Shown: positions 1 to 42,589 of the stretch, piece after piece
Layout: each line of letters begins with the position of its first letter
Position numbering within the stretch: position 1 is the first letter of the stretch
DNA from: an uncultured Oscillospiraceae bacterium
Lineage (GTDB): Bacteria > Bacillota > Clostridia > Oscillospirales > Acutalibacteraceae
Direction of reading: 5' to 3'
Assembly (NCBI GenBank): GCA_905193585.1
Contig: CAJJPG010000001.1
Location: 1-42,589 of the forward strand
DNA length: 42,589 nt
Made by a program: the position numbers and the translations under genes
The notes under the pieces: generated by a model
Database searches by the model: none
What the model was told of the DNA's origin: nothing
The model's input: only the letters and a program-made list of their open reading frames with translations

Positions 1-106
1 TCGCCTATGGCGCGCTCATTCTTTCCTTTGTTTTGTATGCAGCAAGGTTTATACAATACATCGGTGTCCGCCCCCTTAAAATGTAGAATTATGTGTTATT
101 TTGTCG

Positions 107-155
107 AATAAAAAAAGAACGAGCGCCAAACTTGCTTTTCACAAGCTCGGCGCTC
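107..155 (-). terminator. Rho-independent terminator closing the fucI-fucA end of the cluster
   Basis: Read on the minus strand: GAGCGCC-GAG-CTTG-tgaaaag-CAAG-TTT-GGCGCTC. The outer stem is 7 bp and GC-rich (121-127/149-155); the inner stem is 4 bp (131-134/142-145). It is followed directly by GTTCTTTTTTTATT (A-run 110-116 on the + strand). It lies 86 nt downstream of the fucA stop. Confidence 0.7.
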
Positions 156-240
156 TGTTGCATCCTCGGTATTTTACACCGATACATATTATTTTTTTGT
201 GATTCAATTTGAATCACCCCGTATTATAAATTCGTATACC

Positions 241-927
241 TTATGAAATGTTATAATGCTTATACCCAGGATGTTTGCCTGTTACATGATAATAGTTATC
301 GCGCAGGTACAATAGCTTATCAATCTGCTCTTTCGGTATTTCTTTTGCCCCGCCTAAAAGATGTGCATTTAAGGAAATCTTTGCAAAAAGCTCAAGCGTT
401 TCCATACGGTAGTATGCGGTTATAAGGTCGCAGCCTACCGTCAGCGCTCCGTGGTTTTGGAGCAATAATACATCGTGTTCTGCAAGGTACGGCGCTATTG
501 CCTCGGGTACTTCGTTTGTAGAGGGCGTACCGTAAGGAGTAAGCGGTATTGAGCCTATTGCTATTACCGTTTCAATCATACTGTATTCGTCAAGACTTTT
601 GCCCGCAACCGCATAACCCGTAGCTGTCGGCGGGTGGGCGTGCACCACCGCGCCAACGTCGTCGCGCTCGGTATAGCAGCGCATGTGCATTTTAATCTCG
701 CTTGACGGCTTATATTTACCTTCTGCCTCTACGATATTCATATCCTTATCGATAATAACAAGCTTTTCGGGAGTTATAAAGCTTTTCGATATGCCTGTCG
801 GCGTTACCAAAAAGTTTCCGTCCGGCAGCTTTACCGACACATTGCCATCGTTAGCGGCAACCCAACCGAGCTGCCACATTTTGTGGCACACATCAGATAT
901 TTGTTCTCTTATTTCCGTATATGTCAT
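241..927 (-). CDS. fucA: Class II aldolase, probable L-fuculose-1-phosphate aldolase
   Basis: 228-aa ORF with class II aldolase/adducin-type blocks: NDGNVSVKL, VTPTGISK, PSSEIKMH, VVHAHPP, LLQNHG. RBS AAGGTG lies upstream of the ATG. The gene starts 10 nt after the fucI stop. The call as fuculose-P aldolase, rather than another class II aldolase or epimerase, rests on adjacency to fucI. Confidence 0.75.
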   Translation of the reverse strand: MTYTEIREQISDVCHKMWQLGWVAANDGNVSVKLPDGNFLVTPTGISKSFITPEKLVIIDKDMNIVEAEGKYKPSSEIKMHMRCYTERDDVGAVVHAHPPTATGYAVAGKSLDEYSMIETVIAIGSIPLTPYGTPSTNEVPEAIAPYLAEHDVLLLQNHGALTVGCDLITAYYRMETLELFAKISLNAHLLGGAKEIPKEQIDKLLYLRDNYYHVTGKHPGYKHYNIS

Positions 928-937
928 TTTTCACACC

Positions 938-2734
938 TTACTTTTTAAATTGCGCGCCGTAGTTAGCGCAGGCTCTGTAATCCGCGCCCTCTTTATCCAT
1001 TCCGAATGCATTCCATGCTGCCGGGCGGAATATATCTTCTTCGGGCACATTGTGCATACAAACCGGAATACGGAGAATGGAACAAAGGGTTATAAGATCT
1101 GCGCCTATATGACCGTAGGATATAGCGCCGTGGTTAGCGCCCCAGTTGTTCATAACATCATAAGCCGACTTAAATGCGCCCTCGCCCGTAACGCGCGGAG
1201 TAAACCAGGTGCAGGGCCAAGTATAATCGGTGCGTTTCCAAAGCGTATCGCTTACCTCTGTCGGCAGATCCACTGTCCAGCCCTCAACTATCTGGAGTAC
1301 AGGTCCCAAGCCCTTTATAAGGTTAAGCCTTATCATTGTGGCGGGCATTTCAGCCTTTGTTTCAAAGCGGGAGGAGAATCCGCCGCCGCGGAAGTAGCCG
1401 AGGTCGGCATAGTTCCAGGTGGTATTCTCCATAATAGCCTTTCGGTCTTCTTCTGTCATATCATACCAAGGCTTCATAACGGCGTTGCCGTTTTCGTCCC
1501 TTGCCGCGCCGCTTGCGTCAAGGCAGCAGGCGCCCGAATTTATAAGGTGAATAAAGCCGTCCGCATCTTTTGCATGACCCTCAAGGTCATAGCCCGTTAC
1601 TCTCTTTACAGATTTACCGTTCCAGCAGGTTCTGACATCGGCAAACATCTGCGCGCGGTTGGTGAGCAGTTTCATAAACAGCATACCGAGTCCGTTCAAA
1701 ACATCGTTTTCGGTTGCAAGTATGTACGGTTCTCTTGCCCCGTTCCAATCAAACGAAGTATTAAGCAACGCTTCGGGGAAATCGCAGTTCGGGTAAAAGT
1801 CCGTCCACTGGCGCTGACCCTGGAAGCCTGCGGCTATTGCGTTGTGACCTACAGCCTCTTCCTCGCAGCCCTTGGGGAGGTTTTTATTACCGTTCATAAG
1901 GTCTTTTATTATAACGCACATCTTAACGGTAAATTCCCAATCCTCTTTTTTCTGCTCGTCTGTTCTTTGCAGATTTTCTGGGTTTTTATCAAAGCCCGTC
2001 TTGCAGTATTTCTTTGACCATTCAAGAGCCTTTTCGTACTCTTTTTCATCATAAATGCCCTCGGTCATTCGGCGGATAATTTCCACCTCGTCTACCGATT
2101 CAACGCGCATACCGAGGTAATCCTCCATAAAATGCGGGTCAATTATAGAGCCGCCTATGCCCATTGTGATAGAGCCTATCTGCAAATACGACTTGCCGCG
2201 CATTGTAGCCGCCGCTACCGCCGCTCTGCCGAAACGGAGTAATTTCTCGCAAACGTCTGCGGGAATTTCGGTATCATCCGCGTCGCATACATCATTTCCG
2301 TAAATGCCGAATGCGGGCAGACCCTTCTGAGCGTGTGTTGCAAGCACAGACGCCAAATACACAGCGCCCGGTCTTTCGGTACCGTTAAAGCCCCAAACCG
2401 CCTTTATTGTGTCCTTTTCCATATCCATAGTCTCAGCGCCGTAGCACCAGCAGGGTGTAACCGTTAAGGTTATATCCACGCCTGCCTTGCGGAACTTATC
2501 CGCGCAGGCGGCAGTCTCGGCTACTCTGCCTATGGTGGTATCCGCGATAATCACCTTAACAGGCTCACCGTTTGAATATTTAAGGTTTTCGGTGAAAAGC
2601 CTTGCGGCGGCTTTCGCCATATTCATGGTTTGGTCCTCCAGTGACTCACGAACACCCAAAACACCGCGCCGACCGTCGATTGTAGGGCGAATTCCTATTA
2701 CCGGATAATCCTGTATGTATCTGTTTGCTGACAT
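938..2734 (-). CDS. fucI: L-fucose isomerase
   Basis: 598-aa ORF colinear end to end with E. coli FucI as I recall it. Matching blocks: [103 protein letters not shown] lies upstream of the ATG. Confidence 0.95.
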
Positions 2735-2748
2735 AATATCAACCTCAT

Positions 2749-3003
2749 TTACCTTAGAATTTTCAAAGTATAATTTTCCTTTAAAGTGCAGTTTACAGAA
2801 ATTACGTCTTTATCTGTTTTATAATTAACGGAATTACCGTTTATTAAAACCGCAGAAACGGATTCAAGTGCCGTAACAAAGCTTTCAAGCTAGATTTCAC
2901 CGTATAAAACCGTAAATTCATAGCTGTCGTTCAGGCTCTCCACAGTGCCCGACGCACTGTATATTCCGAACAGATCATATGCGTCTTTAAAAGCATACCC
3001 GAT
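2749..3003 (-). pseudogene. Start-less, stop-interrupted relic of a coding sequence (resembles a glycosidase C-terminal beta-sandwich)
   Basis: The minus-strand frame continuous with the upstream SGNH ORF (after TAG-GGA-TAA) reads IGYAFKDAYDLFGIYSASGTVESLNDSYEFTVLYGEI. Then comes an in-frame TAG (2890-2892). It continues [46 protein letters not shown] and ends at TAA (2749-2751). The composition is protein-like, but there is no ATG/GTG/TTG start in a usable position. It fills most of the otherwise unusually long 275-nt gap upstream of fucI. Confidence 0.4.
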
Positions 3004-3009
3004 TTATCC

Positions 3010-3675
3010 CTACACTATTTTGATATGCTTCTCTATCTCGTTTGCCATTTGAAGATACCCCGCCGCGTTCGGGTGTATTCCGTCATGTGTATACTCCGCC
3101 TTGAAGGTCTTTCCGTCATCGGAAAGAACGGGTACAAAGTCTATGTATTCTTTCCCGAGGCTTTTTAAAAACGCATTCATTTCCGCTGCCATACGATAGC
3201 GTTTTTCTTTATCCTGCGGCGGCGCTATATCGGATGGCGGCACAGAGCAGATCAAAAGCTCTATTCCCGCATCGTTGCTTTTTTTAACCATCTCGGACAC
3301 ATTCTCTTTATAATCCGAAAGTACCGTTTCCTCCGCTTCGCCGTCTTTCCGCCACCAAAAATCATAATCCGTACGCGAAATATCGTTTGTTCCTATCATC
3401 ATAACCGCCTTTTTCGGGTGCAGCTGTATGCAATCGGCATCAAAACGTTTGCACATATATTCCGAGCTGTCCCCGCCTATACCGCGGTTTACAATATAGC
3501 ATTTCGTGCCGAAATATGCATAATGATCCCACAATTGCGTAATACTGTCGCCGATGAATAAAATATCCACCGATATTTTAAGATATAAAATCTGCTCGTT
3601 CCCGAAATCAAAATCTCCCCGTCTGTTATCCGCAGGGACATTTTTCCCGAAATTCCCCGGTTTTATAATAGTCAT
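3010..3675 (-). CDS. SGNH/GDSL-family esterase, cytoplasmic (probable glycan O-acetylesterase)
   Basis: 221 aa with no signal peptide. SGNH blocks: I FIGDSITQLW, II GIGGDS, III GTNDI, V DGIHPN. RBS GGAAAGG. Confidence 0.85.
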   Translation of the reverse strand: MTIIKPGNFGKNVPADNRRGDFDFGNEQILYLKISVDILFIGDSITQLWDHYAYFGTKCYIVNRGIGGDSSEYMCKRFDADCIQLHPKKAVMMIGTNDISRTDYDFWWRKDGEAEETVLSDYKENVSEMVKKSNDAGIELLICSVPPSDIAPPQDKEKRYRMAAEMNAFLKSLGKEYIDFVPVLSDDGKTFKAEYTHDGIHPNAAGYLQMANEIEKHIKIV

Positions 3676-3701
3676 TGATCTGCCTTTCCAAATAATACTT
3701 T

Positions 3702-5999
3702 TTACTGCTCTTCAAGCATATTTACCTTATGAATTTTACTGCCGTCAAACGCTATTGTACGAATTTCAAACGGCTCTAACGGAACAGAAAACTTACAGTC
3801 TCCTATTGTGACCCCGGCCACGGTATTCTCCCCGTTTTCCTCAACAATGCGAAGTATCGTATCGCCGTTCCGCTCGGATTTTTTTACCGCCGAAAGATAC
3901 GCGCCGTCGCATTTAAAAAAGCTTTTTTGCGGAGGAAATATGCCGCCGTGGTTAGCCTCGGCAATTATAACGGGCGGATTGTTAAGGGCAGCGGCAGCGT
4001 GTTTACCGTTATCAAAACACATTTGGATCACACCTGTAGTTTCACCCTGTCCCATATATGTATATTCGCGGCTTGTATCAAGTGGCGCGCTGCGCAAGTC
4101 CCCGAACAACGCGTTACGCAACAGTGTAATTCCTATTTGTTTGCCGTCATAATCATACGAAAAAGCCGATGAAGTACCTAAAAAAAAGCCGTCGCCCTCT
4201 ATCCACTGTGCCATAGGCATTTCGTATTCGGATATCTCGCGCCGAATAAATCCGAACGGAATTGAAGATATGCAGCTACCGCTGTTAAATCCCAATTTCA
4301 GCGTTCGCCGTTCCTCATTCCAAAGGCAGCGGTATTCGCACAGTACCCTGTCATCATATACCCTGAACAGCAGCGTAAGCGTGGATTTATTGTATGCGTA
4401 AACCGCTTTATAAGCGGTGCGGAACAAACCGTCCTCAATTACTCCGAAAGATTTTAACGAAAGCTCCTGATGCTCTGTTTCTAAAACCGTTTTGTTGAAG
4501 CCCCATGTGTCGCACTCATCAACACGGACATACGGTAAAAAAATTCCTTTTAATGTTTTGCCGCTTTGTGTATCAATTAAATCAAAACCGCCGTATGCTG
4601 CCTTACCAAGCTTAAAGCGGCGAGAAGAAGCCTCGCTTTTTTCGGTTTGCCGAACAATGAAACACTTATATCCGCCCGCCGGAATTTCCGCACGGAATAC
4701 AAAGCGAGAACGGAACGACGGAACAACGCATTCCTCGGTAATGATCTGCGTGGGATAATCTGTGCCGTCGGCGTCTGTCAGGGTTATGCCGCCGTTATAC
4801 CAAGGAAACTCCCATGCCCATTGAACCTCCGCTTCAATCGGTGCGTCAATGGGAAAGCCGTTAAGATTCCATACCGCCAAATTCCAAGCGTTATCAGGGT
4901 TTTTACCAGGCATTGCTATCATATTTGTAATACTTTGCAGCGCATAGTGCATATGCTCTGCGGCGGTCTGTATTGCTCTGCCGTGCAGGTCTCTTGCGTC
5001 CCTGTAAGCGGAAGGTATGCAGGTGCCGCCGAGAATGTCATGAAATTGATTGAACATAACATCCTTCCAGCACTGCTTTATTTCCGCCTGCGGATATTCA
5101 CGGTCTATAAGGTTATAGGCTATTACGCTTGCCGCCTCACAATTAAGCAATGCCGTTTCGGCACGGCGGTTGTCCTGCTTAACTGGTGTATAATTACAGT
5201 ACGGTCCCAAATACCTTGTCTGCAGCTCATCACAGACCGAAATTTCAGGCTTTACATCACCGAAAAATCCGCTTACCGTGCCATACGAAACATCATAATC
5301 CTTACATGTCGCGGACAATCTGTTTATTACCGACATTTGCTGCTTAGTGGGCGCGCCGCCGTGATCTGTAACGCCGAAGACAACCATAAGGTTATCCACC
5401 GTATTTTCGCTGAAAATTTTACCGAAAGTTTCTTTTTCAATATCTTTTACAAAAATCTCGCCGCCCTTTCCCCCGAGCCTATAGCAGCGAACGGAAGAGC
5501 CGTCCAATCCCACCCAGTCAAACAGCGGTTTCGGCAATTCCTTATGCGCTTCGTTCGGTCGCCAAAAAACATAATTTCGGAAACCGCACCCCCGCAGAAT
5601 TTGCGGAAGCTGCATATTATGACCGAAGGAATCGATATTGAATACCGTGTCGCTCGTTTTTCCGAAATGCGTTTTCAAATACTCCCGGGCATAAAGACCC
5701 TGTCTGATATAGCTTTCGCCGCAGGGTGCGTTGCAGTCGGCTTGCACCCACCAGCCCTCGCACAATTCCCAGCGACCTTCCTTTACACGTTTTTTAATTT
5801 CTTCAAAAAGTTTTATATCGGTTTTTTCTATCCATTCGAATACGGCGGGAGTACAGAAGCTGTAAATAAAATCGGGATTTTCGTTCATTCTGTCAAGCGC
5901 GGAGCGAAATGTGGAGCGTATTGAGGCCAATGCCTCGTCCCATCTCCATAACCACACCGGATCAAAATGAGTATTTCCTATCATATAAAGCTTTTTCAT
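3702..5999 (-). CDS. GH38-family alpha-mannosidase-like glycoside hydrolase, cytoplasmic
   Basis: 765 aa with no signal peptide. The N-terminus, MIGNTHFDPVWLW, matches the GH38 metal-site His/Asp block. NIDSFGHNMQLPQIL matches the nucleophile Asp block. FNQFHDILGGT matches the central GH38 block. RBS GAAGGAAA. It is shorter than the ~900-1000-aa bacterial GH38s I recall. Confidence 0.8.
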   Translation of the reverse strand: MKKLYMIGNTHFDPVWLWRWDEALASIRSTFRSALDRMNENPDFIYSFCTPAVFEWIEKTDIKLFEEIKKRVKEGRWELCEGWWVQADCNAPCGESYIRQGLYAREYLKTHFGKTSDTVFNIDSFGHNMQLPQILRGCGFRNYVFWRPNEAHKELPKPLFDWVGLDGSSVRCYRLGGKGGEIFVKDIEKETFGKIFSENTVDNLMVVFGVTDHGGAPTKQQMSVINRLSATCKDYDVSYGTVSGFFGDVKPEISVCDELQTRYLGPYCNYTPVKQDNRRAETALLNCEAASVIAYNLIDREYPQAEIKQCWKDVMFNQFHDILGGTCIPSAYRDARDLHGRAIQTAAEHMHYALQSITNMIAMPGKNPDNAWNLAVWNLNGFPIDAPIEAEVQWAWEFPWYNGGITLTDADGTDYPTQIITEECVVPSFRSRFVFRAEIPAGGYKCFIVRQTEKSEASSRRFKLGKAAYGGFDLIDTQSGKTLKGIFLPYVRVDECDTWGFNKTVLETEHQELSLKSFGVIEDGLFRTAYKAVYAYNKSTLTLLFRVYDDRVLCEYRCLWNEERRTLKLGFNSGSCISSIPFGFIRREISEYEMPMAQWIEGDGFFLGTSSAFSYDYDGKQIGITLLRNALFGDLRSAPLDTSREYTYMGQGETTGVIQMCFDNGKHAAAALNNPPVIIAEANHGGIFPPQKSFFKCDGAYLSAVKKSERNGDTILRIVEENGENTVAGVTIGDCKFSVPLEPFEIRTIAFDGSKIHKVNMLEEQ

Positions 6000-6017
6000 A
6001 CAGTAAATTTATTTCCT

Positions 6018-7958
6018 TCAATCAAGTGTGATAACGCTCATCATTTCGAGCTTTTCAAGTTTCACCGCAGTATATTCGCCGTCCCATTCAAAATCAAGCT
6101 GCAGATTTTCCGGCTGTCTGACAACCTTTTCGGGTTTGTTTTCGGTTTTGACCTTTACGGTAATGTTGCAAATCGGCAAAAGCTCATCATATGTAAAAGT
6201 ATTCGGGTCGCTGTGCGGTCCGGAGCAGTTAAGCAGAACCACCTCTTTTTTACCGCAATTTCTGCGCAGGGCAACTTCAACATTGCGGCTGCCTGTAACC
6301 GTCAGCTCGGGCTTTTGCAAAAGCTTTGAAACAGTGCGCTTAACAAAATCGCAAGCGCCTGCGGTTCTTCCGTTTATATATTGCTGCCCCATATCAAAAT
6401 AAATGCCGGCAATTTTGCCTTTCCCGAGCCCGTTTACGGTAAGCGCTGTATGAATATCAGAAAAATCGCTGTTTAAAAATGCGTTTTCCGCAGCAACAGC
6501 CGTTAACACCTTAACCTCGTTTATATCGCTCAATTCACCGAATGAGCAATAATCGTATTTATCGCCTATAAACACTCTCTTCTGTTTAACCGTATCGGTA
6601 ATGCTTACGCCGAGCTCCTTTTCAAAAAGCCTTGTTGCGCCGCTGCCGATAATAAGCAGGCTGCCGCCGTTTTCGGCAAATGCGAGCAATTTATCCTTAC
6701 AGCTCAGTTCCGCCCATTCGGGAACAACTATCAGCTTATACTGCAAAGCAGGGTTATCAAGCTCCCACTCTCCTATAACGTCAACCGATTGCTGCGAATC
6801 CGCAAAGCATTGCAGAATACCGTTAATACCGTCAAGCAGCGAGCCCTCGAAAAATCCGTACGCTTTGTTATTCATCTTCATTGCCGTTTTTCCGTCAAAC
6901 AGCACGGCAATTTGAGAGAGCGATTCGCTGCCGAAAAGATATTCTCTGTATTTACGGCAATAATCAAAGGTTTCTTTAAATTTATCAAGCTTTTTAATAT
7001 CCACACCGCCGTCCGGTTCCTGAAGCATATACAGTTCCACCCCGCCGCCGTGCATCATTATCTGGGAAGCCTCGTGCATAAGCTGAACGGAAGGCTTCAG
7101 GCAATTGACAAATCCGCCGGCGTATTTGGCGGCATCGCACCACAGCATAAGATCCCACGGCTTTTTTTGTCCGGAAATAAAGCGGCATTCCATTCTGAGA
7201 ATATTAAATGTTGTCATACCCCATATATCTGCCGAAATAAACGAAATGTCGGAATCAACCTTTTCCGAATCGTAAGAGGTATAATCCCAATTGCAGCATA
7301 TTTGGAAGTCGGGATATATTTCATGTACCGCATTGATGTAATGGCGCCTGGTTTCAGCATATTCATCACGGAAGAACTGCAAAAACTCGGCATAATGCGG
7401 GTCGTTTTCGTTTTTCGGAATTTCGGTTATACCGGTTTTTTCGGTAAACCTTGCAAGTATTTCGGGTCTGTAATTAGGCTCAATATTAAATCCCGAACCG
7501 TCCATCCATGCGCCGTCAAGCTCATAATCCCCCGCAAGCTCCAAAAGCTGCGGAATGAGCCTTTTTTCTATGTAATCACCCGGAACGTTCAGCAAGCGCG
7601 GATCAAGAGATCCGTCAGCCCGCATAAGCGCCCAATCGGGATGTCTCTCCGCCGCGTCTCTGTCGTCCATTGCGGCATGATGTGCAAAAAGGCCCACGCC
7701 GTTTTCCTTTGTGACCTTACGCCAGATTTTAAGTATATCCTTATCTATTTCGGGCGCGCGATTTTCAAGTCTTGTGGGGTAGCTTGCAATGCCGTAAGCT
7801 CCCTTTGTATCGCACTGAATATAATCGGGATGCAGCATGTCGATAACATCCTGCACCGTTTTTTCGGTGAAACTTTTTCCTATGTGCCTGTTATCTCTTG
7901 AGGCGTGAAAGTCAAAATGCACGCCCAAAAAGCCGTTTTTTCTGTCATATGTTTTCAT
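6018..7958 (-). CDS. TIM-barrel glycoside-hydrolase-like protein (GHL6 / GH42-related architecture; candidate GH151-type alpha-L-fucosidase or beta-galactosidase)
   Basis: 646 aa with no signal peptide. The N-terminal GVHFDFHA strand and the following barrel-like pattern recall the GHL6 hypothetical-hydrolase family. The middle region (VPEWAELS..GGSLLIIGSGA) looks like a GH42-type trimerisation/flavodoxin-like domain. The C-terminus is a beta-sandwich. RBS AAGGGAGAG. The CDS itself is solid; the activity is an inference. Confidence 0.55.
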   Translation of the reverse strand: MKTYDRKNGFLGVHFDFHASRDNRHIGKSFTEKTVQDVIDMLHPDYIQCDTKGAYGIASYPTRLENRAPEIDKDILKIWRKVTKENGVGLFAHHAAMDDRDAAERHPDWALMRADGSLDPRLLNVPGDYIEKRLIPQLLELAGDYELDGAWMDGSGFNIEPNYRPEILARFTEKTGITEIPKNENDPHYAEFLQFFRDEYAETRRHYINAVHEIYPDFQICCNWDYTSYDSEKVDSDISFISADIWGMTTFNILRMECRFISGQKKPWDLMLWCDAAKYAGGFVNCLKPSVQLMHEASQIMMHGGGVELYMLQEPDGGVDIKKLDKFKETFDYCRKYREYLFGSESLSQIAVLFDGKTAMKMNNKAYGFFEGSLLDGINGILQCFADSQQSVDVIGEWELDNPALQYKLIVVPEWAELSCKDKLLAFAENGGSLLIIGSGATRLFEKELGVSITDTVKQKRVFIGDKYDYCSFGELSDINEVKVLTAVAAENAFLNSDFSDIHTALTVNGLGKGKIAGIYFDMGQQYINGRTAGACDFVKRTVSKLLQKPELTVTGSRNVEVALRRNCGKKEVVLLNCSGPHSDPNTFTYDELLPICNITVKVKTENKPEKVVRQPENLQLDFEWDGEYTAVKLEKLEMMSVITLD

Positions 7959-7991
7959 ATGTCGCTCTCCCTTGCAGTATTGCCTTGCGTG

Positions 7992-9626
7992 TTAAACTTC
8001 CCTTTCAAAAAAGCCCTTCAGCTCAACTGGATTTTTACCGAGCGCTTTTTCTTCCCCGAGCAGCACCTTAACAAAATATTTCTGCGTTTTTTCACCGCAT
8101 GAAAAAGCGTTTATGTAGGTGTGTAAAAACGGAAATTCATAAAGCTTATACGGGTCGCCGAAGGAAGTAAATATAAATTTCGGGTGTGAAAGTCCCAACC
8201 CGTCCCAAAACGGCCCCATATGGTCGCTGCCGCAGCGCAGCGAGCCCGCATTGCTGTGTGAAACGTCAATAAAACTGTTTACCAGCACACAATCGTAATT
8301 TTCCTCTATACCTTTAAGCTCCGTATGAATAAACGGTATGTTTTTTCGATCAACCTTAAATCCGCGGTCTTCAAGCTCTTTTCTCAGCGGCTCGTCAATA
8401 TTTGCGTCGTTATTGTTCGAGGATGTGGATATAAGGTTCAAAAGCAATATTCTGTCCCCACGGTTTAATTTCAACGGGATAAGCTTATCAAAGTTGCGCT
8501 CAATTCTAAAGGATTTTGCAACCGCCTTATCTATATAATCCTGCGGGTCGCCGCTCAGGCTTATTTTTGCGTCGTCGGACTGTTCGTCATCCAGTAGACC
8601 TACGCTGTTTTTAAGTCTTAAAACCCGTTCTGCGGCGTCTCTCAACCGCTCTGTCGGTATAACCCCGTCTTCCGCAGCCTTTCTTATTGCCCTGTAATCC
8701 TCGGGCTTGGAAAAGAGCATTAAATCTCCGCCCGCATTTATAAAACGCACACCGAGTTCCTCGCGTTTACAAACCGCAACCGCTCCCACCATATTCATGG
8801 CATCGGAAATAATGCACCCGTCAAAGCCGAGTTTTCTCTTTAAAAGATCGGTCATAAGATTTTTACTGAGCGAGCACGGAAGATAACCTGTTATCGGGTC
8901 AATTTCTTCTTCGCTCTGCCATGACGGAAGACTGATGTGCGCACACATAACCGCTTTAGCGCCGTTTTTGAACATTTCCTTATATACGCGTCCGTAAGTT
9001 TCAAGCCATTCCTGCCTGCCCTTGCTGTTAACGGTTGTGCAGTAGTGCTGATTGCGGTCGTCCATACCGTCTCCGGGGAAGTGCTTGCAGCAGGCAACTA
9101 CCCTGTTTTCGGATGTAAGCCCGCGCACAAAAGCGCCCGCCATTTTTATAACGTGGTCGGCACTGTCCGACATTGCCCTTGTATTTACAAGCGGATTATT
9201 AAAATTGTAATTTATATCAACCACGGGTCCCAAAAGCACATGATTTCCCGTTTTTCTGAGCATTTGCGCGTAAACCCGTGCGTACTCTTCCATAAGCTCG
9301 GGGTCATCCGTTGCTCCCCACGCCATTTTGGTAATTTGCTGGTCAAAGTTTTCAATCCAACCGTCGGTAAGCACCATTGTCGGAATCGGGGCATATTCCC
9401 CCGCCCTTTTGCAAAGCGTTCTGTTCATTTCAAGCTGATTCATGCCCTTGCAAAGCGGGCTTACCGGTGCGGTATATACAGAACCCAAGTGCATTTCTTT
9501 AAATATTCCGTCATACTCGGATATTTCAAAATCGGGGCTTGCCAGATCAATGTTCAAAACCTGCCCGCAAAGCTCATCAAGGCTCATGGACTCAACGACT
9601 TTTCTTATTTCGTTATTTGTTTTCAT
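7992..9626 (-). CDS. GH3-family glycoside hydrolase (beta-glucosidase / beta-N-acetylhexosaminidase type), cytoplasmic
   Basis: 544 aa with no signal peptide. GH3 hallmarks: CCKHFPGDG and the nucleophile block GCIISDAMNM. RBS AAGGAG sits 7 nt upstream of the ATG. Confidence 0.8.
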   Translation of the reverse strand: MKTNNEIRKVVESMSLDELCGQVLNIDLASPDFEISEYDGIFKEMHLGSVYTAPVSPLCKGMNQLEMNRTLCKRAGEYAPIPTMVLTDGWIENFDQQITKMAWGATDDPELMEEYARVYAQMLRKTGNHVLLGPVVDINYNFNNPLVNTRAMSDSADHVIKMAGAFVRGLTSENRVVACCKHFPGDGMDDRNQHYCTTVNSKGRQEWLETYGRVYKEMFKNGAKAVMCAHISLPSWQSEEEIDPITGYLPCSLSKNLMTDLLKRKLGFDGCIISDAMNMVGAVAVCKREELGVRFINAGGDLMLFSKPEDYRAIRKAAEDGVIPTERLRDAAERVLRLKNSVGLLDDEQSDDAKISLSGDPQDYIDKAVAKSFRIERNFDKLIPLKLNRGDRILLLNLISTSSNNNDANIDEPLRKELEDRGFKVDRKNIPFIHTELKGIEENYDCVLVNSFIDVSHSNAGSLRCGSDHMGPFWDGLGLSHPKFIFTSFGDPYKLYEFPFLHTYINAFSCGEKTQKYFVKVLLGEEKALGKNPVELKGFFEREV

Positions 9627-9677
9627 TAAAATTTACTCCTTACACACATTGAAAGCGCTGAAAATATTTACAACAGC

Positions 9678-10769
9678 CTAAAGCAATTTTCCGACCGCCG
9701 CATAAAGCGCGTCACCCAAGGCTTTTCCGCCGTTACCGTCCGGGTGAGGTCCGTAAAGCGACATATGCCTTCTCGGTGACGGTTTTCCGATAATATCGGA
9801 AACATCAAAAAAACCGTCTGCATTTTTTGATACGGTATTACGCAGAAAATCGTTCACGGCATACCATTTTTTCTTATCCTCTCCCACCATATCAAACGGC
9901 GGTACGGAAAGCAGTATAACCTTGCAGCCGGCCGATTTTAAAAGATACACAATACGCTCCGTATCATTACAGATACCCGTAACGGAACGGTGCATATTTA
10001 TATCGTTAACTCCGAAACAAACAAAAACCGTATCGCCCGTCTTTGCCTTTTTCAGCCAGCTGCCGTCGGTTACTGCGTCATACGCATGCCCGCAGCCGAG
10101 CCCCAAATTCCAAAAGCTGAAATTTTTTCCCAACCGCTCTGCAAGTCTTGCAGCCCAAAACTCATATTTATCGGGCGTTGTGCCGAGGCCTTGGGTAATG
10201 GAATCGCCGATAAATACAACTTTTTTGCTTTTGCTGACCCTTATACCCACAAAAATCGGCTGAGGGAATTCTTTATCCTCTTTAAAACCGTTTTCGTCCA
10301 GAGAAAATGCGGGTACAATTTTATCGGGTGTAAAAGGTATCTCACTGCCGCTGAAGGTGATTTCAAAGCATAAATAATGATTTTTCGGAATTTCAAGCTC
10401 AGCTTCATCGCTCCAAAAAATTTCTCCCGGCAGCACATCCTTTTTCGTACTGCCCGAAAAGCTTAAAGGTACAAGTTTTCCCGACATATGCGGATCGCCG
10501 TAAGCACCGCCGTCGCCCGCAAAAGCGGAAACGATCCGCCAACTGCCGCCAAGGCAATTTGCCTGACATTCTGTTCCGTCTCCATATGTGCTGTCAACAC
10601 AGTTTGAAAAGCAAAATCTGTAAATTGATTTTCCGTGTTTTTGAACCTTATAATAAATTGCCGAGGTTTTATTATCAAAACTGCCCTTTAAAATAAAGTT
10701 ATTATTCGTTCCCGCAACGGTATTTGACGAATATTCTTCAAAAAGCTTAAATGCGTTATCAAAAGTCAT
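9678..10769 (-). CDS. SGNH/GDSL esterase with ~180-aa N-terminal beta-sandwich domain, cytoplasmic
   Basis: SGNH blocks: VVFIGDSITQG, GLGCG, FGVNDI, GPHPDGNG. The track ORF starts at a TTG (10778). The ATG at 10769 (MTFDNAF) overlaps the upstream TGA (ATGACTTTTGA) and is the likelier start. Confidence 0.8.
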   Translation of the reverse strand: MTFDNAFKLFEEYSSNTVAGTNNNFILKGSFDNKTSAIYYKVQKHGKSIYRFCFSNCVDSTYGDGTECQANCLGGSWRIVSAFAGDGGAYGDPHMSGKLVPLSFSGSTKKDVLPGEIFWSDEAELEIPKNHYLCFEITFSGSEIPFTPDKIVPAFSLDENGFKEDKEFPQPIFVGIRVSKSKKVVFIGDSITQGLGTTPDKYEFWAARLAERLGKNFSFWNLGLGCGHAYDAVTDGSWLKKAKTGDTVFVCFGVNDINMHRSVTGICNDTERIVYLLKSAGCKVILLSVPPFDMVGEDKKKWYAVNDFLRNTVSKNADGFFDVSDIIGKPSPRRHMSLYGPHPDGNGGKALGDALYAAVGKLL

Positions 10770-11388
10770 ACTTATCAATTACTTTCCCTATAGCCTCGGA
10801 TGCCCAACCGCCGATAAGCCTTGCGCCCGCCTCTTTAGGATGAACGCCGTCAAATGTCAGATCTTCGTTACGGTATTCTATTGCCGCAGCTGTCATCATT
10901 CCGTCAAGCGGAACAAGTATATCCGCATATTCGCGCGAAAGCGCCCTTATTGCGTCTATATCGGGGTCAAGCTTTTCCCTGAACGGTTTTTCGGGATTAT
11001 CAAGCAAAAACGGCTCCATAACAACAAGGCCTGCCTTTGTTTTGCTTTTAAGTGTTTCAAGCATGCGGCGGCAATTTTCCGAATACTCTTCGGTTGTTAT
11101 ATCAAGACCGTGTGCATAGCTGTGCCAAACATCGTTAATGCCTATCATAAAGCATACAATATCCGGTTGAACGGCAATGCAATCTTTTTCCCATCTTTCA
11201 AGCAGATCCCCGCTTTTATTGCCTGAAATACCTAAATTAAGAAATTCAAGCTGTTTTTGCGGGAATACCTCTTTAAGTCTTTGTGCTGCAAATTTGGCAT
11301 AACCTTTTCCCAAGTGATGCGGGTCGTTTCTGTCGCGTTCCTCATCGGTCACGCTGTCGCCCTGAAATAAAATTTTAACGGTCTTCAA
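10759..11388 (-). CDS. SGNH/GDSL esterase, cytoplasmic
   Basis: 209 aa. SGNH blocks: ILFQGDSVTD, GISGN, IGINDV, DGVHP. The start is a TTG preceded by RBS GAGGGGG. Confidence 0.85.
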   Translation of the reverse strand: MKTVKILFQGDSVTDEERDRNDPHHLGKGYAKFAAQRLKEVFPQKQLEFLNLGISGNKSGDLLERWEKDCIAVQPDIVCFMIGINDVWHSYAHGLDITTEEYSENCRRMLETLKSKTKAGLVVMEPFLLDNPEKPFREKLDPDIDAIRALSREYADILVPLDGMMTAAAIEYRNEDLTFDGVHPKEAGARLIGGWASEAIGKVIDKYDF

Positions 11389-11407
11389 AAAACATTCCCC
11401 CTCGGTT

Positions 11408-14400
11408 TTATTCCTTTTCCATTTTAATCCTTTTTTCGCGTTTTTTCTTTATAAGTATTATTGCAGCTACCGCGCCCGCAATTAAAAGCACACCGCCGAC
11501 AACTCCGAGAACGATTACCCACGTTTCTATATATTCGTAATACATATCGGGACTGCCTTTTCTTACCACCTTGCGCTTTTTTCTTATAATACTCTTTTTG
11601 GTCTCCGGAACGGTTTCATCGTCGTCGGTTTCCGACATATCTATCCGTTCGCCGCTGTCTGTGCCGTCGGTTGCGGCATATGCCGAGCGATACACCCCGA
11701 AATCATAAACAGTGACCGTTTTTCCGCCGCCTGCCGTAATATCCGAAACCTTTACATACCGCGCGTTTACAGGGTCAAAGCGCAGTATATCCACCATACC
11801 GTCGGAATCCGTAACCGCCGACACTTCCTGCCAATTTTCGCCGTTTTTTGATACCGAAACGTTATAATTCTTGCCGTAGCCCGAATTATTCACCCATTTG
11901 ACCTCCACGCGGTCGATTGTTTCCTTTTTTCCTAAGTCAACGGAGAAAAATGCCTCGTCAAGCTTGGTAACGGTCCACTGCGTATCCTTTTTACCGTCAA
12001 CAATATTTTCAGGCTTTGTATCGGACGCCCTGAACGAATGCGTCGTTATTTTTTTATTCTCCGCCAAATTTTTTGAAAGCAAGCCGCCCAATGTAATAGA
12101 AATACTGTTCCAATCGGCAGCGGGCAAACGAATAACGGTTTTTGTATAACTGTCAACATAATATCCGCTTTCATCGGATTCAGGCATATGGTCAAGCTTT
12201 TCAAGCGCTTTGCCGTCCACCTTTACTTCGCTCGCGTTTATACCGTAAGCCAGTATAACCTTTTCCTTTGAAGCGCGGTCTGCCGAAACGGTAAACGTAT
12301 TTCCGTCGGCTGAGGAAGTATACACGGTCCTTGTATTTTTATCGCTCCAATACTCCTCCTGTCTTTTCCCGTTCGGAGCGGTTACAACAAGCGCCTCAAC
12401 CGCCGAATCGGACTCTATTTTATCCGTAAGAGAAAGGGTTTTGCCCGAAACGGTAACAGGAATTACCGAGCCGCTCCTTATAAATACCGGCGTAAGGTTA
12501 AGGGGAGCGTCAACATCATATTCACTGCCGCCCTTATACAGTCTGCCGGTCCACAGATCAAACCAATTTCCTTTTGGCAGCGTCACCTTTGTATGGTAAA
12601 GATAATCCGTAATCGGGCAGACAAGCAGATCATCGCAGAACATATACTCGCTTTCGCTGTTTAAAAGCTTGCTGTTGCCGGGGAATGAAAGCGCCATTGA
12701 TTTAGAAACGGGCGAGCCTGTTTTGTTAGCTTTTATCGCGCTGCTGTAAATCTTATTAAGCAGGTTTTCACGCAGCCAATAGTGAGAAACAAAGGTGTTC
12801 GCTGCAACATCTCCCCAATGCCACGGATCCTGCTCACCCTGCCCGTGCAGGCGCATATACGGGCTGAATGTACCGAATTGCAGCCAACGCGTATATATTT
12901 CGCTGTTTTCCGTTGCACCGTAGCCGCCTATATCCGAGCCCCAGTTTGAAAATCCGCACGCAGTAAGCGTAAGCATTGCGTTTACCGCTCGTTTCATTCC
13001 GCCAAACGTGCCCTTTTGGTCGCCGCTGAAATTGCCTGCCCAAACCTGAGAGCCCTGGGTGGCATTACGCGCGAAGAGTACAAAGTCATCGCCGTATTTT
13101 TCCGAAAATACCTGATTATTTACTTTAGAATAGTAATAGCTTGAAAAATTATGAAACTCCGCGCCGGTCATACCGTTGTAAGCAAGCACGCTTTCCGGAA
13201 TGTATTCGCCGTAATCCACCATAAGCCCTTTCAAGCCCCAGTCAAGATACTTTTTCCACCTTTCGCGCTGAACCGCAAGCGCATTCGGGTGCGAATAATC
13301 CATTGTTCCCGTGCTCGGCTGAACGGCATATGTCCAAGGATTCAGCGCGTCCCTGAAACAGGGCAGCTCGTAATCCGAAAACAGCGTGCTGAGACTCGGT
13401 ATCCAATAGCTCATATCGGCACGGCTTTGGAACGGAGTAGTCCATGCAAGCATTCTTGTATTTGTTGATAAAAGCTTATTATAGGACTGAATATTGTAGG
13501 AAAGCTCTCCCTCGCCGTAAAGCGCCGCTATATCGGTTATTCCGAGCTTTTTATATCCGGACAGAGACTCGGTAAGCTTACCCAGAACATTTTCCGTACC
13601 GTCGGATTCCCATGTCTGCCCCGAAGCGCCCGCCCAATAACGGTACGCCCATTTAGGCGAAAGCAACGGAGTTCCCGTAAGCGAGGTATATGACGCTATA
13701 TTTTCAAGCGGAGAGCCGGTCCAAAAATACATATCAAATTTAGGACCATTGAAATCAAGCGAATACTTGCGCTTATCAGTAACGCCTATGTCCGCAACGG
13801 CGCTGTAAGCCGAATTGAAAAACAGCATATATCCTACAGAGCTGTGCAAAATCGGAATATTTTTATAGGATGTTCCGTCCTCGCTCCATGAGTCCTGATT
13901 CCACAGCACCGTTTTAATTCCGAGCTGATTAAAGGCTTCAAAACGCTCGCCCAAGCCGTAAAGACTCTCTCCCTCGCTTATTCCGCACTCAAGCTTAACC
14001 TTTTTAAGCACGCCGTTTTGGTAGCCGAACCAAATTTGATCCGCCGCAAAACGCGCAACCTGATTATTCATATTATTAAAAATATCAATCTTCCATTTTT
14101 CGGCGGAGGTATCAAGCAAAACCTGAGTTCCGTCATGAGCCTTCATCGAAAGCTCTTTATCCGATATCTCCTCGTATTCGATTTTATTGAGCTTTTCGGG
14201 AGTGAAAAAGCCTTCCGCCTCACCGTAAAGCCGAAAGCCACCGAAGGACGGGAAAACCAAAGTCAGCTTTTGCTCACTGCCGTTAACCGAAACATACAGC
14301 ACAAGAGATTCCTCGTTCTTTTCCACCCTCAAAATGCTTTCGGGATAATACCATTTCACCTTAACGGTAGACGGATATACCTGTGCCGAAGCGGAAAAGG

Positions 14401-14467
14401 GAATCAATACAATAAATAAAAGCGAGCAAAAAAGAGCTGCAAGCCTTTTCAATATATTTACCTTCAT
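11408..14467 (-). CDS. Surface GH31 glycoside hydrolase (YicI-like clade) with F5/8-type-C (CBM32-like) domain and C-terminal membrane anchor
   Basis: The signal peptide ends in SASAQ. GH31 blocks: WNQDSW, nucleophile block GLMVDYGEYIP, NFSGDQ, WGSDIGGY. The F5/8C-like segment runs NIVDGKKDTQW..VDLGKKETIDRVEVKW..NGENWQEV..NARYVKV. The C-terminus has an acidic then basic linker, a TM helix (WVIVLGVVGGVLLIAGAVAAIILI) and a KKKREKR tail. The true start is the ATG at 14467 (RBS GGAGGA 7 nt upstream), not the TTG at 14482 used by the track. Confidence 0.9.
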   Translation of the reverse strand: MKVNILKRLAALFCSLLFIVLIPFSASAQVYPSTVKVKWYYPESILRVEKNEESLVLYVSVNGSEQKLTLVFPSFGGFRLYGEAEGFFTPEKLNKIEYEEISDKELSMKAHDGTQVLLDTSAEKWKIDIFNNMNNQVARFAADQIWFGYQNGVLKKVKLECGISEGESLYGLGERFEAFNQLGIKTVLWNQDSWSEDGTSYKNIPILHSSVGYMLFFNSAYSAVADIGVTDKRKYSLDFNGPKFDMYFWTGSPLENIASYTSLTGTPLLSPKWAYRYWAGASGQTWESDGTENVLGKLTESLSGYKKLGITDIAALYGEGELSYNIQSYNKLLSTNTRMLAWTTPFQSRADMSYWIPSLSTLFSDYELPCFRDALNPWTYAVQPSTGTMDYSHPNALAVQRERWKKYLDWGLKGLMVDYGEYIPESVLAYNGMTGAEFHNFSSYYYSKVNNQVFSEKYGDDFVLFARNATQGSQVWAGNFSGDQKGTFGGMKRAVNAMLTLTACGFSNWGSDIGGYGATENSEIYTRWLQFGTFSPYMRLHGQGEQDPWHWGDVAANTFVSHYWLRENLLNKIYSSAIKANKTGSPVSKSMALSFPGNSKLLNSESEYMFCDDLLVCPITDYLYHTKVTLPKGNWFDLWTGRLYKGGSEYDVDAPLNLTPVFIRSGSVIPVTVSGKTLSLTDKIESDSAVEALVVTAPNGKRQEEYWSDKNTRTVYTSSADGNTFTVSADRASKEKVILAYGINASEVKVDGKALEKLDHMPESDESGYYVDSYTKTVIRLPAADWNSISITLGGLLSKNLAENKKITTHSFRASDTKPENIVDGKKDTQWTVTKLDEAFFSVDLGKKETIDRVEVKWVNNSGYGKNYNVSVSKNGENWQEVSAVTDSDGMVDILRFDPVNARYVKVSDITAGGGKTVTVYDFGVYRSAYAATDGTDSGERIDMSETDDDETVPETKKSIIRKKRKVVRKGSPDMYYEYIETWVIVLGVVGGVLLIAGAVAAIILIKKKREKRIKMEKE

Positions 14468-14482
14468 TATGCGTTCCTCCAA

Positions 14483-16753
14483 TTAAATAAAACCGATCCG
14501 CGCCGTTTTCCAGCTTTCGGCGGGAATATCCGCAATTACTCTGCCGCATACATCGGACCGAATATATTTTTTATCCACAGCTTTCCCATCAACGGTTATA
14601 TGAACCTTTCGGGCGTCTGCGTATAAAATAAGCTTACGGTATGCAGCCTGCCGCTCCCATTGCAATTCGCAGCCGCCTTCTTCGGCTTTAAGGCAATATG
14701 CTTTTTTCGCCGTATTTTCCGAGTAAATCACACCCACTGATGAAATATCGGGCGGAGTTATAAGCAGCGCCGGTGTACAGCTGCCCGAATATACAGGCTC
14801 TGCAAGCTCTCCGCTTTCGCCGAGACGTATCGGAATAACGCTGCCCGCCCTTATATATACGGGTATGTCTTCAATTTCGGCCGAAACGGTTTTGGTAACG
14901 CCGCCCAACACCCTTTCGCCGCCGAATAAACCGTACCAGCTGCCGCTCGGGAAAACTATTTCCTTTTTATTCGCGCCCTCTTCAAGCACGGGGCAAACAA
15001 GCAGCCTTTCGCAGAACATATACTGACCGTTCACATCCGGCGCAATACCCTCTTCGGGAAATGCCGCTGCCATATTCATCACCGTGGGAATACCCTCTGT
15101 GTGCGCACGCACGGCTGACGAATAAATGCAGTCAAGTAAATTTTCGCGTATCCAATACATTTTGCAAAAGACCCGAATCGCCGTATCACCGTAGGTCCAC
15201 GGGTCGCGGTCAAGCCCCGCGCCGTGGGCGCGCATAAGCGGGTTAAACGTGCCGAATTGAAGCCATCTTATATACACCTCGGGCGTAGGCGGACCGCCGT
15301 AGCCGCCTATATCCGTTCCCCAAACGGAAAAGCCGCATGAGGTAAGGTTAAGCATACCGTTGATTGCCTGATTAAGACCCTCAAAGCTTGAAACCTGATC
15401 GCCGCCGAAATTTCCTACCCACTTTTGGCAGCCTGCGCACCCGCTGCGTGAAAACAGTATGCAATCATCACCCATTTCGCCGTACCATGCATCATGATAA
15501 GCTTTGTTATACCAGTATGAAACGCCGTTGTGCATTTCATCGCCCGTCATACCGTTGGATGAAAGACTTTTAACAGGCAGTATTTCTCCGTAATCGACCA
15601 TACAGCCTTTAAGTCCCCAATCCCAAAGCTTTCTGAAAAAAGCGGAAACTACCTTTACCGCGTTCGGGTGAGCAAAATCTATTACCTCGCGCCCCGCCTG
15701 CTTTGTGCGGTCGTCGGGATTCATAAAATACGGAATTTCCCGAAGCTCATCCGTACCGAGCAGCTCCGCCATTTCACTTATAAGCAGCGAGGGGTGATTC
15801 CAACCGATCATTCTGGTGCCCGTTTTTTTAAGAATTTCATAGGCGGGCTCGTTGTTCATCGGCTTACCCTCGCCGCCCAGGGCGGCAATATCCGGCATAC
15901 CCATTTCGGCATATTTACGCAGAGTTTCCTCCAATGCTTCAAGGTAATTTTCCGGACCCGATTTTTCATCCCATACCTGATAAGCGCCGCCCGCCCAATA
16001 CCTCAGTGCCCATTTGGGCGGCAGTATCGGCTTGCCGGTAAGCTCGGTATACATACGTATATTTTCCGCCGGGGTGCCAAGGAAGAAATACGCGTCCCAT
16101 TTAGGGCCTTCAAATTCCAAAAGCATTTTATCGGGATCGGTTTTTCCTATATCCGCCTCGCAGTTGTAAAAAGAGTTAAAAAACATCATATGTCCTGCGG
16201 TGCTGTGAAAAATCGGCATATTTTTATAAGCCGCAACGCCCTTGCTCCAGCAGTCGGCATTCCACAAAGAAAATTGCGTGTCCCTGTGGTTAAGGGTATT
16301 AAAGCGTTCCCCAAAGCCGTATATGCCCTCATTCTCTGCAAGAAAACTGCTGTATGCCGCTTTACACAGACTTTCCCCGTCATATCCGAACATTATCTGC
16401 GAACCCTCGATTAAAAGCCTTTTTCGTAATGTCTCAGCGGTAATTTCAATATGTAACGCGCTTTTGCCGTTATTTATATAAACCGAAGTTCCGCTGCCGT
16501 CCGAAAGCCGTATTTTATCATCGGAATACGTCGCCGCAATCTTCTTCAGGTCATTCGGCTCAAAATACCCAGCGTTTTCACTGCAAAGCCTTACTCCGCC
16601 GCCTGCGGGAAAGCTTAAAAACAGCTTTATCTCACCCTTTTGACCCGTGCAGTAAAGAACCGCCCTTTTATCTTCAAGCTCCGCTTTTAAAAAATATTCC
16701 GCAGAATACCATTCGACCTCTTTTATCTCAACGCCGAACTGATTTGTTTTCAT
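14483..16753 (-). CDS. Cytoplasmic GH31 glycoside hydrolase (YicI-like clade)
   Basis: No signal peptide. GH31 blocks: WNADCW, GCMVDYGEILP, NFGGDQ, WGTDIGGYGG. The start is reassigned to the ATG at 16753 (MKTNQFG, RBS AGGGGTG). This removes the 41-nt overlap with the upstream permease. Confidence 0.9.
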   Translation of the reverse strand: MKTNQFGVEIKEVEWYSAEYFLKAELEDKRAVLYCTGQKGEIKLFLSFPAGGGVRLCSENAGYFEPNDLKKIAATYSDDKIRLSDGSGTSVYINNGKSALHIEITAETLRKRLLIEGSQIMFGYDGESLCKAAYSSFLAENEGIYGFGERFNTLNHRDTQFSLWNADCWSKGVAAYKNMPIFHSTAGHMMFFNSFYNCEADIGKTDPDKMLLEFEGPKWDAYFFLGTPAENIRMYTELTGKPILPPKWALRYWAGGAYQVWDEKSGPENYLEALEETLRKYAEMGMPDIAALGGEGKPMNNEPAYEILKKTGTRMIGWNHPSLLISEMAELLGTDELREIPYFMNPDDRTKQAGREVIDFAHPNAVKVVSAFFRKLWDWGLKGCMVDYGEILPVKSLSSNGMTGDEMHNGVSYWYNKAYHDAWYGEMGDDCILFSRSGCAGCQKWVGNFGGDQVSSFEGLNQAINGMLNLTSCGFSVWGTDIGGYGGPPTPEVYIRWLQFGTFNPLMRAHGAGLDRDPWTYGDTAIRVFCKMYWIRENLLDCIYSSAVRAHTEGIPTVMNMAAAFPEEGIAPDVNGQYMFCERLLVCPVLEEGANKKEIVFPSGSWYGLFGGERVLGGVTKTVSAEIEDIPVYIRAGSVIPIRLGESGELAEPVYSGSCTPALLITPPDISSVGVIYSENTAKKAYCLKAEEGGCELQWERQAAYRKLILYADARKVHITVDGKAVDKKYIRSDVCGRVIADIPAESWKTARIGFI

Positions 16754-16769
16754 CGGTGTCACCCCTATA

Positions 16770-17702
16770 TCATTCGCCGGCAATACCGGTTCTGTCAATA
16801 CTTTCCACAAACTGCTTCTGTAAGCATATATACAAAATCAAAATAGGCAAAATTGAAAGCAAAGTTCCCGCAAGAGATGTTGCCTGATTAAGCCTTGAGA
16901 CTGTATTTACGGCGTCATCCTTGCCGAAAATTGCCTCGTATCTCGCCGTAAAATTGCTTAACTGAACGGGCAATGTGGGAATCGCGTCCGCAAAGTACAT
17001 ACTTGCCTGGGTAGTTTCGTTCCAATACCATACCCCCGAAAAAAGCATTGACAGAACAATTGCCGAGCGCGACATCGGCATTGCAATGCTTGCATAAATT
17101 CTTAACGATGACGCTCCGTCAATTTCAGCCGCCTCATCATATGTGAGCGGGTAGCTTTTGAAAAACATAAAGAAGACCAAGATGAAAATGGCACTTTTTA
17201 AGCCCTGACCGAGCAATGCAGGCAGATACGACGGAAAAACCGTATTGATAATTCCGTAATCGTAAAACAGTGCATACCGCGGAACAAGCATTATCTGCGA
17301 CGGCAAAATAAAGGTTGAAACTATAAGAGCTATCCACATTTTTTTGAGCGGAAACTCATATCTTGCAAGCCCAAACCCGACAACAGACGCAACAAGAGTT
17401 TGAAAGAGCATAGGCAGCACGGTCATTATAAGCGAGTTTAAAAGACTTTTCCAAAAATCAAGCGCGGCAAATGCCTTTTTAAAATTACCGAAAAACAGCT
17501 CGGACGGAATCCAGCTGATCGACGGATCAGCCAAATCCGCAGGAGACATAAAGCTGTTTACAAGCATATACAGTATAGGGTACACATAAATGAAGCCTAT
17601 TCCTATCAATACAGAATAATATACCGCAAGAGAAAGGGGACTTTTACGTTCGTGTGAACCGATAAGCCATTTTTTAATGCTTGACCTTTTCAAAACCGAC
17701 AT
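16770..17702 (-). CDS. CUT1-type carbohydrate ABC transporter permease (MalG-like)
   Basis: Multi-TM protein with EAA loop YDEAAEIDGASSLRIYASIAMPMS. The start is reassigned to the ATG at 17702 (MSVLKRSS), which overlaps the upstream stop as TAATG and has RBS GGGAGG. Confidence 0.9.
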   Translation of the reverse strand: MSVLKRSSIKKWLIGSHERKSPLSLAVYYSVLIGIGFIYVYPILYMLVNSFMSPADLADPSISWIPSELFFGNFKKAFAALDFWKSLLNSLIMTVLPMLFQTLVASVVGFGLARYEFPLKKMWIALIVSTFILPSQIMLVPRYALFYDYGIINTVFPSYLPALLGQGLKSAIFILVFFMFFKSYPLTYDEAAEIDGASSLRIYASIAMPMSRSAIVLSMLFSGVWYWNETTQASMYFADAIPTLPVQLSNFTARYEAIFGKDDAVNTVSRLNQATSLAGTLLSILPILILYICLQKQFVESIDRTGIAGE

Positions 17703-18580
17703 TATCTGTTTGACCTCCCTCTTACGAACAGCGAAATAAGATACACACCTAAAAGTATTGCTATTACGGCGAAAAAGTATATCCACGACATAGCTGCGGA
17801 AATACTGTAAAGCCCCGATGTTGAAAGAATACTGCCCGAAATTTTAATATTTACCGCATTATTTGCATAGTTTGCAATGTCAATTACCGTATAAACCGCG
17901 CAAAGCAGAATCATAGGGCTGACAAACGGCAGCGTTATCTTCCAGAATTTTTCCCATGCACCGGCGCCGTCTATTTCGGCGGCGCTGTAAATATCAGGGC
18001 TGACCTTTTGAAGTCCCGCAAGGAATATAAGTATTTGAACGCCCGAAAACCACAATATCAAAACAAGATTTTCAAGCACGAACATAACCGGCTTTTGGGC
18101 AAAAGCGGGCAGCAGCTTTAAAAATTCAAAAACGGTGGGGGATCTCTCCGAAAAGTTCAGCGAATGCGCCGTTAAAAGCTCGCTTATGGCAGGTCCGCTC
18201 ATTACTACCACCGGGAAGAAAAAAATCACTCTGAAAAAGGTTCTTAACGGAAATTTATTGTTCAGCAACAAAGCTATTATTAAAGAAAATATAAGAATTA
18301 CGGGGGTTGAAAATAAAATCATTGTAACCGTATTTCCGAGATCCATTCTGAATGTTGTATCAACGTTCCATGCGGTATTATAATAATAGTTTCCGCGCCA
18401 AAGCATTTCCATTCCCGCAGGGTCAAGCTTAATTTCATTTAAGCTGAGCCGGACCGAAAATATAAGCGGGTAGAGCGTAAAAAGCAGGAAACCCGCTATC
18501 CACGGAGCTATATATGCGTATCCCGTAATTGCGCTGCGCGTTTTCATATTCAACATTTTACCTTTAGACTTGTTTTTCAC
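17702..18580 (-). CDS. CUT1-type carbohydrate ABC transporter permease (MalF-like)
   Basis: 292 aa, multi-TM, with EAA loop IYSAAEIDGAGAWEKFWKITLPFVSP. The GTG start overlaps the upstream TGA (GTGA at 18577-18580). Confidence 0.9.
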   Translation of the reverse strand: MKNKSKGKMLNMKTRSAITGYAYIAPWIAGFLLFTLYPLIFSVRLSLNEIKLDPAGMEMLWRGNYYYNTAWNVDTTFRMDLGNTVTMILFSTPVILIFSLIIALLLNNKFPLRTFFRVIFFFPVVVMSGPAISELLTAHSLNFSERSPTVFEFLKLLPAFAQKPVMFVLENLVLILWFSGVQILIFLAGLQKVSPDIYSAAEIDGAGAWEKFWKITLPFVSPMILLCAVYTVIDIANYANNAVNIKISGSILSTSGLYSISAAMSWIYFFAVIAILLGVYLISLFVRGRSNR

Positions 18581-20850
18581 TGCTGTTTTCCCCCCGCGCA
18601 GAAGCTTTGACCCTCCACCGTAACCTTCCCGTCCGTGAAGGGCTGCGAGCCGTAATTTACGTATATTACGGTTCCGCCGCTGTAGGTTACGCGATATACG
18701 CCTACACCTATTGCCTTATGCTCGACTATGTACTGACCCTCTACCATGCTTAAAACTTCGTTCAGCCGGTTGTATATTTTTTCGATCTGCGGATACCAGT
18801 TTTCAAAATTAAGAGAAAAATAATCTTCAAGCGGTGTATCCGTCAGCGAATGGTTATCGGACGCAGTAACCATAAAGGAAGGATAGCAACCGTATTCAGC
18901 CATTTTCAGAATGCTCTCGGTAGTATAAAAGCCCTGATTGGCATACGGCGCGTAATAATCCATACTGCCCTTTAAAACAATTTGTAAAAACGGAACCGTA
19001 TCCGTCTCAAAAAGATACTGGCTGCATGATGTGGGAATATCAAAGTATTCATCGGTATATTTCCATAAATAACTGTTTACGCGGCTTAATGCGACCGATT
19101 GTTCCATATCCTTTATCTGACCCGAAAAGCCCTTTGCGGACTCATCCCTGGTCATTGCGGAAGAACGTGTAAAATCAGAATAAAGCCGACTTCCGATCTG
19201 TTCAATGCTTAAAGAAAAATCGCTGTAATTCTTACGGTATTTTTCAATCGTCTTTACCGCTTTCGAAGGCTTTACAAGAAAGCTTTCGTTATACATTATA
19301 TTATCGTTCTGACGCACAAACTTTGCAACCGAGTTAGAGGCAGTAACCGTTCCCATTTCGTTTTCGTTTATTTGGTCCTTATTTGCCGTGATCGGATTTA
19401 TTTGAAGATAAAATCTCCCGCCCTTTTGCTTTAAAAGCTCGTTCAAAGCTTGAAAATCCTTTCGGCTGCCGACATTTTTATTAAATGTCAACGCCCCGTA
19501 TTTAGAACCGTTTATTCCGCCGCGCTGCCAGCCTTCAAACGCCAGAGTAATATTCTTAATTCCGCTATTTTCAAGCCGTGTTAAAAAGCCCTCCGCCTGT
19601 TTTGCGGTAGTAAAAACCTCCGTGCTCTTGAAAAAAAGATTTTTCTTTATTTCAGAGCCTACAACGTCCAACCGCAGCGGTATATCCGAATCCTTTCTTT
19701 CGGTATTAAGCTCACCGTTTTCCTTGAGTATCCCGCGGTACGCCGTCGCCATTCCGGAGTAATCGGCGTTATCCCCCGCAAACAGCACATATCTCACGGC
19801 AGGCGTTATTTTCTTGGGTTTTTCCTCGGTAGTAAAAATTCCCTTGCCGGCAGTACCTGTGGACTCAGCGTAAAGCTGCCTGAAATCAAAACGCGCGGTG
19901 GTCCAGAAATAATCGGTTGTAAAGCCCGCGGGCGACGCGATTATATTTGCGGAGTTGAATCCGTCCTCTATAATTCCCAAAAATGAATTTTCAGGGGATA
20001 AATACGCTATTCCGAAAATCGGCATTGTTATTTGCTCCGAATCAATCAGGTAATCGTTGGTTCTGCTTGCCTCTAAATCGCTTGCCTTGCTCAGGGTATC
20101 TATTCCCATATCAAGACCGTACACCTTATCGTCATACCCACTGACATAATCGCCCTTGTTGCCGAACCGTATCAATGCCCCCGGGCCGTCGGGAATAAGC
20201 AAATAACCGTCGGTTGCGTTTTCTCTCACACTTCCCAAAAACGGGAGAAAATAGAGTGATTTTATCTTACAGTCGCCGGTTTCCGTAAGGCTGCCCTTAT
20301 CAAGCTCTATTTTAAAGCCGTCTTCAAGCAATGTAAGTGTGAACGAAAATCCTATTTCTATATTCGGAAACCAAACCTTACAGTTTACCGAATCATTATT
20401 CCAGCTATACTCCGTTTCGGCGGAGCGGTCGGAAATACTTATGCGGCTTTCGGAAAGCGCCTCGTTAAAATAGTCTATGGTACAAACGGAATTTCCCATT
20501 GCGGACCATTTTGCGTTCATACCCTCAGGCTTGTCGCTTTCAAGCGTTCCCCATATATGACCGTTTTTGAGATCCTCCACCCGTATTGCGTGGGTTTTCT
20601 CTCTGAACCATATTTGTAAACGGTTATTCCGCAGCTTAAGCTCATAGCCCTCCGTTCCGATCTTTTCGGCAGTCTTAGCCGAGGAAGCATACATAGTGTG
20701 ACGGTTTGTTTCCGACTCTAACACTGTTGTATCGGGGAGTGTAAAGCGTGTGTCGCCGCTCTTACTCTCCGGTATACCTTTTGCCGCAAATACCGATATT
20801 ATGAGAGACGCCGCAACGCCGCAGGATATTATTTTTTTCGGTAGTTTCAT
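18577..20850 (-). CDS. Secreted/membrane-tethered 757-aa protein of unknown function (possibly the DUF5696-type partner of such ABC loci)
   Basis: N-terminal hydrophobic signal/anchor MKLPKKIISCGVAASLIISVFAA. I could not place any catalytic motif. One segment looks barrel-like (ITLAFEGWQRGGINGSKYG..FYLQINP). It is translationally coupled to the downstream permease. Confidence 0.6.
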   Translation of the reverse strand: MKLPKKIISCGVAASLIISVFAAKGIPESKSGDTRFTLPDTTVLESETNRHTMYASSAKTAEKIGTEGYELKLRNNRLQIWFREKTHAIRVEDLKNGHIWGTLESDKPEGMNAKWSAMGNSVCTIDYFNEALSESRISISDRSAETEYSWNNDSVNCKVWFPNIEIGFSFTLTLLEDGFKIELDKGSLTETGDCKIKSLYFLPFLGSVRENATDGYLLIPDGPGALIRFGNKGDYVSGYDDKVYGLDMGIDTLSKASDLEASRTNDYLIDSEQITMPIFGIAYLSPENSFLGIIEDGFNSANIIASPAGFTTDYFWTTARFDFRQLYAESTGTAGKGIFTTEEKPKKITPAVRYVLFAGDNADYSGMATAYRGILKENGELNTERKDSDIPLRLDVVGSEIKKNLFFKSTEVFTTAKQAEGFLTRLENSGIKNITLAFEGWQRGGINGSKYGALTFNKNVGSRKDFQALNELLKQKGGRFYLQINPITANKDQINENEMGTVTASNSVAKFVRQNDNIMYNESFLVKPSKAVKTIEKYRKNYSDFSLSIEQIGSRLYSDFTRSSAMTRDESAKGFSGQIKDMEQSVALSRVNSYLWKYTDEYFDIPTSCSQYLFETDTVPFLQIVLKGSMDYYAPYANQGFYTTESILKMAEYGCYPSFMVTASDNHSLTDTPLEDYFSLNFENWYPQIEKIYNRLNEVLSMVEGQYIVEHKAIGVGVYRVTYSGGTVIYVNYGSQPFTDGKVTVEGQSFCAGGKQQ

Positions 20851-20912
20851 AATAAATCACCATATCTTTCAAAGACGCAAAATGCACCGAATACTTCCCG
20901 TCTCACAAGCAT

Positions 20913-23900
20913 TCATTTTCTGTAAGAATAATACTTTTTAAGAGCAATCAAATCCAAAATATCGGTTTTACCGTCATAATTTACATCACTTTCGGGCTTA
21001 AGATACTCCTGCCGCTGCATAAGAAGGCCCTTACGGAGCAAAACCAAATCGTCCGCCATAACGCGTCCATCATAATTAAGGTCTCCAACAAGAGTATCAA
21101 AGTACGCCTTGTTTCCCAAATCCCTTACTCTGAAATCGGAAAATGAAAGACCGGAGCCGTTCACCGCAAATCCCACAAAGCCTTGCCTGTAATTTTTTCC
21201 TAAATAAAACTGAGCTTTAACGCATGCTCCGCCCGAATTTTTCGGAATTACGGTTACTGCAGCTTTATACCCATCTATTCGCACTCTTATAATAAGCTCG
21301 CCCGAATAGGAGGCGGGAATTGCACCGCTCCCGTCCGAAATTTCGGTTTTCCTGCCGCATAAGCAAATTTTACCGTTTTTATATACAGATATGCCGAAAC
21401 CTGTTTCAAGGCAGTTGTAGGGGTTGTTAACTCCGAATAAAACCGTCGGATAGACATTATCTGCTCCGCCGCTGTTTTTGCAGGTCACCTGCATTTCAAA
21501 GCTGCGATATTTGTGCCCGTTATAAAGTGCTGTAACAACAGACGCATCCGCTGCGGCAATTCCCGCCTGAGTCGCATAAAACGCGCTGCTCATATCCGTT
21601 TCAGCCACAGAAGATATGTTTTCACCTTTATATACATTAAATAGCGCGGAGGCCTGTTCAATATTTGTAAGGTCGGAATACACATCGGAAACGGTTTCGC
21701 CGCCGAGATCGGTAATTTTAAAATTCCAGAAACGGCAGTTCTGACCCGTTGAAGCAAAGCCGACATACCCGCCCTTATAGCCGTTGCCCAAATCATATGA
21801 ATAAGAAAATTCCTTTCCCCATTCATACAGCGGTATTACCGTAACAGTCGCCTTGTGACCCGTAACCCTGATTTTAAGCGTATACGGATACCACGCGGCC
21901 TCAAAATATCCGCTTTCGGCGTCTTTGTGTATACTCGGGTCGGACTGAACAACATACTCCTCATTTACAACGCCTTTAAGAAAGGTTCTTCCCTCGTTGT
22001 ATACCCCTGTTGCATAGCCGCCCTGCCGAGCGCCCACCCAACACGTCGGGTTTTGCACGCCGAACACAAGCATTGGCCAGTAATAGCCCACATTGTTTTC
22101 CTTGCCGCTGCAGTTTACCTGCATTTCAAAATTACGGTATTCGCTGCTTTTTAAAAGTGCGGTCGTTATATAATCATCCTGCTGCCCGAAATAATCGGAA
22201 ATAACGGAAGTATCGAATATATGCGTAGCAATACCGTCAGCCAAAGTAAAGCGAGTGCCGAACGCAGTTTTATACAAACCGCTGTTTTTAGCGTCCGTAC
22301 CGCAGTACACATCGAAAATTTCATCGGCATTATCGGCGCTTGTAAAATTATAAGAAATGTCATTTAATACCTTACCGCCCAAATCGGTTACTGTCATTGA
22401 GTAAATTTTGCTCATACCCGTACCGAAAACAAATCCGATATATCCGCCTTTGTATTCCGCACCGAGAGCGCCTAAATCATATTGATATGAATAAGGCTCA
22501 AGTCCGTCATCCTCAACGGTAACCGTAACCTTTTCACCCTCAACACGCACTGTTAGATTGTACCAGGCGCCCCAAAGGCTGTTAAACTTTCCTTGCGCAT
22601 TATAATTTGATAAATCTTCTTTTCGAGTAAATTCACCGTTGAAAAGCCCGTTAAAATAACTGTTACCCTCGTTATAAAGTCCTACCGTATATCCGCCGTC
22701 GCTTGTGTTTATCCAAGCGGTCGGGTCTTGTACCCCGAATATCACACGCGGTAAAACCGCCCAGTTTTTATCAACATTTATCATGCGCACTTTCAACTCA
22801 AAGTCACGCATTTTCTTTGCCTTATACAGTGCCGAGGACACTACCTCGTTTTGCGCCGACCATACATCGCCGCAGCTGCCGAGCTCGGTGATTTTATGTA
22901 TAACGCCGCCCTCTGCGGTTTCAAAGCGATCGTCGAAGTCAGCCTTTGAAAGACCGCTTGAAGATGCGTTTGTGCCGCCGTAAACACTTACGGAATTGCG
23001 TATATCGCTGCCGCATACGGTTACGCTTTCCATTTTTTCCGTATAGGCGTCGTTATAATCGCTGACGCGCGAAAGGTTCGGGATATTATCCGAGGCGGTA
23101 TCCGAATATATGTTTAATTCGTACAGATAAAAGGCATTTTCCTGCGAAGAGGTGAAGCTCTCAAAACGGATATAACGTGCGGATACGCCCGAAAGGTTCA
23201 TATGCTCGATCATTCCGCCGCCGTTTGTTACCGAAGCCGCCGGTTTCCATGAAGTACCGTCAGACGAGATTTTTATTGAATACGATTCAGGACCGATGCC
23301 TGCCCATTTAAGGAACAGGTCGCCTAATTTCTCTTCTTTTCCGAAATCAAGCGTTATAAAACTCTGCACACCTGCGGTTATCCGCGCCGATGTATCGGCA
23401 AAGCCGTCTATCGCAAGCGATACATTTGAAACGGAATTTGAGCTTATTGCAGCCGATACCGCAAGGTCGCGGTTTTTAGCGCCGCTCGCCGTAACCGTAA
23501 TTTTACTCCATTCCCCGTTCTTTAAAATAACGACGGTTCTGAGAGAGCCGTCAATATAATATGACGGTTTTGCCGCAGACAATGAAAGCGTATCGCTTTC
23601 GGTCAATGCTGCTCCGTCAACCGAAACTCCCGACGCGTTAACGCCGTAAAGCATTATTACCCTGTTGTCACCCGATACGTCTGTAGAATAAATTTCAAAG
23701 CTGTTATCGCTTACAGCCGAAACGGTGTAGGTGGTTTTTGTATTTTTATCCGTGTAGAAATCACTGCTGCGCGTTCCGTTCGGCGCTGTCACAAGAAGAG
23801 CTTCCGCCGCAGTTTCATCACTGAACGGGGTTGCAAGAGTAAGCGTTTCCGATGAAACGCTTACGGGGAATGCGCTGCCCGAGCGTATATACAGCGGAGA

Positions 23901-25862
23901 GCGGTTTAAAGGCGCGTCAACCTCTGCTCGTTTACCGCCGCTTATAACCTCGCCCGTCCACAAATCCACCCAATTGCCGTTAGGAAAATATACATCGGCA
24001 TAATACGCGCCCTTTTCGGTAACGGGGCATACCAGTATATCCTCACAGAAGAGGTATTGTTCCGCAGCACTGAAAAGCGCCTTTTGCCCCGGAAATGCTA
24101 CCGGCATGGACTGGCACATAGGTATTCCGCTTTTATTTGCGTAAACCGAACTGCTGTATATTTTTTTCAAAAAATTTTCTCGCAGCCAATAATAACTTTT
24201 AAACGACTCCTCAGCCGTTTTGCCGTAATACCACGGATCACCGTCCCCCGTGCCGTGCAGCCGCATAAGCGGATTCACAGCACCAAACTGCATCCACCGC
24301 ATATAAAGCTCGGGATCCTTTCCCGTAGCCAGACCGCCTATATCGGTTCCCCATGTTGAAAAGCCGCAGCTGCTGAAGGTAAGCAGCGCGTTTACTGCTT
24401 TGCGAAGACCCGAAAAATCCCCTTGCTGATCGCCGCCGAAATTTGCCGCCCATTTTTGGCTGCCGGGTGAGGCACTTCTTGCAAAGAGGGTAAAATTCTC
24501 GCCGCAGGTTTTATTAAAAAGCTCATATAATTGCTGGGTATAGAAGTAAGGATAAAAATTATGCAGCTCTCCCCCGCTCATACCGTTGGCGGCAGTGCTG
24601 TCGGTAGGTACATACTCACAGTAATCCACCATTAAACCGCGTAATCCGTTGGCAATTTTATCCCGCCATACCTCAGAAATTATTTTTGTTGCGTTTTTAT
24701 GTGTAAAGTCAATTACATCCGAGGTGTGATAATCGGTACCGCTTGCATTTTTAAGTCTGGGCAGCGAATACGAGGTAATATCACGGCTTAATTCGGGAGC
24801 AATTTCGGAATAATCGTCAAGCGTTAAAAATGGATTGCACCAACCGAGCATTTTAATATTGTTCGCGTTCAGAAGACTGTAAGCCGCGGGAATATTATCA
24901 AGCGTATTTTCGCCGTACATAGCCGCAAGATTATTTATTCCGAGGGCCTTATAGCCCGCAAGCTTTTCTTTTAAAATATTACAGGCGTTATCCTTCCCGC
25001 CCGATTCCCAAAGCGAAGACGCCGCGCCGCCCCAATAACGGAACGCCCACTTCGGCTGTAAAGCTGGAGTGCCTGTAAGCGCCGAATAAGCCGAAATATT
25101 TTCGGTGGGCGTGCCTGCCCAAAAATACATATCAAAAACGGGACCGTAAAAATGCAGGTCGTATTTATCCGCCTTTGCAGCGCCTATATCCGCCACAGCT
25201 TTATATGATGAGTTAAAATAAAGCATATAGCCCTCGGTGCTGTGAAGAATCGGTATGCTCTTGTATGTGCTTTCCTCATCGCTCCAGCAATCGCTGTTCC
25301 AAAGTGTGTGAACCGTACCGTTAAGGTAAAGCCCGTCAAACAACTCGCCCATGCCGTACATCAGTTCATCGTTTTTTATACTTCCCCGCAGTTCCACTTC
25401 CTTAAAGGCATTTCCCGATTTTTTAAACCGTATCTGCGAACCGGTAATTTCATATACAAGTCCGTCGGAATTATATATTTCCATTCTCCACGGCGTTGTA
25501 TTGCGGTTTATTACAATGCTTATGTCCCTATTATCCGCACCGTAAAACCTCGTGATGCTCTGCGTGGCCTCGCTTTTGATCTTTTGAAGAGAATCGGGAT
25601 AAAAATATCCCTCATAATTTTGTGCATAAAATCTGAACCCGCCGGAAACCGGAAACGAAATTTTCAGCCTTTCAAACGAGCTCCTCACGTAGGTAAGCAA
25701 AGTCACATCGTTGCTGTTTACCTGAACCGCACGCAGGTCGGACGCGTCATACCAATCGTCCGTTGCGGCGGCATTTACCGAAAATGTGCCGAAAAGCATA
25801 CCCGAAATAACAGAAACCGCGAAAAAAACGGAAATGATTTTTTTTATTAAAGAATGCTTCAT
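20913..25862 (-). CDS. Secreted GH31 - F5/8C - 3x ConA-like module - dockerin multidomain glycosidase
   Basis: 1649 aa. The signal peptide ends in SVNAAA. GH31 blocks: WNSDCW, GLMVDYCEYVP, NFGGDQ, WGTDIGG. The F5/8C-like segment runs AIDGFADTS..LDFGKEEKLGDLFLKW..DGTSWKP..ARYIRF. Three ~200-aa repeats of the unassigned module lie at about nt 22370-22990, 21700-22360 and 21110-21700. The C-terminus is a dockerin. Confidence 0.9.
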   Translation of the reverse strand: MKHSLIKKIISVFFAVSVISGMLFGTFSVNAAATDDWYDASDLRAVQVNSNDVTLLTYVRSSFERLKISFPVSGGFRFYAQNYEGYFYPDSLQKIKSEATQSITRFYGADNRDISIVINRNTTPWRMEIYNSDGLVYEITGSQIRFKKSGNAFKEVELRGSIKNDELMYGMGELFDGLYLNGTVHTLWNSDCWSDEESTYKSIPILHSTEGYMLYFNSSYKAVADIGAAKADKYDLHFYGPVFDMYFWAGTPTENISAYSALTGTPALQPKWAFRYWGGAASSLWESGGKDNACNILKEKLAGYKALGINNLAAMYGENTLDNIPAAYSLLNANNIKMLGWCNPFLTLDDYSEIAPELSRDITSYSLPRLKNASGTDYHTSDVIDFTHKNATKIISEVWRDKIANGLRGLMVDYCEYVPTDSTAANGMSGGELHNFYPYFYTQQLYELFNKTCGENFTLFARSASPGSQKWAANFGGDQQGDFSGLRKAVNALLTFSSCGFSTWGTDIGGLATGKDPELYMRWMQFGAVNPLMRLHGTGDGDPWYYGKTAEESFKSYYWLRENFLKKIYSSSVYANKSGIPMCQSMPVAFPGQKALFSAAEQYLFCEDILVCPVTEKGAYYADVYFPNGNWVDLWTGEVISGGKRAEVDAPLNRSPLYIRSGSAFPVSVSSETLTLATPFSDETAAEALLVTAPNGTRSSDFYTDKNTKTTYTVSAVSDNSFEIYSTDVSGDNRVIMLYGVNASGVSVDGAALTESDTLSLSAAKPSYYIDGSLRTVVILKNGEWSKITVTASGAKNRDLAVSAAISSNSVSNVSLAIDGFADTSARITAGVQSFITLDFGKEEKLGDLFLKWAGIGPESYSIKISSDGTSWKPAASVTNGGGMIEHMNLSGVSARYIRFESFTSSQENAFYLYELNIYSDTASDNIPNLSRVSDYNDAYTEKMESVTVCGSDIRNSVSVYGGTNASSSGLSKADFDDRFETAEGGVIHKITELGSCGDVWSAQNEVVSSALYKAKKMRDFELKVRMINVDKNWAVLPRVIFGVQDPTAWINTSDGGYTVGLYNEGNSYFNGLFNGEFTRKEDLSNYNAQGKFNSLWGAWYNLTVRVEGEKVTVTVEDDGLEPYSYQYDLGALGAEYKGGYIGFVFGTGMSKIYSMTVTDLGGKVLNDISYNFTSADNADEIFDVYCGTDAKNSGLYKTAFGTRFTLADGIATHIFDTSVISDYFGQQDDYITTALLKSSEYRNFEMQVNCSGKENNVGYYWPMLVFGVQNPTCWVGARQGGYATGVYNEGRTFLKGVVNEEYVVQSDPSIHKDAESGYFEAAWYPYTLKIRVTGHKATVTVIPLYEWGKEFSYSYDLGNGYKGGYVGFASTGQNCRFWNFKITDLGGETVSDVYSDLTNIEQASALFNVYKGENISSVAETDMSSAFYATQAGIAAADASVVTALYNGHKYRSFEMQVTCKNSGGADNVYPTVLFGVNNPYNCLETGFGISVYKNGKICLCGRKTEISDGSGAIPASYSGELIIRVRIDGYKAAVTVIPKNSGGACVKAQFYLGKNYRQGFVGFAVNGSGLSFSDFRVRDLGNKAYFDTLVGDLNYDGRVMADDLVLLRKGLLMQRQEYLKPESDVNYDGKTDILDLIALKKYYSYRK
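20916..21086 (-). other. Type-I dockerin module (C-terminus of the 1649-aa GH31)
   Basis: Two Ca-binding loop-helix repeats: GDLNYDGRVMADDLVLLRKGLL and SDVNYDGKTDILDLIALKKY. Confidence 0.85.
22415..22990. repeat. Copy 1 of a ~575-bp near-identical dispersed repeat (partner 40481-41056)
   Basis: Constant offset of 18066 nt. By-eye alignment shows only scattered substitutions and a 155-nt perfectly identical core (22636-22790 = 40702-40856). The two +strand shadow ORFs 22703-22983 and 40769-41049 in the track are near-identical for the same reason. Confidence 0.9.
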
Positions 25863-25880
25863 AATATCCTTTTCCTTTAT

Positions 25881-27923
25881 TTATTTTCGGAATAAATTAT
25901 ATTCAAGCTCCCCGAAAAGGTCATACAAATATCCGAACACCTGCGTCCAGATGAGGTAAAGAATGGTAAGGGTAATAACCGCCATTATCATAAAAAATAA
26001 AATTAAGATCACGTTTTTAACCGTTTCTGAGAACGTATAATTATGCGTCTGCATAATTTCCGTAAACAGGAGCACGCCGGTCCATACGATTGCCGTAAAG
26101 CCAATAAGCGTAATTATAAACTGCTCGTTGAGCGAAAGAATATATGAAGCCGCTATGCCGAACGGCGTAAGCAGAATATACGGTGCAAAGGCATAAGCGG
26201 TGGTAATATAAATGTTCTTAAAGCTGCCCTCGCCCTCGCATATTGAGGAGATCATTTTATTCCCGAAAAGCAGTAACGCCAACGGCACAAAGAATATAAG
26301 CGGAATCGAGAAAATCGGGATTGCGCTTATATCCGTTCGGCGAAAAAGGTAACTCGGCAGATACATATCGCAAACGAACACAAAAAATGTAAGCAGATAA
26401 ACTCCCGTGGCCGAATATACGCTGCCGTATTTGCCCGAGCGCAGATAGTAAAAGGTGTCTATCGGGTGGGTCATCATTTTAAGAATTACCGGGCGGCTGC
26501 GCCTGCTTTCGGCTTTTGCAAGTATACCCCTTTTCCGCAGCAAACCAAGCAGACTTGTAATTATTGCCGCGGCGGCAATACCGACTAAAATATACGACAT
26601 ATATTTATTCATCCACTCGTTGCGTATCTCCCAAAATGCCTGCGAGTAATATTTTTTATTTTTGCAAATTTTAAAATGTTCCATTGCCTCGGAATATTCT
26701 CCCTGATAAAGCAATGCCTTTCCGTAGCCCAAATGCGCAATATCCGAGTTTCCGTTAAGCCTTAGAACCGAAGCCCATATTTCCCCGCTGCTTTCGTAAT
26801 TTCCCTCGGAAAGCTCATATATGGCGCGGTGGGTCACAGTAGCAAATTCCGTAGGGAAAAAGGTCTGAACCCGTCCGCGTTCGGAATCGAGAACGTAAAT
26901 AATACCGTTTTCATCCACCGTTATCGCTGCGGCGGAGGTGAAAAGTCCCATTCTGTCCGATGATACCGCGCGCCCGCCGAATGAGAAAAGCAGATTTCCG
27001 GCTTTGTCATATTCATATATAAGCCCGGTAGCCGTAAGGGCATAAATATTATCGTATATTCCGTAAGCAACGTCGGTAAAATTCCATTCCTCGCTCATAG
27101 AAGAACCTGCGGACATTATATTTACGCCGTTCATATTATGCAGCTTTAAATAATTCTGCATTTTTGAAGAATCGGATTTCTGACTATCCGCCTGGGTAAC
27201 GCTTAAAACCGTGTCCTTATCGGCAAGATCGATGTTTTCTACGGAGCGCGGGAAACGGCTCAGCTGCTGATCCTTTTGTTCATCGGAAAGTATCAGCTCC
27301 TGAACAGTCTCCAAAAATGTAAGGTCACGCTTATTCGCCGCAAAAAAGCCCTGAAATACTCCGTTTCGGTCAAACTGCATAAGTCCCTGGTATGAGCCCT
27401 GCCCCACGGCAAATATATTTCCCTGGGAGGTCACTATAACATTTTTGGGCTGATAAACCGTTTGCTCGTTGAAAAGATAGCTGTCGGGTCGGGTAATGCG
27501 TCCCAACTCCGCGCCTTCTGCGGAAAAATGAACTATAGCCGGAATATCGGGATCGGCAACATAGAGCGACAGGTCGTCACAAACAAATATACCGGTAGGA
27601 TTTATAAGGATTCCCTCGCCTATGACCGTCTGTGTCTCGTGAGATAAATCACGCTTTATAACTCTGCCGTTGCCGCTGTCGGCAACATAAAGACAGCCCT
27701 TTTTGTAAAATACGTCCTTCGGCTTTGAAAGCCCCTCATTTCTGAAATACACCGAGCCTGAGCGGTAAGCGTCCTGTGTTCTTATCCAGTTGTCATCTAC
27801 CGAAAGCGTATATGTATAGGTTGTGTTTTCGGCAGCAAACACCGTTAAGCCTGCGGAGCAGAAAACAGATAAAGAAAGTAAAGTAATAATAATTGCGACA
27901 GCTTTTTTCACCATGTTCCGCAT
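25881..27923 (-). CDS. Membrane protein: signal peptide - NHL-type beta-propeller - TPR-like linker - C-terminal Yip1-like polytopic domain
   Basis: 680 aa. There are five or more NHL-like blades, e.g. CLYVADSGNGRVIK, LYVADPDIPAIVHF, NIFAVGQGSYQGLMQF and IIYVLDSERGRVQTF. A TPR-like stretch follows (GYGKALLYQGEYSEAMEHF). After it come about five hydrophobic helices. The gene sits directly after two permease genes. Confidence 0.75.
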   Translation of the reverse strand: MRNMVKKAVAIIITLLSLSVFCSAGLTVFAAENTTYTYTLSVDDNWIRTQDAYRSGSVYFRNEGLSKPKDVFYKKGCLYVADSGNGRVIKRDLSHETQTVIGEGILINPTGIFVCDDLSLYVADPDIPAIVHFSAEGAELGRITRPDSYLFNEQTVYQPKNVIVTSQGNIFAVGQGSYQGLMQFDRNGVFQGFFAANKRDLTFLETVQELILSDEQKDQQLSRFPRSVENIDLADKDTVLSVTQADSQKSDSSKMQNYLKLHNMNGVNIMSAGSSMSEEWNFTDVAYGIYDNIYALTATGLIYEYDKAGNLLFSFGGRAVSSDRMGLFTSAAAITVDENGIIYVLDSERGRVQTFFPTEFATVTHRAIYELSEGNYESSGEIWASVLRLNGNSDIAHLGYGKALLYQGEYSEAMEHFKICKNKKYYSQAFWEIRNEWMNKYMSYILVGIAAAAIITSLLGLLRKRGILAKAESRRSRPVILKMMTHPIDTFYYLRSGKYGSVYSATGVYLLTFFVFVCDMYLPSYLFRRTDISAIPIFSIPLIFFVPLALLLFGNKMISSICEGEGSFKNIYITTAYAFAPYILLTPFGIAASYILSLNEQFIITLIGFTAIVWTGVLLFTEIMQTHNYTFSETVKNVILILFFMIMAVITLTILYLIWTQVFGYLYDLFGELEYNLFRK

Positions 27924-27930
27924 AGCTCCT

Positions 27931-28821
27931 TTATTTGATTCCGGAATGAGACATTGTGTTCATAACCCTTGACTGACAAATAATGAATAAAATAAGATTC
28001 GGTAAAAACATTATAAGGCTCGCCGCAGCGGATACCCCCTGCCCGGCAACTCCGCCCGCGCTTGAAAGGTTAGACATATAAAACGTGAAATTTTTAAGCA
28101 CCTCGTTATTTATAAAGAGATTGGAAGCCTCCGTGGCATTCCATCCGCTTTGAAAGCTCATAATAACTACGGTTGCAATGGCGGGAGACACCAGCGGCAC
28201 AATAATTTTGCGCAAAATGCAATAATCGTCCGCTCCGTCAATAACCGCAGCCTCTATAAGTGCGTCGGGCAGCTGGTCTATAAACTGCTTGACCAAAAAA
28301 ATACTCGTGGGTGATACCAAAAGCGGTATAACGTGCGCAAGAAAATTATCCTGCAAACCGGTGTATACAATAATAAAATACCTCGGAATATTAACCGCTA
28401 TGGAAACAAACATAAGCGCCACGGTATTGATGTTGAAAAGGAAATTACGCAGCCTGAAATGTTTTTTTGAAAAGACATATCCCACGCTCACCGCAATTAT
28501 AACATTTCCCAGAACCACAAGCAGGGTTGAAAGAATACTGTTAAACAGATACCGCGACGCGGGAACAGATGTATCCGAGGAAAGCGAAAACAGCATTTTG
28601 AAATTCTGAAGGGTAGGCTGTTTAACATAAAACCTCGGCGGATAGGCGAAGAGTTCGTCTATCGGTTTAAATGCATTCATAAAAATAAACAGTATGGGCA
28701 GACCCATTATTACGGCTATCGGTATAAGATAGGCGTGAAATTTCAGCTGTCCTACCGAAAACTTTTGCGGGTTTATGCCGTTTCGCTTAATACTGTTGCG
28801 TTTGCTTTTTGTCCGTATCAC
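27931..28821 (-). CDS. CUT1-type carbohydrate ABC transporter permease (MalG-like)
   Basis: 296 aa, multi-TM, with EAA loop LIEAAVIDGADDYCILRKIIVPLVSP. GTG start with RBS GAGGAAAGGA. Confidence 0.9.
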   Translation of the reverse strand: MIRTKSKRNSIKRNGINPQKFSVGQLKFHAYLIPIAVIMGLPILFIFMNAFKPIDELFAYPPRFYVKQPTLQNFKMLFSLSSDTSVPASRYLFNSILSTLLVVLGNVIIAVSVGYVFSKKHFRLRNFLFNINTVALMFVSIAVNIPRYFIIVYTGLQDNFLAHVIPLLVSPTSIFLVKQFIDQLPDALIEAAVIDGADDYCILRKIIVPLVSPAIATVVIMSFQSGWNATEASNLFINNEVLKNFTFYMSNLSSAGGVAGQGVSAAASLIMFLPNLILFIICQSRVMNTMSHSGIK

Positions 28822-28841
28822 CGTATTGCAGTCCTTTCCTC

Positions 28842-29741
28842 TTATTCATCGCTGCTGCCGAAAAGCTTTTGCGCGCCGTTTGACATAAGCTTTATGCCCA
28901 AGATCATTATAATCGATACCGCCGCCGCATAGCCCATTTCGTAACGCAAAAATCCGTAGTCCTCTATATGGGTCGCTATAAGCTGACCCGCATAGTTAGG
29001 CGTGGGGTTTGAACCCGAAAGAGCAGTTCCCACCCCGCTTGAAGAAAATGTGTTTACTATCGCCATTATCGCTCCGAAAAGCATTTGCGGCTTTGAGGAC
29101 GGTATGGTTATGTAAATAATCTCCTGAAAACGGTTTTTTATGCCGTCTATATACCCTGCCTCGTAAAGCTCGGTGTTAACGTTTAAAATGCCGGAAAGTA
29201 TTGCAAGAAAGCCTACGCCCATGCTGCTCCATAAAGCCACAAGTATCATAATAGGCAATAAATACTTGTCGGATTGCAGCCACGCTATCGGCTGCTCGAT
29301 AATATTCAGCTTTGTCAAAGCATAATTAAGATACCCGCTTTTGTCTCCGTTGAATATTACTCCCCATACTGTAGTCAGCAATACGCCGCCCGTCATTGAC
29401 GGGGAATAAATAATTACCGTAAGTATCGTTCGTACCCGCTTTGTTACCTGTGCTAAGGACCATGCCAGAAAAAAGCCGAGAATATAACCGCCTATGCCCA
29501 CAAACAACGAATATACAATGGTGTTCGGCAAAACCTTTTGCATGAATATCTGGTCGTTTGTAAACAGCTGCATATAGTTTTTAAGCCCTATCCACTTGGG
29601 AAATTCAATGGTATTGAACTGTGTGAACGAAAGGAATACAGATGCCGCAACCGGTAAAACGATAAACAGAATAAATAAGATTACATAGGGGAACGTAAGT
29701 ATAAAAACGGAATGTTTATTTAAAAGCTTTTTCATTTGCAT
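28842..29741 (-). CDS. CUT1-type carbohydrate ABC transporter permease (MalF-like)
   Basis: 299 aa, multi-TM, with EAA-like loop LYEAGYIDGIKNRFQEIIYITIPSSKP. RBS AGAGGG. The start may be the third codon (ATG at 29735). Confidence 0.9.
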   Translation of the reverse strand: MQMKKLLNKHSVFILTFPYVILFILFIVLPVAASVFLSFTQFNTIEFPKWIGLKNYMQLFTNDQIFMQKVLPNTIVYSLFVGIGGYILGFFLAWSLAQVTKRVRTILTVIIYSPSMTGGVLLTTVWGVIFNGDKSGYLNYALTKLNIIEQPIAWLQSDKYLLPIMILVALWSSMGVGFLAILSGILNVNTELYEAGYIDGIKNRFQEIIYITIPSSKPQMLFGAIMAIVNTFSSSGVGTALSGSNPTPNYAGQLIATHIEDYGFLRYEMGYAAAVSIIMILGIKLMSNGAQKLFGSSDE

Positions 29742-29749
29742 TGCCCTCT

Positions 29750-32629
29750 TTATTTATTCGCATACAGTATTTTATCGGAATTTGTGGTGTAATCCTTTAT
29801 CTTTGTCCCGCGTTCGTCACAGTAGCCGAATTCCAGCAGCTTACGCAGAATTTCGCGGTCTGACGATACCACCGCATTATCCACCGCGTCGGAAAATTCC
29901 ATACCGTTTACAACTATGTTCGTCCAAATATTGCTTATATCGCGCTCTATCATATAATTGGCGGGATGATACATAACCTCTTTCTGCCATTCCCACTGCT
30001 TAAGGATCACTTTCTTGTGGTTTTCTGGGAGCGGCAGCTCCGCAAACGCCTTTAAATTGGCGGTAGACCAGAAATATTCAGGTCCGTAAGTACCTGTCAG
30101 CAGCTGTGCATATTCCGACTGAATATCATCGGAAAGCCACCATTTAAGGAATTTCCACGCCATATCGCTTTTCTTAGTGCTTTTAAATATCATACAGGCG
30201 GTGCTGTCAGCCGATTGCCAACGCACCGTTTCACCGTTTTTATCAGTCCCGGGAGTAAGCGCAATGTCCCACAGCCCGGATAACTCTGGAGCTGCGTAGG
30301 TAAGCTGCAAATATAATCCCATATCGCCTATCGCAATAGGAATTTCGCCGTATCTGAAGCTGTTATAAAGGCTCGGAACAGATTGCTGCATACCGTAAAC
30401 CGTGTAAAGCTCCGTCATTTCGTGAAAAGCTTTTTTGCACTCCGCACTCCTGTAATCAACCGAAAATCCGTCATCCGAAAGTATTTTAGCTCCGTTTTGG
30501 AAAATAAACGGCGTCGTTACGGGAAAAGATTTATAGCCTGCCGAGCCCGACAGCGGAATATAAAAATTCATCTGATGCCGCAGCAGGGTAGGCATTAGGT
30601 ATTTAACATCCTCCCATGTATCGGGAACACCTATTCCGAGAGACTCAAAAATATCCTTTCTGTAAAAAAGCACATTGAAATTCTGCGTTTCAATTACGCC
30701 GTAGACGCCGTCATTATAGCATACAGGGGTCAAAGCCTCGGGATTGTAGCAGGATGTATAAAAGGAAAGAAAATCTTCGTATTCCAAAAGGTTTTTCGCC
30801 GAATTTCTGATAGCAAAGTTAAAGGGTGTTGAGTAGCCCACTCCCATTGCAATATCGGGATTTGTACCCGACGCGTTTGCAAGTATAAGCTTTTGCTCGC
30901 TCGGCATTATGGAAAGCCTTATGTTCGTTCTGTTTTCCTTATTAAAGGTATCGTCCAGCAAGCTCTGCATGGTTTCCGTGTACTGAACCGAGCGGTTTAC
31001 CCAAACCTCAAGCTCGCCGTCGGGCTCGGCGGAATACGTGTTGTAGTCCTTTGCGAAAGTTCCGAAAAATTCGGATATACTCTCAAAAAGCACCGTAAAA
31101 AAGCCCGCTTTGCCCGACGGGAGCGTTTTTCCCGAATTAAAATAAATTCTGTCAATACTGAGCGGCGAGGAAATAAGCTGCGAAAGCACATCGCCCAAAA
31201 ATTTGGTCACCGAATTATCACCCACATTTAAAAGCTCAAGCTTATTAGGCAAAACACGGGGCTTTGCAAGGAGCTTTTTAAGCAGCGAAGAGGCATATTC
31301 AAGCGAATCGGCAAAAGTTGCGTCAGAGCCTGACAAATCGCAAAGCTTTTTGTAAACGGAATCTATTCTTTCCGAGGCTGCTTTAAGCCGCGGAATTGCT
31401 TCCGGCATTACAACGTCCATATCCCACGTACGGTTGGCGTCAACCGAGCCCGCCGAAAGTTTTTTCAGATCCATTCCTACAGAATTGATTTCACTCATTA
31501 CCGATATTATTTCATCATAAATTTCCCTGAAACCGCCTAATGTGACCTGCATTGAAATTGTATGTGAACCCTCTTCAAGATAAATTTCAAACGGTTTACC
31601 GTCTTTACCGCAGAGGGTATAATTTTCGTATTCATTTGTTCCCGTCACGGGAAATGTAACCGATTCAAACTCGGCAAACGGCGTTATGCCGTCAATTTCG
31701 ATTTTTCTGAATACCGGTTTACCGGCATTGCTTGACTGGGAACAGCGGAACGCAAGCTCGTAAAGCCCGCTCTTTTCCACCGAAAAATTCCAAAGCACCT
31801 TTTGCCCCGCCGACGACCAAGAGCCGCCGTCAAGTAACGCCACGCATTTTTTACCGCTTTTGTGCGGTGTAACGGCGGCGTTTTTTGAAAGGCCGCTCCT
31901 GATATAGGATTCCGATTTAAGCGTATGGTTTTCGCCCTCAACCGTTAAAAGATTGTTTACTCCCTGTTTTTCGGAAATACTTTTCTTGTATTCCTCATAT
32001 GTATCCGTATCGCGCGGCTTTATAAAGCTTATCCCTTTAATTTCAATTTCACCGGACAGAGCCTTAAGCACAAAGCTGTTGTTTCCGCTCTCAAGTTTTA
32101 CTGTTAACCTATCTGCACCTATATCGCCCGAATCAATTAAAAAATCGCTTATGTATTCCGAAACGCATATCTGGCGCGGGACGATTTCATTGCCGTTCAT
32201 ATCCTGCTCGTAGGTTTTCGTCTCGTCACTCCAGAGAACAGGCAGACCTACCGTTAACGTCTTGTTATTAAACGAAAGCTCGTATTGCGGTTCTCTGTTC
32301 TCTTTTCCGCTTATGCGGTAATTTACCAAAATATTATATTCTCCGCTTTTAAAAGCCTCAGCGGAAAAAGCGACCGTCCCGCCCTCTGCCGCCGTAAAAG
32401 GCAGCGTGACGGTACGGCTGCCGTTCACTTCCGTTATTGCAGCCGAAATATCTCCCGAATTTTCATTCAAAGCGGTCGCGTTCCACCCCTTAAGAGAAGC
32501 AGCGGTATAAGACGCTTTGCCTGCCGATTCAACCGTTTTCTGCACTGCCGCCGAAAAGGGCGCGCTGAATGTTGAGGTAAATAAAGCTATTACCGTTATT
32601 GCAGTACAGAGCTTGATTCTTTTCATCAT
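29750..32629 (-). CDS. Giant (~960-aa) extracellular solute-binding protein with N-terminal CBM-like beta-sandwich modules
   Basis: Signal/anchor MKRIKLCTAITVIALFTSTFSAPFSAA. The first ~400 aa contain two jelly-roll-like segments (GEYNILVNYRISG.., GLYELAFRCSQSS..FRKIEIDG). The C-terminal ~430 aa look like a family-1 sugar SBP (ELEVWVNRS.., GTNPDIAMGV, NVLFYRKDIFESLGI.VPDTWEDV). The track ORF extends to 32641; the ATG at 32629/32626 has a GGTGA RBS. Confidence 0.8.
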   Translation of the reverse strand: MMKRIKLCTAITVIALFTSTFSAPFSAAVQKTVESAGKASYTAASLKGWNATALNENSGDISAAITEVNGSRTVTLPFTAAEGGTVAFSAEAFKSGEYNILVNYRISGKENREPQYELSFNNKTLTVGLPVLWSDETKTYEQDMNGNEIVPRQICVSEYISDFLIDSGDIGADRLTVKLESGNNSFVLKALSGEIEIKGISFIKPRDTDTYEEYKKSISEKQGVNNLLTVEGENHTLKSESYIRSGLSKNAAVTPHKSGKKCVALLDGGSWSSAGQKVLWNFSVEKSGLYELAFRCSQSSNAGKPVFRKIEIDGITPFAEFESVTFPVTGTNEYENYTLCGKDGKPFEIYLEEGSHTISMQVTLGGFREIYDEIISVMSEINSVGMDLKKLSAGSVDANRTWDMDVVMPEAIPRLKAASERIDSVYKKLCDLSGSDATFADSLEYASSLLKKLLAKPRVLPNKLELLNVGDNSVTKFLGDVLSQLISSPLSIDRIYFNSGKTLPSGKAGFFTVLFESISEFFGTFAKDYNTYSAEPDGELEVWVNRSVQYTETMQSLLDDTFNKENRTNIRLSIMPSEQKLILANASGTNPDIAMGVGYSTPFNFAIRNSAKNLLEYEDFLSFYTSCYNPEALTPVCYNDGVYGVIETQNFNVLFYRKDIFESLGIGVPDTWEDVKYLMPTLLRHQMNFYIPLSGSAGYKSFPVTTPFIFQNGAKILSDDGFSVDYRSAECKKAFHEMTELYTVYGMQQSVPSLYNSFRYGEIPIAIGDMGLYLQLTYAAPELSGLWDIALTPGTDKNGETVRWQSADSTACMIFKSTKKSDMAWKFLKWWLSDDIQSEYAQLLTGTYGPEYFWSTANLKAFAELPLPENHKKVILKQWEWQKEVMYHPANYMIERDISNIWTNIVVNGMEFSDAVDNAVVSSDREILRKLLEFGYCDERGTKIKDYTTNSDKILYANK

Positions 32630-32713
32630 AATAATCACCATAGCATTTAGAATTAAAGATATAAAATCAAAAGGTTATAATCGGCAGACAGACATTTTTA
32701 ATGCGTTAAGCCC

Positions 32714-34333
32714 TTATCCCTTAAATTCGGACTGAACCTTTTTAAGCTTAGTCTCAAAATCGGACCATTTCTTTGTTATTTCCGAATTTGTCTTAGCCTG
32801 AAGAGACGGAATTATCGAATCCACATCGGCATTGTCCTTGCCCTCCATAGCAGCACTGATAATCTTTATTATATCTTCCCAGCCGGGAACTATTTTAAGC
32901 AGATCCGAACGGTAGCCGTTTCCTGTATTTTCAAAGAAGTAGATATCAACATCCGTAACGCCCGGCAAGGACTTGAATTTTTCGGCAACTTCCTTGTTGT
33001 TTACCGTGGGATAGAAAATACGGCTGTTAAGCGCGTATTTGCCCTTATTTTTGGCGTCATACATACTAAGCCTTGCAAGATTGCCCTCGGTGCTGTATGT
33101 CATATAGCGCAAAACCTGGAACGCCGCGTTGGGATTTTTAAGGTTGTTGGCGCTTGTTGTCATAAAGCAATGGTCAATATGAACCGGTATACGCCCCTTT
33201 ATCGCCTGCGGATAGGGATAAAGCTTCCAGTTAAACTTGCAAATAGACTTTAAGTTATCTACCGCCCATGTTCCCTGCTCAAAATGTACAAGGGTTCTGC
33301 CGAGTTTGAACGCCATATCAACAACGCCGGTGTTTCCGTTTCCGAATTTGCTTACATAGTCGTTTATGTTCGGAAAACGCAGGCTGTATGCCTCAAGCCC
33401 TGCAGTTTTTTTGAGATTTTGATTTAATTTGAGCGCCGCACCGTAGCTTGAAGCCATTTCAAATTTTTTGGTCTTGACATTATACCCGTAAGGACCGCCG
33501 TCGGCAGTAAAGCTGCCTGCCGTTTCCGCAGGAACCGCACCGAGATATTCGCAGCCCGAGAATTTATCGGTAGTTCCCGTTTTGAGGACATTTTCAAGCT
33601 CCTTCATATTCCACGAAAGGCTCGGTATATCCATATTCAACTCGTCAAATGCGTCCAAATTCAGAACCACGCCGCTGTAATGCGCCTGATGCGGCAAAGC
33701 GTAAAGCTTGCCTAAATACGTATAGTTAGCAATCAGAGATGACGGTATATTACTAAACGCCTTATCGTTTTTAACAAACTTATCAAGCGGATAGACCCAC
33801 CCCTGAACCAAATAGTTCGGAAGTCTTCCCGCATCGTCAAAAACAACGTCCGGCATATTTCCCGCCATAGCACGGGACGCCAAATAATGGTTTGTTTCAT
33901 CTGCGTCGGCGCCGTGCTTGGGTCTGTAATCAAGCACAAGGTCAATATTCGGATAAACCGCGCTGAACGCGTCAAGCATTGCCTCGTAATCGCACGGGCG
34001 GTAGGATGATACCGCAACCTTGACCGTACCCGAAGCCTTATAATCAGCATCGGGATCGGTTCCCGCACCCTCTACGGTCAATTTGTTTTTACTCGGTGTG
34101 AATTTCTTTTCGGGCTTGCTGCCGGTATCCTTGCTTGAAGCGGTACTGCCCTTGCCGTCGGTCTTGCCGCCGGACGCGGTGTTTTCGCCGTCAACCTCTT
34201 CGGTTATCCAGTATTCGCTTGCGTAGTCGCTGCCGTTTCCCGCTATCTTTACGGTTCTGCGGCATCCGACAGCCGAAAGCATAATGCCGGAAATCAAGGC
34301 GAATGATAAAATTTTTATAGCTGCTGTTTTCAT
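32714..34333 (-). CDS. Lipoprotein sugar ABC solute-binding protein with long low-complexity tether
   Basis: The start is reassigned to the ATG at 34333 (MKTAAIKILSFALISGIMLSAVGC), a signal peptide with a lipobox-like AVGC and RBS GAGAGG. This removes the overlap with the upstream gene. A ~90-aa G/S/T/K/D-rich linker precedes a family-1 SBP-like body. Confidence 0.85.
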   Translation of the reverse strand: MKTAAIKILSFALISGIMLSAVGCRRTVKIAGNGSDYASEYWITEEVDGENTASGGKTDGKGSTASSKDTGSKPEKKFTPSKNKLTVEGAGTDPDADYKASGTVKVAVSSYRPCDYEAMLDAFSAVYPNIDLVLDYRPKHGADADETNHYLASRAMAGNMPDVVFDDAGRLPNYLVQGWVYPLDKFVKNDKAFSNIPSSLIANYTYLGKLYALPHQAHYSGVVLNLDAFDELNMDIPSLSWNMKELENVLKTGTTDKFSGCEYLGAVPAETAGSFTADGGPYGYNVKTKKFEMASSYGAALKLNQNLKKTAGLEAYSLRFPNINDYVSKFGNGNTGVVDMAFKLGRTLVHFEQGTWAVDNLKSICKFNWKLYPYPQAIKGRIPVHIDHCFMTTSANNLKNPNAAFQVLRYMTYSTEGNLARLSMYDAKNKGKYALNSRIFYPTVNNKEVAEKFKSLPGVTDVDIYFFENTGNGYRSDLLKIVPGWEDIIKIISAAMEGKDNADVDSIIPSLQAKTNSEITKKWSDFETKLKKVQSEFKG

Positions 34334-34337
34334 TTGG

Positions 34338-37300
34338 TTACCTCTCTTTTCTTTTTTTGAAAACCTTGAAATACCCCACTGCGGCAAGATAAGCCATGCT
34401 TACCGTTAAGGTGAAAATTGAGATCAGGCGGTATTTCCCGTCTTCGCCCGTTTTCGGATAATTTACGCCGTTTCCGTTTGAATACGTATACGTGTCCTCT
34501 GCGTCCGCCTCTTTTAAGACCGAATGCAAAGCGGGGTAATTATCGGGAGAAAATCCCTCGGTGTTATATTCCTCCGTATCGGGCAGAGCGGTTATTGAAA
34601 GATTGTCGAAATACGCTGCGTTCATATTTGTGGTTATGCTGATATATCCGCCGCCCCTGTATTCATCGGGAATAATGGTTTTCAATACCGGCTCGCGGCC
34701 ATCCACCGACATTTCGGCTATGCCGTCCTTAACCGTCAGCTTCATTGTATGTCGTCCCGTATATTCAAAATTTTCATACGGCGTGGTATGCCCCGCAGAT
34801 ACATCGTTGCCCCAGAAAAGCGGGCGTCCCTCCTGTTCAAGGTAAGCGAGTATTCCGCTGCCCTCGTCAAGCGGGTATGCGGCGGGATCGTCAATACCGA
34901 AGCCTATCATTGCCCAGTAATAGGTGTTTGAGGCACGCTGAAAATCAACCGTGAGCTCGAAATTTTCGTATTTGCGGCCCTTGTAAACAAGCGAGGACAT
35001 TTCCGTTTTTGCCTTTTCCCAGCTCCATTCGCCGCTTGATTTCACCGAAAATTTATTGTCTATTCGGTGCAGTCGCCCGTCCGCTATCTCCCACGTTTTC
35101 ATAGAATCGCTCTTTTTAAGCGCGTCTGAAAATATACTTGAATAATAGCATTCAAAATTTTCGGTTATCTCGCTTTTTCCGTTAAAATCAAACTTAACGG
35201 TGTTTTCGTCTATCAAATCCTTATCCCCGGTAACGTTTATAACTCCCTTAAGGGTCACGCCGTTACCGTAAAGCTTAATATGATTTTCAAGCAACGAATC
35301 GGGAAGTATGCCGGTCACGGTATATTTTCCGCGTTTATAGCGGTTGTAGCCGTCAAAATCCCACTCTATCGGGGCTGTGTAAATCACTCCGTCGGCAGCC
35401 TTTACCCTGACCGTTTTCGGTAAACCGCTTATTTCCGATGTATCCGTTCCGACATCGGCGTTTATCTCCGGGCTTTCGGAGATTATTTTTTCTGCCGTAA
35501 CTTTGGTTACGTCGTTATTGTTTAGCGGACGTATTTTCAAATTTTTAAAGCAGCAGATATTAGCCTTGCCCACAAGAGCTATGTATCCGTCCATATCGGT
35601 ATCGCCGAGCTCGCAGCTGATAGGCGCGGGCAGCGACTCTCCGTCAGCGCCCGTAACCGACATTGTTACGGTATTGTATTCCACGGTAAGTTTCAGGGTA
35701 TGAACTCCCGTGCGGTTGTAACCCGCCGCAGGTTCTTTTCCCACTATGTTTGTATATTTGCCATTGATTTGTCCCAAAAACATCGGCGTTCCCTCAGCCA
35801 CGGGGAAAACAGCCAGTCCGCCGCCGCTCTTTGTAATATATTCGGCGGGATTTTTAATTCCGAATACCACCATAGGGTAATTATATTCGCCCACCTCATC
35901 GCGCTGAATATCTACCGTCAGCTCAAAGTTATGGTATTTCCTTTTTGCAAAAAGCAGGGATGAGAGATATTTTTCGCCCCATTTCATATCGCCGACCGTT
36001 TCCTTAGTACGTGCAATTCCCTTTTCGGAAATTTCCCAAAACGGCGAATATGAATTTTGAATTTCAAGTCCCCTTTCCGCATCATCGGCATAGTAGCAGT
36101 CAAACCCCGCCGTATCGTCGCTTGATGTAAGCGGCAGGCTTATCTCGTCGTCCTTGCCGTAAACCGTAATCCGTACTGCCGCGGTTTTTCCCTGACATTC
36201 CGCCGTAATAACGGCGCTGCCCTTTTTCCTTGCCGAAACAACTCCGTTTTTAACATCGGCTACAGCTGAATCCGACGTACCCCATTTTACGGTGTCGTCC
36301 CCCGTTATTTTGGCAGGACTGAAACACGGGTAATATGTTTCGGTCTCACCCTCGAATATATAATCGGATTCCCGACCGAGGGTAAAGCTTTCAAGAGGAC
36401 CCGGCAGCACTATTCTTTTTGCTATTTCCGCGGCTATAAAACCGTATCCGCTCTTTGTAGGATGAACCCCGTCGGCATACCACAAGGAATGTCCCTCTGT
36501 CAGCGAGTAAATGTCTATTACATCACACCCGGCAGCTTTCGCAATTTTCCTTTGCAGCGGCACTATTTCGTTCTTGACCGTCTCTGCCGAAATATCGTAA
36601 TTATCTGTTGCAACCGCAGGCGATAAGGCGACATATACCGTCGGGTTTGAAGGCAGCGCCTTATACTCCGCAATAAGCGCCTTGTAATCATCGGCATAGG
36701 AATCGTTCAAGCTCCAGTTTTGAGGCTTAGAATCGTTTGTGCCGAGCATTATTACAACTATATTCGGTGCAAAAGCCTTGCTTGCGGTGAAAGCACTTGA
36801 CGAGGTATAAGGATTATCCCCCGATTTTAAAAGGGTCGCCCCGTCAACACCGAAATTTTCAATATCGTATTTTCCGCCCAAAAGCTTACGCATTTGCCAC
36901 GGATAGCCCTGCTCTGTACCGGAGGCGTAGGTTATGCTGTCTCCCACACAGGCAACCCTTACAGGCGACAGATCTTCCTTGCCCTTAACCCTGACCTTTA
37001 TTTCAGCCGTACTGTCGCCTATTATTACGCGCGAATGTTTATCATAATCAATCAGCGGCGAAAGCGAGCCGATAAGCGTATATTCCCCGCGCACAAAACG
37101 GTTATAATTCGCTCTGCTCCACTCAACGTTCAGGGTATATTCCTCATTATCGCTTCCTACAATCTTAACGCTTTCGGGCAATTTAAGGTCTTCCGGCAAA
37201 ACGCCCGTTTCAACCTCAACCGCCGTCGGAGCTTTTACCCTCGCAATTGAAACGTTTTTCAGTTCTCCTTCCACTTCCTTAACAGAAAGTCTTGATAATC

Positions 37301-38684
37301 CGCATACATTTGCCATTCCCACAAGGGCTATATAACCCCCTGTGTAGTCCTCGGGCAAAATTTCTACCAGCTGCTCCGGATTGTTTCCGTCGCCCGATAT
37401 TTTAACGGTCACTCTGCCGTATCTTACGGATATTGTCATTGTATGTACGGTTTCGCGGCTATACCCTGCAGGTGCCTGAGTCACAGCCGAAAAATCATTA
37501 CCGCGAACACATAGCGCGCCTTCGGCGGTTGCATAGCAGAAGTATCCGCCGTCCTTATAATATGCAAAATTACCGGGGTTCTTTATTCCGAAAATAACAC
37601 CCGGATACATATAACCGTAGCCGCCGCTCTCTTTCCTCTGCATATTAACGGTCAGCTCAAAATATTTATACTGCTTAACATTATAAACCAATGTTGATGT
37701 GTAAAGATCTTCGTCATATTCGACCCTCGGCAGAGTATCCGGGTTTCTCCAAATGCTTCCGTCCTCCTTATGCTGCCAATAGTCCGTGTAATTTTCCACG
37801 AGCTTCATTCCGTTTTTAATGCTCTCGGCATAGTAGCAATCGAATTTCTTCATATCCTCGGAATTTGAAAGCCCGATATATTCCTTAATCGGCATAGGAA
37901 CAACATCTCCGCCCAAATCGGTAACACTGAAATTGCGGAACTGGCAACCGCCCGTTCCTGCAGCAAATCCTATTTTGCCGCCGTAATAATCGTCGCCCAA
38001 GGTAAACTGTTCGGAATATGCGGCTTTAGTGCCCTGCTTTACCGTTACGGTAACAGCCTTACCCATCACTCTTACCGTAACCTTTGACCATAATGCAAGA
38101 CTGCCGTATTCACCGGTTTTCGTATGGTCGGTATTGTCGCTTTGGGTTTTGTACTCTCCGTCGGTAATGCCCTTTAAATTTATAATACCCTCGTTATAAA
38201 GCCACACCGAGTAGCCACCGCCCTCGGCATTGACCCACGACATAGGGTCCTGAACTCCGAAAATCAGCTTTGGCAGCACCTGCCAGTTTGCAGGCACAAC
38301 CCTGAACTCCGCAGTCATTTCAAAATTGCGGTAGGCTTGTTTTCTGTAAAGAGCCGTGGTAACAACATCGTCCTGTGCGTCCCAAATTTTGTAATCGCCC
38401 GATGTGTGATTTCCGGTAGAGGTGCAGGTATGCTTTACTATTCGGCTTACGACCGAAAAGTATTTTTCGGGCTCTGCTGCCGAAAGACCTGCGGTAACGG
38501 CACTCTCGCCGTGATAAACATTAAAATTCTCGGCAAGCACAGCGGCGTCCTTAAAGACGATCGAATCTGTTGTGCTGTCGGAATCAGCTAAAGAATATAT
38601 TGAGCAGGTTCCGCATATAACCGCAATTATTGTAAAAACGGTCAAAACGGCATTGATAAGCTCAGCCCGTTTAACTTTTATCAT
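34338..38684 (-). CDS. Wall-anchored multidomain surface esterase: 2x ConA-like module - Big_4-like Ig - SGNH esterase - Big_2-like Ig - ConA-like - Big_4-like - ConA-like - sorting signal
   Basis: SGNH blocks VACVGDSITYASG, FGVDGA, LGTNDS and DGVHPT lie at about nt 36400-36960. The Big_2-like segment is VKWGTSDSAVADVKNGVVSARKKGSAVITAE. Four copies of the unassigned module lie at about 37910-38555, 37260-37850, 35525-36125 and 34585-35175. The start is reassigned to the ATG at 38684 (MIKVKRAELINAVLTVFTIIAVICG, RBS GAGAGGA). The track ATG at 38717 lies inside a 12-bp stem-loop. Confidence 0.85.
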   Translation of the reverse strand: MIKVKRAELINAVLTVFTIIAVICGTCSIYSLADSDSTTDSIVFKDAAVLAENFNVYHGESAVTAGLSAAEPEKYFSVVSRIVKHTCTSTGNHTSGDYKIWDAQDDVVTTALYRKQAYRNFEMTAEFRVVPANWQVLPKLIFGVQDPMSWVNAEGGGYSVWLYNEGIINLKGITDGEYKTQSDNTDHTKTGEYGSLALWSKVTVRVMGKAVTVTVKQGTKAAYSEQFTLGDDYYGGKIGFAAGTGGCQFRNFSVTDLGGDVVPMPIKEYIGLSNSEDMKKFDCYYAESIKNGMKLVENYTDYWQHKEDGSIWRNPDTLPRVEYDEDLYTSTLVYNVKQYKYFELTVNMQRKESGGYGYMYPGVIFGIKNPGNFAYYKDGGYFCYATAEGALCVRGNDFSAVTQAPAGYSRETVHTMTISVRYGRVTVKISGDGNNPEQLVEILPEDYTGGYIALVGMANVCGLSRLSVKEVEGELKNVSIARVKAPTAVEVETGVLPEDLKLPESVKIVGSDNEEYTLNVEWSRANYNRFVRGEYTLIGSLSPLIDYDKHSRVIIGDSTAEIKVRVKGKEDLSPVRVACVGDSITYASGTEQGYPWQMRKLLGGKYDIENFGVDGATLLKSGDNPYTSSSAFTASKAFAPNIVVIMLGTNDSKPQNWSLNDSYADDYKALIAEYKALPSNPTVYVALSPAVATDNYDISAETVKNEIVPLQRKIAKAAGCDVIDIYSLTEGHSLWYADGVHPTKSGYGFIAAEIAKRIVLPGPLESFTLGRESDYIFEGETETYYPCFSPAKITGDDTVKWGTSDSAVADVKNGVVSARKKGSAVITAECQGKTAAVRITVYGKDDEISLPLTSSDDTAGFDCYYADDAERGLEIQNSYSPFWEISEKGIARTKETVGDMKWGEKYLSSLLFAKRKYHNFELTVDIQRDEVGEYNYPMVVFGIKNPAEYITKSGGGLAVFPVAEGTPMFLGQINGKYTNIVGKEPAAGYNRTGVHTLKLTVEYNTVTMSVTGADGESLPAPISCELGDTDMDGYIALVGKANICCFKNLKIRPLNNNDVTKVTAEKIISESPEINADVGTDTSEISGLPKTVRVKAADGVIYTAPIEWDFDGYNRYKRGKYTVTGILPDSLLENHIKLYGNGVTLKGVINVTGDKDLIDENTVKFDFNGKSEITENFECYYSSIFSDALKKSDSMKTWEIADGRLHRIDNKFSVKSSGEWSWEKAKTEMSSLVYKGRKYENFELTVDFQRASNTYYWAMIGFGIDDPAAYPLDEGSGILAYLEQEGRPLFWGNDVSAGHTTPYENFEYTGRHTMKLTVKDGIAEMSVDGREPVLKTIIPDEYRGGGYISITTNMNAAYFDNLSITALPDTEEYNTEGFSPDNYPALHSVLKEADAEDTYTYSNGNGVNYPKTGEDGKYRLISIFTLTVSMAYLAAVGYFKVFKKRKER
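34341..34460 (-). other. Sortase-type cell-wall sorting signal with non-canonical YPKTG motif
   Basis: The C-terminal 40 aa read YPKTG-EDGKYR-LISIFTLTVSMAYLAAVGYF-KVFKKRKER. That is a pentapeptide, a hydrophobic span and a basic tail. Confidence 0.6.
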
Positions 38685-38699
38685 CCTACCAATCCTCTC

Positions 38700-38736
38700 T
38701 GACGGAAGCCGATACATAAAGCAGCGGCTTCCGTCA
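38700..38736 (-). promoter_or_regulatory. Strong intercistronic stem-loop with no U-tract, between the two surface-esterase genes
   Basis: Perfect 12-bp inverted repeat TGACGGAAGCCG (38700-38711) / CGGCTTCCGTCA (38725-38736) with a 13-nt loop. It lies 18 nt after the upstream stop and abuts the SD (GAGAGGA) of the downstream gene. Confidence 0.6.
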
Positions 38737-38753
38737 ATATGCTTAGATTAAAA

Positions 38754-41219
38754 TTACGCTTCCGCGATGATTGCTTTTTTGAGCTTTATAAAGTCTAAAA
38801 TATTTACAGACTTATCATCATTCATATCAAGGTCAACACCCTCGCCCGCTGTAGCCGTGCCGAGAAGAATCTTTTTCATTGCAGTAAGGTCAACAGCGTT
38901 AAGTGACCAATTATCGTCAGTATCGCCCTTTATGGCTTTACCGAAAACAGCTTTTGCAAATGCTCTTGCCATAAGCGCGTAACCGCCTGCATTCGGGTGA
39001 ACTCCGTCCGCAAACCAGTTTCCGTGATTTTCGGTAAATGAGTACATATCTACCGTTTTAATGCCAAGCTCTGCGGCTATCTCCCTTTGCTTTGCCGTAA
39101 CAGCCGATATATTGCTTTCTATGTAGCAGGCCGGTGAAATTGCCAAATAAACCTCAGGTTTGTTTTCAAGATACATATACTCCTCTATCAGAGAAGTATA
39201 GTCCGATACGAACTGCTCCTCATTCCAATAGTCGTTCCATGAATCGTTTGTGCCGAGCATCATTATAACGATATCGGGATTGCTTGCAAGGCTGTTTGTA
39301 TACGGTGTACTTCCCACATAAGGTGATTTATCGCTTTGTGCGGTAGCGCCGCAAACCCCGAAATTCATAACCTCGTACCGTGCGCCCAGCAGCTTTTGCA
39401 AAACAGCAGGATATGATTCGCCGACCTCCGCCTTATCACCATAGGTAATGCTGTCGCCCACGCAGGCAACGCGTATCGGGGTAACCTCCACCCCGGTTAC
39501 GGTAACGGTAAGAGTTGCCGTTTGTCCGTTCGGAACTACTCTTTTGCCTTCGGCATTTATTATCTTACCGAGTGTTCCGGTAAAAGTATAATCGCCGGGA
39601 ACAAAGCGGCTGTAGGTCGATGTATCCCATACAACGGGTAAATCGTAGCTGTTTCCGTCGTCGCATAAAACCGATACGGTAGCCGGAAGATTTAACTCCT
39701 CCGCAAAAGTGAGCACAGGTACGCTTAACGCGTTGGGGGTATTGACCGCAATGGCTTTAACAGAGGTATCTGCCTCGCCGCCGAGGTCGGTAACGGAAAA
39801 TCTTATAAATTTCGACTCGCCGGGGCCTGCCGCAAAGCCTACATAACCGCCGTTATAATTCTCCCCGAGATCGAATGAATAAGAATAAGTATTCGGGTCT
39901 GCCCAAAAGTACGTTTTAACCGTAACGGTTGCAACTCCGTTTTCAACACGAACCTTTAAAGTAACAAAGTCATAGCTTAGTCTCTGAAAAGACGCATGGC
40001 TGTCTAAATTATCGTCAAGATTTACGGGTTCGCCGTCAACAATTCCCGCAAAATTGATTACACCCTCATTATAAAGCTGGACCAAATATCCGCCGTCCTC
40101 GCGGTTTACCCAGCTTAAAGGGTTTGTCGCGCCGAATACAAGCTTCGGCAATCTGTCCCATCCTGCACTTCTAAGCTGTACCGACATTTCAAAATTGCGG
40201 TAGGTGCTGTTTTTAACCAACGCCTTTGTTATCGTGTTGTTCACGTTATTCCAACGCTCTTCACCGCTGTACGGGTCATATGCCGATGTGAGAAAACCGT
40301 TTTCATCAAAATTGAAATAATTATCAAATTCGGCTGCCGTGAAATTATCACTCAACGCTTGGTCGCTGTGATAAATGTCAAACTTCCCGAGTATATCGTC
40401 TTTGTTCATTAACTGGCTTTTAACATCGTTAAGTACCTCGCCGCCGAGATCCGTCACGCTCATACTGATAATTTTGCTCACACCCGTACCGAAAACAAAT
40501 CCGATATATCCGCCTCTGTATTCGGCGCCGAGAGCACCTAAATCGTATTCATACGAATACGGCTCAAGTCCGTCATCCTCAACGGTAACCGTAACCTTTT
40601 CACCCTGAACACGCACTGTTAGATTGTACCATGCGTCCCAAAGTTTTTTAAACTTTCCTTGCGCATTGTAATTTGATAAATCTTCTTTTCGAGTAAATTC
40701 GCCGTTGAAAAGCCCGTTAAAATAACTGTTACCCTCGTTATAAAGTCCTACCGTATATCCGCCGTCGCTTGTGTTTATCCAAGCGGTCGGGTCTTGTACC
40801 CCGAATATCACACGCGGTAAAACCGCCCAGTTTTTATCAACATTTATCATGCGCACCTTCAGCTCAAAGTCGCGCATTTTCTTCGCCTTATACAGTGCCG
40901 AGGACACTACCTCGTTTTGCGCCGACCATACATCGACGCAGCCGCCGAGCTCGGTGATTTTATGTATAACGCCGCCCTCGGTAGTTTCAAAGCGTTCGTC
41001 GAAATTAGCCTTTGAAAGACCGCTTGAAGAAGCGCTTGCGCTGCCGTAAACATTGACAGCGTCCTTAATTTCGGCTGCCGAAATTGTAACAGAAGCATTT
41101 TCCCCCTCGGCTGTTGCTGTTAAAAGTCCGCCCACAGGCAATATTGCCGCTGTAAGCGCTAAAGAAAGTGTAAACGAAAGCGCTGTTTTCAAAATCCCCC
41201 GATTCAATATTTTTTTCAT
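38754..41219 (-). CDS. Secreted multidomain esterase: 2x ConA-like module - Big_4-like Ig - SGNH esterase - dockerin
   Basis: 821 aa. The signal peptide ends in ATAEG. The modules lie at about 40430-41060 and 39780-40400. The Ig-like segment is LPATVSVLCDDGNSYDLPVVWD. SGNH blocks: RVACVGDSITYG, FGVCGA, LGTNDS, DGVHPN. RBS GGAGGG sits 7 nt upstream of the ATG. Confidence 0.9.
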   Translation of the reverse strand: MKKILNRGILKTALSFTLSLALTAAILPVGGLLTATAEGENASVTISAAEIKDAVNVYGSASASSSGLSKANFDERFETTEGGVIHKITELGGCVDVWSAQNEVVSSALYKAKKMRDFELKVRMINVDKNWAVLPRVIFGVQDPTAWINTSDGGYTVGLYNEGNSYFNGLFNGEFTRKEDLSNYNAQGKFKKLWDAWYNLTVRVQGEKVTVTVEDDGLEPYSYEYDLGALGAEYRGGYIGFVFGTGVSKIISMSVTDLGGEVLNDVKSQLMNKDDILGKFDIYHSDQALSDNFTAAEFDNYFNFDENGFLTSAYDPYSGEERWNNVNNTITKALVKNSTYRNFEMSVQLRSAGWDRLPKLVFGATNPLSWVNREDGGYLVQLYNEGVINFAGIVDGEPVNLDDNLDSHASFQRLSYDFVTLKVRVENGVATVTVKTYFWADPNTYSYSFDLGENYNGGYVGFAAGPGESKFIRFSVTDLGGEADTSVKAIAVNTPNALSVPVLTFAEELNLPATVSVLCDDGNSYDLPVVWDTSTYSRFVPGDYTFTGTLGKIINAEGKRVVPNGQTATLTVTVTGVEVTPIRVACVGDSITYGDKAEVGESYPAVLQKLLGARYEVMNFGVCGATAQSDKSPYVGSTPYTNSLASNPDIVIMMLGTNDSWNDYWNEEQFVSDYTSLIEEYMYLENKPEVYLAISPACYIESNISAVTAKQREIAAELGIKTVDMYSFTENHGNWFADGVHPNAGGYALMARAFAKAVFGKAIKGDTDDNWSLNAVDLTAMKKILLGTATAGEGVDLDMNDDKSVNILDFIKLKKAIIAEA
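38757..38927 (-). other. Type-I dockerin module (C-terminus of the 821-aa esterase)
   Basis: Two loop-helix repeats: GDTDDNWSLNAVDLTAMKKILLG and DLDMNDDKSVNILDFIKLKKAI. It is clearly diverged from the GH31 dockerin. Confidence 0.8.
40481..41056. repeat. Copy 2 of the ~575-bp near-identical dispersed repeat (partner 22415-22990)
   Basis: See copy 1. It encodes the first ConA-like module of the 821-aa esterase. By eye, that module differs from module 1 of the GH31 at only ~20 residue positions. Confidence 0.9.
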
Positions 41220-41442
41220 TATAAACCCTCCAAAATTATTTTAAAAAACAACCGTGGCGCATAAACAGTCAAAAACACCGCCCTTTCTGTACCCGAACTT
41301 TTAAATTGCTGCACAAAGTGACTTAATTGATAAAGAATATAATCACTTATCTGTGATTGAAAAAGCGTGAGCTCTCGCGTTTGCTGTTGCGTGTTTCAAA
41401 CAGTTACGGTTTCTCATTTGCAAATTATAACCAAAAACAGTA

Positions 41443-41471
41443 TTGACTATTTACATTATTTATTGTATACT
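41443..41471 (+). promoter_or_regulatory. Sigma-A-type promoter for the AraC-family regulator
   Basis: TTGACT (41443-41448), a 17-nt spacer, then TATACT (41466-41471), ~70 nt upstream of the ATG at 41540. A perfect TATAAT on the opposite strand (41429-41424) suggests back-to-back divergent promoters, but I found no good -35 for it. Confidence 0.5.
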
Positions 41472-41539
41472 TCACATAAGGTGTTTTCAATTCTAAAATA
41501 CACCTGTTATATATACAAATCGACTGCAAAGGAAATATT

Positions 41540-42379
41540 ATGCAACATTATAATTTTTTCAGATTATTGGATTCATCCCACAACGATATATCGGATGAAT
41601 CAGCGCCGATCATTGTTAATTGCGGCGGTAAGACCGATACCGATATTCCTTTTGACACCGTGCTTGAAAATCGTACCGACTTTCATTTTCTTTATATAGT
41701 TGATGGCAGCGTAACCGCTTTTATGGATAAAAGGCAAGTCCCGCTGAAAACAGGGGACATTGTTTTTTACCATCCGCACCAAATACACCATTATGAATTT
41801 AACGGTGACGGGCGAATTACATATTATTGGCTTTACTTCACCGGCAAGGATTCCCAAGAGCTGATGGAGCGTTTCGGTTTCAAAAACCAAACCGTAATAA
41901 ACGTGGGCGTAAATACACGCCTTTGCGATATTTTTGAGCATTTGATTTCAGAGCTTATTTTCAGAAAACAGGACTTCACATTTTACGCGGGAACATACCT
42001 TATGCAGCTGTTTTTGGAAATATCGCGTTGTAACTCCTCTGAAAGTCACAAGGCAGATACATCGTACCGTATTGAAAAATCACTTCAATTCCTTATCAAT
42101 AATTTCAAACAGGATATAAGTATTCCCGACCTTGCGTCAATTGAAAATTTGAGTTCAAGCCGTTACCGCTATGTTTTCAAAGAGTTGACCGGAAAATCAC
42201 CGAAGGAATACCTGACAGATGTGCGTATGCAGCGTGCGCGCGATCTGCTCACAACCACAAATCTTTCGGTATCGGATATTGCGGAGCTGGTAGGCTATAA
42301 GAATATGCTGTATTTTTGCCGCATTTTCAAGCAATACAGCGGAATGACCGCCTCGGAGTTTCGCAAAAGACCTTTGTAA
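41540..42379 (+). CDS. AraC/XylS-family transcriptional regulator (cupin sensor + dual HTH)
   Basis: 279 aa. The N-terminus is cupin-like (FHFLYIVDGSV..GDIVFYHPHQIHHYEF). The C-terminal AraC HTH signature runs LSSSRYRYVFKELTGKSPKEYL...LSVSDIAELVGYKNMLYFCRIFKQYSGMTASEFR. It is divergent from the 41-kb cluster. Confidence 0.9.
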   Translation: MQHYNFFRLLDSSHNDISDESAPIIVNCGGKTDTDIPFDTVLENRTDFHFLYIVDGSVTAFMDKRQVPLKTGDIVFYHPHQIHHYEFNGDGRITYYWLYFTGKDSQELMERFGFKNQTVINVGVNTRLCDIFEHLISELIFRKQDFTFYAGTYLMQLFLEISRCNSSESHKADTSYRIEKSLQFLINNFKQDISIPDLASIENLSSSRYRYVFKELTGKSPKEYLTDVRMQRARDLLTTTNLSVSDIAELVGYKNMLYFCRIFKQYSGMTASEFRKRPL

Positions 42380-42589
42380 CTTAATCACGCGCTTAAACAG
42401 GCTTACAGGCAGCAAAGGGAAAACCGCTATTGCTATGCCGAATGCCGTGCTGATTATTGAAAGAATAACCTGTTTAAAGCTGTATCGTCAGGTTTTTCAA
42501 GGATTAAAAGCACATTGTTATTCTCAAAGGCTTTCTTTATTTTTCGCTCTTCTTTTTTCGTGTGTCTGTTCGGATTGTGATGCGGTCGG

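Follow-up and report, generated by a model that had tools for sequence, protein, structure and literature searches.

Three secreted enzymes encoded on a 42,589-nt stretch of DNA (the window) are blank in annotation over about one third to half of their length, which raises the question of what these regions are and what they contribute to the enzymes that carry them. The preliminary description had recognized there nine copies of a ~200-aa module, considered unassigned, and had proposed them as a candidate new carbohydrate-binding family. The public precomputed Pfam record contained nothing on one of the proteins (protein C) and only a "faint" match on another (protein B). The domains surrounding the modules were recovered by Pfam as they had been named before (GH31, F5/8 type C, GDSL esterase, Big_4, and dockerin). 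The carriers and their domains (Pfam, except for the sorting signal, which was read from the sequence) are as follows:

20913 to 25862, minus strand: protein A, 1649 aa
23874 to 25514, minus strand: GH31 (N, TIM, and C domains) of protein A
23121 to 23444, minus strand: F5/8 type C domain (CBM32-like) of protein A
20931 to 21086, minus strand: type I dockerin of protein A
34338 to 38717, minus strand: protein B, 1459 aa
36423 to 36956, minus strand: GDSL esterase of protein B
35304 to 35447, minus strand: Big_4 of protein B, between modules B3 and B4
34341 to 34457, minus strand: sortase-type signal of protein B (YPKTGE, TM, KKRKER)
38754 to 41219, minus strand: protein C, 821 aa
39570 to 39701, minus strand: Big_4 of protein C
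38958 to 39470, minus strand: GDSL esterase of protein C
38769 to 38930, minus strand: type I dockerin of protein C

Protein A is composed, in this order, of a signal peptide, GH31, the F5/8 type C domain, three modules, and the dockerin; protein C of a signal peptide, modules C1 and C2, Big_4, the GDSL esterase, and the dockerin. Protein B begins with a signal/TM segment, followed by modules B1 and B2, Big_4, the GDSL esterase, B3, a further Big_4, and B4, and it ends in YPKTGE, a hydrophobic stretch, and KKRKER, that is, in a sortase-type wall-sorting signal. All three carriers, therefore, combine a signal peptide with a surface anchor. The model nearest to the esterase of protein B in NCBIfam is that of the acetylxylan esterase AxeA1 (159 bits, which is under the cut-off of that model). 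The PDB entries nearest to the GH31 domain of protein A are the YicI α-xylosidase and Lmo2446, and its assignment as an α-N-acetylgalactosaminidase acting on mucin was rejected on this basis.

Scanning the window in six frames with a profile of 62 family sequences yielded exactly nine homologous modules of ~200 residues (independent E-values, 9e-31 to 6e-61), all of them on the three secreted enzymes, and no additional copy elsewhere in the 42,589 nt:

22374 to 23009, minus strand: module A1, subtype 1, aa 958–1169 of protein A, 174 bits
21699 to 22337, minus strand: module A2, subtype 1, protein A, 186 bits
21111 to 21662, minus strand: module A3, subtype 1, protein A, 100 bits
37908 to 38543, minus strand: module B1, subtype 1, protein B, 173 bits, AF2 model
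37266 to 37865, minus strand: module B2, subtype 2 (FDCYY opening), protein B, 163 bits
35517 to 36125, minus strand: module B3, subtype 2, protein B, 178 bits
34578 to 35177, minus strand: module B4, subtype 2, protein B, 198 bits, AF2 model
40440 to 41078, minus strand: module C1, subtype 1, protein C, near-copy of A1
39777 to 40403, minus strand: module C2, subtype 1, protein C, 162 bits

Eight of the nine lie within ~20 nt of where the preliminary description had put them, and on the three proteins it had named; for A3, the profile envelope ends ~40 nt short of the earlier upper bound. A3 is also the most degenerate copy, its N-terminal region being partly deleted and TGF and KNG standing for GGY and NEG, respectively, in the alignments. 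The ordered motif string by which the copies had originally been recognized is found in most of them, but no listed motif occurs in all nine: Y-[RKHE]-x-F-E-[LM] is present in seven (A1 and C1 carry MRDFEL instead), [IVL][IVG]FG[VIA]x[ND]P in eight, GGY[IV][GAS][FLI] in six, YNEG in five, and [VI]TDLGG in four. The distinction of two subtypes proved real, as identities amount to 27–42% within subtype 1 and 27–36% within subtype 2, but to only 16–25% between them, and the F[DE]CYY opening is indeed confined to the wall-anchored esterase (B2, B3, and B4). A profile built from subtype 2 only nevertheless detected all six subtype-1 copies at 53–101 bits, whereas the best of 450 shuffled sequences scored 7.9 bits. 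Thus, all nine copies are homologous and do not merely share a motif string by chance.

The kinship with DUF1080 (PF06439, also 3keto-disac_hyd, the 3-keto-disaccharide hydrolase domain) suggested earlier was borne out by the family profiles, by hhalign, and by PF06439 matches among relatives. Each single copy stays under the Pfam gathering cut-off of 26.8 bits (19.5, 19.0, 12.1, 21.8 [B4], and 21.2 bits; four copies gave no match), so that "unassigned" is accurate for any copy taken by itself, but not for the family, because its wider profiles match DUF1080. Protein B as a whole reached 36.8 bits on PF06439. B4 is the copy nearest to canonical DUF1080, and its orthologue in a related genome (P0010) scored 56.5 bits. 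Among 75 relatives, 60 (80%) matched PF06439 at E ≤ 1e-4, some of them at 1e-41 to 1e-49 (best E, 6e-49). A sequence search of the PDB with a profile of the nine copies returned nothing meaningful; the profiles of 62 and 34 sequences were needed to obtain the DUF1080 entries 4jqt (E 7e-7 and 1.3e-6), 3imm (2.6e-5), and 8v31 (3.5e-5, with columns 24–200 of 201 aligned), and eight more (9fbe, 3s5q, 3nmb, 3u1x, 8rr2, 3osd, 8tda, and 3h3l). Of these, 9fbe and 8rr2 show BT2 in complex with ligand. Alignment with hhalign to BT2157 and AL2 covered 165 columns, with a probability of 94.4% and an E-value of about 9e-8 (8.9e-8). As judged from these sequence comparisons, the modules are homologous over their full length to solved DUF1080 proteins. 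Fold motifs of the DUF1080 enzymes BT2157/AL2 (W..dG, Y.NFEL, GyIgL, and F.N..I..L) also occur in the modules. However, known DUF1080 enzymes are single-domain proteins, periplasmic or secreted, whereas the modules described here are appended in tandem to other enzymes.

One module of each subtype was modeled with AF2 (B1, pLDDT 94.5; B4, pLDDT 91.4), and both models adopt a curved β-jelly roll of two sheets and 14–15 strands. The ConA-like β-sandwich that had been predicted is thereby substantiated for B1 and B4, as the models are confident and every Foldseek match at E < 1e-4 was to a ConA-like protein. The best superposition for both subtypes, and the lowest rmsd among the top matches, was obtained with BsCBM66 (4azz_A), the module of the Bacillus subtilis levanase SacC: for B1, E 4.5e-6, TMt (TM normalized to the target) 0.73, and rmsd 3.5 Å; for B4, E 1.1e-6, TMq 0.61, TMt 0.73, and rmsd 3.6 Å. 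DUF1080 crystal structures made up a large share of the best 30 matches of B4. The same jelly-roll fold is found in LamG (Laminin_G_2/3), the C-terminal lectin domain of GH59, L-type lectins of the VIP36 type, and PL7 lyases, at Foldseek E-values of 1e-8 to 1e-5. Likeness to these other modules of the ConA-like clan is confined to the fold (TMq ≤ 0.62, identity 9–15%), with no family-level sequence match to them, although GH59_C and Laminin_G gave weak Pfam matches in some copies and relatives.

In the literature, DUF1080 and CBM66 of CAZy are treated as two names for one domain, and the non-catalytic members of DUF1080 already constitute family CBM66 (PMC5673643), for which two ligands are defined, fructan termini and lyase-treated xanthan (PMC11002231). 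The reference members are BsCBM66 (4azz, 4b1l, and 4b1m, the last with a levan oligosaccharide) and CsCBM66 of the Cohnella xanthanase. Like the modules studied here, CBM66 adopts a compact ConA-like jelly roll that lacks fingers, and it is attached to CAZymes that Bacillota export from the cell. It has no catalytic function, as our modules also appear to have none. The differences are considerable: sequence identity to BsCBM66 is only 8–15%; the modules measure ~200–215 aa rather than ~160 aa, adding an N-terminal strand and short helices (F-[DN]-x-Y-Y ...); each protein here carries two to four of them, and relatives up to ~10; and their partners are GH31 and GDSL esterases instead of GH32, GH43, GH9, or PL. 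Because neither family profile listed the BsCBM66 chains at E ≤ 10, the connection to CBM66 is based on the structure, PF06439, and the literature statement.

Taken together, the nine modules are probably non-catalytic carbohydrate-binding modules that form a compact and distant lineage within the DUF1080 (PF06439)/CBM66 ConA-like superfamily. They keep the motifs that define the fold (W-x-x-x-dG, Y-x-N-F-E-L, G-G-Y-I-x-L, and F-x-N-L-x-I-x-x-L), but the residues that make up the active site in DUF1080 3-keto-glycoside lyases/hydratases have been lost, together with two finger insertions on which such residues reside. Homology, fold, the loss of these residues, the shuffling of modules, and their occurrence alongside extracellular CAZymes were observed directly, whereas glycan binding itself and the nature of the ligand are inferences; substrate targeting, as the preliminary description had proposed, is the best-supported function. 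The modules may recognize epitopes in the side chains or at the termini of the glycan broken down by the locus, an acetylated glycan that probably contains fucose. Aromatic and polar residues conserved within a subtype would be candidates for lining a binding pocket: in subtype 1, W of NW, Y/N/E of YNEG, and Y of GGY; in subtype 2, W29, R38, HH, and Y178. Protein A would present a GH31 glycosidase held at the cell via its dockerin, and proteins C and B putative GDSL acetyl-esterases, the former dockerin-bearing and the latter sortase-anchored. Several weak sites acting together could add up to higher affinity through avidity and keep the enzyme, the cell, and the substrate in contact, much as CBM66 modules are known to act on the termini of levan and the side chains of xanthan.

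The modules could instead constitute a genuinely new CBM family, carbohydrate-binding but too distant from CBM66 to be merged with it in CAZy, and with a new specificity (e.g., for an acetylated or fucosylated epitope). A confident match of all nine copies to an established CBM family, which had been named beforehand as the finding that would speak against novelty, was not obtained. No single copy attains the PF06439 cut-off (best, 21.8 versus 26.8 bits), BsCBM66 escapes both profiles, and for B1 and B4 there is no structural neighbor above TMq 0.62. The family is compact, comprises 318 representative proteins with an architecture of their own, and its profile leaves out the very large canonical DUF1080 family. 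These arguments are outweighed by the significant full-length matches to DUF1080, both profile–profile and profile–PDB, by the 80% of relatives that match PF06439 and indicate a continuous grading into DUF1080/CBM66, and by the score of the B4 orthologue. A new family is, therefore, rather unlikely, and "candidate new carbohydrate-binding family" was too strong a label: the modules form a distant branch within PF06439, and BsCBM66 provides the best superposition for both subtypes. It is highly improbable that the modules are themselves catalytic, acting as lyases, hydratases, or endo-glycanases in the manner of DUF1080 enzymes or PL7 but with a different active site. The characterized single-domain DUF1080 proteins, BT2157/AL2 and the Thermogutta xanthanase, are enzymes (bioRxiv 10.1101/2024.03.25.586180; PMC10881899), PL7 lyases figure high in the Foldseek ranking, and many relatives lack another catalytic domain. 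However, among the active-site or metal residues conserved in the channel of the BT2 DUF1080 protein (E103, N134, E164, Q166, Y190, K245, Q273, and H275; bioRxiv 10.1101/2024.03.25.586180), none of the eight is conserved across the nine copies. The alignments show variable residues at the positions of E103 and Q166, W/V/D/G/E/Y/R at N134, A/V/T at Q273, and G/T/N/M/K at H275; at E164, where the mapping is uncertain (the YNEG loop of the module against a strand of BT2), all nine have Gly; and Y190 and K245 belong to the finger insertions that the modules lack. No polar residue is more than 80% conserved among 167 family domains, a level exceeded only by Gly, aromatic, and hydrophobic positions. 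Subtype 2 does retain an Arg that is at least 90% conserved, along with a Tyr and a His-His motif, but the His and Arg are missing from subtype 1. Moreover, low identity between tandem copies (16–42%) and attachment to bona fide enzymes typify CBMs rather than catalytic domains. The modules are thus apparently non-catalytic.

A role unrelated to carbohydrates, be it as spacers or stalks that keep the enzymes at a distance from the cell wall or as adhesion modules binding host or bacterial proteins, would suit the many adhesin-like relatives that consist of long arrays of up to ~10 modules, Big_4, and anchors without any enzyme, and LamG and the thrombospondin C-terminal domain, which belong to the same ConA-like clan, do bind proteins. 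Still, such a role is very unlikely: the partners are consistently carbohydrate esterases and GH31, the nearest characterized non-catalytic relatives bind glycans (PMC11002231), and a nearly identical module occurs on two enzymes of the same pathway, which a shared substrate explains more easily than a spacer function. A1 and C1 are 91% identical as proteins and 92.5% identical as DNA over 624 nt (22364–22986 versus 40429–41052). In a relative that is ~60% identical, the counterparts of A1 and C1 are 76.6% alike, yet each is only 58–62% identical to its counterpart here. As A1 and C1 resemble each other more within each genome than either does between genomes, repeated conversion is indicated. 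Their near-identity on different enzymes is a supporting point for autonomous modules with shared targeting. Repeated conversion between a glycosidase and an esterase would provide a natural example of how enzymes of one pathway are kept on the same target.

The reach of the family was assessed by an exhaustive HMMER search, which retrieved 318 representative proteins at E ≤ 1e-3, with up to ~10 tandem copies; a word-indexed protein search with module alignments gave seven, then three matches, mostly fragments. The relatives are secreted, carry sortase signals or dockerins, and join the modules to GDSL, GH31, CE2, or SASA domains. About 50 of 75 relatives are devoid of any recognized catalytic domain, so the modules may serve beyond enzyme targeting. 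Proteins of this lineage are bacterial, secreted, and anchored at the surface, and some of them come from uncultured human-gut Ruminococcaceae. That the modules and their ~300 representative relatives form a distinct lineage of glycan-binding repeats, with a specificity unlike that of CBM66 (e.g., for an acetylated and/or fucosylated side-chain epitope) and deserving a new family or a separate subfamily in CAZy, can be put forward only tentatively. If so, the enzyme-free giants with 5–10 copies would be multivalent proteins for glycan capture on the cell surface. Membership in the CBM66 group would widen the reach of a family with only two characterized members so far, and the apparent lack of catalysis cautions against naming such modules "3-keto-disaccharide hydrolase" through transfer of the Pfam name. 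The carrier proteins are frequent in metagenome assemblies, with 575–1413 member sequences, none of them named, in each of their 90%-identity clusters.

The AraC-regulated locus as a whole contains five GDSL esterases, three GH31, GH38, GH3, a GH151-like protein, and genes of fucose catabolism. A CBM66/DUF1080-like label for the regions hitherto blank would provide a testable lead to the substrate of this large, uncharacterized GH31/GDSL/fucose locus. For DUF5696, the structure-database search returned no PDB relative, and no literature was found. When genomes were queried with a single protein, the same locus was recovered from four related MAGs, but no paralogous locus was; the nearest genomes belong to uncultured Ruminococcaceae of the human gut. 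The xanthan locus known from Ruminococcaceae R.UCG13 was considered as a possible counterpart and rejected, as GH5, PL8, GH88, and GH94 are lacking here and the uncharacterized domains of the xanthan enzyme from R.UCG13 are CBM11-like.

When the whole window was translated in six frames and scanned with the profile of the module family, exactly nine module domains were found, only in proteins A (GH31-dockerin), B (wall-anchored esterase) and C (dockerin esterase), and no tenth elsewhere in the window, which confirmed the nine copies counted in the preliminary description.

Module-carrying proteins, and modules located by the family-profile scan
20913-25862, minus strand: protein A, 1649 aa; signal peptide, complete GH31, F5/8 type C, type I dockerin (Pfam)
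22374-23009, minus strand: module A1
21699-22337, minus strand: module A2
21111-21662, minus strand: module A3
34338-38717, minus strand: protein B, 1459 aa; GDSL esterase and Big_4 amid Pfam-unassigned stretches
37908-38543, minus strand: module B1
37266-37865, minus strand: module B2
35517-36125, minus strand: module B3
34578-35177, minus strand: module B4
38754-41219, minus strand: protein C, 821 aa; two Pfam-unassigned stretches, Big_4, GDSL esterase, dockerin
40440-41078, minus strand: module C1
39777-40403, minus strand: module C2

In protein A, ∼630 residues between the F5/8 type C domain and the type I dockerin had no Pfam assignment. Protein B terminates in a sortase-type sorting signal (YPKTGE, then a hydrophobic helix, then KKRKER).

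The nine segments were also excised at the coordinates originally proposed and aligned. Most of them carried the motif string previously read from the translations, and the division into two subtypes proved genuine: identity was 27-42% within subtype 1 and 27-36% within subtype 2 (B2, B3, and B4), but only 16-25% across subtypes, and the F[DE]CYY opening was indeed restricted to B2-B4, thus to protein B. A profile built from subtype 2 only picked up all six subtype 1 copies (53-101 bits), the top score among 450 shuffled controls being 7.9 bits.

AlphaFold2 was run on one copy of each subtype, with 62 and 34 family members in the input alignments. The models of B1 (subtype 1; pLDDT 94.5, pTM 0.91) and B4 (subtype 2; pLDDT 91.4, pTM 0.89) were all-beta with short N-terminal helices, and Foldseek matched them in the PDB only to ConA-like jelly rolls, including PL7 lyases, L-type lectins, GH16, the thrombospondin C-terminal domain, DUF1080 proteins, and CBM66. 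The ConA-like beta-sandwich guessed earlier was therefore correct. No close neighbor of either model was found in the PDB (query-normalized TM-score ≤0.62); the tightest superposition on both was BsCBM66 (4azz_A; target-normalized TM 0.73, rmsd 3.5-3.6 Å), and for B4, DUF1080 crystal structures formed a large share of the best 30 matches.

At the sequence level, the comparison with Pfam gave a divided answer: PF06439 (DUF1080, “3-keto-disaccharide hydrolase”) matched five of the nine isolated copies, but none reached the Pfam cut-off of 26.8 bits (top score, 21.8 bits); over the entire protein B, the sum was 36.8 bits. Deeper module-family profiles matched the DUF1080 structures 4jqt (E 7e-7 and 1.3e-6), 3imm (E 2.6e-5), and, over its full length, 8v31/AL2 (E 3.5e-5), and further 9fbe, 3s5q, 3nmb, 3u1x, 8rr2, 3osd/BT2157, 8tda, and 3h3l, whereas the BsCBM66 structure 4azz was not reached by these sequence profiles at E ≤ 10. 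As hhalign also aligned the module family with BT2157 and AL2 (probability 94.4%, E 8.9e-8, 165 columns), the modules represent a remote branch of DUF1080. The suspected DUF1080 kinship thus held, which weakens the claim of an unplaceable, new carbohydrate-binding family.

When 1.84 billion representative proteins were searched exhaustively with HMMER, the family proved small: 318 proteins passed E ≤ 1e-3 and 74 passed E ≤ 1e-30, and almost all of them are large, with 2-10 tandem module copies. PF06439 matched 60 of 75 scanned relatives (best E 6e-49). Most of the 75 were without a recognized catalytic domain, the other domains being Big_4 (34), GDSL esterase (16), dockerin (8), and GH31 (3); the termini comprised a signal peptide and either a sortase-like signal, a dockerin, or a third recurring C-terminal motif. 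The latter, approximately GW(Q/I/V)P(T/S/H)xxDxxF(D/E/S)(F/W), occurred in members lacking a dockerin or sortase signal (numbered relatives P0017, P0019, P0021, P0029, P0036, P0048, P0051, P0053, P0054, P0059, and P0060) and may be an anchoring or secretion tag of a new sort.

According to Elcheninov et al., the names DUF1080 and CBM66 denote a single domain (PMC5673643). The DUF1080/CBM66 family holds catalytic as well as binding members. Single-domain DUF1080 proteins, unlike CBM66, are enzymes (bioRxiv 10.1101/2024.03.25.586180), and a Thermogutta member is a reported endo-xanthanase (PMC10881899); the two characterized CBM66 members bind terminal fructose of levan and inulin (BsCBM66) and the side chain of lyase-treated xanthan (CsCBM66) (PMC11002231). 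In the DUF1080 3-keto-glycoside lyase/hydratase BT2, the metal/active site consists of E103, N134, E164, Q166, Y190, K245, Q273, and H275, all eight kept across 3183 homologues (bioRxiv 10.1101/2024.03.25.586180). BT2 and AL2, reconstructed from HMMER alignments (numbering agreed for eight of eight residues), were aligned to the module-family profile, and hhalign gave the identical register. None of the eight residues was conserved in the nine copies. The E164 position was glycine throughout, although mapping is less certain in this region because a strand of BT2 is replaced there by a loop (YNEG) in the module; Q273 corresponded to Ala, Val, or Thr, and H275 to Gly, Thr, Asn, Met, or Lys; N134 and E103 positions varied; and Y190 and K245 lie within finger insertions of BT2 that the modules do not have. 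Only the scaffold is shared with these enzymes (W..dG, Y.NFEL, GGYIxL, F.N..I..L). Across 167 family domains, conservation above 80% was confined to glycine, aromatic, and hydrophobic positions, and the top-conserved polar residue, Glu of FEL (72%), is also present in BT2, yet outside its active site. An enzyme family would be expected to retain a catalytic constellation; that none is kept argues against enzymes. Being compact like CBM66 and devoid of the enzyme residues, the modules, as divergent DUF1080/CBM66 superfamily members, are probably carbohydrate-binding modules acting multivalently. Transferring the PF06439 name would wrongly mark them as enzymes.

A1 and C1 were 92.5% identical at the nucleotide level over 624 nt (22364-22986 versus 40429-41052), while the genes for proteins A and C are unrelated outside this stretch. 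In a relative with ∼60% identity to the window in these modules, the A1 and C1 equivalents were again each other's closest (76.6%, versus only 58-62% to their window counterparts). This pattern suggests repeated gene conversion, or replacement, between the GH31 and dockerin-esterase genes, the module behaving as an autonomous, transferable unit. Through such exchange, two enzymes of a single pathway, a glycosidase and an esterase, would go on sharing one module, and a common target of both would most simply account for it. Three points of interest are what the modules bind, the large relatives with many copies but no enzyme, and the conversion of a module between enzymes.

Of 22 substantial genes identified in the window, 21 are on the minus strand.

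Further genes of the locus
241-2734: L-fucose isomerase and class II aldolase genes
3010-3675, 9678-10778, 10759-11388, 34338-38717, 38754-41219: five GDSL-type esterase genes
6018-7958, minus strand: GHL6-family protein; weak N-terminal match to the GH151-type alpha-L-fucosidase 6tvk (E 2e-6)
18577-20850, minus strand: secreted DUF5696 protein, 757 aa (542 bits, almost whole length)
25881-27923, minus strand: NHL-repeat and Yip1 membrane protein, between ABC transporter and GH31 gene
29750-32641, minus strand: solute-binding protein, 963 aa
41540-42379: AraC-type regulator, divergent from the 21 minus-strand genes, the only exception

Besides proteins B and C, the locus encodes three more GDSL esterases; five in 42 kb makes de-esterification unusually prominent for a single locus. 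Two of the five are extracellular and three apparently cytoplasmic. Also present are two more GH31 genes (one with F5/8 type C and a signal peptide), a GH38, a GH3 resembling BglX phosphorylase or NagZ, and two ABC importers; no endo-acting backbone enzyme was found within the window. The weak fucosidase likeness of the GHL6 protein is consistent with the presence of L-fucose isomerase and aldolase genes. This gene set suggests a glycan that is acetylated, probably carries fucose, and contains xylose or glucose in alpha linkage; one candidate is fucosylated xyloglucan. The DUF5696 gene, flanked by the genes of an ABC permease and of GH31-dockerin protein A, encodes a candidate glycan-active enzyme of uncharacterized type; the PDB contained no relative by sequence, and the literature searched did not mention DUF5696. 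The N-terminal extension (∼550 aa) of the 963-aa solute-binding protein matched no family. A second solute-binding protein (557 aa; TTG start at 34387) overlaps protein B by 50 nt (34338-34387) as listed; its real start is probably a downstream ATG (MKTAAIK...).

The window is an ENA metagenome contig, and its gene order recurs in all of the nearest genomes, MAGs of uncultured human-gut Ruminococcaceae (UMGS1222, 95% identity; UMGS1148; UMGS974; and a Hadza MAG). Proteins A, B, and C are common, without names, in metagenome assemblies.
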